From an uncultured Planctomycetota bacterium (lineage in GTDB: Bacteria > Planctomycetota > Planctomycetia > Pirellulales > Lacipirellulaceae), in the NCBI GenBank assembly GCA_963719315.1, contig CAVRBU010000003.1, positions 400,206-464,205 on the forward strand: a DNA stretch of 64,000 bases, read 5' to 3'. Below, piece after piece: positions 1-64,000 of this stretch. The notes under the pieces are model-generated. The model was not told the origin of the DNA and ran no database searches. It saw only the letters and a list, made by a program, of their open reading frames with translations. The position numbers and the translations under genes were made by a program. Positions within the stretch are counted from its first letter, which is position 1. Each line of letters opens with the position of its first letter.

Positions 1-1
1 G

Positions 2-1159
2 CCTTGGGCAGCGCCGACCGCATCGGGCAACGCCAGTGGAATTATCGGCCAGTCACCGGCCGGCACCGATGACTTGGGGCGAGCCGTTCCACCGCTCAAC
101 ATGTACGCCTATCGAATTACCAATCCGGCGACCGACTCGCCCACGATCGAGAAGCGGAAGATCATGATTTCGACCGGGCTGCACGCCGGCGAGACGTTGG
201 GCAACTACACGTTCGAGGGCCTCGTCAACTGGCTGATTTCGGCTGACCCCCGCGCTGGCCGGTTGCGCGATGTGGCCGAAGTCCTTTGTTATCCGGAGCT
301 CAACCCGGCCGGCCGATTTGCGGGAAACAGCCGAAGCACGGTGAGCAATTCCACAATCGATCCCAACGGTTTGTGGGACCCGACGCGCTGGCAGAACAAC
401 AATAGTTCGAGCGTGAAATGTCCGGGAACGACGGCCTGCCAGGACATTCGCGTATCGGGGACGGCGATGTTGGCCGACGTTCAGTCCACGCCGGGTTTTC
501 TGGATGCGTTCATCGATTTTCATTCGACTGTTCCCGACTACACGATCGACCCCGCCTCGGACGAAGCCCATAACGTCTGGGGACGTCCGGACGACTTTGC
601 TTACATCAATCCAGAGGACGTCAACGCCGACTGGTTTTTGGCACTGCAGGCGCTGCAACCGAATTTGCTCCACTATCAATCGACCAGCGGCAGCTACACG
701 ACGACGGGTTACGCCCGACGCATTCTCGATCAGCGAGCGGCCGGCGTCACGCCGCGAGTAGTCGAGATGACGCTCGAAACCGCGTTCTCGTGGGAGCGAA
801 ACATCGACTACTATCACGACTTGGGCCAAAAAGTCGGAATCGCGTTTTACGAGGCTTGGGTGCCGCAAGTGGACGGCGATTTCACGGGCGACGGCATTGT
901 GGACGGGCGAGATTATGTTCTGTGGCGCGAATCGGTGGGCCAAACGGGCCCCGGACTGCAGGCCGACGGCAACCACGATAACATGGTCGATGTGAACGAC
1001 TACGATCTGTGGCGAGCGCATTTCGGCCAAACGTCAGGCAGCGGCGCGGGCCAAACCGCTCTTAAGGCCGTGCCAGAGCCCAGTTCCTTGCTCATTTCTT
1101 TGGCCATCGCGGCGATTCTCTCCCTCCGGCGGCTTGGCATGAAACGTGACAAAGCATGA
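2..1159 (+). CDS. M14-like zinc carboxypeptidase with dockerin-like repeats and PEP-CTERM anchor (5'-partial)
   Basis: Frame open from position 2. GLHAGE, NPAG and FIDFHS motifs; GDFTGDGIVDGRDYVLWR repeat; VPEP + hydrophobic + basic tail. Confidence 0.8.
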   Translation, partial: PWAAPTASGNASGIIGQSPAGTDDLGRAVPPLNMYAYRITNPATDSPTIEKRKIMISTGLHAGETLGNYTFEGLVNWLISADPRAGRLRDVAEVLCYPELNPAGRFAGNSRSTVSNSTIDPNGLWDPTRWQNNNSSSVKCPGTTACQDIRVSGTAMLADVQSTPGFLDAFIDFHSTVPDYTIDPASDEAHNVWGRPDDFAYINPEDVNADWFLALQALQPNLLHYQSTSGSYTTTGYARRILDQRAAGVTPRVVEMTLETAFSWERNIDYYHDLGQKVGIAFYEAWVPQVDGDFTGDGIVDGRDYVLWRESVGQTGPGLQADGNHDNMVDVNDYDLWRAHFGQTSGSGAGQTALKAVPEPSSLLISLAIAAILSLRRLGMKRDKA

Positions 1160-2858
1160 TGGTCCGTTACTAGCGACTTGGTGCGCCTGGGCGATGTTCG
1201 CCGCGCCTTTTGCGGCTGCCGCTACCAACGAGATTACCGAGCCATTCGAGGGCGTGCGGTTGATTCACAGCACATCCACCGTGCCGCGACTGGTGGATAT
1301 GTATGTGGTCGAGATCGATCTGTCCGCGCCCGGATTGGCTTTTCTGACGAGTCCATCGAACGGGTCGCTGGTCGGCGATGTTACGCCGCAAACGACGCGG
1401 GCTTTTGTCCAGCAAGTTGGCGCCCAGATTGGCGTGAATGCGTCGTTCTTCGCCTCGGCTGGCAGCGGGCAGTTCAACGCGCTGGGATTGTCGGTTTCGA
1501 ACGGTGACGCCTACTCGCAATTCGAGCCTGGGTTCGTCGATGCGCTGAATGTTTCGCTCAGTAACGTGGCGACAATTATTCGCGCAACGAGCACTTCGGG
1601 AACCGCGCATCAACCTGCGTCCTCTCTCTACAACGCGGTCGGCGGAAATACGCGGCTGGTTACCAACGGCGCAAACGTCGCCAACGGCGATCCGGCAATT
1701 CACCCGCGCACCGCCGCCGGTGTCACGGCGAATGGAAAACTGTTGCTGTTCAATGTGGACGGGCGCAACCCCGACCACAGCAACGGCTTGACCTATGGCG
1801 AGATGGCCGACGTTCTCATACGGTGGGGCGCCCGCGATGCCATCAATCTCGATGGCGGTGGATCGACCACGTTGGTGATCGACAATCCCCGGACGGCGGC
1901 GAATGACCCGCAAGTTACAAACATTCCGAGCGATTTGCTCCCGAACGGCCAGCACGGGTTGGAACGGGCCGTAGCCAATAGTTTCGCGGTCTTTGCGCGA
2001 GAGCCTGCTGGGCCGACGGAAAACGAGTTCGTTTACGCAGATTTTGAAAATGGCGACGCGAGCACCTTCAACGCCGCACTTTCCTATTCGGGGTCGAACC
2101 GCGGCTTCAATCGCGATTTGTCCACGGCCACGGTCGTAAGCGGACAAGGGCACGACGGCTCGTGGTCGCAACGTTTGACGATCATCGACGATCCGAGTTC
2201 CGATGGCGACGTCAACAATCCGGGCGGCGCCTGGTTTGTGCGGCACGTTTCGGGAGTCGGCGCTCCGGCCAACAACGTGAGCCGCCCGGCGGTAGGTTCC
2301 GTGGGATTCTGGGCCAGAACAACGGATCCCGATTTGCGTGTTTCGATCGTCGTGGATGACCCGAGTCTCGCTACCGGTGAGCGCGGGATCGCGCAGTGCA
2401 TGCTCGCCGACGGTCAGTGGCATCCGTACTTTTGGAAAGTCGACGACGAGAATCAATGGGAAGGGTGGGTGAGCGGAGATGGCAAGGTCGACGCGAGCTT
2501 TACGCTCGACTCGATTCAAGTATTCGGTCCCCCGCTTGGAGGAGCGAACCTCAACGCGACAATCGATATCGATGCCGTGACACACATCATGCCCGGTTAT
2601 TTGCCGGGCGATTTCAACGGCGACTTTGTTGTCGATGGTTCGGATTATGTGGTATGGCGAAAAGGACTGGGCACGACTTTTACGCAAAGTGATTACGACG
2701 TTTGGCGCTCGCACGTCGGTCAGCGAGCAGAGGTTGGATTGGGCTCCGCGACGGCATTTACCCACGGCGATTCCGTGCCGGAGCCGGCCGCGGTTTTGCT
2801 GCTACTCGTGGGCGCGGGCGTCGCGTCGATGCGTTCGGGCCGCCTTCGCGCGCGGTAA
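1146..2858 (+). CDS. Phosphodiester glycosidase (NAGPA/DUF2233-like) protein with PEP-CTERM
   Basis: GVNASFF, HPRTAAG, VDGR, AINLDGGGST and ERAVAN motifs; signal peptide; VPEPAA tail. Confidence 0.85.
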   Translation: MTKHDGPLLATWCAWAMFAAPFAAAATNEITEPFEGVRLIHSTSTVPRLVDMYVVEIDLSAPGLAFLTSPSNGSLVGDVTPQTTRAFVQQVGAQIGVNASFFASAGSGQFNALGLSVSNGDAYSQFEPGFVDALNVSLSNVATIIRATSTSGTAHQPASSLYNAVGGNTRLVTNGANVANGDPAIHPRTAAGVTANGKLLLFNVDGRNPDHSNGLTYGEMADVLIRWGARDAINLDGGGSTTLVIDNPRTAANDPQVTNIPSDLLPNGQHGLERAVANSFAVFAREPAGPTENEFVYADFENGDASTFNAALSYSGSNRGFNRDLSTATVVSGQGHDGSWSQRLTIIDDPSSDGDVNNPGGAWFVRHVSGVGAPANNVSRPAVGSVGFWARTTDPDLRVSIVVDDPSLATGERGIAQCMLADGQWHPYFWKVDDENQWEGWVSGDGKVDASFTLDSIQVFGPPLGGANLNATIDIDAVTHIMPGYLPGDFNGDFVVDGSDYVVWRKGLGTTFTQSDYDVWRSHVGQRAEVGLGSATAFTHGDSVPEPAAVLLLLVGAGVASMRSGRLRAR

Positions 2859-3019
2859 TCGCGGATTTCCTGATTCAACTATTTCTGTAGTCCTTCGGCG
2901 CTTACGAGTTGAAATAGTTTCCTTTTTGGCGATTTCTTGGTTGCCATCGCGGCCGCGGAAGGCGTATGCTATCGGTTACTTGAGGAAATGCCGCCGGCAA
3001 GATTCATTGGGGGTGACAC

Positions 3020-5685
3020 ATGACTCGCTGTGCATGCCTTTTCGCTGCGCTAATCGCACTCGCTGCCTCGCCAGCCGCCGCTCAAACGTTCATCGGCAGC
3101 AATTTCACGGGCAGCACATTTGGGATCGACAGCAATTTTCGCACGCCGGATACGATGGGGGCGTCCGGCGTCGATTACTTCGTCGAGTTGATCAACGGGC
3201 GCTATAGCGTTTATCGCAAAAGCGACGGTGTGCGGGTGCAGACCAGTACGCTGAACGCGTTTTGGAACAACGCGGGGCAACCGCCGTCCGGAATCAACGG
3301 CGCTTTCGATCCGCGGGTGTTGTACGACCCGCACGCGAGGCGTTGGTATGCAGTGGCGGCGGACAACGGAGGCGGCGCCAACAACTATTTGTTTGCCGTT
3401 TCCAGCTCGTCCGATCCGACACAGCCTTGGACCGCGTTCAAAATCGATTCCGATACCGACGACAGCAACTGGGCCGATTTTCCGATGATCGGCTACAATC
3501 CAGAGGCCGTAATTCTCTCGGCCAATATGTCGCCGCTCACGGCGCTTTCTACAAGGATGTCATTTGTCGTGATCCCAAAGTCGAGCCTGTTGCAGCCGGT
3601 GCCAACCACGACAGGCATGACATTGCTGGAAGACGTGCCGCCGCCGGCGTTCACCAACGCCTTGACGCCGCAGCTAGCCGTCGATGCGAGCAACTTAATC
3701 GGCATCAACACAGAATTGCCGGTTTTGATGCACGATTTCGGCGCGGGAACCGTGTATCGCGCGGAAATCGTTTCGCCCGGCGCACCGTCGGTTGTGAACG
3801 TCGGCACGGTTGGTGTGCCGGCTGCCGGGAACCCGCCAACCGTCGATCAACCGGGGCCCAAGCAAAACATCGAAGCCAACGACGGCCGGGTCAGCGCGAC
3901 CACGGTGATGAGTAACGGTCAGATCTACGCCGTGCAGTGCATCGACAATGGAGGGCTGGCGTCGGTGCGATATATGCGGATCGATGAGGCGACGAATGCC
4001 GTTTTGGAAAGTCAGACCATTGTTGACCCGGCCGGTCGGGCGCTAACGTTTCCTTCGATCGCCGTCAACGAGTTCGGCGACGTGGTGATCGGCGTCACTG
4101 GGACGAGCACCACGGAGTTCGCCAGCAGCTATGCGATGGTCGGCAACTCCTCCAGCGGCATTACGAACTTCGCTCCGCCGATACTGCTGAAGGCGGGCGT
4201 CTCCGACTATGAAGTATTGGACTCGCAGAACCGCAACCGTTGGGGTGATTACAGTTCGACCACCGTCGACCCGGCCGATCCTGGCATCTTTTGGACGAGC
4301 CAGGAGTATGTTAGTTCGACGGACCATTGGTCGACCCAGGTGACCGAATTGATCGTGTTGCAACCGAACGAAGCGCGTTGGACGGATGCCGGCGGCGGCA
4401 CGTTTGACGACCCGACGAAGTGGCAGACGGCAAGCGGCGGTCTGCCGCTCTCCAGCGACCAGCTCATCTTTAGCCGCGCGACGGATCTTAGCGGGGTGTC
4501 GACGACGATCGTTTTCCCGCCTCAACCGCCCGGTGTGTATGCCTATCAAGCGCTGAGTGCTCGCCAGGGCGATGTTCGGCTCGACCTGGCCGGAAGTCAG
4601 TTGGACCTGGCGTTGCATGTGGAAGTGGGCCCCTATAACGGGCAGCCGCTGCTCACGATCGCAAACGGCACGGTGAATTCGGTGGTTGGCGTCGTAGCAC
4701 CGCGGCCAACGTCGGAAGCGTACCTGGTACTGGATAATACGCACTGGACGGTCAACAGCGTGACGGTCGGCAGCGCACGGCGCCGTCGGCTTGCTGTGGC
4801 CTGCCCGGCGCTACGGGTGGTGTCGGCACGCTGACGATTGATAACAATTCGCGGGTCGATGTCGCCGGAACACTCACGATCTGGGGGCATGCCACGGTCA
4901 ACCTGGTCGATGGCGTGCTCTCGGCCGATACCATTCTGGAACTCGCGCCGCCGCTGCACGGTGGCGGAGGTTTCGGCTTGAATTTTACGGGCGGCACGCT
5001 TGATGTGCACAAATTCGATGGAGTGCTGATCAACTCTGGCGGCACGCTCGCCCCCGGCGGCAATGGCTCGATCGGAAGCACCAACGTCAACTTCGGCTAC
5101 TCGCAGCTCGCCGGCTCGGTGCTGGACATCGATATCGGCGGCACGGCGAGCGGCCAGTTCGATCAACTGACCGTGGGCGGCGGCGCCGATTTTGATGGTG
5201 CGCTCGACATCGCCTTGTTCGGCGGTTTCACGCCGAGCTTGAGCGACACGTTTCCCATCGTGCAGGCCGGCAATATCCCGCTCACCAGTTTGGCCAATCT
5301 GCTGACTCATAGCACATTCACCAACATCACCAACAAGCTCATTTGGCATTTGTTCTATGACCCGACCGCGCTGACGTTGGCCGTGGTGCCGGCGCTGACC
5401 GGTGACTTCAACGGCAACGGCATTGTCGACGCGGCCGACTACGTAGTGTGGCGCAACTCGCAAGGACAAACGGGCATTGGCCTTGCCGCGGATAGCAACT
5501 TTGATGAGCAGGTCAATTTCGTCGACTATCTCATGTGGCGGCTCCACTTCGGCCAGGCCGTGCCGGGCAGCGGCGCGGGCGCCGGTGAACAGGCTGCAGT
5601 GCCGGAACCGGGGTCGCTCGCGCTGGTGGTCTTGGCAATCGTCGCGCTGCTTGCCGCGCCACACCGCAAAGGCGGTTCGCGCTGA
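3020..5685 (+). CDS. Large secreted PEP-CTERM protein, split by a 1-nt frameshift near 4777
   Basis: ORFs 3020-4834 and 4915-5685 join if one base is added in gcacggcgccg. PDTMGASG, FDPRVLYD and RWGDYS motifs; autotransporter-like passenger segment; VPEPGS tail. Confidence 0.75.
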
Positions 5686-5822
5686 CACGGATGCAATCGT
5701 CTGCCGTGGAATTGCGAGTGCTTCCTGGTGTTGCTCGTTACCCGCGATCGTGATGTGACTCGGGCGGTTTGCAAAACGGGGAGGTGCGCGGTGGAAAGGA
5801 ATTGGGGGTTGACGGACGGTGA

Positions 5823-6041
5823 TTAGCCGACGGCCCTGGCGTGCGCAATTTCGCGCGGCTCGATGGGCCGCAATTGGTCGTGGCGCAACGAAACGACAGC
5901 CAGCGTCTCTCCTTCGAGAGTGACAAATTCCACTTCGCAGCCCTCGCGGTCGTGAACCAGCACAATCGTGCCAACGTCTCCAGCACTCAACCCGTACTCG
6001 GGCAAGTCCGTCGTCAACACAGCCGATTGCAGTTCTTTCAT
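5823..6041 (-). CDS. DUF4926-family protein
   Basis: DLPEYGLSAGDVGTIV...EVEF pattern. Confidence 0.8.
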   Translation of the reverse strand: MKELQSAVLTTDLPEYGLSAGDVGTIVLVHDREGCEVEFVTLEGETLAVVSLRHDQLRPIEPREIAHARAVG

Positions 6042-6071
6042 CGCTTTTGAAGATGTTGAGGTGTTCGTATT

Positions 6072-6272
6072 CTAGGGTTCGTCGGCAGACGCCTGTCGTT
6101 CGATTTCGTCGATCGTGGTTTGATCGACCCAGGCGTGCCGTTGCCGGGCATAATCTCCGTTGCCCGTCTCAAACTGCTGCAAGAAGCGGGTCATATCGGC
6201 CCGTCCAAGCCGTTCACGCAAGGCTTGTAGTCCCTCTTGTCGGACTTCATCCAGGGTTCGCTACGTCTTCAT
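6072..6272 (-). pseudogene. Small antitoxin-like protein with premature TAG at codon 4
   Basis: Translates MKT*RTLDEVRQEGLQALRERLGRADMTRFLQQFETGNGDYARQRH, resembling small proteins usually paired with PIN toxins. Not in the ORF track. Confidence 0.6.
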
Positions 6273-6298
6273 GCGATTGGCCGAAAAATGGACCGCGA

Positions 6299-6529
6299 CT
6301 AAGATGTTCTCACTGGCGCGGTATGGAGGACAATCAATTCGTCGCCCGCCAAGGGCAGCATCGCATACGTTTTCCCTTCATCATCCGAAAACTCGACTTC
6401 AAACATGCCGGGCGATAAGACCTCGACTATTGTGCCAACCTGACCGCGCACTAAACCATCGTTTGGTCGATCATGGACCAACGCAACCACGTCGAGAAGC
6501 TGGATCGGCGCGTTCATTTCGATTCCCAT
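6299..6529 (-). CDS. DUF4926-family protein (second copy)
   Basis: LLDVVAL...GLVRGQVGTIVEVL...FEVEFSD; TAATG overlap with the upstream gene. Confidence 0.8.
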   Translation of the reverse strand: MGIEMNAPIQLLDVVALVHDRPNDGLVRGQVGTIVEVLSPGMFEVEFSDDEGKTYAMLPLAGDELIVLHTAPVRTS

Positions 6530-6861
6530 TACACCACGTAAGCGCTCACAAACCTCGGAAAATCCTCGCTCGTCCGTACGATCCACGCCGTGCGCACTTG
6601 CGCTTGGCCCGTCGGTCCTGATAATAGACATTCTATCACGTAACGCTGGCCGTGCACATTCGGCGGCACCTGAAGAGCCTCGTCGTTGGCGGCCGCGTCG
6701 AAAAGCTGTTCGCGCATCAATTCCGCGTTTTCAGCAGTGAACCCACACGAGGCACGGAACACGCGGGCTTTGTGCTTTCCGCGGGGATGGTCCGGGTTGA
6801 GGCAGTAGTCGGTGAGCTTTTCCAGATCGATCACCGCTTGCTGGCCGTTAGGGAGTTTCAT
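6529..6861 (-). CDS. DUF6883-family protein (putative toxin partner of DUF4926)
   Basis: MKLPN...KLTDYCLNPDHPRGKHKARVF...PRFVSAYV. Confidence 0.8.
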   Translation of the reverse strand: MKLPNGQQAVIDLEKLTDYCLNPDHPRGKHKARVFRASCGFTAENAELMREQLFDAAANDEALQVPPNVHGQRYVIECLLSGPTGQAQVRTAWIVRTSEDFPRFVSAYVV

Positions 6862-6990
6862 TTCGTCGCCGCCTCCACTAAGGCGATTTCGGCGTCGGTG
6901 AGGTTGTAGAGTTGGTAGACGAGTCGGCCGATCTCGGCGTCGGAGTGCTCGATTTGGCGCTGGAGGGCGGTTCGCTCGTGGTCGGTGCGG
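6858..6990 (-). pseudogene. Orphan duplicate of the RM gene 3' end
   Basis: Encodes RTDHERTALQRQIEHSDAEIGRLVYQLYNLTDAEIALVEAATK*; 6955-6986 is identical to 7971-8002. Confidence 0.9.
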
Positions 6991-7046
6991 CTTTACCTCT
7001 ATACACACGGTAGCGCCAAGAGTGTACCTACGTCGCCGCTGGATAT

Positions 7047-7874
7047 TCAAGAAGTCAGCGGCCGTTTTAGGCTCTCAAGTTCCGCTGCTTCTCGTTGTGT
7101 ATTCTCTCGGGCTTCACGCTCAAAATTCTCGACCTTCAGCCGTAGGAAAGCTTCCGGATTTCGTTCGCAATGGTAATGGTGATGTCGCATTTTGAGTTCT
7201 TCTTCCGCCGTCTGTTTTTCATGCTCGCTCGGTTTGATGTAACCAAGTAGCTTCAAAGCGCCATGAATGGCCTTGCCTATGCCATAAGCAACAATGATAA
7301 AACCAAGGGCCGGACTTGCAAAACCCAGGAATGCTACCAAAGTTGGCACGGCAACGCCCCACGCGGCAATTACAAGTATTCCGAGTCGAATGGTCTTGGC
7401 GCGTTGAACGGCCTTGATGCGCCGTTCTTCCTTGGTACTACACGGAACGTTATCATAGATGTTCACTAATTGCGGTTCGCGGAGCGGCCCTAAGGAGAAC
7501 TCCTCATTCTTCAGCGTTTTCCAGTGTCGGACCAATTTGCCATCTTCGACGAGTCCGATCAAATGGTCGCATGTTCGCACTCCCTCGAGAGGGATAACGC
7601 TCTCAGCATCATCGAATGCAGTAACCATTAAAGGGACGGGATATCGTTGAATCCATGTGTTGCATTCGTTCTCCATGATTTCCGCAATCTCGGATGATCC
7701 CAGATGCTCAAGAATGACCACACTAAGTGATGCAAAATACCCGCCGGGCCATGTTGGCACGTACTCGACAAAATACTTGCCGCGATGTTCCTTAATGGTC
7801 TTAAAGATGAGTCCTTTCTCATGTGCTTTCGATGCTCGTAAATCACGGTCGGACGCATTCGCTTCGCCGCTCAT
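7047..7874 (-). CDS. Hypothetical membrane protein (AT-richer cargo)
   Basis: 275-aa ORF with two hydrophobic segments and a charged helical C-terminus; ATGA overlap with the RM stop. Confidence 0.75.
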   Translation of the reverse strand: MSGEANASDRDLRASKAHEKGLIFKTIKEHRGKYFVEYVPTWPGGYFASLSVVILEHLGSSEIAEIMENECNTWIQRYPVPLMVTAFDDAESVIPLEGVRTCDHLIGLVEDGKLVRHWKTLKNEEFSLGPLREPQLVNIYDNVPCSTKEERRIKAVQRAKTIRLGILVIAAWGVAVPTLVAFLGFASPALGFIIVAYGIGKAIHGALKLLGYIKPSEHEKQTAEEELKMRHHHYHCERNPEAFLRLKVENFEREARENTQREAAELESLKRPLTS

Positions 7875-10854
7875 CGTGTTGTCCCCTTCTGCACTAATGC
7901 AATTTCTTCGCCTGTCAGGCCGTACAGCTCATACACCAGCCGGTCGATTTCCGCGTCGGTGTGTTCGATCTGGCGCTGGAGGGCGGTTCGCTCGTGGTCG
8001 GTCCGGGCTGTCGACCGTCGTTTGGCGAGCTCAATGGCGTGGCTGCCATGCTCGTGGAGTGATGTGTCATCAATCGTCGCCGGATCGACGGGCAGCTTGT
8101 TAATATATTGATTGAACAAGCGGTATGCCCCGCCACGGTTTGCGGGGCAGTGGCGTGTTATCCAAAACCAAGCGAGCTTGGAATTCAAATAGGCGAGCAA
8201 CGCTACATTACTTGTGGGGATACAGAATGCGGTATTGCTTGGATAGGATCCATCGACATTCAGCGCGAACTTAGGACGTGAGGCCAAGTCGGGGTACATT
8301 ATTTTCGGTCGTTCGAAAATGTCGGTGTGCGCCACCTGTCGTATCACCCACCAGTCGTAATCTCCACGGCGTACCTCATAGCGATCGCGAAGTTTCTTCT
8401 GATGTTGCAATAGATATCGTTTCACCGAGGGAAACTCGTCGATGTCGATTGCTTCGCGAGTGCAAACTAAGAATTGGCCGTTCGTTTCTGTAAGCCATCT
8501 GGTAATGTCGCGTCCTCGCGTAAACGGCCGAAGTATTTCGCGTGCGCGCTCGTTTTGCCGGACCATTTCTGCGGCACTTCTCTGGTCGATCACAAATACT
8601 TCGTTGAGACTCGTCTTTACTCCTAGCTGTGCCTCGCCAGCCATAGCGGCAAGTTGTGGATGCGCGGCTAGCCTTTCGAGGAGTAACTGTTGCGTCTTTG
8701 GGACAAGCAGCCATTGTGGAGACGAAAGTGCTGAAACGGGTACTGAGTAAGCATTGCGTTGGACGTCACGGGGCAACAGTCCAGTCGAAGGCGTTGCGCG
8801 AGAATACATCAACGAATCGCGCTTCGTGACTGCGTTTTTTTTCGCTATTAAAATTACGGGGTACGTCGTTGCTCCATGAAACAATTGCATGTCGCCGTAG
8901 TCAATGATGCTTTGAAACACAAAGTTAGAAAGGTACTTCCGGGCAGCAACTCCATAACCTGCGTGTACGAATTTGCCAGAACAAATTACACCCAACATTC
9001 CGGATTGACGAAGCAAATAAAGGCCGCGTTCAAGGAAGTACACATACAAGTCAGCTAAACCATGAAACGATTCATATTTGGAACTGAAGTATTGTTTGAA
9101 TGCCGAAACACCCTCTTGTCGAACGTATGGCGGATTTCCAATCACCGTCTCGAACCCAGGGTTGTCGCCAGCGAAGATATCCCGAAAGCCGAATTTACCT
9201 TTCCAATCGAAGGCGTTGATACGCAGCATTTCATCTTCGTCGAACAAGTCGCGTTGTTTGCCTTCGTAAAAGTCGGGGCCGATTAGGCTGTTGCCGCATT
9301 TGATGTTGCCATTTAGGTCGGGCAGCACCGTTCTTTGTGAAACGCTTCGAGCTGGCGGAGCGTGGCCTGGGTTTCGCCTTCGAGGACTTTTAACAGCAGC
9401 GAGAGCTTCGTGACCTCGACGGCTTGCGAATCGATATCCACGCCGTAGATGTGGGAGAGCAGGATTCGCTTGCGCTCGGCGGTGGTGAGCCGCCAATCGC
9501 CGGTGGCGGATTGGTAGATGCGCGGGTTCGCGCCGCGATGGTGCGGTTTCGGGTCGTCGGCCGTGTATTGCTTGAGATACCAGTCGAGCAGAAATTGATA
9601 GGCGACGATCAGAAACGAACCGCTGCCGCAGGCCGGGTCGAGCACGGTTAACGGCCGAGAATTCTTAGCAGGCTTGTAGGTGGTGGTGAGTCCGCCGACT
9701 TCTTGGGGCGTTTTGCCTTCGACCAGTTTGCCGACGCCCGCCTTGCGGACTTCCGGCTTCTCTTCGATTTTGGCCCGGTGGCCGGCGGTGAGGCGAATTA
9801 CTTTGCCCAGGAACTGCTCGTAGACCTGGCCGAGGATATCGGCCGGCAGGGCCGCGAACTCGTAGGGGCTGTCTGGATAATAGAGCCGCCGCAAGATCTC
9901 TTTCAAGACTTTGTCGTCGACGATGAGGCTTGGCGTAAGCTCATCGGGCTCCTGGCGATCTTTTTCCTTCTGGAAGTGGAACAGGCCGGAGTTAAATTTT
10001 TCGTCGGCGCGGTGAAAGATTTCGACGAGGCGGGGATAGACGCGGTCGCCGTTGAGCAGCGATTGCAGCCGGCCGTAAGGCTCGATGTCGCGGCCTTCGC
10101 ACATGCGGAGGAAGATGATGCGGTCGATGATGAGCTGCACGGCGGCGTTCAGCTCGCGATCGGTGATCGATTCGTTCCGCAAGCTGAGATTTTTTGCCAG
10201 CGATTCGCGCCAGGATTCGATTTCTTCCAAAAAGGCTTCGTCGACTTCGGCAGTGCCGCGTTTTTTCTTGGTCGAGCCGGCGAAGTCGTCGAACCGGCCT
10301 TTAAGGACCGCTTCACGAGAGAAGATGCCGGCGACTTCGCCCCAGCGGTCGATGTAGTCGGTGTAGCTAAGGAGCATGACGCGAGCGGTGGCGGCGCTGT
10401 CGTCTTTGTCTGGCTTGATGCGACAATCGTAGACGGCGAATTCCTCGAAGTCGGTGAGGATCGAGAGGGGCAGCTTGGCCGTCCAGGCGTAGCGCCGCAG
10501 TTGGAATGCGGGGCCCACGTCGCTTTTGATATCGACGGCCGGCTTCTTGGCCTCGACGAAGAATTTCGGCACCGGGCCGATGCGGATGCAGTAGTCGGGC
10601 GCTTTGACAGTCTTCTCGACGCGCAGGCCTTGTTCCAGGATTACGTCGCGGTAGTTTTCGTGGATCCCGGCGCGGTTGTAGATGTCCCAGCCGAGTGCGA
10701 TCAGGAAGGGATCGAGAAAATCTTGCCGAAGTTGCGTTTCGTTGTAATTGCCGCGGTGATAGGTATCGCGATGCTCGGCGAATTTTTCGACCAGATCGCG
10801 AATTTCGCGTGGGGCAGTGGTGGAAGCTGGCTTCGAGTCGGACTTTTTGGCCAT
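7871..10854 (-). CDS. Type IIG (Eco57I-like) restriction-modification enzyme; frameshift near 9329, motif X apparently deleted
   Basis: PD..EAKK nuclease (KAPDY...FVEAKKP), LDPACGSGSFL, GVDID, IGNPPY, TaqI-C-like TRD and LVYELYGLT.EEI tail; adding one G restores KERVLPDL. Confidence 0.9.
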
Positions 10855-11085
10855 GGCATAGGTGAGGGACGACAGGTTCGTTGGCGGCTGCGATTTGCGC
10901 TCTCCTCGCCACGGCGAGTCTATGACCGGCGGGAGAGGGAGCATTGGTTCGCGGCCAGTTTAGCGAACGTCGCAGACGAATGCCAGGATTGGCGCGGGAG
11001 CTTGCGGCGCACCGACAAGCGGCCGGGCAGAGTTGATGATCGTGGCGGTGCACAATCGGCCGACAATCGGCGCCGCGCGACTTTG

Positions 11086-13929
11086 TCACTCCAACCCGTA
11101 GGCACCGACGGGCGGAATCTCGATGCCGGTTTTGCGGGTGACGTTGAGGTTGGGCAGGAACCGGGGCTCGATGAGGAAATGGGCGCCGACCGTGCCTTTG
11201 GATTCGTCCACGTTCGCGCCGACGGTGGTGATGAGCGATTCACCGATGCGGCTAAAGGCGACGAACTGGCCAATGTTACCGGTTGGGCCGAAGTCGATGC
11301 TCGAGCTGACCGAGCCGATCCACTTCTGGCTCATGCGGTAGTTGATGGTCGCATTGAGGACGTCGGCCTCGAACAGGCCGGTGGCGGCGCGGAAACCGAG
11401 ATAGAAGTTTCCGGTCCGCGGTCGATTGACCAAGAGACCGATTGAGGCCGTCTTGAGGGCGTCGCCGAACGTGTCGGCGTAGCCATCGGAGAGGATCGAG
11501 AAACGATCGCCCAGGTACCAGTGCAGATCGTAGTCGAGCAGGCCGACCTCCTGGCCGGCATTGTCGCGATTGGCGTCCGGAAACACCGTGGCGTTGGCGT
11601 CGAACGTTACCCAATCGACGATCCGCTGGTCATCCGGGCCGCCGTGCTTGGTCTGCAGGCGATGATGCATGCCGAGGCGGAGGGCGGTAAGGTCGTCGGC
11701 GATTTCGCTGGAAGGGGACGTGACCCAATCCTGCAGGCCGGAGCGGAGGGCCACGAACCGCGGGTCGAATTTGGTATCGATGAACGAAGGCGCACCGGGG
11801 ATATAATACACGCCGGCAAGCGTGCCGGCGAATTGTGGACCGCCGAACGGCGAAAAGAACAGCCGGCGACGGAAGTCTTCGATCGAGTTATCGTCCAATT
11901 CATCGTAGAGCGGAAAGCGGTTGAGGCTCTGCGTGGCATCGGCCCACGAGAACTGGGCATCGAACACCACCTTGTGGGCCAAACCGTTCAAATTGAAGAG
12001 CGCGTTGCGGATCGTGGGGTCGGCATACCAGAACGGAATGCTGGCGCGGACGCCGGCGTTGACGAAAGCGCGATCGACGGGGTCGCCGTTGATGTCCTGG
12101 CCCCAATGGCCGAGTTCGCCGAGCGCGAAGGGCACGACCTTGAACGGCGCGAAGTCGAGCGGCCAATCGAGCTCTTGCCGGGTAATGAGCCGCTCGCCCT
12201 GGCCCGTGATTGGGTTGCCGAGACTATCTTCTTCCCACGGGAATAGTTCGAACTCTGACGCCAACTGCGGATTCGAGGGAGTCGTGGCGATGCCGATGTT
12301 GGCATACGCAAGGTTCGAGTGCTCGAACCAAGTGAGGTTGTCGTCGATGAGCGGTTCGCCGAGCCAGTAGTGGTCGAGGCGCGGCAGCCACTGGGTTTGC
12401 GTGAAGAAGTCGTTCAAGCGGACGTTGGACTCAACCGAGAGCGACTGGTTGTCGTACGTCCGCTTGAGTCGCACGCCGGTGAGCTGGTCCTTGTTCTGGT
12501 CCCACTCTTGTTCGTAGTACTCTTCGAGGAACGTGCGGTCGCTAAGCCAGCCGACTTCGGCTTGCACGGTCCAGTCGTCGAGCGGGCCGCCGATGAGGTG
12601 CTGTTGATGGTTCCAGAACATGCGGCCGCGGAATTGCGCTTCGGGCACAATGTGGCGGCGATCGAGGCCCAGATTATCGATCCCCGTGTCGTTGATAAAC
12701 CACACATCGGCCCGGCCGGTCGTGGGGCCATCGAGCACGAAGAAGGAATCGCGAGCGTACTCGACGCCGCTGCCGTAACCGAACCCGCGCAGGCTTAGGT
12801 AGTCGAGGTCGAGGTTCCACTTCACGCCGTCGGGCGCTTGGATGCCGGTGAGTTGGAAGGCGTCGAGCTCGACGAGCGCCTGGTAGCCGAAGATCGAGTC
12901 GTGGCGGAAGCGGAAGTTGTTGATGTAGTAGCTGGGTTTCTCCAGATCGGTGGCGAGCGTGGGCCAGTAGAATACGGGCACATCGCCGACATAGAGGAAG
13001 TTGCTTTTGGCCTCGGCCATACGCCGGTGCGTGGCAACCGGGCGACCCGTGGCGGGATCGATGGCCGGCACGCCGGTGATCGGATCGACCAGAGGTTGCT
13101 GCAGGTCCTCGAACGTGATCTGGTCGGAGGTGAACGCATAGCTGGGATCTTCGAGCCGGCTGGTGGTGACGAGGCCGTTCTCGGCGACGAAGTGGGCGTT
13201 GTCGAGTTGGCGAATTGCAGCCGCCCGAAGCCGGACGATGCCGGCATACGAAGCGTTGTTGATTTGCGGTACGGATGCGATCAACTCGCCGTTCAGGATC
13301 ACGCCGATCTGGCGGCGGACATCGTAGAACATGCGGTCGGCGTACACGGTGCGGTCGCCTTGGCGGAAAACGATGTTGCCTTCCATGTAGATTTCGAGCG
13401 GCGTCTCGCTGGATTGGGTCGCGCCGCCGCCGAGGCCGGCATTCAAGTCGCCGACTCCCCATATGACGACGCGGTCGGTTTCGATGTCAATGTCGCCGAG
13501 CGGACCGAACGTGGCGGGAAGGCCGTCGACGGAAAGACCTTGCACAACGACGTTGACGCCGCCGCTGAGCACCATCACTTGTTCGCCCTGCGGCGTGGTG
13601 AACGATTCAGCGTTCGGCCCCATGCCTTCGGAACGCGGCATGATTTTTATGCTGCGAAAGCTGGACCGCGGCGGCGCGGTCGATTGCGGCGCGGGCACGG
13701 TTTGCAGCGGCGTGAACGGGGTTGCCGGCAATTGAGCCGTTTGGATGGCAGCATCGACGGGCGGCAGACGCGTGACCGGCGCGGCGGCGGGCGGTTGGGC
13801 GACCACACGGGTGCTACTGGTTCCGCCAGTGACGATTGATATTGCGCACAGCACTGGCAGAGCCAGTGGCAACCAGCGCGCACGGGGAGCGCAGCGGTTG
13901 CGGCGAGGCGCTCGGGGGCGCCGTTGCAT
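11086..13929 (-). CDS. lptD: LPS-assembly LptD/OstA-like outer-membrane protein
   Basis: EIYMEGNIVFRQGDRTVYADRMFYD OstA-like N-domain and a long aromatic beta-strand region; start uncertain. Confidence 0.7.
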   Translation of the reverse strand: MQRRPRAPRRNRCAPRARWLPLALPVLCAISIVTGGTSSTRVVAQPPAAAPVTRLPPVDAAIQTAQLPATPFTPLQTVPAPQSTAPPRSSFRSIKIMPRSEGMGPNAESFTTPQGEQVMVLSGGVNVVVQGLSVDGLPATFGPLGDIDIETDRVVIWGVGDLNAGLGGGATQSSETPLEIYMEGNIVFRQGDRTVYADRMFYDVRRQIGVILNGELIASVPQINNASYAGIVRLRAAAIRQLDNAHFVAENGLVTTSRLEDPSYAFTSDQITFEDLQQPLVDPITGVPAIDPATGRPVATHRRMAEAKSNFLYVGDVPVFYWPTLATDLEKPSYYINNFRFRHDSIFGYQALVELDAFQLTGIQAPDGVKWNLDLDYLSLRGFGYGSGVEYARDSFFVLDGPTTGRADVWFINDTGIDNLGLDRRHIVPEAQFRGRMFWNHQQHLIGGPLDDWTVQAEVGWLSDRTFLEEYYEQEWDQNKDQLTGVRLKRTYDNQSLSVESNVRLNDFFTQTQWLPRLDHYWLGEPLIDDNLTWFEHSNLAYANIGIATTPSNPQLASEFELFPWEEDSLGNPITGQGERLITRQELDWPLDFAPFKVVPFALGELGHWGQDINGDPVDRAFVNAGVRASIPFWYADPTIRNALFNLNGLAHKVVFDAQFSWADATQSLNRFPLYDELDDNSIEDFRRRLFFSPFGGPQFAGTLAGVYYIPGAPSFIDTKFDPRFVALRSGLQDWVTSPSSEIADDLTALRLGMHHRLQTKHGGPDDQRIVDWVTFDANATVFPDANRDNAGQEVGLLDYDLHWYLGDRFSILSDGYADTFGDALKTASIGLLVNRPRTGNFYLGFRAATGLFEADVLNATINYRMSQKWIGSVSSSIDFGPTGNIGQFVAFSRIGESLITTVGANVDESKGTVGAHFLIEPRFLPNLNVTRKTGIEIPPVGAYGLE

Positions 13930-14162
13930 CGAAATTGGTTTACGCGACGAGATCAGACCGGCGTCCTTGCCAGGAAAAGTGCGCACGCGGCGCGTCGATT
14001 GTCGGCCGCTTCGCGTAACGCAAAGCGGCGCCGACAATTAGAAATAGCCGCGGCGAAAAATGCGGCGGATTATAAGAGCGGGGCGCGCTAGCGGTCAATT
14101 GCGGTTCGTGGCGATAGCAGGCATCGTAAGGTGTGGGCTGGCAATGGTTTGCAAGAGAAGGG

Positions 14163-14298
14163 CTCACCCCAAGGCGCTGAGGCGCAAAGGAGAACTGCGA
14201 ATGGGCCGTATTGGGTGCTGAAAAACTACAAGCGTTCCGCAAGCGGAAAGATGATGCGATAGCTTGATTATTCAGCGGCTTTGCGGCTTTGCGTGAGA
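14163..14298. repeat. Imperfect inverted octamer-type repeat (ctcac...gcgcaaagg / gcggctttgcggctttgcgtgag)
   Basis: Related to the arms at 38263-38330; the right arm supplies the C-terminus and stop of the deiodinase-like gene. Confidence 0.55.
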
Positions 14299-15081
14299 TA
14301 CGGTTGGCAAATTCGCTGCGAGCCAGGCGCGGAGGCGGGCCGCGTCGGTGCCGCGCGGCGAAGGATCGCTCGCGAACAAAATGTGGCCATCCGTGCCGAC
14401 GACGACCATGCGGTTCGGCCAGCCGGCATACGCCCGGCCGACCTGGTTGTCGATCGCATCCACGGCGATCGGCATGCTGAGTTTCAACGTCCGCCCGCAA
14501 GCGGTCGCGGCCGCCGTGCGCTCATCGGACGTCGCGGCCTGCGGAATTTTCGTGAGCGTTGCCGTTCGCTGGCCATCGACGAGCGACAGCACCGAATCGG
14601 GATGCGCCTCGCGGATGTAGACGAACAAGAATTTGGCCTGATCGCGGAAGTCGCGGTAGACGTCGTCAATCCCTTCCAATGCACGGCGGAACGGCGGGCA
14701 AGTGACGCTGCCGAAGATGAGCACGACGGGTTTTTGCGAGCGCAATTCTTTGAGCGAAACCGTCCGGGGACTGTCCTCCTTGCCCTTGGCCTTGATGCTT
14801 TGATTTGTGTCGCGCCCATTTCGCTTGCCGCGCTCGGCGATTGCCTTCGCCTCCTCCGTCCCATTCGCGAGTGGGAGAGTAAATTCTGGCGCGGCCGCGC
14901 CAATCTGCAACTGATCGCGCCACCGCTCACTCAAATCCGGGGCCGTAATGATCTCGCCAGGCTTGGCTCCTTGCCGCGCGCCCCGCGCCCGCGTCGCGCG
15001 ATCGGGCGGCTGGGCCCATGACGGCGCAATCGCTGGAACGGAAACCAGCATAACAAATAGCGACAAGACGGTGACACGCAT
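14272..15081 (-). CDS. Iodothyronine-deiodinase-like thioredoxin-fold protein with signal peptide
   Basis: PVVLIFGSVTCPPF, FVYIREAHP and DAIDNQVGRAYAGWPNR motifs; Cys at the Sec position. Confidence 0.8.
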   Translation of the reverse strand: MRVTVLSLFVMLVSVPAIAPSWAQPPDRATRARGARQGAKPGEIITAPDLSERWRDQLQIGAAAPEFTLPLANGTEEAKAIAERGKRNGRDTNQSIKAKGKEDSPRTVSLKELRSQKPVVLIFGSVTCPPFRRALEGIDDVYRDFRDQAKFLFVYIREAHPDSVLSLVDGQRTATLTKIPQAATSDERTAAATACGRTLKLSMPIAVDAIDNQVGRAYAGWPNRMVVVGTDGHILFASDPSPRGTDAARLRAWLAANLPTVSHAKPQSR

Positions 15082-15278
15082 GGCGGCACCCCCGTTAGAG
15101 ATTCGCATTGAATTGCCTGCTCAGTAAACACCGGAAGTTAAATATTGTTTCGGATGAAATTCATAGGCTTCACTGACTTTGGCCCTGCCAGACGCGGCGA
15201 AGCAAATAGCGTATAATCGTTTAAGGGCACGTTCACGGAGAAGGAATTGTACCCGTCTTGCCGCGGAGAAGCTTCACT

Positions 15279-15545
15279 ATGAATCGCCAGCCACGATACA
15301 GCAAGGAAGAGCATGCCCAGCGGGGGGAGGACGTGTACGAGCAACGACTGCGTGCCCAACTCGAACCGGACAAAGACGGCAAGATCGTCGCAATTGACGT
15401 CGATACTGGCGAGTACGAGGTGGCCGAGAAGGTGCTCGCGGCATCCCAGCGGTTGCTAGCCCGTTTGCCGGATGCTCAAGTTTGGTGTGTCCGGATCGGC
15501 CACCGCGCGGTACACCGCTTTGGTCCCCGCTCCACGAGCGCTTAG
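15279..15545 (+). CDS. Small hypothetical protein typically paired with clan AA aspartic proteases
   Basis: RGEDVYEQRLR...GKIVAIDVDTGEYEV pattern. Confidence 0.7.
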   Translation: MNRQPRYSKEEHAQRGEDVYEQRLRAQLEPDKDGKIVAIDVDTGEYEVAEKVLAASQRLLARLPDAQVWCVRIGHRAVHRFGPRSTSA

Positions 15546-15546
15546 C

Positions 15547-15916
15547 ATGATTTCCGGGACGGTCACTGATTTATTGGAAGCGACAGTCTCGCTGGAGGTG
15601 CGTGGCGACGACGGGAAATCGCATCCAGTTACGGCAATTATTGATACGGGCTTTAGCGGCGAACTGACTTTATCGCAATCGCTGATCGATTCCCTCCAGT
15701 TGCCGTAGCTATGTCGCCAACAAGGCATACTTGCCGACGGCAGCTTGCGCACGTTCGATGTCTACACGGGAATAATCGTGTGGGACAATCGCGAGCGAAT
15801 CATCGAGATCGAGTCTGCAGAAATCGATCCGCTACTTGGTATGTCATTGTTAGAGGGTAACCAAGTTGCATTGGATGTGCGCAGGTGGCAAGGTGACGAT
15901 AGAAAAAGGCACATAA
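15547..15916 (+). pseudogene. Clan AA aspartic protease (AF_0612-like), internal TAG at 15706 and frameshift near 15882
   Basis: AIIDTGFSGELTL...LADGS...PLLGMSLL continues in frame across the stop. Confidence 0.8.
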
Positions 15917-15922
15917 TCTGTT

Positions 15923-16339
15923 ATGAGTGCGGCAACTTCGGGTAGGCCCGATCGACGCTATCTGAACCTCGTGCGCCAATTTCCGCTGCGGCCGATTCGC
16001 AGCAAGCGTGATCTGGACCGGGCGATGAAGATCGCCGGCCACCTGGCGACCTATGACGAGAAAACGCTGCCCCCCGGCGAGCAGGACTACCTGGATGCAC
16101 TCACCGTATTCAACGAAGACTACCAGCGACGGCATCCAGTGGATTTGCCCGAGGTGACACCGCTAGCGATGCTCAAGCACCTGATGGAACAGCACGGCAT
16201 GAATGTCACCGAGCTGGGCCGCATCATCGGCAGCCAGTCGAATGCAGCCCTCATACTGTCCGGCAAGCGGGCGATTAGCAAGCACGTGATGGGGTTGTTG
16301 AGCGAGTACTTCGGAGTGGCGCGCGGGGTGTTTGTGTGA
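15923..16339 (+). CDS. HigA-like HTH antitoxin / transcriptional regulator (orphan)
   Basis: FPLRPIRS...LKHLMEQHGMNVTELGRIIGSQ...ILSGKRAIS. Confidence 0.8.
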   Translation: MSAATSGRPDRRYLNLVRQFPLRPIRSKRDLDRAMKIAGHLATYDEKTLPPGEQDYLDALTVFNEDYQRRHPVDLPEVTPLAMLKHLMEQHGMNVTELGRIIGSQSNAALILSGKRAISKHVMGLLSEYFGVARGVFV

Positions 16340-16408
16340 TGGAACCGCTCCGACGCGCCGATATTCGACAACGCATTGCCTCCTCTTATTAATCCGGCGA
16401 GGATACGG

Positions 16409-16822
16409 TCATCGTGGTTCAATGCCATTCATTTTCGCCTGCTCGTTCCAGTACTCACGGCTGCAAAACTCTGGAACGATCTTCAATTCCATGTTTGCTC
16501 GATCCACTAACTTGGACATGAGAATCGCGTACATTTCGCCCGTATTTGAATCTCGGTGCGTTGTGACAATCTCCTCACTCACATCTTCACCAATCTTCAA
16601 ATAATCATGGCTATATGTTGGAATCGGGTTAGCATCGAACATGTCGAACAGCATTGCCGGTGTTGGCCTGAGATAATTTACACCAATAACACTTTCCGAC
16701 ACATCCCTGATCCTCCCTTGCTTCCGCATCTCTTCCCACCAGCGCTTTGTCACAGTACGACACTGCCCGTTCGACAATTGAATTTGCTTCTTTTCGCCGA
16801 ACAACCAATCCCAGAAACCCAT
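16409..16822 (-). CDS. Hypothetical protein (AT-richer)
   Basis: ORF starting MGFWDWLFG; atypical composition. Confidence 0.55.
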   Translation of the reverse strand: MGFWDWLFGEKKQIQLSNGQCRTVTKRWWEEMRKQGRIRDVSESVIGVNYLRPTPAMLFDMFDANPIPTYSHDYLKIGEDVSEEIVTTHRDSNTGEMYAILMSKLVDRANMELKIVPEFCSREYWNEQAKMNGIEPR

Positions 16823-16868
16823 TGAGCATCGCATGACAGTGTTTGACCATTTGTGCTTGCAGGTTGCC

Positions 16869-17471
16869 TTAAATCGAATTTTCCGAAACTATCGATACGT
16901 TGACGATAGCCGAATACTTGAATGGAAATCTCAACAATACCTGATCTGACGTTTTATCAATGATATCCTTGGAAACCGCCGACCAAAGGTCTGCTGATAA
17001 ATTGGCATCAAGGAAATTATCTTCGAGCGTGCGCAAGGCAGTAGCACAATCGCCTCCGTTGATCGCAGCTTGACGTCGAAGTGACTGAAGGTCGTCAGGC
17101 GGAATGTACCGCGGGCCATAATCTAATATGTGACACCACACGAGACTGTCGATGTAAGCGACGATATCTCTGGTATCAACGTCAATTACATGAAGGTATT
17201 GGCCAACCTCGACACGGAGAGAAGAGTTATTTTGAACACCCCAGACAACTTGGTCGTCGCTCAGCTTGCCCTCCTCTATAAGCTTGTCGTAAAGCTTTCG
17301 CTGAGCAGCCTTTATCGTTGGGTTATCCCTATATGAACCGAGATCCAGGTTTATGGGCCCGGCAAATTCTCGCAGATCGTAGCCTTGAGTTGTTCGAACT
17401 CGCATTTTGGAATTCGTGGGTATCGGCCCGTTAACGCGCAATATCTCGAACCTTTGGAACGAAGTGTTCAT
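16869..17471 (-). CDS. Hypothetical protein (AT-richer; possibly chimeric N-terminus)
   Basis: 200-aa ORF; alternative start at 17405. Confidence 0.55.
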   Translation of the reverse strand: MNTSFQRFEILRVNGPIPTNSKMRVRTTQGYDLREFAGPINLDLGSYRDNPTIKAAQRKLYDKLIEEGKLSDDQVVWGVQNNSSLRVEVGQYLHVIDVDTRDIVAYIDSLVWCHILDYGPRYIPPDDLQSLRRQAAINGGDCATALRTLEDNFLDANLSADLWSAVSKDIIDKTSDQVLLRFPFKYSAIVNVSIVSENSI

Positions 17472-17643
17472 AGGCAGCCCTGCCTTCGACGGTAAATGAG
17501 ATGTCCTCTGTTGCCAATGGCGAAAGAGCGGACTTGGGGACGAGAGTGTACCCGTCGTCAAACGTCTTGAACGGAAACCGGCCGGCAAGATAGCCGAGCG
17601 CCTTACGTTCCGAGTCCGAATTGGGAAAGCGGACTTTGATCAT
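17431..17643 (-). CDS. Small hypothetical protein (TA-like module member)
   Basis: MIKVRFPNSDSERKALGYLAGRF...; overlaps the start of the next gene. Confidence 0.6.
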   Translation of the reverse strand: MIKVRFPNSDSERKALGYLAGRFPFKTFDDGYTLVPKSALSPLATEDISFTVEGRAAYEHFVPKVRDIAR

Positions 17644-17692
17644 ATTTTGAGCATACGCGCATCCAACGCTGCAACAAGATGACATAACAAGT

Positions 17693-20044
17693 CTACTGGT
17701 TCAGCGAATACAACAGCACGTTCAGCCCAATCCGTGCGGCGTCTTGTTGGGTGTAGCCGCGGCAGCCGATGGCTTCGTGGCTTTCCAGCGCGCAGCTGAT
17801 GTCGTACGGCGAAAAGATCACGGCCCAGCGGCCATCGAGTTGAATGCCTTCGAGTTGCGGCTCGACCTGACGGACGCGGGCGGCGATCGGTTGTTTGCCA
17901 TCTCCGGCCGCTTCGGGGTCGCGGAGGGAGACGTTGCGAATGTCGTAGCCACCGTAGGCATTCGTGAAGAGCGGGTCGTTGATCGGGATGCGTGAAAACG
18001 TGTGGCCGGCGAGCGCGGCAGTGACTTCGCGGCGGAAAGCGGCGGCGAACGGTTTGCTCGCGCAGATCGAATCGGCGAGCAGCGTGCCGCCGCGTTCGAG
18101 GTATTGGCGGAGTTGCGTGCGCTCGGCGTCGGTGAGGTGGAAGTCGTAGCGGCCGTGCATGAATGCCAGGTGATAGCGGAACAGGCTGGGGTCGCTGATG
18201 TTGATCAGGTCAGGGGCGGCGCGGACTTGAAGTTTCAGCTCGCCTTGTGAGGCGGTGCGGAGCAGGTTGAGGAGCGCGCCGGGCGCGTCGTTGCAGCCGC
18301 CGCCGTGGCGGAGCTTGGCGATTTCGATCACTCCGCGGGTGGTTCCGTCCGCTGAAGCGGCCTCGCCGGCGGGCGTGTCGAAGCTTTGTTCTTTGCCTTT
18401 GGGTTCGCGGTTGGTGGCGTAGGTGAGGATGTTGACGCCGATGGCCAGCGCGTCGGCGATATGTTGGACGACATCGGCCGGATAGTGATTCCATTGGCCA
18501 GGGCGAGCAAGCTCCCAGTAACATGACAAGTCCTGATCGCAGTAGACGACGCACGTGCGGCAACCGTATTCCACGCCATACAAATGACCGGCGTAGGGCG
18601 AGTCGGGCCGGACCATGTCTTGCATTCGCCACACGGGATGGCCGGGCGGTATCGGTTGCAGTTTGTACTCGGACTCCGGGAAAACGGCAGACATCAATTG
18701 TCGAAACGCCGAGTCAAAACGGCTCGAATCGGTACAGCAGGCTTCGGCGCAGATGAAGCCGCCGCGGTCGACATAGTCGCGCAGCTTCTGCGCGTGAGGC
18801 TGCAAACTCGGCGCCTGGCTGCCGCTGATGTAGAGCACCGGCGCTTGCAACAAATCTTCGACGCTGGCCTTCGCGGGATCCATCACCTGCCAGGTTAGGC
18901 CGAGGCCCCAGGCGTCTTCGGCGTACTCGGTCAGGTGGGCGGCGTCTCGGCGGTGTTGGTTCCAGGCGTCGCCTTCGCCGTACTTGACCTTGGCCATGAC
19001 GACGGGGCGGCGGCCCTTCGACAGGAACAATAGGGCCATCGCGGTGCTGATGCGCGGCTCGCGCTCGGCGTACCAAGTTCCCTTCCAATAATGCGAGAGG
19101 GAATCTTGTTCGCGGGCGAGGAACTCCGCGCCTTCACGGTACCAATCGTGGTCGCCGATGAAGCGGTGGGCGGTGAGGCGGCCGGCGCGTTCGACGCCGT
19201 ACAGATAATAGTAGAGACACGCCTGGCCGCCACCGGCGGGGCGCGGGTTGTGATTGACCGAGAAGTGCGTGGCCAGCCAACCGATCGCGCGGTCGAGCTT
19301 GTCGTCGACATCGTGCGGCCGGCAACAAATCACGCGGCCGTTTTCGACGGTTGCGTCGCCCGACTCCAGCGCGGCCGACGAGACGGCCAAGCCGCCGATG
19401 CCGGCGCAAGTCATGCTACCGGTGCCGGAATCGCCCGGCACGTAGCCCCACGAGCCGTCTTCGTTCTGCGTGGTGCGCCAATAGTTGGCGGCGAGAACCC
19501 AAGTGTCGTGGCTGACATCGGCGCCGATTCGCTGCGCGTCAAACAACGCCAGCACGGCGAATTGCGAGTTGCTGTTGTCGCCGCCGGGTCCGGGATAGGA
19601 CCACGCACCCTTCCGCTGGCCGTCTTTGATTTGATGCTCCTCCAGCCACTTCACGTTGCGGCGGATATCGAGCATATCTCTTTTCGGCTCCGCGGCGCAG
19701 AGAACCATCGTCTGCAGCGAAACCGTATACGTTTTGTCGGGTTCGAGGCTACGCAGATATTTGATACCCTGCTGCACGACCGGGTCGTCGACGGGTACGC
19801 CGGAATTGATGAGCGCGAGCGTGCAGAGGGCCGTGACGCCCCCTTCGTAACCGGGCAATTCGCCCCACCGGCCGCGCGGTTGCTGGTCGCGCTTGAGGTA
19901 GGCAACTCCGCGATCGATCGACTCGATGACTTGGGCGGCGTCGATCGGCCGTTCTTGCGGTTTTTGAGCTAGCGTTCTGGCGGGCGCTACAATTGTTACG
20001 ATCGGCAAGATCGCAACGAAGGATAGCGCCGGGTGAAGTCGCAT
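17693..20044 (-). CDS. Prenyltransferase/squalene-cyclase-like repeat + two DUF4159 domains
   Basis: GDNSNSQFAVLAL, QNEDGSWGY, YYYLYGVERAG and HDWYREGA; DUF4159-like LRDYVDRGGFI and YLERGGTLLADS. Confidence 0.85.
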   Translation of the reverse strand: MRLHPALSFVAILPIVTIVAPARTLAQKPQERPIDAAQVIESIDRGVAYLKRDQQPRGRWGELPGYEGGVTALCTLALINSGVPVDDPVVQQGIKYLRSLEPDKTYTVSLQTMVLCAAEPKRDMLDIRRNVKWLEEHQIKDGQRKGAWSYPGPGGDNSNSQFAVLALFDAQRIGADVSHDTWVLAANYWRTTQNEDGSWGYVPGDSGTGSMTCAGIGGLAVSSAALESGDATVENGRVICCRPHDVDDKLDRAIGWLATHFSVNHNPRPAGGGQACLYYYLYGVERAGRLTAHRFIGDHDWYREGAEFLAREQDSLSHYWKGTWYAEREPRISTAMALLFLSKGRRPVVMAKVKYGEGDAWNQHRRDAAHLTEYAEDAWGLGLTWQVMDPAKASVEDLLQAPVLYISGSQAPSLQPHAQKLRDYVDRGGFICAEACCTDSSRFDSAFRQLMSAVFPESEYKLQPIPPGHPVWRMQDMVRPDSPYAGHLYGVEYGCRTCVVYCDQDLSCYWELARPGQWNHYPADVVQHIADALAIGVNILTYATNREPKGKEQSFDTPAGEAASADGTTRGVIEIAKLRHGGGCNDAPGALLNLLRTASQGELKLQVRAAPDLINISDPSLFRYHLAFMHGRYDFHLTDAERTQLRQYLERGGTLLADSICASKPFAAAFRREVTAALAGHTFSRIPINDPLFTNAYGGYDIRNVSLRDPEAAGDGKQPIAARVRQVEPQLEGIQLDGRWAVIFSPYDISCALESHEAIGCRGYTQQDAARIGLNVLLYSLNQ

Positions 20045-20175
20045 ATCGCATCCTTGGCGGCCGGCGGGGCACATCGTCCGTAAGTAGTTTACGTTTCAGA
20101 GGTTGAAGCGGCAACGCGCTGCTGGCCGGGCGATTGTCGCTGTTGCAAGGCACCGATAGAATGCGGTTGGCGGCG

Positions 20176-20270
20176 GTCCGTTGTCGGTTGTCCGTGGTCC
20201 GTTGTTTCGCCACGGAATGCAACCCCCGAACCAATTTAACAACGGACATCGGACAACGGACTACTAACTA
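20176..20270. repeat. Inverted heptamer arrays (gtccgtt / aacggac)
   Basis: gtccgttgtcggttgtccgtggtccgttg ... aacaacggacatcggacaacggac between divergent genes. Confidence 0.75.
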
Positions 20271-20275
20271 ATCTT

Positions 20276-21322
20276 ATGTCAACTTCCACGCCGCCGACGA
20301 CGCCCCCGACAAAGACGCGCAATTTGGGCGACGTGTTGCAGGAGTTTCGCAACCATCGCATGATCATGCAGCGCGAACTGCAGAAGGTGATCGTCGGGCA
20401 GGACCTGGTGATCGAGCAAATCTTCGCGGCGATTTTCACGCGCGGCCATTGCTTGCTGGTCGGCGTGCCGGGGTTGGCGAAGACGCTCATCGTGAGCACG
20501 CTCGCCCAGATTCTCGATTTACAATTCAAGCGCATTCAGTTCACGCCCGATTTGATGCCCTCCGACATCACGGGCACGAGCGTGTTGGAAGAGGATGCCG
20601 AGGGACGGCGGTCGTTTCGCTTTGTGGAAGGGCCGATTTTCACGAACATCCTGCTGGCCGATGAAATCAACCGCACGCCGCCCAAGACGCAGGCCGCGCT
20701 GTTGCAGGCGATGCAGGAGCGCGAGGTGACGGCCGGGCAATCGACGTACTCGCTGCCGAATCCGTTCTTCACGATCGCGACGCAGAACCCGATCGAGCAG
20801 GAAGGCACATACCCGTTGCCCGAAGCACAGCTCGACCGGTTCATGTTCAACATCAAAGTCGATTACCCGTCGGTCGCGGAGGAAGAACAGATTCTCACGG
20901 CGACGACGCGGCAGGACAAGCCCGAAGTGAACAAGGTCCTGTCGGAGCGAGCGATATTGAACTTGCAGAAGTTGGTCGGCTCGGTTGCGGTCAGCGAGCA
21001 CATTATCAAGTATGCCGCGTCGGTCGTGAGGGCGACGCGGCCAAAGGATGCATCGGCGCCGAAGTTCGTGCAGGAGCTCGTCGATTGGGGCGCGGGGCCG
21101 CGGGCCGGGCAATTTCTCATCCACGGCGGCAAAGCGCTCGCGGCGATGGACGGACGATTCAGCGTGTCGATCGACGACGTGCAGAAAGTCGCCGTGCCGG
21201 TGCTGCGGCATCGGATCAGCACGAACTTCCAAGCACAAGCCGAAGGGATGACGGCCGAGGATGTGATCGCGCGGCTGTTGCGCGAGATCCCGGTGCCGGT
21301 GATCCCGAAGTTTGTTGGATGA
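20276..21322 (+). CDS. moxR: MoxR-family AAA+ ATPase
   Basis: [30 protein letters not shown] and [19 protein letters not shown]. Confidence 0.95.
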
Positions 21323-21401
21323 TGGATGCGGGATGCGGGGGGGCAGGGAAATACACTCGAATATCACGTACTTATTTCCTCCACCCCGCATCCTGCATCC
21401 T
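21317..21401. repeat. Inverted heptamer repeat (ggatgcg / cgcatcc)
   Basis: ggatgatggatgcgggatgcgggg ... ccccgcatcctgcatcct. Confidence 0.7.
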
Positions 21402-21409
21402 CAACACTC

Positions 21410-22303
21410 ATGTCCACCGTTGAAAAATATCTGAAGCCCGAAGTCATTCGGCAGATTTCACGGCTGGATTTGCGCGCGCAATTCATTGTGCGGGGGTTTT
21501 TGCACGGGCTGCACGCCAGCCCGTACCACGGCTTCTCCGTCGAATTCAGCGAGCATCGCAAGTACACGCCGGGCGACGACCCGCACGATATCGATTGGCT
21601 GGTCTACGCCAAAACGAACAAGTATTACGTCAAAAAATTCGAGGCCGAGACGAACATCACCGGCTACCTGGCGATGGATCTCAGCGAGTCGATGGCGTAC
21701 ACGTATCGACAGGAGTTGACGAAATTCGACTACGCGATTTGCGTGGCGGCCGCGCTGGCGTATTTGATGATTCATCAGAGCGATCCCGTGGGGGTCGTGA
21801 CATTCGCCGAGCGGATCTCAAATTACTTGCCGCCGAAAAGTAAGCGACAACAGATCGGCAATATCCTGTCGCTGCTCGCGCGGCTGCGGCCGGCGGGAAA
21901 GACGGACGTGGCGCGGAGCCTCGTGCAACTCGCCGCGATGCTGAAACACTCCAGCCTGGTGATGATCTTCAGCGATTTGCTGGCCGACCCGGAGCCGATC
22001 ATTACGGCGCTGCGGCGGCTGCGGCACGGCGGGCACGACGTGATCCTGTTTCACATTTTGGACGAAGCCGAGGTGAAGTTTCCGTTTTCTGGGCTCGTGG
22101 AACTCGAGGAGCCGGAGACGCACGTGCGATTGGAGTTGGATGCGGACAGTTACCGCCGCGACTACTTGCAGGAGATCGAGCAGTTCCGCGAGACGTACCG
22201 CCGCGAGTGCTTTCAGAGCGGCATCGATTACGTGCCGCTCGATACGAGCATGCCGTTCGACCGGGCGCTGACGGAGTATTTGTTGATGCGGCAATCGCGG
22301 TAA
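21410..22303 (+). CDS. DUF58 domain protein
   Basis: GLHASPYHGFSVEFSEHRKYTPGDD...IDW; follows moxR. Confidence 0.92.
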   Translation: MSTVEKYLKPEVIRQISRLDLRAQFIVRGFLHGLHASPYHGFSVEFSEHRKYTPGDDPHDIDWLVYAKTNKYYVKKFEAETNITGYLAMDLSESMAYTYRQELTKFDYAICVAAALAYLMIHQSDPVGVVTFAERISNYLPPKSKRQQIGNILSLLARLRPAGKTDVARSLVQLAAMLKHSSLVMIFSDLLADPEPIITALRRLRHGGHDVILFHILDEAEVKFPFSGLVELEEPETHVRLELDADSYRRDYLQEIEQFRETYRRECFQSGIDYVPLDTSMPFDRALTEYLLMRQSR

Positions 22304-22344
22304 TGCGTTTTGGAGCCAAAGAGGACGCAAAGAAGAGACTTCAG

Positions 22345-22425
22345 ATTTGTCATTGGTAATTGGTAATTTGAAATTGGTCATTTCAGATATGGCCAATGAC
22401 AAATGACCACTTTGCAATGACAAAT
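22345..22425 (+). repeat. 81-bp AT-rich palindromic heptamer element, copy A
   Basis: Five mismatches to 41432-41512; reverse-complement copy at 28335-28415. Confidence 0.9.
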
Positions 22426-22487
22426 TTCTATTCTTCATTCCATCGCCTGTGTAGTCTCTGTGGCAAAGACTTTTGGGAAGTATCGAG

Positions 22488-24694
22488 ATGGGCTTCGTAA
22501 CACCAGCTTTGCTCGCCGGCGCGGCGCTTGTAGCGTTGCCGATCGTGCTGCATCTCATCATGCGGCGGGAGTCGAAGCTGCTCAAGTTTCCCGCGTTGCG
22601 GTTCGTGCAGCAGAGGCGAATGTTGAACCAGCATCGGCTGCGGTTGAGGCAGTGGCTGCTCTTGGCGCTGCGGTGCGCGATTATCGCATTTTTGGCGTTT
22701 GCTCTGGCGCGGCCGACCTTGCGCGGGTCGATTGGTGCCGGCAAGGAGGGCGCGGCCGTGGCGTCGGCGCTCGTGTTTGATAACTCGCTGCGGATGCAGT
22801 ACGAGAGCGACAACCAAACGCGGTTGCAGAAGGCGAAGGAGCTGGCCGGCTGGCTCGTCAATCAACTGCCGGCCGATAGTCCGGTGACGATCGTCGATCG
22901 GGCCGGCCAACAACGGGGGCAGGATTTGACCCGCGACGCGGTCGAAATGCGGATTGAGCGGTTGGACCTGAGCGCGGCCGTGCGGCCGATGGAGGATGCG
23001 CTCCGCGACGCCACGCGTTGGCTACAGAGCAAAAAGGATTATCGCGGCGAGATATATGTGTTTACCGATTTGTCGGCCGAAGCCTGGCCGGAGGCGACGG
23101 TCGCCGCGTTCGCCAAGTCGCTCGATGAAATGCCCGGTGCGAACGTTTATTTGGTGGATGTAGGGGCGCTCGAGCCGAAAGATCGCGGGTTGGGAGCGCT
23201 AAAGCTTTCGGGGCAGCAGGTTGCGTCCAGCGGGCTGCTTCAATTAACGACCGAGTTGTTGACGACTGGCGCGGCGGGCAAGGAGCCGGAAACCACAGTC
23301 GAGCTGTTCATGGGCGATCGCGCGGAAAAGCCCGAGAAACGCGGACAGCAAATCGTTGTGAATCACGATCCCTCGACGCCCGTCGAGTTTTCGCTCTCGG
23401 GATTGGAGCCGGGCACGCACCAGGGTTTTGTGCGGATCGTGGGGCGCGACGCCCTGCCCTGCGACGATGTGCGCTACTTCACGGTCGACGTGCGGCCGCC
23501 AAGCAAAGTTTTATTGCTGGGCGAAAAAGCGGCCGACACGCTCTTCCTGCACGAAGCGCTCGCGCCCACGGCCGCAGTTGGCGTGGCCCAATCGGAGTTC
23601 GCCTGCGACGTGCGGCAGTACAGCGAGGTTGGCAAAGCACGCTTGGCGGATTATGCGGCCGTGTTTCTGGTGAATCCGCCGCCGCTGCCGAATGCGGTCT
23701 GGGATTCACTGGCAGATTTTTCCGAAGCGGGCGGCGGCGTGGGGATTTCGTTGGGTCGCAATGCACGCCGCGAAGAAATGAACGGCAGCGAAGCCCAGCG
23801 GCTGCTGCCGGCCAAGCTGCGCTGGCAATCGCACGAGCCGACTTACTTGCGGCCGGTCGCCGTCGAGCATCCGGCGCTCAGCAGTTTGGCGGGAATGGCC
23901 GATAGCGTGCCGTGGTCTGAGTTTCCGGTGTTCAAGTATTGGGAATTGGAGCCGGGCGCGGTGACGGCCGACGTTGTAGCCACGTTTGCCAACGGCAAGC
24001 CGGCGATCGTGGAGCGGCAAATTGGCACGGGCCGCGTGCTGATGATGACGACTTCGATTTCCGATAACGCCTCGGACAATCCGTGGAATCTGCTGCCGAC
24101 GGCGCCCGACCCGTGGCCGTTCATTGCGCTCGCGAATGGATTGGCCCGCTATTTGACGGCGCGGGCCAATCGCAAGTGAATTACCTGGCCGGCCAGACGG
24201 TCGTGTTGCCGCTTGCGCCCGATGAGCAGGTGTCTAGCTACGTGCTGCAATTGCCCGATTCGAGCGCGGTGCGGCAATCGCTGGCGGCGGGGCAGCACGA
24301 TCTTTCGATCTCGTCGGCCGATGCGGTGGGCAATTATCGAGTTCGCGCCGGTGGCGAGAACGAGCGGCTCGACCGCGGCTTTAGCGTGAACGCGCCGGCT
24401 GAAGTGGGCCGGTTGGAACGCGTCGAGGCGCCGGAGCTTGTAAAAAGTTTGGGAAGCGAACGGACGCGCATCGCTCGGACGCGCAACGAGATTGAGCTGC
24501 GCGTGGGCGTGGGGCGAATCGGCCGAGAGCTCTTTCCGGTCCTTATTTTGGCGGTAGCGCTGATCATGGCGGCCGAGCAATTGTTGGCCAATCGATTTTA
24601 TGAATCCGTGGGCGAAACGCGTTCCCAAGCTCCGCGTGGCAATGCACTAACTGGAAGTACCGCGTCCTATGACGATGTAGTTCATACAAGTTAG
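22488..24694 (+). CDS. BatA/vWA-domain membrane protein, frameshift near 24157
   Basis: LPIVLHLI...FPALRF...LLLALR BatA N-terminus; VFDNSLRM; ORFs join if one base is added in gacggcgcggg. Confidence 0.85.
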
Positions 24695-24793
24695 CGGTAC
24701 AAGCGCCAGAGCGCGATAAGGAATTGCGTCCTGGACAATGTGCGGAAAGCTTCGGGCTGAGGTTAAGGGAAAGCTGTGAGCGGAGTTACAACA

Positions 24794-25042
24794 ATGAGCA
24801 ATCCGAAGAAGCGATATTGGTTTCCCGCGAAGCGTTACGGATGGGGTTGGGGGCTGCCCGCGACGTGGCAGGGATGGGTCGTTTTCATAATTTGGATTGC
24901 AATAATCGTTCTCGCATCGCCGTGGCTGGCAATCCGCAGCCTTCCATGGTTCTTTTCGTTTATCGCAATGATGACTGCAATTCTGATTGCAATCTGCTAC
25001 ATCAAGGGAGAGCCTCCACGTTGGCGCTGGGGCGGAGAATAA
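24794..25042 (+). CDS. Small two-TM membrane protein
   Basis: YWFPAKRYGWGWGLPATWQGW...KGEPPRWRWG; flanked by REP-like halves. Confidence 0.75.
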   Translation: MSNPKKRYWFPAKRYGWGWGLPATWQGWVVFIIWIAIIVLASPWLAIRSLPWFFSFIAMMTAILIAICYIKGEPPRWRWGGE

Positions 25043-25118
25043 TTACCACAGCAACAAAGTAATCAGCCAATACCAGGCGGTGCGTTCCCACACGAATCGT
25101 GGGAATGAGGATCTTTGC

Positions 25119-27506
25119 ATGATCGAACTTCGCTTCCAACCCGTGGTAAGTTTACCGGTCGTCTTGGCGGTGACGGGTGTGTTGCTGGGGTTGCTCTTCA
25201 TTCGACCGCGGCATGTGCAGTTGTTACGCCGGCAGTGGGCGGCGTTGATTGGGTTGCGGCTCGCCGTCGTGCTGCTGATGCTGTTCGCGCTGTTGCGGCC
25301 GTCGCTCGTGTACACAAAAGTCGAACCGGTGAAAGGTTCGCTCGTCATGCTCGTGGACGGATCGCGAAGCATGCAGGTAGCCGATTCGCTGGGCGACAAA
25401 TCTCGCTGGGACGCGATGAAGCTGCTGTTGGATGCTTCCGCGAAAGACATCGCGAAGCTGGTTGCTAAATGGGACGTAACGGCGTATCTGTTTGACCATG
25501 AAACGAAGAAGTTGGAATTACGCGACGGCAAATTGGAGTTGGCCGCGACCGCGGGGGGCGACGAGTCGGCCATCGGCGCGGCGATTGGCGACGCGCTCGA
25601 TCGCGAAACGAGCAAACGGGTTTTGGCCGCGCTGCTGTTGAGCGACGGCGCGCAGCGCGCGGGGCCGCCGCGCGATTTGCCGCCGCAAGTGGCGGCCCGC
25701 CGGCTGGCGGCCGAAAGCATCCCGCTGTACACGTTCACCTTCGGCAAGAGCGGCGGCAGCGAACGGGCCGACTTGAGTGTGGGCGATCTCGTAACGAATG
25801 AAACAATCTTCACCGAGACGCCGACCGAAGTGCGGGCGCGGCTCACGGCCGAAGGCTACGCCAACCAGCGCGTGAAGGTGCAACTTTTGTGGGAGGCCGC
25901 CAACGGCATGGAGGTCGTCGAAACGACGCTAGTGGACACGGGCAACGAAGGCGCTGCCATTCCGATCGCGCTCCGTTACACGCCGAGAAAGCCGGGCGAG
26001 TATAAGGTCACGGTCCGAGTTGAACCGCGCGAGGGGGAACTCATTACGAGCAACAACGAAGTGAGCACGTTTGTCACCGTGCGGCCGGGCGGCATCAATG
26101 TGCTGTACCTGGTCGGAACGCAGCGCGTGGGGGGCGGACCGGGGCAGGAACAGCGATTCGTGCGGGCATCGCTGGCGCAATCGCCGGATATCGTCGTGAG
26201 GCGGCGGCTCATCAATTACGAGCCGCCAGGGGCGGATATTACGGACCTGATTGGGAAAGGCAGACCTTCGGAGGGCCGAAGTGCGGCGTCAGGAGACCCG
26301 CGCACAACAAACACAACGATTCCAGCGCCGGATGTGGTTGTCCTCGATAACGTCGACATGCAGGGGCTGAGCCCGGCAAGTTGGCAGGCGATCGCGGAGC
26401 GCGTGCAGAAGGGCATGGGCCTGATCATGATTGGCGGCTACCACAGCTTCGGGCCGGGCGGATTTCGCAGTTCGCCGCTGGCCGACGTGCTGCCGATGGA
26501 AATCGGACCGGCCCAGCGGCAGGAGTTCGGCGAACCAGTGCGGCAGGATGTGCAGTTGCCGGGGCCGCTCCACATGCGGCCGGCGCCGCCGCTCGGGATG
26601 CGGCATCCGGTGATGCAGTTGCAGGGGACAGGGTTCAGCGTTCAGGGTTCGGGCAAGAACTCAAACGCGGGCCCTGAACCCCAATCCCTGAACCCTTGGA
26701 CGCAGTTGCCGCCGCTGGATGGCGCGAATCGGTTCGAGCGCGGCGAATTGAAGCCGAATGCGCAGGTGCTGGCCGAGGCGGACGATCCACAGAAACATCC
26801 GCTGCTTGTGGCCGGTCAGTCGGGCGAAGGGCGCGTCCTCGCGTTCGCCGGCGATTCGACGTGGCGCTGGCAGATGGGCGGGTTTGGCGAGGCCCATCGG
26901 CGTTTTTGGCGGCAGTGCGTACTCTGGCTCGCGAAGAAGGATGAGCACACCGAGGGTCGTGTGTGGGTCAAGCTGGCAGGCCGGCGCGTGGCGCGCGGGA
27001 CGCGCGTCGATTTCAACGTCGGCGCGGATAGCCCACAAGGCGAACCGGTTGCGACGGCCAAGTTTGACGTTTCCGTGCAGTCGCCAGATGGACGAAGCGA
27101 ATCGGTCCGACCGACGAAGACGGCCGATGGTTGGGCCACGACGTTCCGCGACACGACCAAGCCGGGCGATTACCGGATCGCCGTAAAAGCCAAAGACGGC
27201 ACCGCGGAACTGGGCACAGCGGAAGCCCGCTTCCTGGTGCCGAATCAAGACATGGAACTGGATCGACCGGCGGCCGAGCCGACCCTGATGGCCCAATTGG
27301 CCGAAATGACCAAGCCGGCCGGCGGCGCGGCCCTCGCGGCGGAGGAGTTGCCCGATCTGTTGAAGCGCCTGGCGGCGAAACCGCCGGAGCTGAAGCAAGA
27401 AGTCGTCGCCAAAGTTACTTACTGGGACACGTGGCCGTTCTTCTTGATCTTCGTCGGGCTGTTGGGCGGTGAGTGGTATTTAAGGAAGCGGTGGGGGTTG
27501 GTGTAG
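25119..27506 (+). CDS. vWA + glutamine-amidotransferase-like (DUF1355-type) membrane protein
   Basis: LVDGSRSM, LLSDG, MIGGYHSFGPGGF and GEGRVLAFAGDSTWRW; C-terminal EWYLRKRWGLV. Confidence 0.85.
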   Translation: MIELRFQPVVSLPVVLAVTGVLLGLLFIRPRHVQLLRRQWAALIGLRLAVVLLMLFALLRPSLVYTKVEPVKGSLVMLVDGSRSMQVADSLGDKSRWDAMKLLLDASAKDIAKLVAKWDVTAYLFDHETKKLELRDGKLELAATAGGDESAIGAAIGDALDRETSKRVLAALLLSDGAQRAGPPRDLPPQVAARRLAAESIPLYTFTFGKSGGSERADLSVGDLVTNETIFTETPTEVRARLTAEGYANQRVKVQLLWEAANGMEVVETTLVDTGNEGAAIPIALRYTPRKPGEYKVTVRVEPREGELITSNNEVSTFVTVRPGGINVLYLVGTQRVGGGPGQEQRFVRASLAQSPDIVVRRRLINYEPPGADITDLIGKGRPSEGRSAASGDPRTTNTTIPAPDVVVLDNVDMQGLSPASWQAIAERVQKGMGLIMIGGYHSFGPGGFRSSPLADVLPMEIGPAQRQEFGEPVRQDVQLPGPLHMRPAPPLGMRHPVMQLQGTGFSVQGSGKNSNAGPEPQSLNPWTQLPPLDGANRFERGELKPNAQVLAEADDPQKHPLLVAGQSGEGRVLAFAGDSTWRWQMGGFGEAHRRFWRQCVLWLAKKDEHTEGRVWVKLAGRRVARGTRVDFNVGADSPQGEPVATAKFDVSVQSPDGRSESVRPTKTADGWATTFRDTTKPGDYRIAVKAKDGTAELGTAEARFLVPNQDMELDRPAAEPTLMAQLAEMTKPAGGAALAAEELPDLLKRLAAKPPELKQEVVAKVTYWDTWPFFLIFVGLLGGEWYLRKRWGLV

Positions 27507-27514
27507 CAGTAGCA

Positions 27515-27577
27515 GTAGGGCGGGCACCACCCACCATAGCTCTTAGCCGACAGATTGGTGGGCAGTGCCCACCCTAC
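27515..27577. repeat. GTAG-type REP doublet (REPIN-like) between convergent genes
   Basis: gtagggcgggcaccacccacc ... ggtgggcagtgcccaccctac. Confidence 0.8.
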
Positions 27578-28281
27578 TCTTTGTCCGCGGTCCAGGTCCA
27601 GTGGCGGTCGGAAGTCACGCGGACGGTGTTGGGCGCGACGCCGAAATTGGCGACCAATTCGGCCATTTCTTCCGCCGTGAGTGCCGCGCGAAGGGAATCA
27701 GCGAAGAGCCGGCGTTGGTACGGTGTAGCTTCGTTGGCGTACGTGTTGACCAGGATCTGCACGGCCGGTTCGTCGAGCGGGCGGGCGAGGTCGCGGTGGA
27801 ACAACAGGCCGCCGGGGGCGGTGACGCGAATGGCTTCAGAGACGACCGTTCGCGGATCGGGGATGTGGTGGATGATGCTGTTGCTGATGACGACGTCGTA
27901 GGAGGCGTCGGCGAACGGGAGTTTTTTCGCGTCGGTGAGCGTGAACGTGATACGATCCGCGAGGCGCGCGGCAGCGATATTGGAACTTCCGAGCGCAAGC
28001 ATATTCAGAGCGGCGTCTACGGCGGTAATGTGAACGTGCGGCGCGCGGCGGGCCAGCTCGATCGGGATTTGGGCCGTGCCGGCGCCGAGATCGAGGAGCT
28101 TGAGCGCCTTTCGCTGGGGGCTCGCTCGCGCTCGACCCCAGTCACCCTGCGACCAGTTCGACATGGCCGCAAGCAGATCGTTGACGAACACCGCGTTGAC
28201 GGCGGAGTGGTCCATCGCGTCGTATTCACGCGCGTCGTCGGCGGTGTCCATCAGTTCAGGTTCGAGGGTGCGTTCAAGCAT
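27574..28281 (-). CDS. Class I SAM-dependent methyltransferase
   Basis: RTLEPELMD, LDLGAGTAQIP and DAKKLPF...YDVVISNSIIHH. Confidence 0.9.
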   Translation of the reverse strand: MLERTLEPELMDTADDAREYDAMDHSAVNAVFVNDLLAAMSNWSQGDWGRARASPQRKALKLLDLGAGTAQIPIELARRAPHVHITAVDAALNMLALGSSNIAAARLADRITFTLTDAKKLPFADASYDVVISNSIIHHIPDPRTVVSEAIRVTAPGGLLFHRDLARPLDEPAVQILVNTYANEATPYQRRLFADSLRAALTAEEMAELVANFGVAPNTVRVTSDRHWTWTADKE

Positions 28282-28334
28282 TGCAATAGGGTTTTTTACC
28301 ACAGGACACAAAGAGGACGGAGAATAAGCTAAAA

Positions 28335-28415
28335 CTTTGTCTTTGCAAATTGGTCATTTGCCATTGGCCATATCAGAAATGACCAATTTCAAATTACAAA
28401 TTACCAATGACCAAT
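28335..28415 (-). repeat. 81-bp palindromic heptamer element, copy B (inverted), inside outer inverted arms 28297-28459
   Basis: Reverse complement of 22345-22425; outer arms ttaccacaggacacaaagaggacggagaa / ttcttcgcgctctccgtgtctcggtggtaa. Confidence 0.85.
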
Positions 28416-28463
28416 CTTTGTTATTCTTTTCTTCGCGCTCTCCGTGTCTCGGTGGTAAACACT

Positions 28464-29456
28464 TCATGGATTGATCACGATCTTACCCGCCAGTGCGCCG
28501 GACTTTCCTACCGTGCTTCCTTCTTGAAGGCGGTGGGCGGCGGCGGTCTCGGCCAACGGCATCACGCGATCGATGCGCGGTTTCAGTTTGCCGGCGGCGA
28601 GCCAGCAATTGATGTCGGCGGCGGCGGCCCGCAATTCGTCGGCCGTGGCGTTGAACATCGCGAAGCCGTACAGATGGCAGCCCTTCACGTAGAACGGGCC
28701 AACCGGGAACGCGGGCCGGGCGTCGCGGCCGGCCATGAGGATCATGCGGCCGCGGGGGGCCAGGAGCGGAACGGCCTCTTCGAAATTTGGCTCGCGGAGC
28801 GTTTCCCACCAGACGTTGACGCCTCCGGGCGCCGCCACTTTGATGCGGGCCGGCACGTCTTCGGTTTTGTAGTTGATGGCCGCATCGGCGCCGAGCGCGC
28901 GGCAAGCGGCAACTTTCTCGTCGCTGCCGGCGGTGGTGATGACTTTCGCGCCGATCGCTTTCGCCATCTGCACGACCATCGAGCCGACGCCGCCGGTGCC
29001 GCCGTTGACAAACAGCGTTTCGCCGGCTTGCAACTTGGCATCGCGCACGAGGCCAAGGTGCGCAGTCAAGCTCACGAGCGCGCAGGCGGTCGCGGTTTCG
29101 TCGCTCACGCCGGTTGGAATTGGGTAGAGCCAACGCTCATCGACGGCGGCAAATTCGGCAAACGTCCCCTGACGGCCGAGCAGGCCCTGGCAGGAACCCC
29201 ACACGCGGTCGCCGACCTTATATCGCTCTGCGCTGGGGTCAACTTTTTCGACGACTCCGGCCAAATCGCAGCCGACAATGAACGGCAGCGGGATGTTCAT
29301 GGGGATCGTGCCGGCGCGGATGTAAGTATCAACCGGGTTGAGTGCGGCTGCCTTTACGCGCACGAGGACTTGGCCTTCGGTCGGTGTGGGTGTGGGCAGG
29401 TCGCCGATGAGGATGTTCTCGGGCGGGCCGGGGGATTTGATGTATGCCGCTTTCAT
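28464..29456 (-). CDS. qor: NADPH:quinone reductase (MDR family)
   Basis: VLVRVKAAALNPVDTYIRAG, GGTGGVG and GKIVI. Confidence 0.9.
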   Translation of the reverse strand: MKAAYIKSPGPPENILIGDLPTPTPTEGQVLVRVKAAALNPVDTYIRAGTIPMNIPLPFIVGCDLAGVVEKVDPSAERYKVGDRVWGSCQGLLGRQGTFAEFAAVDERWLYPIPTGVSDETATACALVSLTAHLGLVRDAKLQAGETLFVNGGTGGVGSMVVQMAKAIGAKVITTAGSDEKVAACRALGADAAINYKTEDVPARIKVAAPGGVNVWWETLREPNFEEAVPLLAPRGRMILMAGRDARPAFPVGPFYVKGCHLYGFAMFNATADELRAAAADINCWLAAGKLKPRIDRVMPLAETAAAHRLQEGSTVGKSGALAGKIVINP

Positions 29457-29500
29457 GTTCGTAGCCCTGCTCGATGGTTTGCGATGTCAGTTCTTCACGA

Positions 29501-29572
29501 AGACAAGGAGGCAAGGAGACAAGGAGAGGGAAAGACAAGGAGAATCATATTCAAACCGCAACTCCTTGTCTT
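29501..29572. repeat. Octamer repeats (agacaagg) with inverted partner
   Basis: agacaaggaggcaaggagacaagg ... ctccttgtct; same family at 33259-33337. Confidence 0.7.
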
Positions 29573-29637
29573 CGATGTTATTCGATTGCGGTTCGACTGC
29601 AATGGAGTGTCGCGAACTCAGTGCTTATACTAGCGGA

Positions 29638-31203
29638 ATGCCCCAGTCGCGAACTACCACCGGCATTTTTCTCGTAGTTTTGCTGGCGGTGATTGGATAC
29701 GTGCTGGTGATGCTGCCGCCACGGCTCGTGGAACAGTATTACCATGCCCAGCAGATCAGCCCGTGGATTGCGTACATATATGCGGGAGTTGTTGGTTTCG
29801 GTGCGTTGCTTCTCGGCGCGCTGCTGCTGGCGATCCTGATTCACCTTTGGCGGAACACGCGGCAGAAGGCGGCCGACCGCGAGCGGCGGAATTTGAGCCC
29901 GAGCCAGATGTCGACCGGCGCACAGGAACAGGAATTTGCGGACAACCTCGCCGCCGGCCGCGAATTTGCCGATGCCGGGTGGATGACGCCGGAGGTCAAG
30001 GCGGAGATTGCCGCGGCCGTGGCGGAGCTCGAGGCCAAGCGCGAGTCGCAGCAATTGGAGATCGTGGCGTTCGGCACGATTTCGAGTGGCAAGTCGTCGC
30101 TCTTGAACGCGCTGGCGGGTCGGCCGGTGTTTCGCACGAACGTAGTGGGCGGCACGACGACGACGCGGAGTGAAATCCCCTGGGTCGCCGCGGCGACCGA
30201 TCACGTGGTGCTGGTCGATACGCCGGGGCTTGCCGAAGTCCGCGGCGAAGCTCGGGCGGCCGAATCGGCCGAGGCCGCGAAGAATGCCGACCTTGTGCTA
30301 TTCGTCGTGGATGGACCGCTCAAGGCGTATGAATCGGAATTGTTGGAAGCGCTGGCGGCGATGGAGAAGCGGATCGTCGTCTGCCTCAACAAGGAAGATT
30401 GGTACGATGCGCCGCAGCGCGATGAGCTATTGCGGCAACTATCGGAGCAGATTGCGCCGGCGGTGAACGCGGCCGATGTCGTGGCCGTTCGCAGCCGGCC
30501 CACCAAGCGGCGGCGCGTACACGTGCTTTCGGACGGTACCGAGCAGGAGGAAGAAGTGCCGGTCGAGCCGGATATCGGGCCGCTGGCTAAGCGCATGATG
30601 TCGATCGTGCAGCGTGATGGGCGTCAATTATTGTTGGGGAATCTGCTGTTGCAATCGCGGGGGCTGGTCGATGAAGCGAAAGATCGCGTGCTCGCGTCGC
30701 TCGATGAACGGGCCGAGGAAGTCGTCAGCAAATACATGTGGGCGGCCGGCGGGGCGGCGGCGATTAACCCGTTTCCGCTGTTGGATCTGGCCGGCGGCAG
30801 CACGATCACGGTCAAAATGGTGCTCGACCTGGCGAATGTGTACAGCCAGAAAGTGGATGTCGATACGATCGTCACATTGCTAGGGCAGTTGGGCAAAAAC
30901 TTGATTGCAATGGTCGGGGCGTCGGCCGCCGCGCCGGCGCTGGGCGCCGCAATCGGATCGGTGCTCAAAACGGTGCCGGGAATCGGCACGATCGCGGGCG
31001 GCGCAGTGCAAGGGCTAGTGCAAGCGCTCGTGACACGATGGATTGGTCGCGTGTTTTGCGAATACTTCCGCCGCGAGATGCAGCCGCCACCGGGCGGCCT
31101 GGCCGAATTGGCGCGACGCGAGTGGGCCGAGGTCACGCGGCCGGAGCAATTGCGGAAGTTGATTCAGTTGGGACGGGAACGATTGACGAACAAAGTTAAG
31201 TAG
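29638..31203 (+). CDS. Era-like GTPase + DUF697/YcjF domain, with two N-terminal TM helices
   Basis: GTISSGKSS, DTPG and NKED; INPFPLLDL DUF697-like segment. Confidence 0.85.
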   Translation: MPQSRTTTGIFLVVLLAVIGYVLVMLPPRLVEQYYHAQQISPWIAYIYAGVVGFGALLLGALLLAILIHLWRNTRQKAADRERRNLSPSQMSTGAQEQEFADNLAAGREFADAGWMTPEVKAEIAAAVAELEAKRESQQLEIVAFGTISSGKSSLLNALAGRPVFRTNVVGGTTTTRSEIPWVAAATDHVVLVDTPGLAEVRGEARAAESAEAAKNADLVLFVVDGPLKAYESELLEALAAMEKRIVVCLNKEDWYDAPQRDELLRQLSEQIAPAVNAADVVAVRSRPTKRRRVHVLSDGTEQEEEVPVEPDIGPLAKRMMSIVQRDGRQLLLGNLLLQSRGLVDEAKDRVLASLDERAEEVVSKYMWAAGGAAAINPFPLLDLAGGSTITVKMVLDLANVYSQKVDVDTIVTLLGQLGKNLIAMVGASAAAPALGAAIGSVLKTVPGIGTIAGGAVQGLVQALVTRWIGRVFCEYFRREMQPPPGGLAELARREWAEVTRPEQLRKLIQLGRERLTNKVK

Positions 31204-31255
31204 TGATCAAATCCCGCAGGGATTGTCTTTGTCGCAGATCGCTCGAACAAAACAA

Positions 31256-32623
31256 ATGACCTTGTCGTCTGACATCACTTCTGGAACTCATGTTGCTGTT
31301 GGCCTCGACAGCGACTACGAAGCGGCGATGAACTCGGTCCGCGATGCGATCGATAACTTTCGCGGTTGCAGCCCGGACGAACGGGCCGCGTTGCAGCGTG
31401 ATCTCGATCAATTGCACGCGATGGCCGAGAAGCTCGCGACGGGCAAAGTTGAGATCGTCGTGTTCGGCGAAATCAGCACGGGCAAGTCGGCACTAATCAA
31501 CGCCTTGGTCGGCGAGGCGGTTGCGGAAGTGAATGTTCGCGGTGGCTGGACGAAGGATGTGTGGAACGTCGGGTGGAAGGGCGCGGGGTATTGTGTGCCA
31601 GGGTTGGCGGATTCACAGGTCATCCTCATTGATACGCCGGGTTTGAACGAAGTCGATGGGGCGCAGCGGGCCGTGATGGCGCATGAGGCGGCCGCCCGGG
31701 CCGATCTGGTGCTGTTCGTCGCCGATTCCGATTTGAATGAAGTCGAGTATTCGGCGCTCGTGGAACTGGCATCCACGCACAAGCCGATCATCTTGGTGCT
31801 CAATAAGGCCGATCTGTATCCGCCGAAGGAGTTGTCGGAGTTAATATCGGTCCTTCGGGGTCCGCGGTTGGCCGGCATTGTCGAACCGGAAAATGTGGTC
31901 ACGGCCAAGGCCGACCCGCGACAGGTGGAGTATTACGTGGAGTCGGCCGATGGCCGCACACGGCAGGAATGGCGGAAGCCGGCGCCGGATGTGGCGGCCC
32001 TGCGGGAACGGATTCTGGAAGTGCTCGCGGTCGAGGGCAAGGCGCTGGTGGCGCTCAACGCCGCGATGTACGCGGCCGACAAGAGCGACCGAATGGGTGC
32101 GTTGCGGGTGCGGATGCGGAACGAAAAGGCGACGGCCACGATCTGGAGCTTCGCCGTGATGAAGGCGCTCGGCGTGGCGTCGAACCCGCTGGCCGTGGCC
32201 GACGTGCTGGGCGGCACGGCCGTCGATGCCGTCATGGTCGTAACGCTCGGAAACGTGTACGGGATTGAAATTACGACGGCCAACGCCCGCGAACTGATCG
32301 CGTCGATCTTGAAGGCGGCCGGCTGGATGATGTTGACGGAAGCGGCGGTGAGTTACACATCGTCGTTCTTCAAAGCGGTGACGGGGGGGTGGGGCACGCT
32401 CATCACCGCCCTACCGCAAGGCGCGGCAGCGGGGTACGGGTCGTACATCGTCGGCCAAGCTGCCCGCTACTACTTCGAGCACGGCGCCAGTTGGGGCCAA
32501 CAGGGCCCGAAGCGGGTGGTCGCCCGAATTTTGGAAAACACCGACAAGAAATCGGTCCTGCAGCGAATCAAGGAGGAGATCAAGAAAAAGATTTCGGTGA
32601 ATCGCTACGCGGGGAAACAATAG
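31256..32623 (+). CDS. Era-like GTPase + DUF697/YcjF domain (paralog)
   Basis: GEISTGKSA, DTPG, NKAD and NPLAVADVLGG. Confidence 0.85.
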   Translation: MTLSSDITSGTHVAVGLDSDYEAAMNSVRDAIDNFRGCSPDERAALQRDLDQLHAMAEKLATGKVEIVVFGEISTGKSALINALVGEAVAEVNVRGGWTKDVWNVGWKGAGYCVPGLADSQVILIDTPGLNEVDGAQRAVMAHEAAARADLVLFVADSDLNEVEYSALVELASTHKPIILVLNKADLYPPKELSELISVLRGPRLAGIVEPENVVTAKADPRQVEYYVESADGRTRQEWRKPAPDVAALRERILEVLAVEGKALVALNAAMYAADKSDRMGALRVRMRNEKATATIWSFAVMKALGVASNPLAVADVLGGTAVDAVMVVTLGNVYGIEITTANARELIASILKAAGWMMLTEAAVSYTSSFFKAVTGGWGTLITALPQGAAAGYGSYIVGQAARYYFEHGASWGQQGPKRVVARILENTDKKSVLQRIKEEIKKKISVNRYAGKQ

Positions 32624-32626
32624 CTC

Positions 32627-32655
32627 TTGCACGGTTATATCAAATAAAGTATAGT
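32627..32655 (+). promoter_or_regulatory. Sigma70-like promoter for the TA operon
   Basis: TTGCAC-17 nt-TATAGT, 11 nt upstream of ATG 32667 (near-leaderless). Confidence 0.6.
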
Positions 32656-32666
32656 CCTAATATAGT

Positions 32667-32948
32667 ATGTGGCGGATCGAGGAACATCGCCGGGTCGACA
32701 AGCAGGTTGCTTCGGCCCCGAAGGAGATTCTGAGACGCTACGAAAAGTGGAAGGACATCGCCGCTTTATCTGGGCCGCCAGGATTGCGCTTGATCAAGGG
32801 ATTTCATGACGAATTATTGCAAGGAAAATGGAAAGGTTATCGATCGTCCCGTCTTGGCGACCAGTGGCGGGTGGTCTACCGTACGGTTGCAAAAGAATTG
32901 TTGTTTCAGGTCGCCTCGATCGCGGCGCACGATGATCGGAGATCGTAA
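32667..32948 (+). CDS. RelE/HigB-family mRNA interferase toxin
   Basis: GFHDELLQGKWKGYRSSRLGDQWRVVY. Confidence 0.85.
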   Translation: MWRIEEHRRVDKQVASAPKEILRRYEKWKDIAALSGPPGLRLIKGFHDELLQGKWKGYRSSRLGDQWRVVYRTVAKELLFQVASIAAHDDRRS

Positions 32949-33209
32949 ATGAGCACTTATCGCCCCGCGAAGAAACGTATTTCGGTGTCGGTGGGACAGT
33001 CGGTACGCATTATCCGGGAACTCCAAGAACTGGGCCAAACTGAATTGTCGAGGCTGACCGGCATTCCGCAATCCACGATCTCAGCAATTGAAAACGACCG
33101 CGTCCGACTGGGCGTGGAACGGGCTAAAGTATTGGCGCGGGCACTGAAGTGTCATCCCGGCGTTCTCGTATTCCCAGGATGGGAGCTTCCACACGACGCT
33201 GTGGCCTAG
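32949..33209 (+). CDS. HigA-like XRE HTH antitoxin
   Basis: LSRLTGIPQSTISAIENDRVRLGVERAKVLARAL; directly downstream of the toxin. Confidence 0.85.
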   Translation: MSTYRPAKKRISVSVGQSVRIIRELQELGQTELSRLTGIPQSTISAIENDRVRLGVERAKVLARALKCHPGVLVFPGWELPHDAVA

Positions 33210-33290
33210 ACTTCCTAGTAGGGCTCATCGCTAGTTGACGCCCTCTTACTATTTTAAAGGAGAGACAAGGAGATTCTTCGTTCAACTCGT

Positions 33291-33860
33291 TCAACTCGTT
33301 CTCCATGTCTTCTTGTCTCCATGTCTCCTTGTCTTCCCTGCCACCGGCGCGGGCCAGAAGGCGGCGGCGAGGGCGACTACGACGAAGATGCCGGCGACCG
33401 ACAAAAGCATCCGGCGGAGGAATCTCCGACCGGCAATTCTTCGCGTGATTTCGTCTGCGTTGGAGGGCTGAAAAACGGGGAATCCCCGCTCTGCCATTGG
33501 CCGGTAATAGGCGATCCAGGCTTCCCACGCCCCGACAGGGGTCTTGATTTGTTCTTCCACCTGATGCTCGCGAAAAACGGGGTCGAATTTCGGGATAACC
33601 GGGTCCAACCACCAGCTCCAAGCGCTCCATCCAAGAAGCCCGGCGACGACAATCAGGCTGGCGGCAACAATGCCTTGGCGTGTGCCCCAACTTTTACTGG
33701 TCCCTGCTTCAGCCACTTTGGCCTGAGGCAGATGGCGGAGTTGTCGCAGCGGGGGGACATCTAATTTGGCGCCGCATCGGCAGGAGACCTGGCCGCCGGC
33801 CTGGCCAACTTCGACGGGCAACGAGTTGCCGCACTCACAGCTAAGTAGATAAGCGGACAT
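33291..33860 (-). CDS. Zinc-ribbon membrane protein
   Basis: CECG...CRCG...VPPLRQLRHL and two TM segments; C-terminus derived from an octamer repeat. Confidence 0.75.
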   Translation of the reverse strand: MSAYLLSCECGNSLPVEVGQAGGQVSCRCGAKLDVPPLRQLRHLPQAKVAEAGTSKSWGTRQGIVAASLIVVAGLLGWSAWSWWLDPVIPKFDPVFREHQVEEQIKTPVGAWEAWIAYYRPMAERGFPVFQPSNADEITRRIAGRRFLRRMLLSVAGIFVVVALAAAFWPAPVAGKTRRHGDKKTWRTS

Positions 33861-34738
33861 GGGTTCGCCGCAGCAATCGCTGCAACTCTCTATTATCAAA
33901 GGAGATGGGGCATCAAATCGAAGCTGAACGGGTGCCTCTGACAACGCTCCATCCGCAACATCTGGAGCGTAGCTCCGGGCGTCCTTCGGCCATTCTTTCA
34001 GACGCTATCACGCCTACCCATCGTAATGATTTTTTCGGTCCTGCCTATGGACTCGAATTTATGGCCGCTTAGAATTGAGAGGCTAAACCTCCCGGTCAAG
34101 GGCAGCAATCACTGTGTCCATGGACGCGGCGCCGCAGGGAGGCCACGCGAAATGACTCCGCGTGGGGCGCGAGCGCTCTGACGGGCGGCAATGACCAGGT
34201 GGCCAGGGCCGAGGGAGGGCAGGACGAATATGGTGCAAGTCCGCCGCCACCGACACCCATGTGCCAGTTCATGGATTGATTTAATGCGAAGTTCGTCTCG
34301 CTATGGCGCGATGAAATTTCGTCCCACCGAATTGCAAACTGTTCCGTGCAACGCATCGACCGCAACCGGCACTAATGGTTCGCGCGGCTCAGAAGATAAG
34401 TAGTAACGATCAGTAAAACTTGAAGTTGGCTGACTCGGCCTGCTCGCCGTAATCTTTTACCAAATGCTGCGACAAGCCAGCCAGCGAACTAGACAGTGTT
34501 AGAATTAGTCATTCACTTCACGGAAATCGGAGCGAGTTCGAAGTTTTTGTTGGAGGAGTTGTAATTGTCGACCGACGTTCGGCTCGATTGTCCGCGTGTC
34601 TCGCAGGGGGTCCTTTACCTACCAAGGCGCCTGCACCCGGCTATCGCACTAAAACGAACGTTGACAGTTCAGGTTCGTGCCTTTTCACCTGTTAATCGTA
34701 ATCTCTCGTTGGCCTAATCAATTGGTAGGAGTGTAATC

Positions 34739-36307
<1,569 letters not shown>

Positions 36308-36334
36308 ACGAATGACTGTTGAAATGCGTCCGCG

Positions 36335-36570
36335 ATGGCAGAGCATCCCAACAAACACATTCGCGCAGCGATTGAATATGCTGAGCAACGTGGTTGGGAG
36401 TTTGTGAAATCGAGCGCCCGGCGCACAGCTACGGCGCACTTTATTGTCCCCATCACGACAGAGACGGTTGTATACTTCAGGTTTTCAGCACACCGAGAAA
36501 TCCTGAAAGCCATGCGCGGTGGATTCGCCGCCAGATCAATCGTTGCCCCCATGTCGGTGGAGGAACGTAG
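36335..36570 (+). CDS. Small HicA-like putative toxin, frameshift near 36419
   Basis: HPNKHIRAAIEYAEQRGW continues in the -1 frame as AHSYGALYC...STPRNPESHA...RCPH; homolog at 59886-60106. Confidence 0.65.
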
Positions 36571-36571
36571 A

Positions 36572-36850
36572 ATGCCAATGTATGATTTTCAACTCGTTCT
36601 TGGAAATTTGGACGTGATGACCGATGAAATCGCCGACTCGCTTTTCGAGGCGGGGTGTGATGACGGTACGCCGTTCAGCAGCCAGGGTGTGGCGGCGATA
36701 GGATTTTCTCGCGAGGCAAACAGCCTGGAGGAGGCCATCCGATCGGCAATTGCCAACGTTAACAATGCCGGCTTCCTGGTTTCCCGGGCCCTGCCGGCGG
36801 ACGAACGCGTATACGAAAAAATCAATCAGGAACTAAGCGCTTCTGAATGA
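36572..36850 (+). CDS. Putative HicB-like antitoxin partner
   Basis: LFEAGCDDGT...FSREANSLEEAIRSAIANV; homolog at 60132-60371. Confidence 0.7.
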   Translation: MPMYDFQLVLGNLDVMTDEIADSLFEAGCDDGTPFSSQGVAAIGFSREANSLEEAIRSAIANVNNAGFLVSRALPADERVYEKINQELSASE

Positions 36851-36885
36851 CAACAATTCAAGGCAACTCGTTTGCCTTCTACCAG

Positions 36886-36920
36886 AGACCGAGGCGTCCC
36901 CGCACGCCCCGGTCTTTTTT
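36886..36920 (+). terminator. Rho-independent terminator
   Basis: agaccgaggcgt-ccccgc-acgccccggtct followed by a T-run. Confidence 0.75.
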
Positions 36921-36931
36921 CGTGTTCTTGA

Positions 36932-36960
36932 TTGACAGCGGATATTCACCGCGTTACATT
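36932..36960 (+). promoter_or_regulatory. Sigma70 promoter upstream of the riboswitch
   Basis: TTGACA-17 nt-TACATT. Confidence 0.75.
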
Positions 36961-36975
36961 GCCTGCGTTCGACGT

Positions 36976-37210
36976 GCGTTGGTGGTCGGTGGCCATTGTT
37001 GGGCTGCCGACGAACAGGGAACCCGGTGCGAATCCGGGACGGCCCCGCCGCTGTAACCGAGCAAACTCGCGAAGCATTCTGTAAAGAGCCATTGCTTCGA
37101 AGTAGTAGGCACGCTCCGCCGTGCCGTGACGGCATTCGGAGAATGCCTGCTACTTTGGGCGAGAAGGCTGGCTTCGTGACGGCTCGGGAGTCAGAAGACC
37201 TACCAACGCG
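36976..37210 (+). ncRNA. Cobalamin (B12) riboswitch
   Basis: AACAGGGAACCCGGTGCGAATCCGGGACGGCCCCGCCGCTGTAA core; GAGCCATTG...GAGAAGGC; B12-box AGTCAGAAGACCTACC; P1 gcgttggt/accaacgc. Confidence 0.93.
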
Positions 37211-37316
37211 TGGCATGTGGTTGGCTGCGAGGGACGGCCTCTGCGAGCGTTTGATCTTTTAGGTTGCGATTTTCGCGCCGGTGTTCCGTTTTGGCTGCGC
37301 TTGTCGCAATTGCAAA

Positions 37317-38241
37317 ATGCAAATTGCAAATTGCAAATTGCAAATTCGTCAGTTGCTGCGCGGCCGGTGTAGCGATGTAGGGGCCGCAAGCCGAGAGGCC
37401 CATCGTCGGCCTCGGCTCGGTCGACCCACTGCGCTTACGCTCATCGAGCTGCTGGTCGTTATGGCGATCATCGGTGTACTGGTGGCGATGTTGATGCCGG
37501 CGGTGCAGGCGGCGCGCGAGGCCGCCCGACGGCGCAGTGTCAGAACAATCTGCGGCAGATCGGTGTGGCGCTGCACGTATATCACGATGCGCACCAGCAA
37601 TTGCCGGTAGGTTGCGTCGATAAGCGCGTGCCGAAGTCGAATCCCAACGGCCGGCAACTGGCCTGGTCGGCCGAGCTTCTGCCGCATTTGGAGGAGCAGC
37701 CACTATGGCAGCGGATCGACTTCGGTGCGCCCTACGATAGCGCGGCCAACGCGACGCCCGCGGCGGCCGTGGTCAGCGTTTATCTGTGCCCGAGCACGGT
37801 GCGTTGGGCCGCCGGCCGCGACGGCGCGATCGTCGGCAACACCGGGGCGGCCGGCAGCGCGTTTCGCGCGGCGGCCATCGACTACGGCGGCATCTACGGC
37901 GCGGCACAAGTGTCGCCCGCTGCCAACGGCGTTTTTCTCTACGACCGCGCGGTGAAATTCTCGGAGATCTCCGACGGAACCTCACACACGCTGGCCCTGG
38001 CCGAGGACACGGGCCGCGGTTGGCTCATGGATGGCGAATGGATCAACGGCGAGAACATTTACGATGTCAGTAACCCGATCAACACGCAGCAGCATAACGA
38101 AATCTGGAGCGACCACCCGGGCGGCGCGATGGTGCTGTGGTGCGACGGCGGGGCAACGTTGCTGGCCGAGACGATTGGACTGCCCGCGTTCGCGCGATCT
38201 GTACGCGGGCCGGTAACGATGCGACGAGCGATACGAGGTAA
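37317..38241 (+). CDS. DUF1559 prepilin-type (type IV pilin-like) protein, frameshifts near 37531 and 38188
   Basis: [52 protein letters not shown] and [14 protein letters not shown] (H-X9-DG); start uncertain. Confidence 0.85.
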
Positions 38242-38262
38242 ACCGTTCGCATACAAGACAAG

Positions 38263-38330
38263 TCTCACGCAGAGGCGCAGGGGACGCGGAATGCAACTAC
38301 CGCGGCAATCTCTCCGCGCCTCTGCGTGAG
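38263..38330. repeat. Inverted repeat element
   Basis: tctcacgcagaggcgcagg ... ctccgcgcctctgcgtgag. Confidence 0.75.
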
Positions 38331-38349
38331 GCCAACAAAGGAGTTTTTC

Positions 38350-39576
38350 ATGAATGCGGCAAAATATTGGATGGTCGTTGGCGGAGTTGTCGTTTTGTTG
38401 GCGTCTGAAACAGCAGCAGCGCCGCCGGGGTTCGTGAAATCGACGATTCCACTCGGCGCACCGCCGGTGGGCGTGGCGTTTGCCGCGGATGGCAGGCTAT
38501 TCGCCCTGGAAGGCGCGGCGTTTGGCGACAGCGAGGCGACGCTCAAAGTGATTGACCCGGACGGATCGTTTTCAGCCAACTTCGCCGTGATGGGCGACGA
38601 CATCAGCAATTTTTTCGTCGGCGGCATGGCCTACGACCCGATCGGCGATCGTGTGCTGATTACGGATAACACATCCGATGGCCGGTTGTACGCGGTCGAT
38701 GCGGCTGGTGTGAAACAAACCATCGGGATGGGCATTGCGGGAATCGCCGGCGTGGCGGTTCGCAGCACGGGCCAAATCTTCGTGTCCACTGCCCCCTTTG
38801 GCAGCCCGGGGGAAGTGCTGCAAGTGGATCGGACGACGGGCGTTACAACGCCGGTGCTGGGCGGGCTCGGTTATGGAGCGGGCATGGCATTCGATCCCGG
38901 CGGTAATCTCATCGTGCAGGATGCCAGCACCGCGACGTTTCTTGGTAGGCTGCAACGCTTGCCGATGACGGACTCGGCGGGCGTGCTAACGTTGGAAACG
39001 CCCGAACCCCTGCTCGATGGCATGCAATCGAGCGCCGGCTTGAGCGTAACAAGTGACGGCACGATTTTCACGACCGGCAACGGCGGCCTGTTTCGCGTGA
39101 GCGGCACGCCATTGGCCGAAACGTCATTCGACGCCAACGGCAGTGCATTCCAGTTCGCGACCGCGATCGCGTTCGACCCGGGTTCGCAGCCATTCGATGG
39201 TTTTTCCGGACCGGACGGCGGCCGGCTGGCCTACATGGCCGACTTCGGCTTCGCCTCGCAAGATTCGTTCGTCACGTTGCTAACGCCTGCCGAGCCGGGC
39301 GATTACAACGGCGACGGGCACGTCACTGCGACCGATTACGCTGTGTGGCGGGCTGCTTACGGCACTAGTGATCCGTCGGCCGACGGGAGCCGTGATGGCA
39401 CAGTGGACGCGACGGATTATGTGCTTTGGCGGAAGCATTTGCCGACGGCGGGACAAAACACATCTGTTGCCGTCGGTACGAGCGTGCCAGAACCTGTAGC
39501 GATAAGTCCCGCAATTTTCGTAATTCTCTCAATCGCTTTGAGAGCTAACCGAAATTTCGGAATTAGGCATGGGTAA
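38350..39576 (+). CDS. Secreted beta-propeller-like (NHL/SMP-30-like blades) protein with dockerin-like repeat and PEP-CTERM
   Basis: Repeated GVAFAADGRLF / GMAYDP / GVAVRSTGQIF / GMAFDPGGNLI blades; GDYNGDG; VPEP; AAGGAG RBS. Confidence 0.8.
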   Translation: MNAAKYWMVVGGVVVLLASETAAAPPGFVKSTIPLGAPPVGVAFAADGRLFALEGAAFGDSEATLKVIDPDGSFSANFAVMGDDISNFFVGGMAYDPIGDRVLITDNTSDGRLYAVDAAGVKQTIGMGIAGIAGVAVRSTGQIFVSTAPFGSPGEVLQVDRTTGVTTPVLGGLGYGAGMAFDPGGNLIVQDASTATFLGRLQRLPMTDSAGVLTLETPEPLLDGMQSSAGLSVTSDGTIFTTGNGGLFRVSGTPLAETSFDANGSAFQFATAIAFDPGSQPFDGFSGPDGGRLAYMADFGFASQDSFVTLLTPAEPGDYNGDGHVTATDYAVWRAAYGTSDPSADGSRDGTVDATDYVLWRKHLPTAGQNTSVAVGTSVPEPVAISPAIFVILSIALRANRNFGIRHG

Positions 39577-40332
39577 AATGAAACCGCTGCCTAGCCAAAC
39601 GGTCAGCACGCATGCTTGAGTAAGATAGAAGGCTAGTAGAATCGACAAGGGCTCTGCGCCGGCACCGCCTGCCCCCATGCTGACGGTCAAAAGAGTGTAG
39701 CCGAACGCGCCCAGCAGAACGGCGAGACCGAGAACGCTTGCCAATCGAAAGACCCAATGCCAAGAAAAGCTCCACAGAAAAACGCTCGCGAGAGCTAGCG
39801 CTACGTAACTGCACGCAAATGCGATATTGAGCCATTCGCCACCGCGAAAGAACAAATTATTACGCATCAGAGTGGACAATACCGCGACAATTGTCATCAC
39901 AATGAGTAGATGCGCAAGAGAATATTGCCAGGTGTGAACCAAACGACTTCGTCGCCGCCAAAAACTTGTTCGCTGCAAAAACCAAATAGATGCCATTAGC
40001 AACACAACATGTAGTCCGTAATACCCCAGACAGGATGTGAGAACATTCTTACTCGGAAACTGCGCTTGCATTTGAGTAAAACTCACAGTCACTAACGCTG
40101 CGACCACGGTTGTAGTTAGGGGCAGCGTCAACTTCCATACGATTTGCGTCGAGCTCATTGCAGACCAAATGCATACGAGACTTAGCTGGGCAAAAACCAG
40201 CGCATGAAAAGCTACGACAACGTAGCCAGTAGATGGAGATCGTTCGCTTGCCATCCATGTTAGAACTATGGCATCGACGCAAAGCGTCGCCGCGAGCAGT
40301 AGCCAGAAGATGACGGGCGATCGTTGCGGCAT
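39529..40332 (-). CDS. Hypothetical polytopic membrane protein
   Basis: About eight hydrophobic segments; WQYSLAHLL motif. Confidence 0.7.
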   Translation of the reverse strand: MPQRSPVIFWLLLAATLCVDAIVLTWMASERSPSTGYVVVAFHALVFAQLSLVCIWSAMSSTQIVWKLTLPLTTTVVAALVTVSFTQMQAQFPSKNVLTSCLGYYGLHVVLLMASIWFLQRTSFWRRRSRLVHTWQYSLAHLLIVMTIVAVLSTLMRNNLFFRGGEWLNIAFACSYVALALASVFLWSFSWHWVFRLASVLGLAVLLGAFGYTLLTVSMGAGGAGAEPLSILLAFYLTQACVLTVWLGSGFILPMPNSEISVSSQSD

Positions 40333-40379
40333 GGAAATCGTCAACGCGGCGCTTGCGGCGAGAATGACCACACCGATTC

Positions 40380-40508
40380 TGCCCCGGAAGGGCAAAAGAT
40401 AATAGCCCAGGGCAAGGCACGGCGAGCGCCGCGAGCTTTGCCGCAGCTCTGGGTTAGGCTGTACCCAGGGCTTCGTCCTGGGCTATCATATTTTGGCCCT
40501 TCAGGCCT
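40380..40508. repeat. REP-like palindromic element (gccc..gaagggc / agcccagggc family)
   Basis: gaagggcaaaagataatagcccagggc ... ctgggctatcatattttggcccttc. Confidence 0.7.
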
Positions 40509-40543
40509 GACGAACTCTGGAAGCTGTCGAACTTGGATCACCC

Positions 40544-41392
40544 GTGCCCAGTGCCTCGCTCATTGAAAAGTGCTGCCTAATTGCCAATCCGGCGGCGGGG
40601 AATCCTACTCAGTACCTCGTCGAGCAGGCGTTCGAGCGGGCCGGTCTCGATTGGCGGTTCATGACGTTCGAGGTCGAGCCGCCGTCGCTCGGCGACGCCA
40701 TGCGGGGAATTCGCGCGCTCGGCTTTCATGGCCTGAAAGTCGGCGACCCTTTTAAGGAGTCGGTCCTCGAGCACGTCGATGACCTCACCGACGCCGCGCG
40801 GCGAAGCGGTTCGGTCAACTGCATTACGGCGACGAATGAGCGACTGATCGGCGACAACACGGAAGGTGTGGCACTCGTGTCGCTCGTTCGACAACAAGCC
40901 GATCCGGCCGGGCGGAACGCAGTGATCGTCGGCGCCGGCCGGCTCGCCCGGGCGGTGGCGATGGAGCTCGCGGCCGCGGGCGTTACGTCGATTACCATCA
41001 CCAGCCGCAACCCCACCGCCGGGCAGCAATTGGCGGAGTCGATTCAGAGACAGTCCTCGGCGACGGCGGCGTTCGTGCCACTAGCCGGAGCCGTCGCGAT
41101 CGATGCCGACACTGCGGTGCTCGTAAACGCCACGTCGCTCGGCTCAACGAAGCCGGAGGCCAAGCTGCCGTTGGACATCGAATCGTTCGGGCCGAAACTC
41201 GTGGTCGTCGAAGCGGCGTACAACACATCGAGGACCTGGTTGACATCGCAGGCGGCTCAGAAGGGCTGCCCGATCATCGATGGCCTTTCGATCTACGTCG
41301 AACAAACGGCGCTCGCCATGCAACGGTGGACAGGCACCATGCTGGACACGACCGCGATGCGGGAAGCGGCGGAAGAGTTTTTGGGAATTTAA
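40544..41392 (+). CDS. aroE: Shikimate dehydrogenase
   Basis: SGSVNC, IGDNTEG, VGAGRLA, VNATSLG and DGLSIYVEQ; several catalytic-motif residues are divergent. Confidence 0.8.
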   Translation: MPSASLIEKCCLIANPAAGNPTQYLVEQAFERAGLDWRFMTFEVEPPSLGDAMRGIRALGFHGLKVGDPFKESVLEHVDDLTDAARRSGSVNCITATNERLIGDNTEGVALVSLVRQQADPAGRNAVIVGAGRLARAVAMELAAAGVTSITITSRNPTAGQQLAESIQRQSSATAAFVPLAGAVAIDADTAVLVNATSLGSTKPEAKLPLDIESFGPKLVVVEAAYNTSRTWLTSQAAQKGCPIIDGLSIYVEQTALAMQRWTGTMLDTTAMREAAEEFLGI

Positions 41393-41431
41393 CGCGGGGG
41401 AATTTGCCACGGAGGGCATCGAGAAGAAGAC

Positions 41432-41512
41432 ATTTGTCATTGGTAATTTGTAATTTGAAATTGGTCATTTCGGAAATGGCCAATGACAAATGACAAATTT
41501 GCAATGACAAAT
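41432..41512 (+). repeat. 81-bp palindromic heptamer element, copy C
   Basis: Near-identical to 22345-22425; outer arms ccacggagggca / tgcctccgtgg. Confidence 0.9.
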
Positions 41513-41569
41513 TCCATTTGCTTCTTTGTGCCTCCGTGGTGAATTCCTCCGGCTTGCTGTGGAAAGCGC

Positions 41570-42289
41570 ATGGCCGGGGGTTTGTTCATCACTGGAACCG
41601 GGACGGGCGTCGGCAAGACGTATGTTGCAGCGTTAATCGCTCGTGCGCTGGGCGAAGCTGGTAAGCGTGTGGGTGTGTATAAGCCCGTCGCCAGTGGATG
41701 TGAAATGCGCGGCGGGCGGTTGGTTTCGCCGGATGCGGTCGCGCTGTGGGAAGCCGCGGGGCAGCCGGGGACGTTGGACGCGGTGTGCCCGCAAGTGTTC
41801 GCCGCACCGCTGGCGCCGCATTTGGCCGCTCGGGGCGAAGGCCGCCGCGTGGACGCGGCCCTGTTGCGAAGTGGCCTCGATTACTGGCGGGAGACGAATG
41901 ATATCGTGCTCGTGGAAGGTGCGGGCGGGCTGATGTCGCCGATCAGCGACGAGGATTACAACGCCGACCTTGCGGAAGCGTTCGGCTATCCGCTCGTCGT
42001 CGTGGCGGCGAATGAATTGGGAGCGATCAACGCCACGCTGCAAACATTAATTACGGCCAGCACGTATTGTCGGACACGGAGCGAGGAGCGAGGAGCGAGG
42101 AGCGAGAGCGACCTTCGCGTCGCCGGCATCGTGCTGAATTCGCCCCTCGCGGTCGTCGATTCAAGCTGTGAGAGCAATGCGGATGAACTGGCTCGGCGGT
42201 GCGTTCCGCCGCTGTTGGCGGTCGTGGAGCACGGTGGTGGCTTCGATCGCGCCGTGAATTCGGCGCTTGTAGGTCAGGCTTCAGCCTGA
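41570..42289 (+). CDS. bioD: Dethiobiotin synthase
   Basis: FITGTGTGVGKT, YKPVASG, VEGAGGLMSP and LGAIN. Confidence 0.93.
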   Translation: MAGGLFITGTGTGVGKTYVAALIARALGEAGKRVGVYKPVASGCEMRGGRLVSPDAVALWEAAGQPGTLDAVCPQVFAAPLAPHLAARGEGRRVDAALLRSGLDYWRETNDIVLVEGAGGLMSPISDEDYNADLAEAFGYPLVVVAANELGAINATLQTLITASTYCRTRSEERGARSESDLRVAGIVLNSPLAVVDSSCESNADELARRCVPPLLAVVEHGGGFDRAVNSALVGQASA

Positions 42290-42403
42290 CGCACGCCGCG
42301 GTGGGTGGCATGCTCTCGCGGCGCTTTGGCCGCGTGAGCATGTGACTCATCGTGGCTGCTGAGCATGCTCACGCCGCGGCAGCGAGAACATGCCACCCAC
42401 CAC
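42269..42403. repeat. REP (gtaggtcaggcttcagcctgac) plus long inverted repeat
   Basis: gtgggtggcatgctctcgc ... gcgagaacatgccacccac between convergent genes. Confidence 0.75.
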
Positions 42404-42436
42404 AGAGATTTGGACGGAAAGGATTGTCCGTCCCAC

Positions 42437-44680
42437 TCATGCGACGACCGGGACGGCCGGGCTATGTTGGCGGCGCTTTTCGGCCATTGAAGTGTCGATG
42501 GCCAGCGTCATGGTCGTACTCCAGCGGCCGTCGCTGCCGGCTTCGATCAGCCAGTGCGGATGCACGACCACCGATTGGTGTACCAACTCGAAGCCGGCCT
42601 CGGATTGGCTGACGGTTTCGATGGGAAACGTCCAGAGGTGCATCGGTTTGTCGCTCGAGAGTTCGACGTCGATGCCCAGCCATTCGTCGAACAGGGCCAA
42701 GTAATCGACCGACTTGAGATCGAGTCGAGCGCCGAGCTGGCCGAGCGAGTTGCGGTGGGCATCGTGGAAATAACGATCGTCGCAACCGCCGGGCAGACCC
42801 GCGAAATTGAATTCCACGCCGAAGTGAACCGGTTCGCCCGGCGGCAGGCCCTCCAACAAGTACGCGATCTCGAGCGTTTGCCCGCCCGCATCGAGCGTGA
42901 GACCCTTCGTGATCCGCACCTGCCGACCGGCCACATAGCCGTTTCGCGTCAGCTGCACCTGCATGCGGTTAGGATTGCGACGCAGGCGGGCTTCGAATGG
43001 AGCGGTAACGAAGTCGCCCAGTTCTTCGTATTGGCCGTTGGCGATTGATTCGGCAGCGACGTTGGCATCGTAGAAATGATCCACCAAACTCTTGCGGCGA
43101 TAGCGATCGAACTGCATTCGCTGATCGAGGTCTTTCTGCTTGAACACGACGCGATCGTGAATGCTGGCGACGTCGCTGTTTGCCTCGCGTTCGCCGGCGC
43201 GAATGGCATCGTGATAGGCCTCTTCGCGGCGGGTGAGTGTAGCAAGCAGATTGTGGCAGATGGCACGCACGTCGAGCTCGTAGAGGTGGCCGCCGTGTGA
43301 CGGGGCGATGAGCGCGATGAGGCGGTTGCTGGCCAGGCGGACCTCGGGGCGGGCATCGAAGTTGTAATCGTCGGTCGTGAGTTCGACCCACGTTTGGTCA
43401 TTTTCTCCGAGTCCGCGGCCCTCGGCCGCATCGAGCAGGTTGTCGGCCGATATCAGATGTTGGTAGACGGCGTTTCGGAGGTGGGGCAGATAGGCGCCGC
43501 CGAAGGCGCCGTGCCAATAGCTGCAGTTGCACTGACCGCGGTACAGCTCGGCGCGGGCTTGATCGAGGAGTGTTTCGATGCGAGACGATCGGCCGTTTGA
43601 CTGGTCGCTGAAGCGACCTGTCCGGAGTGGGCCGTTAGTGGGTGATTTGATGGCGTCGTGGAGGCGCTGGCTGACCATCTGCATGCGGGCGTACATTTCG
43701 TTGGTTTCGGGATACTTCACTTTGAAGTTCCGCCAGTAGCCGCCGCGAACAAACGGGGCCACTTCCGCCCAACGGCCCTCCTGTTCCCATTGGTGTTTGA
43801 ATTGATTGAATTCCTTCAGTTTTTCGGTGGGTAGCACCCACTCGGTCATTTCACGATAGCTGCCTTCAGGAATGTAAACCTTGCCGATCGGCGGCACCTG
43901 GTCGAGCGCTTCGGTCGGCGTGACGACGCTGAGCCAACTGCGATTCTCGACGAGCGCGTCCAGGAAGCGGCGCAACCAGCCGTGGTGATACACGTGTTCC
44001 TTGGTGCCGGGCCAACTCCCGAACTTTTCGCCGTCGTCGCCAAAAACGACGACCGCACCGGGCTGCCGTTCGGCGATCGGTCGCAAATAGGCGATCGTTT
44101 CTTCAGGCTCGCAGAATGGAATCGTGTACCGCAATCGCTCGCTGCCTGGAAATACGGTGAGCAGTTTGCCATCGTCTTCGGTAATGTAATAGCCGTGCAG
44201 TTCTTCTTCGCTGAGACCGGCATTTTTGAAGTGAAAGTCGTCCAAAACCGTATAGCGCACGCCGGCTCGCACAAGGTCGCTGGTGAGCGATTGCTCCCAA
44301 ACACGTTCCGGGATCCACATGCCGTTGATCGCCGTTGCAAACCGTTCGGACAGCCATTCGGAATATCGGATGATTTGTCCCACGCGGTCTCGCGGCGGAA
44401 TCATCGTCAGAATCGGCTCATAAAACGCGCCGCCCACGATTTCAATGCGGCCCGCGGCCACTAGGGCGGCGAGGCGATCGAGATACTCTGGGTGCCGTCC
44501 GGCCAGCCATTCCATGAGCGAACCGCTCGTATGGAGCGCCACGGGCAGACCGGAGTACTGTTCGAATACGTCGAGAAACGCGTTGTAGCTATCCTGGAAG
44601 GCGCCTTCGAATACACCATCGAAGTTGCCGATGGGCTGATGGTTGTGGAGAACAATGACCAGTCGCAGATTCGGGCTCAT
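42437..44680 (-). CDS. GH57 alpha-amylase/4-alpha-glucanotransferase
   Basis: HNHQP, GMWIPERVWE, GDDGEKFG and QCNCSYWHGAFGG. Confidence 0.92.
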   Translation of the reverse strand: MSPNLRLVIVLHNHQPIGNFDGVFEGAFQDSYNAFLDVFEQYSGLPVALHTSGSLMEWLAGRHPEYLDRLAALVAAGRIEIVGGAFYEPILTMIPPRDRVGQIIRYSEWLSERFATAINGMWIPERVWEQSLTSDLVRAGVRYTVLDDFHFKNAGLSEEELHGYYITEDDGKLLTVFPGSERLRYTIPFCEPEETIAYLRPIAERQPGAVVVFGDDGEKFGSWPGTKEHVYHHGWLRRFLDALVENRSWLSVVTPTEALDQVPPIGKVYIPEGSYREMTEWVLPTEKLKEFNQFKHQWEQEGRWAEVAPFVRGGYWRNFKVKYPETNEMYARMQMVSQRLHDAIKSPTNGPLRTGRFSDQSNGRSSRIETLLDQARAELYRGQCNCSYWHGAFGGAYLPHLRNAVYQHLISADNLLDAAEGRGLGENDQTWVELTTDDYNFDARPEVRLASNRLIALIAPSHGGHLYELDVRAICHNLLATLTRREEAYHDAIRAGEREANSDVASIHDRVVFKQKDLDQRMQFDRYRRKSLVDHFYDANVAAESIANGQYEELGDFVTAPFEARLRRNPNRMQVQLTRNGYVAGRQVRITKGLTLDAGGQTLEIAYLLEGLPPGEPVHFGVEFNFAGLPGGCDDRYFHDAHRNSLGQLGARLDLKSVDYLALFDEWLGIDVELSSDKPMHLWTFPIETVSQSEAGFELVHQSVVVHPHWLIEAGSDGRWSTTMTLAIDTSMAEKRRQHSPAVPVVA

Positions 44681-44885
44681 GAAACCATCCGTGTCCAGGA
44701 CAGGCCGCGCGGTCACACGTCGCGGCGTCGCTGGAATTCTCAGTCTTGTAGAATTCATCGATCCTACCGTAAGGCCGTGCGATGCGTCTATCGGACTTGG
44801 CGCGGTTATCGGCAGAATTGGGAAAACACGACGTTTCGCGTCGATACGCTAGTGAGGCAGACATTCTTTGTCTGCCGGAAGACAC

Positions 44886-44945
44886 GTAGCTGAATTCGCA
44901 AGAATTCAGATTCAGAGCGGCTGAATTCTTGCGAATTCAGCGACA
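44886..44945. repeat. GTAG REP doublet
   Basis: gtagctgaattcgcaagaattcag ... ctgaattcttgcgaattcagcgac. Confidence 0.85.
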
Positions 44946-44947
44946 CA

Positions 44948-46438
44948 CTAAGCGCCGGCAGTGTTCGTCGCGCGAGCCAACGTGCGAGTATAGAGCCGTT
45001 CGTACTCGCACGCGCTGCGGTTCCAGGACCAGTCCTGTCGCATGCCGGTGCGGACTATTTGTTCCCAGAGGGGGCGATTGGAAAAAGTCTGGCAAGCGCG
45101 GAGGAGCGTATCGGCCAGGGCAGTCGAGTCGTACGTATCGAAACTGAAACCATTCGCCGTGCCGGCCGCTAGCGTTTCATCGCTGAGGTTCGTGATCGAA
45201 TCGGCCAGGCCGCCGGTGGCATGCACGACCGGCACGGTGCCGTATTTCAAACTGTAAAGCTGGTTCAGGCCGCATGGTTCGTAGCGGCTCGGCATGAGGA
45301 AAATATCCGCCGCGGCCTCGATGCGATGCGCCAGTTCGTTGGCGAAGCCGACCCGAACCGCGACCTTTTCTGGGTGCTGCTCGGCCAAGCGGGCGAACAG
45401 CTCATGGTACTGCGACTCGCCCGTGCCCAGGATCACCCATTGGGCAGGCAAGTTTGCCGCCCAGTGCGGAATGAGCTGAGCCACCAGGTCGAAGCCTTTT
45501 TGGTCGGCAAACCGGCCGATCATCGCAATCAGCGGTTGATCGGCGATTTGCGGCAACCCCATCTCCCCCTGCAGCGCCGCTTTGCAGGCCCGTTTTCCTT
45601 CGGCGAAATTCTTGAGGCCGTATTGATTGCCGTTGAGGTAAGAATCCGTTTCAGGATTCCATTCGCGGTAGTCGACGCCGTTGATGATACCGAACAGGTC
45701 GTCGCGGCGGTATTGCAGCATGCCTTCTAATCCACAGCCCAGTGGCGCCCGCTGAATCTCTTCCGCATAGCGCGGGCTGACCGTGCTCAGCGTATCTGCA
45801 AATGCCAGCCCGGTCTTCAAGAAGCTGAGGTTACCGTAGAACTCCATCTGCCGCCAATTGAAATACTTCCAGTCGATGCCGGTAAGCTCCATGTCCCAGT
45901 GCCAGAAGTTGCCCTGGTAGGCGATGTTGTGAATCGTGAACAGGCTGCGGATCGAATCGTACGGCGGCACGCCGGCGAGTTCGGTCTTCAAATACGCGGG
46001 CACCAGGCCGGAGGTCCAATCGTGGCAATGCACGAGCTCCGTGTGGAGGTCGAGCAGTTGGATGGCCTCCAGCGCCGCGCGGCAGAAGAACACGAACCGT
46101 TCGCAATTGTCTTTGTAGTCGTGACCATTTTCGCGATAGAGCTCCGCCCGATCGTAATACCGCGGCTGATGAATCAGATAGACCGGCACTTTATCGCCCG
46201 GCAGGGTACTACGCAGGAAGGTGCCCGGAACCATCTTGCGGCCGATGGGAACTTCGAAATCGATTCCCGTGGGTTCGATTGTCCGGCCGCAGCTGAGGGC
46301 CTGGCGGAACGCGGGCAGGATGATGACCGGCTCGTGGCCAAGTCGCGCCAGCTCCTGAGGCAGGCTGCCGCAGACATCGCCCAAGCCGCCCGTTTTGCAA
46401 AATGGCACGGCTTCGGTCGTGGTGAAGAGGATTTTCAC
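44948..46438 (-). CDS. glgA: Glycogen synthase
   Basis: KTGGLGDV, HCHDW, TIHNIAYQG, QKGFDL and PSRYEPCGLNQLY. Confidence 0.96.
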   Translation of the reverse strand: MKILFTTTEAVPFCKTGGLGDVCGSLPQELARLGHEPVIILPAFRQALSCGRTIEPTGIDFEVPIGRKMVPGTFLRSTLPGDKVPVYLIHQPRYYDRAELYRENGHDYKDNCERFVFFCRAALEAIQLLDLHTELVHCHDWTSGLVPAYLKTELAGVPPYDSIRSLFTIHNIAYQGNFWHWDMELTGIDWKYFNWRQMEFYGNLSFLKTGLAFADTLSTVSPRYAEEIQRAPLGCGLEGMLQYRRDDLFGIINGVDYREWNPETDSYLNGNQYGLKNFAEGKRACKAALQGEMGLPQIADQPLIAMIGRFADQKGFDLVAQLIPHWAANLPAQWVILGTGESQYHELFARLAEQHPEKVAVRVGFANELAHRIEAAADIFLMPSRYEPCGLNQLYSLKYGTVPVVHATGGLADSITNLSDETLAAGTANGFSFDTYDSTALADTLLRACQTFSNRPLWEQIVRTGMRQDWSWNRSACEYERLYTRTLARATNTAGA

Positions 46439-46704
46439 AACTTGCTCTCGTCAATTGCGGATGATTCGAAGGCACTGCGACGATTCCGTCGTGAGCCTAG
46501 CATATCCGCTCAGATCGGCATAGTTTCGCGGCAGAATTGACGTAAACGCGCAGGTGCCGCGCATGTGATAGAGATGTCGTAGGCGGTATAGGATGCACCA
46601 CCGGCCCGTGACTTTTGTGCGCGGATCTCCGCCATTCGTTGTGAACGGGGCTCCGGACCCCGCACGGGCCCCGACCGAAGGTCTCCACGTCACGCTCGCA
46701 GCGC

Positions 46705-47497
46705 CTACTTTCCCCACAGAGGCCATAGCCGGCCGCCGCTGTTTTCAATGCGCGACAGTCGCGTGCGGTAAACCGCTTCGATTGCTTCGCGTGTGATGAT
46801 GTCGTGCGTGGGGCCGGTGGCATGGACGCGGCCGTCGTTGAGAATCAGTATGTTCTGGATGCCGGGGACGATTTCCTCGATGTGGTGCGTCACAAGGACA
46901 ACCGTGGGGGTTTCCGGCTGCACGAGTCGCTCGTTGAGCCACGCCAGAAACCGCTCGCGCACGCCTGGGTCCATACCAGCACACGGCTCATCGAGCACCA
47001 GCATCAGCGGCCCCGCCATGCGGGCACGGGCGATGAGCACCTGCTGCCGCTCGCCCTGCGAGAGCACGCCGAACGGCTTTTCGGTGAGATCCCGGCAGCC
47101 GAGACGTTCGAGCTCTGCCTCCGCGTCGGCGAAATCCGCATCGGTCGGTCCGAACTCCGGAAACCGCTTCAAGCCCAACTGCCCCAACCGGCCGCTGACG
47201 ACTGTTTCCAGCGCGGAATCGGTCGGCGGAATGTCGGCGATCATGCCCGACGAAATCCAACCGATGCTCCGCCGCAGCTCGATCAGATCAAGTCAATTCT
47301 TCGCCCAGCCGCAGGACGCGCCCGCTGGTGGGCCAGAGATAGCCGCACGCGATCTTCAGCAGCGTGGTTTTGCCGGAGCCGTTCGGCCCGAGTACGGCCC
47401 AGTGTTGGCCGGGATCGATTCGCCAGTTGATATCGGTAAGGATATCGAGGTCGCTTTGACGATAGCCGACCGCTTCGCAGGTAATGAGGTCGCACAC
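46705..47497 (-). CDS. ABC transporter ATP-binding protein (ModF-like), frameshift near 47290
   Basis: GPNGSGKTT in 47288-47497; LSQGE and LDEP in 46705-47244. Confidence 0.85.
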
Positions 47498-47506
47498 AAT
47501 TGCTGT

Positions 47507-48097
47507 CTAGCTATCTGGGTTATCCAACAAAGTTTGCAATCGCTCGGCCAACTCTCCTGCGAACCGCGTCGGCCAGGAATCATCGATCAACCCAACGCTA
47601 ATCATATCCAGCAGATGAACTCGATCTTTGAGCCGATACGAAGTGAGCTTCATGCGCACGAGCGGTTCAAGATCAACGACATGAAATGGACCAGCGGTGT
47701 CCACTTCGGTCACGTCCGGCGATGCCGCAACGTAGTCTGCCGAGACCTTTTCTCCTGCAAACACAATATGGATAGCGTCGCGAGCTTTCGCGCCGTCGCC
47801 ATCCAGAAACATGTCGACGCTTTTCACATGACGAAAGATGAAACCGGCGGCGGCGAGAGCGGTCTTTGTCCGTTCCAAATCATCTCGGCGTAAGAGAATG
47901 TCTACATCCTGCGTGTTACGCACGGCGGCTTCATCGACTCGCGACACCCAAGCCGCAACCGCGTTGCCGCCAGCGACTCCATACGGAATGCCGGCCCCTT
48001 CAAGTGCGGCGACTGCCCGATCCAGTCGTGCCCGGACCTTTTCCACGGCGCGGATCATCCTTTCCCAGGAAACGGGACCGTAATGAATGGAAGACAT
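47507..48097 (-). CDS. Nucleotidyltransferase-fold protein
   Basis: YGVAGGNAVAAW...RNTQDVDILL and MKLTSYRLKDRVHL. Confidence 0.75.
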   Translation of the reverse strand: MSSIHYGPVSWERMIRAVEKVRARLDRAVAALEGAGIPYGVAGGNAVAAWVSRVDEAAVRNTQDVDILLRRDDLERTKTALAAAGFIFRHVKSVDMFLDGDGAKARDAIHIVFAGEKVSADYVAASPDVTEVDTAGPFHVVDLEPLVRMKLTSYRLKDRVHLLDMISVGLIDDSWPTRFAGELAERLQTLLDNPDS

Positions 48098-48129
48098 GGC
48101 GGCCGAGATCGTCTAGGATTTGCCCCTCT

Positions 48130-48197
48130 CTAATTTACTACGTCCGCAATCGCCTCGCACAACGGCCCAACGATTGTTCCGGGATGCCCGCGACGTT
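48130..48197 (-). pseudogene. Orphan duplicate of the aspC 3' end
   Basis: 48146-48172 is identical to 48953-48979, and 48183-48197 to 48991-49005; retains its own stop. Confidence 0.9.
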
Positions 48198-48210
48198 AGT
48201 GTGATAGGCG

Positions 48211-48408
48211 TTAGCTCTTTGAGTCGCTGGAAACAGGCCGCGACTGGTCGCCCTGTTTCTTATTTTTCAACGACGTAATCAAACGGTCGCCGTGCTTGGC
48301 TTGCGACTGACGAATGAACTCGAAGAACTTTGACAAATCGTTATCACACTTTTCAAAAAGTTCCCGGCGCACTTTATGCACTTCCTCGACAATTGGGTCG
48401 TTTATCAT
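48211..48408 (-). CDS. Small putative antitoxin
   Basis: DPIVEEVHKVRRELF pattern, downstream of a PIN gene. Confidence 0.7.
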   Translation of the reverse strand: MINDPIVEEVHKVRRELFEKCDNDLSKFFEFIRQSQAKHGDRLITSLKNKKQGDQSRPVSSDSKS

Positions 48409-48413
48409 CGAAA

Positions 48414-48902
48414 TTACTCCTGTGGTTCACCCATCAATTCTTCTGGCGTACAAATGATCGGCATCCATAGGCCTAATCGTGCATTAACGGATCGCAGCTT
48501 CCGAGTAACGATCGCATTGGCCAAATGGGCACAATTCCAGGTAACAAGGTAATCCACTTCGTAGGCCACGGCGAATGCGACATGTGGCACGTCGTCCAGG
48601 GCGCTACCTACGAGGCCAAGCTCCATCACGTAGGTATTGGCCAATTCTTCGACATTCATGTCGGACACGAGAATTGGCAAATTCTTGACAATTTCGAGGC
48701 GTCGCGACGCAAGCTTTGAATCGCCTCTCGCTAGCTCTTCATACACGACGTCAGAAATCAATAATTCAAACCGGTCTACCGCTGTCTGCCACCAATCGTG
48801 GGTCGTTCGTTGATGACCGGCCACTACAATGTCGCGACTTGGTTCGGCGACAAGGTAACTCGGGATCGTCGTTTCGACATAGACCGATGGCTTATCTGCC
48901 AT
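48414..48902 (-). CDS. PIN-domain (VapC-like) toxin
   Basis: VYVETTIPSYL and DVPHVAFA...DYLVTWNCAHLAN...ICTPEEL. Confidence 0.85.
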   Translation of the reverse strand: MADKPSVYVETTIPSYLVAEPSRDIVVAGHQRTTHDWWQTAVDRFELLISDVVYEELARGDSKLASRRLEIVKNLPILVSDMNVEELANTYVMELGLVGSALDDVPHVAFAVAYEVDYLVTWNCAHLANAIVTRKLRSVNARLGLWMPIICTPEELMGEPQE

Positions 48903-48933
48903 TATACACTCCCGCGGATGCGTCGTATTCTTG

Positions 48934-50130
48934 CTATCCTTTTACCACCTCTGCAATCGCCTCGCACAACGGCCCAACGTTTTGCTCCGTGATGCCCGCG
49001 ACGTTGATGCGGCCGGAACCCACGATGTAAATCGAGTACTTTTGCTTGAGCGCTTCGACTTGCGGCGGCGTGAGGCCGGAGAACGAGAACATGCCGCGTT
49101 GGCGGGTGATGAACGAATAGTCGCCCGGCACGCCCTTGGCTTTGAGCGTTTTCATCAGCAGCTCGCGCATGCCGTTGATGCGGGCCCGCATTCCGGCCAC
49201 TTCCTGCGTCCACCGCTTGCGAAGCTCGGCGTCGTTCAGCACGGTGGTGACCAGCTCGGCGCCGTGGGCGGGCGGGTTCGAGTAGTTCGAGCGGATGCAG
49301 ACCTTCACCTGGCTCTGCACGGTGTCGGCAGCGGCTTTGTCCTTGGCGACGACCGTAAGCGCACCGACGCGCTCGCAATAAAGACCAAAGTTTTTTGAGA
49401 ATGAACTGCAGACAATGATCTCGGCGCCGGGGCGGCTGAATGCTCTTAGGCCGACCGCGTCTTCCTCGATACCTTCGGCGAAGCCTTGGTAGGCGAAGTC
49501 CAACAGCGGCAGCAGGCCACGTTCGTAGATGACTTCCGCCAGCCTAGTCCATTGGGCCGGCGTAGGGTCGATTCCGGTCGGGTTGTGGCAACAGCCGTGG
49601 AGCATAATAATGTCGCCGGCCGGTATCTTTTCGATGGCGGCGATCGCTTCGTCGAACTCCAGACTGTTCGTCTTGGCGTCGAAGTAGGGAAAGCTTTTCG
49701 TGGGCACACCGGCGGCGGCGAAAATCTGCGGATGGTTGGGCCACGTTGGCTGCGTGAGCCACAGCGTCGCCTTCGGCAGGTGCTGGTGAATGAAATCCGC
49801 CGCTACGCGGAGCGCCCCAGTGCCGCCGGGAGTATGCGATGTCGCGGCCCGGCCGGACGCTTCGACTTCATGCCCCTTGCCGAACATCAACTGCTGCACG
49901 GCAGCGGCGTAGACTGGCGAACCGGGAATCGGCAGGTACGACATCGATTTTTGCCGTTCCAGCACCAACTGGCCGGCCTTGTGCACCGAATCCAGGATCG
50001 GCGTTTTGCCGGTCGAGTCCTGGTAGACGCCGACGCTGAGGTTGATCTTTTTGGGGTTCGGATCCTCGCGAAAGGATTCGGTCAGACCAAGAATCGGGTC
50101 GCGCGGGGCGGGTTGAATGGCTTTGAACAT
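48934..50130 (-). CDS. aspC: Aspartate/aromatic amino acid aminotransferase
   Basis: DPILGL, HGCCHNPTG, DFAYQGF, SFSKNFGLY.ER and SGRINVAG. Confidence 0.93.
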   Translation of the reverse strand: MFKAIQPAPRDPILGLTESFREDPNPKKINLSVGVYQDSTGKTPILDSVHKAGQLVLERQKSMSYLPIPGSPVYAAAVQQLMFGKGHEVEASGRAATSHTPGGTGALRVAADFIHQHLPKATLWLTQPTWPNHPQIFAAAGVPTKSFPYFDAKTNSLEFDEAIAAIEKIPAGDIIMLHGCCHNPTGIDPTPAQWTRLAEVIYERGLLPLLDFAYQGFAEGIEEDAVGLRAFSRPGAEIIVCSSFSKNFGLYCERVGALTVVAKDKAAADTVQSQVKVCIRSNYSNPPAHGAELVTTVLNDAELRKRWTQEVAGMRARINGMRELLMKTLKAKGVPGDYSFITRQRGMFSFSGLTPPQVEALKQKYSIYIVGSGRINVAGITEQNVGPLCEAIAEVVKG

Positions 50131-50201
50131 CAAGTTTGGTTCCTGTAGTCAGAATATGCTTAGAGTCGTCGGGTGGTGTCCTAATTTGCCGCACAACAAA
50201 C

Positions 50202-50256
50202 TTGTAGCACGGACTTCAGTCCGTGATTCTTGTACGGACTGAAGTCCGTGCTACAA
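50202..50256. repeat. GTAG REP doublet
   Basis: ttgtagcacggacttcagtccgt ... acggactgaagtccgtgctacaa, perfect arms. Confidence 0.9.
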
Positions 50257-50440
50257 AGTTCCGGTCCGAACGGTGCCAAATTAGGACACCACCAATCGTC
50301 GGCGTAACTTGACGCCTTTACGATACCCGTGGGACAATCATAGATGCCGCTGAGTTCGGTTCCAAGTGGCCCCCCTTTCCGCCCGCTGCGGATGCATGCT
50401 TGAATCGCGGCCTTTCCCACCGCTTAATGCTCGCCCAAAT

Positions 50441-51646
50441 ATGTCCCCACCGCGCATTGGCATTTGGTTCATCGGGGCGCGAGGCGGCGTGGCGGCCACG
50501 GCAACGCTGGGCCTCCTGGCACTCCAGAAGCAACTCACCGACAGCGTCGGCCTCGTAAGCAAGTTGCCGATATTCGGCCACTTGGAGTTCGCTCCGTGGA
50601 AAGCCTTCGTGGTCGGCGGACATGAAATCCGCGAAGGGACGCTAGACGAGTCTCTGAATCGGCTCCTCACCGACAGTCGCGTGCTGGACGTCAAGGTCGT
50701 GGAAGCGTGCCGAGACGAATTGTCGGCAATCGATGCCCGGATTCGATCTGGCACACTGGCGAATTGCGGCGAGGCAATTGGCGGCCTGGCGGGGCCGTCG
50801 ATGGGGCAATTTGCAACCGAATCGGCTGCGGCGACGCTCGAACGTCTGAGGAGCGATCTACGCGATTTTCAGAAGCAAACGGCGGTTGAGCGCGTCGTAG
50901 TCGTATACCTGGCTTCCACGGAACCGTCCGACAACGGTCTGAAACTTCCGGACCGATGGGACGATCTGGAGAGGCAGCTTGCCGACGGCTCTTGCGACAG
51001 CTTACCGGCCAGTTCGTTGTACGCCATCGCGGCGCTCGATCTGGGAATGACTTTTGTCAATTTCACGCCCTCGCTCGGCTCATCTCCGGCGGCGATCCAG
51101 GAGTTGGCCCAATTGCGGGGCACGTGCCACGCGGGACAGGATGGAAAAACGGGCGAAACGCTGCTGAAAAGCGTCCTGGCGCCGATGTTCGCTGCCCGCA
51201 ACCTCGAAGTCATGAGCTGGGTGGGCCACAACATTTTCGGCAATTTGGATGGAGTCGTGCTCGACAACCCGGCGAACAAGGCGGCAAAGGTCAAGAACAA
51301 GGACCAGTTGCTCGGAAGCATTCTCGGTTACGAACCGCAGTCGCTGATCTCGATCGAATACATTCGCAGCCTGGGCGACTGGAAAACGGCTTGGGACCAT
51401 ATTCATTTTCGCGGATTTTTGGGAACGCCGATGACCTTGCAACTCACCTGGCAAGGGTGCGATTCGCTCCTCGCGGCGCCTCTCGTTTTGGACCTCGTCC
51501 GGTTCGCGGAGCTCTCGCGCCGGCACGGCGAAGTGGGCCTGCTCACGCATTTAGGAAGTTTTTTCAAACGCCCGCTGGGCCTCGCAGAACACGATTTTTC
51601 CCGGCAGTTTTTGCTGCTTCGCGAGTGGGCGGAGCGTCGAAAGTAG
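50441..51646 (+). CDS. ino1: Myo-inositol-1-phosphate synthase
   Basis: IGARGGVA, GQDGKTGETLLKSVL, NIFGNLDG and CDSLLAAPLVLDL. Confidence 0.92.
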   Translation: MSPPRIGIWFIGARGGVAATATLGLLALQKQLTDSVGLVSKLPIFGHLEFAPWKAFVVGGHEIREGTLDESLNRLLTDSRVLDVKVVEACRDELSAIDARIRSGTLANCGEAIGGLAGPSMGQFATESAAATLERLRSDLRDFQKQTAVERVVVVYLASTEPSDNGLKLPDRWDDLERQLADGSCDSLPASSLYAIAALDLGMTFVNFTPSLGSSPAAIQELAQLRGTCHAGQDGKTGETLLKSVLAPMFAARNLEVMSWVGHNIFGNLDGVVLDNPANKAAKVKNKDQLLGSILGYEPQSLISIEYIRSLGDWKTAWDHIHFRGFLGTPMTLQLTWQGCDSLLAAPLVLDLVRFAELSRRHGEVGLLTHLGSFFKRPLGLAEHDFSRQFLLLREWAERRK

Positions 51647-51671
51647 GCGCCGCGAGCCGAGGGGCACCTCC

Positions 51672-51734
51672 GATTTGGGATTGCGGATTTCGGATTGCGG
51701 ATTAACGAACGAATTGAACCCGCAATCCTAAATC
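51672..51734. repeat. Inverted heptamer repeats (gattgcg / cgcaatc) preceded by a GTAG REP at 51643
   Basis: gatttgggattgcggatttcggattgcggatt ... ccgcaatcctaaatc. Confidence 0.7.
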
Positions 51735-51967
51735 GGCTACTTCGCTTGACTCGCCGGACCTACTTTTTGCCGATTCGACTTGACGCGCTGGCCTAGAACT
51801 TGGTTCAATGCGCGCATGAATACATCGGCCGCCGAGTGGAATCTAACGATTCGCGTGCGGTGCTTATCAAAGTAACGTACTCTGAATGTCTCTCCCCGAC
51901 CGTCTGCGCCCTGGGGGATAGACCAACTGAAGTGATGCGGGCGCTACAACGGAAGGAGCCACTCATA

Positions 51968-52171
51968 ATGGCAAAGAAAAAGAAGGCAGCGAAGAAGGCC
52001 CCCAAGAAGTCGACCAAGAAGAAGGCGGCCGGCAAGAAGGCCGCCAAGAAGTCGCCGAAGAAGAAGGCAGCCGGCAAGAAGCGCACTGCCAAGAAGTCGA
52101 CCAAGAAGAAGGCAACCAAGCGGACAGTGACATCTCCGCTGATGCCCAGTGCGATGCCGACGACGCTGTAA
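51968..52171 (+). CDS. Lys/Ala-rich histone H1-like basic protein
   Basis: 26 Lys in 67 aa, no acidic residues; AAGGAG RBS; followed by a terminator. Confidence 0.8.
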   Translation: MAKKKKAAKKAPKKSTKKKAAGKKAAKKSPKKKAAGKKRTAKKSTKKKATKRTVTSPLMPSAMPTTL

Positions 52172-52226
52172 TGCGGCGAAACGGTCGGCTCATTCGCCGA
52201 CCACTGCGGCGTGAAACAACGACGAT

Positions 52227-52275
52227 AACCGGTTGGCCGGCGCTCTCGGGCGAGCGGCCAGCCGGTTTGTTTTTG
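52227..52275 (+). terminator. Rho-independent terminator
   Basis: aaccggttggccg ... cggccagccggtt then tgttttt. Confidence 0.75.
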
Positions 52276-52295
52276 GTTAGCCCTTTTTCTCAAAA

Positions 52296-52430
52296 GTAGG
52301 TCTCGCTTGCCGAGCGGGACCTTGGTGTTGTCACAAAGTTCGACGATTCGGTAAGGTCCCTTCCGGCAGAAGGGACCTACAAGAACTCTTGGGTCAAAGC
52401 TTGGTGTAGTCCTCTCACTCCGCGAGAGGA
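52296..52430. repeat. GTAG REP doublet plus single REP
   Basis: gtaggtctcgcttgccgagcgggacct ... aggtcccttccggcagaagggacctac; gtagtcctctcactccgcgagagga. Confidence 0.75.
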
Positions 52431-52525
52431 TTTCTGATCGGGGGTGCGAGCAGATTGCACGTCAGCAAACTAAGCAGACTCCGGTTCGACCTGATATAAT
52501 TGAAATGGTGTGAGAAAATCGGAGT

Positions 52526-53914
52526 TTGTCTTGCCGCACAGGCCTGATTACCGATATTCTGCACTCTCTGATCCTTCGTCCTTCGACCCCAACCGGCAGA
52601 TCCTTGACATCCCCATCAACGGACAAGCAACAGCCTCCAGTGCCCGCATCTGCGTCGGGCTTTGGCGGTTTGGGGCTGAGTGAGTCGATGCTCGCATCGC
52701 TCGAGCGAGCCGCGTACCTCGATCCGACTCCCGTCCAAGCAGGAATCATTCCCCGCGCGCTCGAGGGGGGCGATGTGTTGGGTCAGGCCCGCACGGGCAC
52801 CGGCAAAACGGCGGCTTTCGCGATCCCGATCATCGAACGAATCCAGCACGGCGGAAAAGCTACGCCACCCCGCGCGTTGGTGCTCGTGCCGACGCGGGAG
52901 CTCGCCGTGCAAGTCCGCGAGGAGTTCGAAAAGCTCGCTCACGGCCGCCGCCTGAATAGCGTGCCCATTTACGGCGGCAAACCAATTCGCGGACAGGTCG
53001 CCAAACTGGAGCGCGGGGCCGATGTGATCATCGGCACGCCCGGCCGTGTGATCGATCTCATCGGCCGCGGCGCGCTCGACCTGCGTTCGATCGAAATCGT
53101 AGTTTTGGATGAAGCCGACCGCATGCTCGACATTGGCTTCCGGCCCGATATTGAAAAAATCCTCCGTCGCTGTCCGAAGGATCGACAGACTCTACTCTTG
53201 AGCGCCACCGTCGCCCCGCCGGTTGAACGGCTGGCCCGCACGTACATGCGCGATCCGGAGATCATGGATTTCTCGCCCAAGAGCAAGTCGGTCGACACGA
53301 TCGATCAGTTCTATTTTACCGTCGATCACGAGCAGAAGTTCGACCTGTTGGTGCAGCTCATCAAACGCGACAAGCCGGAGCAAGCCATCGTCTTCTGCCG
53401 CACGAAGCGCGGCACGGAGCGGATTCATCGCCGGCTCTCGAAGCATTTCCCCGGCACGGATATGATGCACGGCGACATGCAGCAGAGTGCTCGCGACCGG
53501 GTGATGAAGGCCTTTCGCGCCGGCGACGTGCAAATCCTGGTGGCGACCGACGTCGTGGGTCGCGGCATCGACGTGACTCGTATCTCGCACATCATCAACT
53601 TCGACATCCCGCAGTCGTCGGACGATTACGTGCATCGCGTCGGCCGCACCGGCCGCATGGGCCGCGAGGGCATCGCTTACACGTTCGTCACGACCGAAGA
53701 GGGCGGTGAGCTGACGCGGATCGAAATGCTCATCAACCGACTGCTGAAGCGCGACGAGATCGAGGGCTTCTCCACCGTTGCCGCCTTGTCGCGAGCGGCG
53801 GCACTCCCCGCCGACGAAACAGACGCGGCGCCGGAAGAACCGGAAGAGCCAAAACCGGCTCGCCCCCTGCCCCCGGGCCGCCGGGCGCAAAAGCGCCATC
53901 GCCGGGCGCTTTGA
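52526..53914 (+). CDS. DEAD-box RNA helicase
   Basis: ARTGTGKT, PTRELA, TPGR, DEAD, SAT and HRVGRTGR; extended -10 TGATATAAT at 52492-52500; start uncertain. Confidence 0.95.
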   Translation: MSCRTGLITDILHSLILRPSTPTGRSLTSPSTDKQQPPVPASASGFGGLGLSESMLASLERAAYLDPTPVQAGIIPRALEGGDVLGQARTGTGKTAAFAIPIIERIQHGGKATPPRALVLVPTRELAVQVREEFEKLAHGRRLNSVPIYGGKPIRGQVAKLERGADVIIGTPGRVIDLIGRGALDLRSIEIVVLDEADRMLDIGFRPDIEKILRRCPKDRQTLLLSATVAPPVERLARTYMRDPEIMDFSPKSKSVDTIDQFYFTVDHEQKFDLLVQLIKRDKPEQAIVFCRTKRGTERIHRRLSKHFPGTDMMHGDMQQSARDRVMKAFRAGDVQILVATDVVGRGIDVTRISHIINFDIPQSSDDYVHRVGRTGRMGREGIAYTFVTTEEGGELTRIEMLINRLLKRDEIEGFSTVAALSRAAALPADETDAAPEEPEEPKPARPLPPGRRAQKRHRRAL

Positions 53915-53922
53915 TGAACGAA

Positions 53923-56900
53923 TCACTTCGGAGACACGCGGAGCATTTCCAACAGCGCCGGCAGCACCGTCAACGCTAAAGGCAACTGCACGACCAGCCC
54001 AGCGATAATCGCGATTGCCAGCGGTTGCTGCATTGCGGAGCCCGGGCTCAGCCCGAGGGCCAGAGGAAGCAGCGCCAGGATGGCTGCTAAAGTCGTCATG
54101 GCGATGGGTCGCATGCGGTTCACTCCGGCCCGCAGTAAGCGTGCTCTCCGATCGGTTACATCGACTAATTCTTGAAACTCCGAATAATAAAAGATTCCCA
54201 CCTCGGTAACGATTCCCACGACCATCGTCATGCCCATCATCGCGGTAATATTCAATTCGGTGCCAGTCCACCAGAGACCGGTGAACACGGAGGACAGGGC
54301 CAGCAGCGTGGTTAGCATCATGGCCAGCGCCACGCGAAAGCTTTCATACATGAACAACAGCAGAACGAATACCAGCAACACGGCAGAAACAAAAACCGCC
54401 AACAATCCGCGGAACGCCAATTGCTGCTGTTCATACAGCCCACCGAGCTCGTAATAGACCTCGTGCGGCAACAGGCCCTGGCGCTCGAGGGTTTTGGTTA
54501 CGTCAGCTATCGTCGAGCCCAAGTCGCGGCCGCTGATCCGACCGGTGACGGCCACCATCTGTTTAAGATTATCGCGCGTGATCTGTGGCTGGCCGCTTAT
54601 GGTTTCGATGTGCGCAATACGCTTCAGCGGAAACTGGTGGCCATCCGGCGCTATCAGGCGCAGCGCTTCGATGTCCTTGACCGTGGCACGACTGCTCTGT
54701 GGAATCCACACGCGGAGACCAATCATCTTGGGCGAGGATTGCACTTGCGTCGTAACCACGCCCGTCAAATAACCGTCGAGTATTTGCGTCACTGCGTCGG
54801 CAGCCATGCCTTCCAGTGCGACTTTCTCGCGATCCACGTGAATTTCCAACGCATCGCCCGCAAGCACGATGCCATTGTTGACGTCGACGACACCAGCAAC
54901 TTGCGCGATTGCGTCGGCGACTTGTGGCGCCACTCGTCGCAGCAGAGCGCCGTCATCGGAAAACAGCTTGATCTCAATGGGCTGCGGCACAGCGGTTAGA
55001 TCGCCGATTAAGTCTTCCATTAAGAGCGCCATCTCAATCTGCAGTCCCGGCACCGAGTGTTCGACTTGCAGCCGGACATCGTTCATAACCGTCTGAATGT
55101 CGCGGCGCGGCAGTGGCTTCAGTCGTATGAAAAAGTCCCCTTCATTGGCTTCGGTAACTCCTCCGCCCAATTGCAATCCAGTCCGACGCGAATAGGTTTG
55201 AACTTCAGGAGTGTCGTGAAGGATTTTCTCGACTTTTCGGAGCAAGCGATCGGTCTCGGTCAAAGAGGTACCGGGCGCCGCGCGATAGTCGAAGATAAAT
55301 CCCCCTTCGTCCATCGAAGGCATAAAGCCCGATCCCGTGTTTTGATAGCTGACCCAACCCAGTATCAGTAGAGGGGCGATCGCCAGCCAAATGATCCAAG
55401 GTCGCGGCAGCACGAACCGCATGAACCAGGAATAAACCGCCTGCGCAGCCGCTGTTGGCCTGCCGCCCTCAGGCTGTTGGGCATCGCGTTCGCTAAGGAT
55501 TGCCCTGGCCAATATCGGCACGGCGATCCAAGCAATGCAAAATGAAATCACGAGACTGGCGGCCATGGTCACCGACAAGGCCTTGAAAAAAGCTCCGCTG
55601 ACGCCGGATAAGAAAGCCAACGGCACGAAAATAATGATCGTGGACATCGATGAGCCCACGAGTGGCCAGGTGAATTCGGACACGGCCGCCGAGATCCGCT
55701 CGTCAATGCTCGTGCTGCCGCTTCGCAATCGCCGGACGAGGTGCTCGATCATCACCGTGGCGTCGTCGATGATCAATCCAACTGCGGCGGCCATTCCTCC
55801 CAGCGTCATGATATTAAAACTCATGTGCATTACCGCCAGGAGCAAAATCGTCATTGCTAAGACGGCCGGAACCTTTATCATCGCAATGAACGCGACTTTC
55901 AGGTTGCGAAGAAAGACCAGTATGATCAACGCGGCCAACGCCACGCCGATCAGCACGGCATCGCGGACACTATTCACCGAGGAAACGATCAACTCACTCT
56001 GGTCGTACCAGTTGGCGATGTGAACGTCGGGAGGCAAGCGCTTTTGCAGCTCGGCGAGCTTCGGTTCAAGTTGACGGGCGATCTGGACCGTGTTGCCGCC
56101 CAACTGCTGATACACCTGGAACAACACGGCATCGTGGCCATCGGCCGTTACCCGCGTCCATTGAGGGACCGTCCCCTGGCTGATCGTGGCCACGTCGTCC
56201 AAAGTCACGAGCCCATTTTCGCCGGAGCGGATCACAGTTTGGCCAATCTCTTTGAAACTGTTGAACTGAGTATCCGAAAGAATTAGATACAGCTTGCCGT
56301 GATCTTCCAGTCGGCCAACCGCTCGAATTACGTTGGATCCCGAGAGGGCCGTGCCGACATCGGCAATCGAGAGTCCAAAAGAATCCAGCTTTTCCGGCGT
56401 GACGATGACCTGGTACTCAGCCGTCTCGCCGCCTAAAACGCCAATCCGCGCAACGCCGGGGACTGTCGACAGGACGGGACGGATTTGATACAGCGCGATG
56501 TCTCGCAGGTCCACGAGGGAGCGAGTGTTGGAAGTCAGACTGAAGCCCAGCGCCGGAAAAACAGTGGGGTCCATGCGGCGAACGTCGAACTGCGTTTCGG
56601 AAGGCAGTGTCGATCGAATGAGGTTGAGCGCCGATTCCGTTTGCAGCGTGGCGGCCACCATGTCCTGGCCCCAACCGAAATTGATGGACAATTCGGCACT
56701 GCCGCGACTCGTCGTGGAACGCAAGCTCTTTACACCGGGGACGGACCGTATCGCTTCTTCGACCGGTTGAGTTACTTCGACGACCATTCGCTCCGCGGGA
56801 CGGTCGCCGGCATCCAGGCTGATCACCACCCGCGGAAATGTTACGAGCGGAAAGAGACTCGCCGGTAGATTCAGGCTGCTGATCAAGCCCCCCAGGCTGA

Positions 56901-56961
56901 ATACTGCCAGGAGGAAAAGAACCGACCGGCGATGCTTGTAGGCACGTTCAGCGATATTCAC
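53923..56961 (-). CDS. RND efflux permease (AcrB/CusA family)
   Basis: 1012 aa; GLIIDDATVMIE and RMRPIAMTT. Confidence 0.95.
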   Translation of the reverse strand: MNIAERAYKHRRSVLFLLAVFSLGGLISSLNLPASLFPLVTFPRVVISLDAGDRPAERMVVEVTQPVEEAIRSVPGVKSLRSTTSRGSAELSINFGWGQDMVAATLQTESALNLIRSTLPSETQFDVRRMDPTVFPALGFSLTSNTRSLVDLRDIALYQIRPVLSTVPGVARIGVLGGETAEYQVIVTPEKLDSFGLSIADVGTALSGSNVIRAVGRLEDHGKLYLILSDTQFNSFKEIGQTVIRSGENGLVTLDDVATISQGTVPQWTRVTADGHDAVLFQVYQQLGGNTVQIARQLEPKLAELQKRLPPDVHIANWYDQSELIVSSVNSVRDAVLIGVALAALIILVFLRNLKVAFIAMIKVPAVLAMTILLLAVMHMSFNIMTLGGMAAAVGLIIDDATVMIEHLVRRLRSGSTSIDERISAAVSEFTWPLVGSSMSTIIIFVPLAFLSGVSGAFFKALSVTMAASLVISFCIAWIAVPILARAILSERDAQQPEGGRPTAAAQAVYSWFMRFVLPRPWIIWLAIAPLLILGWVSYQNTGSGFMPSMDEGGFIFDYRAAPGTSLTETDRLLRKVEKILHDTPEVQTYSRRTGLQLGGGVTEANEGDFFIRLKPLPRRDIQTVMNDVRLQVEHSVPGLQIEMALLMEDLIGDLTAVPQPIEIKLFSDDGALLRRVAPQVADAIAQVAGVVDVNNGIVLAGDALEIHVDREKVALEGMAADAVTQILDGYLTGVVTTQVQSSPKMIGLRVWIPQSSRATVKDIEALRLIAPDGHQFPLKRIAHIETISGQPQITRDNLKQMVAVTGRISGRDLGSTIADVTKTLERQGLLPHEVYYELGGLYEQQQLAFRGLLAVFVSAVLLVFVLLLFMYESFRVALAMMLTTLLALSSVFTGLWWTGTELNITAMMGMTMVVGIVTEVGIFYYSEFQELVDVTDRRARLLRAGVNRMRPIAMTTLAAILALLPLALGLSPGSAMQQPLAIAIIAGLVVQLPLALTVLPALLEMLRVSPK

Positions 56962-58049
56962 GGAGCTGGCTCCGGTTTCACGGCCATTCCATGCTTGAGT
57001 TCGCTATTGCCGTTTACCACCACGAGCTGGCCCGATTGCAGGTCGGTGCCGAGAATTTGTATTTGCTCGTTGTTTTCGATGCCGACTTGGACTTCGTGCT
57101 TGACGGCACGATCGTGTTCAACCGTGAACACCACGTAATGGTCCTCCTCTGGGAGTACTGCCGACCGCGGTGCGACGAGCGAGCGGTCGGCCGCGACGAT
57201 GATTTCACCACGTACGTATTCGTTGAGCATCAAATGAGCGGTCGAGGCCGGAGCGACATACACATCGATCAAGCGCGTTTGCGGGTTGACTTGATGCGCG
57301 ATCATCTCGACCTTCGCGTCTACAACTTGGTCTTCGCCCTGGTGGATTGGAATGACTCGGACCGGCTGGCCGACATGAAGATTGCCGATGTCCTCGCTTT
57401 CGACACCGATTCGAACTTCGATTTGATTCTGATCGGTAATCTCTAACAGGGGGCTTCCGGCCGCCACGATTTGGCCCGCCTGCGCGTTGATTTGCATGAC
57501 CATCCCAGGCGCTTCGCTTTTGATCACGCGCGGTTCGGCCATACCGCGATCGAGCATGCTTTGAAGAGCGGCTTGGGCGTCCTTTAGGCGCAGTTCGGCG
57601 TCGCTCAACGACTGCCTCGTGGCAAGCTTCATGTTGACGCTTTCGCTCGTGAGCCGCTCTAATTCTTGAGCTGCCTTGAGTTCACTACGCGCTTGATCCA
57701 GTTTCAGCCGTGTGTCGGCGCTTGGCTCGATTTCGATTAGCCGGGTACCCGTGTCCACCGACTCTCCGGCCGTCACGAATACCTGGCGGACACGAACTTC
57801 AAACGGCTCGTCAATGGTTTTCGACCTTCCGAGAGCGGAAACGACGGTGCCATACGCGATCAGCGGTTCTTCGATCGATTGAATGCGGAGCGGAGCCACG
57901 AGAACTCCCACTTCGGGTTCTGGCTCAACGACGATCGAAGGCGAAGGAGCATCGCCCTGGGGCTGGTTCGCGAACCAATAAATGCCGCCGATTCCAGCCG
58001 CCGCGATTAGCAGCACGACAGCCACTTCTATCCACCGGCCAAGTTTCAT
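56958..58049 (-). CDS. RND membrane fusion protein
   Basis: N-terminal TM, lipoyl-hairpin pattern, VQVGIEN. Confidence 0.9.
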   Translation of the reverse strand: MKLGRWIEVAVVLLIAAAGIGGIYWFANQPQGDAPSPSIVVEPEPEVGVLVAPLRIQSIEEPLIAYGTVVSALGRSKTIDEPFEVRVRQVFVTAGESVDTGTRLIEIEPSADTRLKLDQARSELKAAQELERLTSESVNMKLATRQSLSDAELRLKDAQAALQSMLDRGMAEPRVIKSEAPGMVMQINAQAGQIVAAGSPLLEITDQNQIEVRIGVESEDIGNLHVGQPVRVIPIHQGEDQVVDAKVEMIAHQVNPQTRLIDVYVAPASTAHLMLNEYVRGEIIVAADRSLVAPRSAVLPEEDHYVVFTVEHDRAVKHEVQVGIENNEQIQILGTDLQSGQLVVVNGNSELKHGMAVKPEPAP

Positions 58050-59611
58050 GGCCGTGCCTCAATCGGGGTCGCCAAGATGGGCGGTAATTCTTCGAGGAGC
58101 GGTGCCGATGAACCGACGCAATTCAGATTGTAAATACCTGAGGCCAGCTCCAGCGCCACGCGAGTTTCGGCCCATGCCTGTTGTAACTTAACCGTTTCGA
58201 TTTGTCGCTCGGTCTGGGTCACCCATGCTGTGTAGTACACAATTACGTCGGCTTGCCCCTTGTCCACGGCGATACGGTACGTTGCAACGAGCTGCTCTTG
58301 CTTCGACTGCGACACTTGTGCCGCCGCGATTTGCTCCTTCAGCCACTTGAGCTGGGTCACTAGCATGACGATGTCGGTTCGGGCCTGGTAGAACCGGTTG
58401 ACGTACTCGTCATACAACTGCTGCCGAGTCGCTTCTGCCTGGGCGATCGCGCCCTGATTGCAGTCAAAAATCGGAAGGTCCACCGTGATTCCATACCCAG
58501 TCATGAAAACGTTGCTGTTGTCCCGAGATTGGGTAAGCCCGATATTTACTTTTGGGAATTGCGCCAGAACGGCCGCTCGCAAAGTCGCTTCCTGGCTGGC
58601 ATAGCCATACGTTAAGCCTACCAAATCCAGCCGCCTGTCGGACAAACAATCGACCAATTTTTCGGCCGGCGGCAACTCCGAAATGGTGGGCAATGCGATG
58701 TCTCGCTGAAGGCGAACTTCCGCCTCGGCCGGCAATCCGAGGGAACGATTCAGGGCGATTTGTTGTTGTGCGATTCGCGCTTTCAGATCGAGAAGTGAAG
58801 TTTGAGCCTGGCTGCTGGCCGCCTCCGCCGCGGCAAGGTCTAATCCGGTCTTCACGCCTAAATCGACTGCCCGATGGACCAGGTCAAGATTCTCTCCCAA
58901 GCGGTCATTCAATTGTTGTGCCAGCACCAATTGTTGTTGCAGCCCGATCAACGTGTAGGCTGCCGACTTCGTCGATTCCGCCACGACCCATTCCTGCCAA
59001 GCCACATCCAGCATGATGGCCGTGGGTTGGGCCGATGCGGCGGCAATTCGGGCCGAGCGGCCAATGAGGGATGTTATGTCCCAATTCACACCCAAGCCCC
59101 ACTCATTGAAGGCCCCCTGTGACGCGCCACCGGTAGGAGTCGCCAGGTTCCACGCTAATTGCGGGTTGGGAAGCAGTTTCGCCTGCAGAAGCTGGGCGCA
59201 CGACAGCGCGCGACGGTCGCGCTCGATCCGCAGCGCCGGATTTTGCAGCACAGCAAGCAGCGACAGCTCGTCGGGACTCAGGCCATCGTCTGCATTAAAA
59301 TCGATCGGGCACAGAATGGGGTGCTTGATCCGGGCGACAGGAACGCTGAATTGATCGATGGCAGGCGGTCGGAGCTTCGCATCGACGGCTTGTTGCGTTA
59401 GCGGCAGCGCCCGGTACCGGGAGCATCCCACGACCGCTACGAATAACGTGGCCACAACAATGGTTCGTATGGAGGACAATCCACGGTCCGTCCTGAGGCC
59501 AGCCAGCCGTTGTACGGCTCTCGCTTGCCGGTTTGCAGAAGGCACAAATGAGATGAGATCGTAATTTAAGGTCGGAGCGCGCAACGAATGATCGTCATTC
59601 AATTTGCCCAA
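58046..59611 (-). CDS. TolC-family outer membrane factor
   Basis: Lipobox-like VVGC, LLPNPQL and LPIFDCNQG; start uncertain. Confidence 0.88.
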   Translation of the reverse strand: MGKLNDDHSLRAPTLNYDLISFVPSANRQARAVQRLAGLRTDRGLSSIRTIVVATLFVAVVGCSRYRALPLTQQAVDAKLRPPAIDQFSVPVARIKHPILCPIDFNADDGLSPDELSLLAVLQNPALRIERDRRALSCAQLLQAKLLPNPQLAWNLATPTGGASQGAFNEWGLGVNWDITSLIGRSARIAAASAQPTAIMLDVAWQEWVVAESTKSAAYTLIGLQQQLVLAQQLNDRLGENLDLVHRAVDLGVKTGLDLAAAEAASSQAQTSLLDLKARIAQQQIALNRSLGLPAEAEVRLQRDIALPTISELPPAEKLVDCLSDRRLDLVGLTYGYASQEATLRAAVLAQFPKVNIGLTQSRDNSNVFMTGYGITVDLPIFDCNQGAIAQAEATRQQLYDEYVNRFYQARTDIVMLVTQLKWLKEQIAAAQVSQSKQEQLVATYRIAVDKGQADVIVYYTAWVTQTERQIETVKLQQAWAETRVALELASGIYNLNCVGSSAPLLEELPPILATPIEARP

Positions 59612-59800
59612 TCACTACGAATAGCCGCCAATAGGAAGGCACACGAAGATATCGCCGATAGCAAGGACATCGGCGACCGCAGCAATTCGCTGCTTCAATT
59701 ACTGACTTGCTAGCTGCTGTCGATCGGCGGCGGGGCGAGCTTGATCGAGGCGAAATCGGTCGGCCCTCGCAGCGAATCTTACAGTAACGCCGCCCGGCCG

Positions 59801-59824
59801 AAGCGCCATCGCCGGGCATTATAG
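59801..59824 (+). pseudogene. Orphan duplicate of the DEAD-box helicase 3' end
   Basis: aagcgccatcgccgggc is identical to 53891-53907; encodes KRHRRAL*. Confidence 0.8.
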
Positions 59825-59885
59825 TACGCTCCCTGACGATGATCGTGCGTTGTATGATCAAATACGCCTTCTGAGCCGCCGGGTA

Positions 59886-60106
59886 ACGGCCGACCACCAA
59901 AACAAGCATATTCGCGAGGCGGTCCGTTATGCGGAGCTGAAAGGTTGGTCGGCCGAGAAGGCCGGGCGCGAGCACACATCTGGGGAACATTGTATTGCTT
60001 GCAAAGCGGCCGCGAAGGATGTCGAATTCGCGTTATGTCCACTCCGCGAAATCCAGAGGCCCATGTCCGCGATATCCGGCGCAATGTCGATCGTTGCCCC
60101 CACTAA
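59886..60106 (+). pseudogene. HicA-like putative toxin (ACG at start position, frameshift near 59965)
   Basis: ADHQNKHIREAVRYAELKGW...AHIWGTLYC...STPRNPEAH...RCPH*. Confidence 0.65.
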
Positions 60107-60131
60107 TCCGTGGTTATGAGGATGCGAAAGC

Positions 60132-60371
60132 ATGAAAGAACACGAATTCACGCTGATCCTGACTACTGACCCGGATGATGGGCAAGCCGACAAGCTGAAT
60201 GGTGAATTTAGCGATGGAACCATCGCGACCATTGCGGGTATCCCGCAAATTCATTTTCACCGTGAGGCTGCTTCGCTCGAAGAAGCGATTCGCTCAGCAA
60301 TTGGCAACGTCCGCTCAGCAGGATTCAACGTCCAGCGGGTTGAGATGCAACCCGATATGCTGCCGGCGTAG
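60132..60371 (+). CDS. Putative HicB-like antitoxin partner
   Basis: FTLIL...FHREAASLEEAIRSAIGNVRSAG. Confidence 0.7.
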   Translation: MKEHEFTLILTTDPDDGQADKLNGEFSDGTIATIAGIPQIHFHREAASLEEAIRSAIGNVRSAGFNVQRVEMQPDMLPA

Positions 60372-60531
60372 TGGAACAACGGCCGACCGACAGTTTTGGT
60401 CAAGTCAATTGTTCTCGTTGACACATCGCGCGGTCCGTATAGTGAAAGGGTGTTTGCACTCAATTCGATCCAGGAAAGTATTTCGTTTCGGTCAAATCGC
60501 GGTCTCAAGATCGGTTCCGCGATGGAGGTCG

Positions 60532-62636
60532 TTATTCAGCCGGCCTGTGCCCACCATGCTGCTGAGCAGCGATTTCCTGCAGCTTCGCCCGCCGTAAGAG
60601 TCCACGAATAACCAAGAACAGGACGACCTGGAAAGCGACGATCCCGCCTAGAAGCGCGAGGCCATAGCAGGCGGGATACCAAGGGAACCACAAAGAAAGC
60701 AGTAGCGCCGTTGCAATTGCCGCGATACCAACCAGCGTATAACCGCCGATCACGCGATCGAACCATGTGTGATGCGGCGCTTCGAGGAGATCGGGAGCGC
60801 CTTCCAATTGTCGATAGCTATTCCAAGTACCGGCCAGCGAACCAGCACCGCCGATCAGGCATCCCATTGCGCCGCCCATCCATCCCCAAAAAGTTTGCGA
60901 TCCAGGGCTGTCTGTTAAAAAAGCGAATACCATCAGGCCCAACCCCGCCGCAACCCCAAGGGCGCCAAACACCATTGAGCTGCTCAGCAGCAATAAACGC
61001 GGTCCCATACCCGGCGGCAATGCGCCCTTCGTCGGCGATGGGTTAGCAGGCAACAAATTCGGCGAAATCCCAGCGCGGCTGACAGACGCAACGTCGTTCT
61101 TCGCATCGCTCGCATGCTGGAAGTGGCGTTCCGACGCGTGCGCACTGCTTTGCTCGAGCTGTTTCAGCCTGCGAATCTTTTTTCGGACTTCCACGATCTG
61201 CCAGATCAGCCAGGCGACTACGAAACCAATCATCAACCGCACGAATGTGGGATCACTCTCATTCGGTCTGCCACCGCTGATTCCGTAGAGCCAATCCAAC
61301 AGCGATTGTGGATCGATGGCGAAATAAATCAGTACGGAAGTGAATCCAACCAGCAGCGCAAAGGCGGCCGCAAGGCCTTTGGGCGTATCGGGATGGCGCA
61401 GCACGTCCCACAGCAATCCCAGCCAAACGAAAATCATGATCGCCGAAGTCACCGCGCTACTGGGACCCCTGAAACCCGGCTTGATGTCGAGGTAGTAACC
61501 GACTGCGCCAATCAGAAATGTCGCAACGACGATCATTAGGAGGGTTCCTCGCCACCGCAACGGCCGAACAATCGCTTCCCGAAGTGACGGCGGTTCTGGT
61601 TCGCGTGCCATTGGCGGTTTGACCGACGCCGGCACCGGTCGGCCACTTGAAATCGAATCGATCTCTGATTTCACGTCGCTCGCGTGCTGATATCGTCGCT
61701 CCGGTTCGCGCACGCAGCGCGGAGCACCACCTCATCCAACCGCACGTCGATCTCGACCTTCTTCGACGGCGGCTCGAAGTGGCCGGCCGGCACTTCGCCC
61801 GTGAGCATCTCGTAGAACACGACGCCCAGTGAGAAGATATCGGCCCGGTGGTCGACCGCGTGCGAGCCTTCCATTTGTTCGGGGGCCATGTAGCGAGGGG
61901 TGCCCATCACTTCGTGCGTGCCTGTGAGCGTGAACTCCTCCGGCGAACGGCCTGCCAATTTTGCCAGGCCGAAATCGGCGATCTTCACGCGGCCCCGCGT
62001 GTCGAGCAGGATGTTCTCTGGCTTGATGTCGCGGTGGACGACGCCCTCGTCGTGTGCGAACTGCAAAGCCTCGCAAATTTGCGGCACGATCGCCAACGCC
62101 TGTTGCGGGGACAGTTCCCCGGTCTGCATTAGCTGCCGCAAATTCGGACCATCGACATACTCCATCAGGAAAAAGTACAGCGGGCGCGGCTGGCTGCTCG
62201 TCGCCCTATCCGAGACGTGCACTTCGCCGAAATCGTAAACGGCGACGATCTGCGGATGACTGAGCCGGGCCAGCATCCGCGCTTCGCGGTTGAATCGTTC
62301 GGCAAAGGCTGGAGAGTCGGCCGACTCGGGCCGGATGATCTTTAGCGCCACCAGGCGATCGAGCCTGGGCTGTCGCGCCTTGTAGACGGCCCCCATCCCG
62401 CCACAGCCGAGAAGTTCCAGGATTTCAAGCTGCGGAAAATGGGCGGCCAGCGACGCGGGATCCGGCGGAACGAAGCCCGCACCGTGAGGCGTCGTGGGCG
62501 CGCCACCAACGGCCGGCTGCTCCTGCACGGGGCGGCTTTCCAATCCGGCTGCCAGTAGGCACTTCGGGCACAACCCTGCCAGTGCGCCGGCGGGCATTTC
62601 CGCTCCACATTCGGGGCAACGACTAGGCTCGGACAT
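60532..62636 (-). CDS. Ser/Thr protein kinase with N-terminal Zn-ribbon and polytopic membrane C-terminus, frameshift near 61716
   Basis: CPECG...CPKC, GCGGMGAVY, HRDIKPEN, DFG and GTPRYMAPE; continues as REPERRYQHAS. Confidence 0.9.
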
Positions 62637-62789
62637 CGCACAAACCTCGGGGATAGAATCAAGTTTGTTCCGCTCTACCCTCCAATTCAAGAAATCTCGC
62701 CGATGGTTACAGGCTTTTTCGACTTTTTCCATCCCGCCGGTGGCGAAATGAGGCTCGCCTGTAGTGCCAAGCAGGCGAGCCGCCCGCAT

Positions 62790-63551
62790 TTATCGCGATG
62801 CACCAAGCACGGTGAAAAGGTCGCGAATTTCGTCGTCAACTTCTTCCGGTCGCGGAACCGTGTGGGCAATTTCAGCTCGCAACAATTCGCGATAACGCTT
62901 TCGCATGCGGTGCGCCGCCACTTTTGCGTTCGTTTCGCTGATACCCAGCGCCGCGCAGCGTCGGCATGTTCAGCCCGTTTGGATGAACCGGCGAGCAGCG
63001 GCTTGAGCGTCTCAAAGTATTGCAATCGTTCCTTGGCAGCGTACTCGGCGCGGAGCTGCTGCATGACGCGCTCCAGCAGCGTGATCGCCCACTGCTGTTG
63101 GTATACCTGTTCGGCGGTTTGCGTTTCGATGGCCACGAGGCCGAGCTTCGACTCGCCCGACTCGAAATCCAGCGACAGCGGCCGTCGCCCACCGCCGCGT
63201 TTGATGGCCCGGGCCTTCTGCCATTCGTTAATCAAGAATCTTTGGCAGACCGTCAGCAGAAACGCGCGGAATCGACCACGCTCGGGGTGGGCTTTCGCGA
63301 CAAAACCCTTTTCCAACAGGTGCGCGAAGAACGTCTGCGTAAAATCCTGGGCCTCGTGGACATCGGCGATGCGTCGACGTATGTACGCATACAGCGGGTA
63401 CCAATAAGCCTCGCATAATTGAGCAAGTGCTACGCTGGCCTCGCGCCCACTTCGGTCCCCTGCCCTGAGCACAACGCTCCAATGGGTTGTCGCAAAGTTT
63501 ACTTGTTCGACTGGTTCGGCGCAGTGCGCTTTTGTCCTCGGATATAGCCAT
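62790..63551 (-). CDS. ECF sigma factor (kinase-associated type), frameshift near 62950 and probably near 63525
   Basis: FATTHWSVV, LCEAYWYPLYAYIRR and RGRFRAFL; -1 frame gives ALGISETNAKVAAHRMRKRYRELL. Confidence 0.85.
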
Positions 63552-63557
63552 AGCATA

Positions 63558-63998
63558 TCACCGCCCGACCGCCGCACACCGGCGCGGCATCGCCAGGCGG
63601 CATAAAAAGGCGACCGTTAGCGCAGCTTTCACCCGGGCCAGCACGGCTGTTACGTTGTCTTTGCCGCCGGCGTCGAGCGCCAGCTTGATCAATCCGTCGC
63701 AGGTGGCCTGCGCGGTGGGCGAATCGTCGACGCACGCGGCAATGTGCGACTCGTCTACCATGTCGGTCAGACCATCGGTGCACACGAGCAGCTGATCGCC
63801 TGGTTTGATTCGCAAGCAATGCACGTCGGGCCGGGCGTTTTGCGATTCGTAGCCCAGGCAGCGGGTCAACATATGGCTGAACTTGCCGGCGATTTCCGGC
63901 GCCACGCCGGCCGAGATGAATTCCTGCTCGATCGTGTGATCGACCGACACGCGTCGCATCGTGCCATCGCGCCACAGAAAGCACGGCGAATCGCCGAT
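63558..63998 (-). CDS. PP2C-family Ser/Thr phosphatase (5'-partial)
   Basis: IGDS, VDHT, LLVCTDGLTDMV and GGKDNVT. Confidence 0.9.
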   Translation of the reverse strand: MGDSPCFLWRDGTMRRVSVDHTIEQEFISAGVAPEIAGKFSHMLTRCLGYESQNARPDVHCLRIKPGDQLLVCTDGLTDMVDESHIAACVDDSPTAQATCDGLIKLALDAGGKDNVTAVLARVKAALTVAFLCRLAMPRRCAAVGR

Positions 63999-64000
63999 CT

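Follow-up and report, generated by a model that had tools for sequence, protein, structure and literature searches.

The minimal mobile elements of Neisseria are alternative small cassettes located between conserved genes and exchanged by homologous recombination, different genomes holding different ones; the concept is not known to involve orphan gene ends. Homology-facilitated illegitimate recombination (HFIR), reportedly treated by de Vries and Wackernagel in 2002 and by Prudhomme et al. in 2002, is a mechanism worked out experimentally, and insertion with long target duplication is said to have been treated by Nobusato et al. in 2000. Such inserts are <20 kb long, lack mobility genes and lie between direct repeats of >30 bp, of which the empty genome has a single copy (Furuta et al. 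2010, PMC2853133). As described there, the insert is a restriction-modification (RM) system, the repeats are near identical, some overlap the 3' end of a gene, and most cases come from naturally competent species. For the displacement of rhs C-termini, homologous recombination with circles has been proposed (Jackson et al. 2009, PMC2935791), and the orphan immunity arrays behind Vibrio cholerae T6SS effector genes have been attributed to HFIR (Kirchberger et al. 2017, PMC5361080). In these Rhs and T6SS arrays, according to the two accounts, the live gene is followed by partial repeats of itself in direct orientation, each ahead of older genes, and new units enter at the live gene and displace the older ones without an integrase. 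The repeat is there the conserved core preceding a variable toxin tip, and the unit consists of the tip plus an immunity gene.

The window analysed here, the whole stretch of 64,000 nucleotides, has the same order of live gene, newer genes, partial repeat and older genes, and units are stacked in relatives as in the Rhs/T6SS arrays (RM locus of G005, G007 and G017; ATPase locus of G006). Unlike in those arrays, the repeat is the extreme 3' end of ordinary or RM genes, and the cargo has no relation to its host gene. The repeats of >30 bp, single-copy at empty sites, and inserts free of mobility genes recall long target duplication, but the cargo is diverse, identity is 77-93 % for most repeats, whose differences are mainly synonymous, and at the first pair the RM gene is the host gene and not the cargo. 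The likeness to HFIR is that one homologous anchor plus a non-homologous join would explain foreign DNA beside a conserved gene.

Three pairs of gene ends in the window

The first-pass annotation of the window had claimed that three unrelated genes are each followed by cargo and then by an orphan copy of their own 3' end. All three pairs were confirmed as real, the RM and aspC pairs through similarity far beyond chance and the DEAD-box helicase pair through synteny in a relative. All copies are in direct orientation downstream of the live gene, only single orphans occur in the window, the repeated part is the last 35-135 nt of the host gene, and the cargo is unrelated to that gene.

The live type IIG RM gene (7871..10944, minus strand; Pfam HSDR_N, MmeI_Mtase, Eco57I and TaqI_C) is read as two overlapping ORFs, 9313-10944 and 7871-9496, which places a 1-nt frameshift near 9313-9335; its homologue in G005 is one uninterrupted ORF of 980 aa. 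In a direct sequence comparison, the last 44 codons of the live gene (7871..8005, minus strand) matched a second copy, the orphan tail at 6858..6995 (minus strand), over 133 nt, 103/133 nt being identical (77 %) with 30 mismatches and 0 gaps. Many residues differ between the two tails, as expected of intact alleles, and the orphan represents a different allele. At both copies the stop codon is shared with the ATG of the next gene in an ATGA overlap. Behind the live tail this gene is cargo 1, a 275-aa ORF (7047..7874, minus strand) of low GC3 (0.50), for which a family search gave no match. Behind the orphan it is a DUF6883 gene (6529-6861), part of an older module of four genes (5823..6861, minus strand throughout) which also includes, by Pfam, a first (6299-6517) and a second (5823-6041) DUF4926 gene, and a 49-aa ORF (6072-6221). 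The DUF6883-DUF4926 pair is also found behind the RM tails of G005, G014, G007 and G015.

The aspC-like aspartate aminotransferase gene (48934..50133, minus strand; Pfam Aminotran_1_2) has its live tail at 48934-49005, which matches the orphan tail at 48130..48197 (minus strand) over 65 nt with 89 % identity and one 1-nt gap. The gap shifts the frame of the orphan, the stop of which lies one codon earlier than in the live tail. Cargo 2 (48211..48902, minus strand) consists of a PIN-like gene of 162 aa (48414-48902) and a gene of 65 aa (48211-48408), neither with a Pfam or NCBIfam match; the former had an Atlas feature score of 0.98 to clusters with 31-66 % PIN-carrying members. This cargo was absent from the aspC locus in 20/20 relatives examined. 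The older genes behind the orphan (46705..48097, minus strand) encode a nucleotidyltransferase with a family match to NTP_transf_5 (47507-48097) and an ABC ATPase split over two frames (46705-47497). Patches of exact identity extend over 33 nt in the RM pair and 27 nt in the aspC pair; these could be due to gene conversion between the copies, which would blur the assignment of alleles.

The live DEAD-box helicase gene (52526..53914, plus strand; Pfam DEAD and Helicase_C) has its tail at ~53880-53914. Cargo 3 is an RND efflux operon of 5.7 kb on the minus strand (53923..59611), assigned by Pfam, with AcrB-like (53923-56961), HlyD-like (56958-58049) and OEP (58046-59611) genes; it had a nucleotide match in 0/23 genomes of the genus at E 1e-10. 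The pair proposed at 53891-53914 and 59801-59824 has an exact core of only 17 nt, was missed by genome-wide self-BLAST at E 1e-4 and, taken alone, is at chance level. In G005, however, the DEAD gene passes straight into homologues of window positions 59850-60371 (orf89 and orf79), and window positions ~59790-59900 align with the G005 DEAD tail plus the DNA downstream of it, so that the orphan (59790..59826, plus strand) is a true remnant, ~35 nt long, of the old helicase tail. It joins the older ORFs at 59850-60119 and 60132-60371. The modules following the orphans, described at first as toxin-antitoxin (TA)-like or nucleotidyltransferase modules, fit that description loosely, being DUF6883 plus DUF4926, NTP_transf_5 and two small ORFs without a family.

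The pattern across the genome and in relatives

Six more loci of the same genome show the pattern of tail, cargo and orphan. The host genes across the loci include aspC, the DEAD helicase, RtcB, rpsA, an SDR and the RM gene, among others, and their cargo is of many kinds (TA-like genes, AbiEii, Uma2, redox genes and RND operons). Diverged downstream direct copies, counted when the copy reached the last 15 nt of the gene, were found for 15/3,560 gene tails, compared with 7, 5 and 1 in three control classes. The comparison with chance which had been proposed for the pattern held with the full filter (9 loci, where 40 coordinate-shift controls gave 2.2 ± 1.4 and at most 6) but not with a cruder criterion (19 against 15.5 ± 4.6), which gave no enrichment. 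Upstream orphan gene heads, which one-sided recombination anchored downstream should also yield, were not enriched either (14 compared with 11, 3 and 12 in the control classes).

The live and orphan copies of eight pairs differed at 92 positions, 18, 17 and 57 of them at codon positions 1, 2 and 3, respectively (chi-square 33.9, calculated by hand, with the frames of two pairs also corrected by hand). This bias towards the third position indicates that the orphans are alleles, as had been suspected, and not decayed duplicates. Identity is 99 % for the rpsA pair, over 103 nt, and 77-93 % for the seven others, the dated events thus spanning identities from 99 % down to 77 %; the 99 % of the rpsA pair is as expected of a true target duplication or of a conspecific donor. 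In G000, the orphan of the ATPase gene has 4/65 differences to the live allele of G016 compared with 7/65 to the live tail of G000 itself. When aspC was compared in sliding windows, no clear recombination breakpoint emerged.

Comparison with relatives, also called for by the first-pass annotation, revealed empty, alternative and clean states at the same spots. Among 20 relatives, the spacer from aspC to the ABC gene was 12-20 nt in 5 and 205 nt in 1, and held the nucleotidyltransferase alone in 6, the nucleotidyltransferase with other cargo in 3 and other cargo in 5; the nucleotidyltransferase lies directly behind aspC in 6/20. The DNA found behind the rpsA orphan joins the rpsA tail directly in G015, G005 and G014, and the cargo of this locus is present without the post-orphan DNA in G002, G009 and G013. 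The RtcB-McsB spacer is 82 nt in G005 and has other contents in G021, G002, G017 and G015, and in G023 a cyclase gene lies directly behind the ATPase gene. At the empty sites of relatives the repeats of aspC, rpsA, the ATPase gene and RtcB, and the DEAD repeat of ~35 nt, are single-copy. The orphans are thus former or alternative ends of the live genes, contiguous with older downstream genes. The alternative small cassettes found between conserved genes (aspC-ABC, RtcB-McsB and ATPase-W) are swapped in the manner of the Neisseria minimal mobile elements.

Repeated events are stacked at the RM locus of G005, G007, G015, G014 and G017, with older cargo moved downstream, and two to three orphan RM tails are present in G005, G007 and G017. 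The Mg-chelatase-like ATPase locus of G006 has two orphan tails. These arrays support the idea of an accretion which pushes older cargo downstream. The orphan RM tails are ~90-243 nt long, varying by genome, and those of the ATPase gene 110, ~40 and 71 nt. Clean insertions also occur: the Uma2 cargo is found without an orphan in G011, G007, G016 and G022, and at three other loci homologues of the PIN cassette are present without repeats beside them. Where Uma2 is followed by an orphan (G000, G014 and G009), the junction is at the same place, 9-12 nt past the Uma2 stop, and in G009 a different gene lies downstream. The constancy of this junction in three species needs either a single origin followed by spread or a cassette mechanism.

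Probable origin of the orphan gene ends

We consider it fairly probable that the orphan tails are scars of 3'-end displacement by host recombination, with no dedicated element involved; scars of this kind are known, but are unusually frequent and stacked here. Donor DNA from a related lineage would bring in the final part of a gene common to both lineages, with other genes, the cargo, behind it, and homologous recombination would take place within that common gene. At the opposite end, which lacks homology, an illegitimate join some tens of bases upstream of the resident stop codon would let the incoming tail complete the gene and leave the resident tail stranded ahead of the older downstream gene. 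Selection may act as a filter, since neighbouring genes abut or overlap and a join within the tail would leave the upstream gene complete and spare the start signals of the gene that is displaced. Recombination between the copies would remove long repeats again, a unit once formed could spread through ordinary homologous recombination, and repeated events would give rise to arrays. We infer a one-sided homologous plus illegitimate, HFIR-like join, uptake by transformation and a selective filter. Machinery for DNA uptake and recombination is present, with homologues of DprA, ComEC and Ku scoring above curated cut-offs.

The first-pass annotation had envisaged an integron-like accretion, through either HFIR or an undescribed mechanism. 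HFIR is favoured and no new machinery is needed, because orphan length (~40-243 nt) varies between events at the same gene, a clean insertion is present in G011, the PIN homologues lack repeats and published analogues exist. An integron was also rejected on the grounds that the contig holds no tyrosine recombinase.

It is possible, if rather unlikely, that recombinase-free circles are involved, in which recombination between tails excises a tail plus its cargo and, after transfer, a single RecA crossover of the Campbell type re-inserts it at the homologous gene tail of another genome, recreating the flanking tails and moving older units downstream. The Uma2-to-tail junction common to G000, G014 and G009, of which G009 has another gene downstream, would suit such circles, as would the RM arrays, whose units consist of a tail and a gene beginning at the stop of that tail, and circular intermediates have been proposed for Rhs tips (Jackson et al. 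2009, PMC2935791). However, RecA works poorly on tails of 35-135 nt with 77-93 % identity, orphan length differs among events, an illegitimate event would still be required for the first duplication, and the tail-to-tail joint (skipping ~800 nt) was absent from the contigs of four public runs, at a depth of only ~1-5. That gene 3' ends act as portable attachment sites, with units of tail plus cargo passing between cells and building integron-like arrays genus-wide behind ordinary and RM genes, is likewise possible but rather unlikely; the Uma2-to-tail junction of the three species and the RM tail arrays are traces to be expected of it.

Long target duplication, with copies identical at birth through some staggered-break or replication mechanism and the live tail later overwritten by alleles of relatives, appears improbable. 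RM systems are documented to insert with target duplications of 30-420 bp and without mobility genes (Furuta et al. 2010, PMC2853133) and the youngest pair, rpsA, is 99 % identical over its 103 nt, but a second, independent replacement would be needed at most loci, the early stop of the aspC orphan and the many residue differences of the RM tails do not fit, and clean insertions of the same cargo exist.

Integrative elements often target the 3' ends of genes and bring a replacement end. The tails could in principle be att sites rebuilding the gene end, left by decayed elements of this kind or used by a site-specific recombinase acting in trans, and 15 Phage_integrase and 7 Resolvase matches are present elsewhere in the genome, the nearest to any pair lying at the CbiE/T locus, 3.2 kb beyond its repeats. 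This is very unlikely, since Phage_integrase (PF00589) and Resolvase (PF00239) gave 0 matches on the 464-kb contig and 0 between the copies of any pair, the cargo fills the interval between repeats to within 0-35 nt, the loci have no core sequence in common and the repeats at one gene vary in length. A site-specific att element would have a recombinase gene within or beside it and a fixed crossover core, neither of which was found, the orphan lengths being variable. Pfam scans found no mobility genes inside the cargo and no transposase family among 58 window ORFs, in agreement with the original remark that the window lacks integrases and transposases.

An assembly artefact, with strain variants of a metagenome stitched in tandem, is scarcely credible: the genome is apparently derived from a soil metagenome, contains frameshifts which are possibly assembly errors and has junctions not bridged by public contigs, but the same architecture recurs in at least seven separately assembled genomes (G005, G006, G007, G009, G014, G015 and G017), the DNA between the copies is coding and unrelated to the host gene, and the DNA adjoining the orphans is in synteny with that of relatives.

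If the scars are those of one-sided homologous recombination, they would record, in legible form, the entry of small defence, toxin-antitoxin and efflux modules into compact bacterial chromosomes without mobile-element genes, a route much studied in the laboratory but seldom followed in nature. Many dated events are available in the window and its relatives, where empty, clean, scarred and stacked states occur together, so that the relative parts played by illegitimate joining, by recombination between repeats and by selection for intact gene junctions would become directly testable. For annotation, they are a warning that a short coding-like stretch left unannotated behind a gene can be the displaced end of a gene.

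The tail pairs of the window and their loci in relatives

The genome under study, G000, is assembled in 20 contigs (5.93 Mb, about 59 % G+C), of which contig C3 ends in the 64 kb of the window, and the gene content of the window (DUF1559, PEP-CTERM, dockerin, BatA/MoxR) appears typical of Planctomycetota. The first-pass annotation had reported that the 3' ends of three genes recur downstream as direct copies (orphan tails), separated from the intact gene end (live tail) by other genes (cargo), and this was confirmed at all three. Public runs containing parts of the window region were soil metagenomes of low depth with contigs of 200-600 nt; none of these contigs could be shown to span a junction, and an odd joint of 47668 to 49131 at depth 3 was uninterpretable.

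The type IIG RM gene, located on the minus strand and carrying the Pfam domains HSDR_N, MmeI_Mtase, Eco57I and TaqI_C, has its last 44 codons (7871-8005) copied at 6858-6995 (133 nt, 30 mismatches, no gaps), and each copy ends in a stop codon that shares bases with the ATG of the gene behind it. After the live tail this is a 275-aa ORF without family, for which the Atlas database of protein clusters and features gave no result, and after the orphan tail a DUF6883 gene followed by DUF4926. Across the related genomes of the genus the N-terminal part of the RM protein has 74-82 % identity and the specificity part 23-41 %, while the last 44 or so residues are conserved again. Stacked tails are present at the RM locus of relatives. 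In G005 the gene is followed by a PLD-like gene of 345 aa, a tail, a DUF2513 gene beginning at the stop of that tail, a truncated tail, DUF6883 and DUF4926; in G007 by two 83-aa genes, a tail that extends over the start of a DUF3800 gene, another tail, a DUF6883-like gene and DUF4926; and G017 has three tails. In G015 the orphan is longer and about 1.1 kb breaks the DUF6883 gene, and in G014 a tail is located behind DUF4926. These stacks support the earlier proposal that the arrays grow by accretion, older cargo being pushed downstream.

A DUF6883 gene with one or two DUF4926 genes was found behind RM tails in the window (5823-6861) and in four relatives (loci L051, L052, L053 and L054), and the two families form a conserved small module linked to this RM family. 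At 9313-9335 a 1-nt frameshift breaks the live RM gene into two ORFs that overlap, its G005 homologue being a single ORF of 980 aa; the gene could be a pseudogene or subject to phase variation, or the assembly could be wrong here.

The last 22 or so codons of aspC are copied 737 nt downstream at 48130-48197 (65 nt, 89 % identity, one 1-nt gap), the stop of the orphan lying one codon earlier than that of the live tail. Between the copies are genes for a PIN-like protein of 162 aa, so labelled from Atlas alone (score 0.98, PIN in 31-66 % of cluster members), and a 65-aa protein, and behind the orphan follows an NTP_transf_5 protein. The spacer between aspC and the ABC gene is a hot spot of variable content: in 20 genus genomes it measured 12-20 nt in five and 205 nt in one, and it held a nucleotidyltransferase alone in six, a nucleotidyltransferase with other cargo in three and other cargo in five. 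When compared with these 20 genomes, only the window has a copy of the aspC tail in this spacer. Sliding-window identity gave no clear breakpoint along aspC, the nearest relative shifting weakly in the last 250 nt or so, and assignment of the orphan to a haplotype was abandoned as too weak, the orphan being closest to its own live tail (9/71 differences), followed by four relatives with a linked nucleotidyltransferase (12-13 of 60-71). The ABC ATPase gene that follows the nucleotidyltransferase changes frame at 47244-47300. One base at 47294 is missing from a contig of public run X1, and this shift may therefore reflect strain variation or a faulty assembly. A contig of a second run, X2, has one extra base and two substitutions within the aspC orphan (48170-48173), which by our reading restore the frame; it could represent a variant orphan or the live tail of a relative.

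The copies of the DEAD-box helicase tail share an exact core of only 17 nt, which is below the genome-wide BLAST threshold. Despite this the pair is considered genuine, because it is supported by synteny in G005, where homologues of the window ORFs 59850-60119 and 60132-60371 lie directly behind the DEAD gene and the tail of that gene with the DNA behind it can be aligned with the window at about 59790-59900. The 5.7-kb RND operon between the copies had no nucleotide match in the 23 genus genomes searched.

Recurrence of displaced tails in the genome and the genus

In a self-BLAST of G000 in 30-kb tiles, direct local repeats outnumbered inverted ones at short range (145 vs 17 at 100-1000 nt, 122 vs 35 at 1-3 kb and 88 vs 81 at 10-30 kb). 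A crude criterion, a repeat whose end coincides with the stop codon of a long ORF, gave no enrichment in G000 (19 vs 15.5 ± 4.6). A frame-based filter, for which a live ORF of 150 codons or more had to end within the repeat and the second copy had to have a stop aligned with it and be enclosed by a short ORF, returned 20 rows, and with the orphan-side ORF limited to fewer than 60 codons it gave nine loci, compared with 2.2 ± 1.4 (maximum 6) in 40 coordinate-shift controls. Three of the nine were not counted as tail-displacement loci: C2:196950 proved to be a simple 7-nt repeat and C6:114976 a repeat element of palindromic structure, and at C2:673198 the copies are only 135 nt apart.

Pfam annotation of the filter matches identified six further loci built like the window pairs. 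These were RtcB (cargo AbiEii and a 98-aa gene; orphan tail 75 nt, 83 %), a Mg-chelatase-like ATPase (Uma2 endonuclease; 71 nt, 89 %), rpsA (about 1.2 kb; 103 nt, 99 %), a CbiE/T methylase (PHD-like antitoxin; 100 nt, 80 %), an SDR (NIPSNAP, AhpC and DsbA-like; 66 nt, 85 %) and an FAA hydrolase (a second RND operon of 6.8 kb; 111 nt, 93 %). The AcrB-like gene of this second operon (L039, G000:C4:493922-505922, positions 3998-7307) is in three ORFs, being either frameshifted or decayed. None of the cargo proteins was named by NCBIfam.

For the genome-wide search proposed in the first-pass annotation, genes were called crudely and the terminal 103 nt of each of the 3,560 resulting genes were compared with the genome, counting diverged (<99 %) copies within 10 kb that reached the last 15 nt. 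Direct downstream copies were found for 15 genes; in the control classes there were 7 direct copies upstream, 5 inverted copies downstream and 1 inverted copy upstream. The RM and RtcB genes, which frameshifts split, are missing from these calls. In the aspC-ABC spacer of G006 a 39-nt copy (95 %) of the 5' head of the ABC gene lies upstream of the cargo (L014, 2286-2324 and 3133-3171, oriented from aspC to ABC), and displaced heads therefore exist too, although orphan heads were not enriched across G000 (14 vs 11, 3 and 12 in the control classes). An open-frame filter for heads, tried as a control, returned about 100 rows and lacked the necessary specificity, the genome being rich in GC.

Content at the RtcB-McsB, rpsA and ATPase loci varies among the relatives as it does between aspC and ABC; no informative synteny was found in relatives at the SDR locus. 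At rpsA the orphan-side arrangement occurs without cargo in three relatives, cargo without that arrangement in three, and neither in G003. All states are represented at the ATPase locus. The ATPase gene stands directly before a cyclase in G023; Uma2 is cleanly inserted in G011, its stop overlapping the cyclase start, with no orphan; Uma2 is followed by other DNA in G007, G016 and G022; and in G000, G014 and G009 an orphan tail starts 9-12 nt past the Uma2 stop, decayed in G014 (15/64 differences) and followed by a different gene in G009. The order in G006 is gene, cargo, 110-nt tail, cargo, tail of about 40 nt and Uma2.

A separate locus of G007 has, in this order, a radical-SAM gene, a Gp49-like toxin with an HTH gene, a 98-nt orphan tail (89 %) and a nucleotidyltransferase of the window's family. 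At the same locus a BrnT/BrnA toxin-antitoxin pair lies between 82-nt direct repeats of 89 % identity (L059, G007:C2, 1388-1469 and 2125-2206). Two places in the window had small genes behind a larger one and no orphan in the tail search. At 32667-33209 a 93-aa ORF without family and an 86-aa HTH_3 protein, which look like a toxin-antitoxin-type pair, immediately follow the second DUF697 GTPase gene, and at 36335-37056 two small low-GC3 ORFs without family, possibly a clean cargo insertion, lie directly behind the sigma-70 gene.

Allelic divergence and origin of the displaced tails

In eight pairs, live and orphan tails differ 18 times at first, 17 times at second and 57 times at third codon positions (chi-square 33.9 against equal expectation, calculated by hand, as were the position counts in the aspC and FAA hydrolase frames), and most of the divergence therefore arose with both copies under coding constraint. 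Judged by their sequences, the orphan tails behave as alleles and not as decayed duplicates. The ATPase orphan of G000 differs at 4/65 positions from the live allele of G016 and at 7/65 from its own live tail. Similarity ended 0-11 nt past the stop codon in all pairs.

On balance the findings that argue against a site-specific or cassette-borne machine (below) favour host recombination, probably with one homologous and one illegitimate step, followed by spread. Incoming DNA would pair homologously inside the shared gene while its far end is joined illegitimately, and ordinary recombination would then spread the displaced-tail arrangement. Selection may account for the position of the join. Neighbouring genes in this genome touch or overlap, so that both of them, and the start signals of the displaced gene, would stay intact if the join fell inside the old tail and the donor provided the new one. 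Longer repeats would be expected to be unstable. One-sided homologous plus illegitimate recombination has been proposed for T6SS immunity arrays (PMC5361080). DprA, ComEC and Ku homologues are encoded in G000, and Ku matches were found in only one of 14 control genomes. Of the Ku homologues, two are full-length and separated by 8 kb on one contig (G000:C3:10610-11128 and 18973-19521), and a third, partial one is on C2.

Campbell-type insertion of circles carrying tail plus cargo, akin to the circular intermediates proposed for Rhs by Jackson et al. (PMC2935791), is kept alive by the Uma2 junction common to three species (G000, G014 and G009), but we consider it unlikely. True duplication of a long target at insertion, with which the near-identical rpsA pair would agree, seems still more doubtful. 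A site-specific or cassette-borne machine is argued against by the lack of Phage_integrase or Resolvase matches on contig C3 and between any tail pair, by an orphan length that varies between events at one gene, by the same cargo occurring with and without an orphan, and by PIN-cassette homologues without flanking tail repeats (L060-L062); nor does any other nucleotidyltransferase or PIN copy have a preceding aspC tail.

The closest described phenomena are Rhs C-terminal displacement (PMC2935791), T6SS immunity arrays (PMC5361080) and insertion with long target duplication (PMC2853133). The full-text matches listed for C-terminal displacement and recombination mostly deal with toxin systems such as Rhs and T6SS and include no displaced ends of ordinary genes, and those listed for toxin-antitoxin insertion with target duplication include nothing closer; as far as these listed matches show, displacement has not been published for housekeeping genes. 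The first-pass annotation had allowed for an undescribed mechanism, but no new machinery is required; notable are the frequency of the tail scars and the arrays they form.
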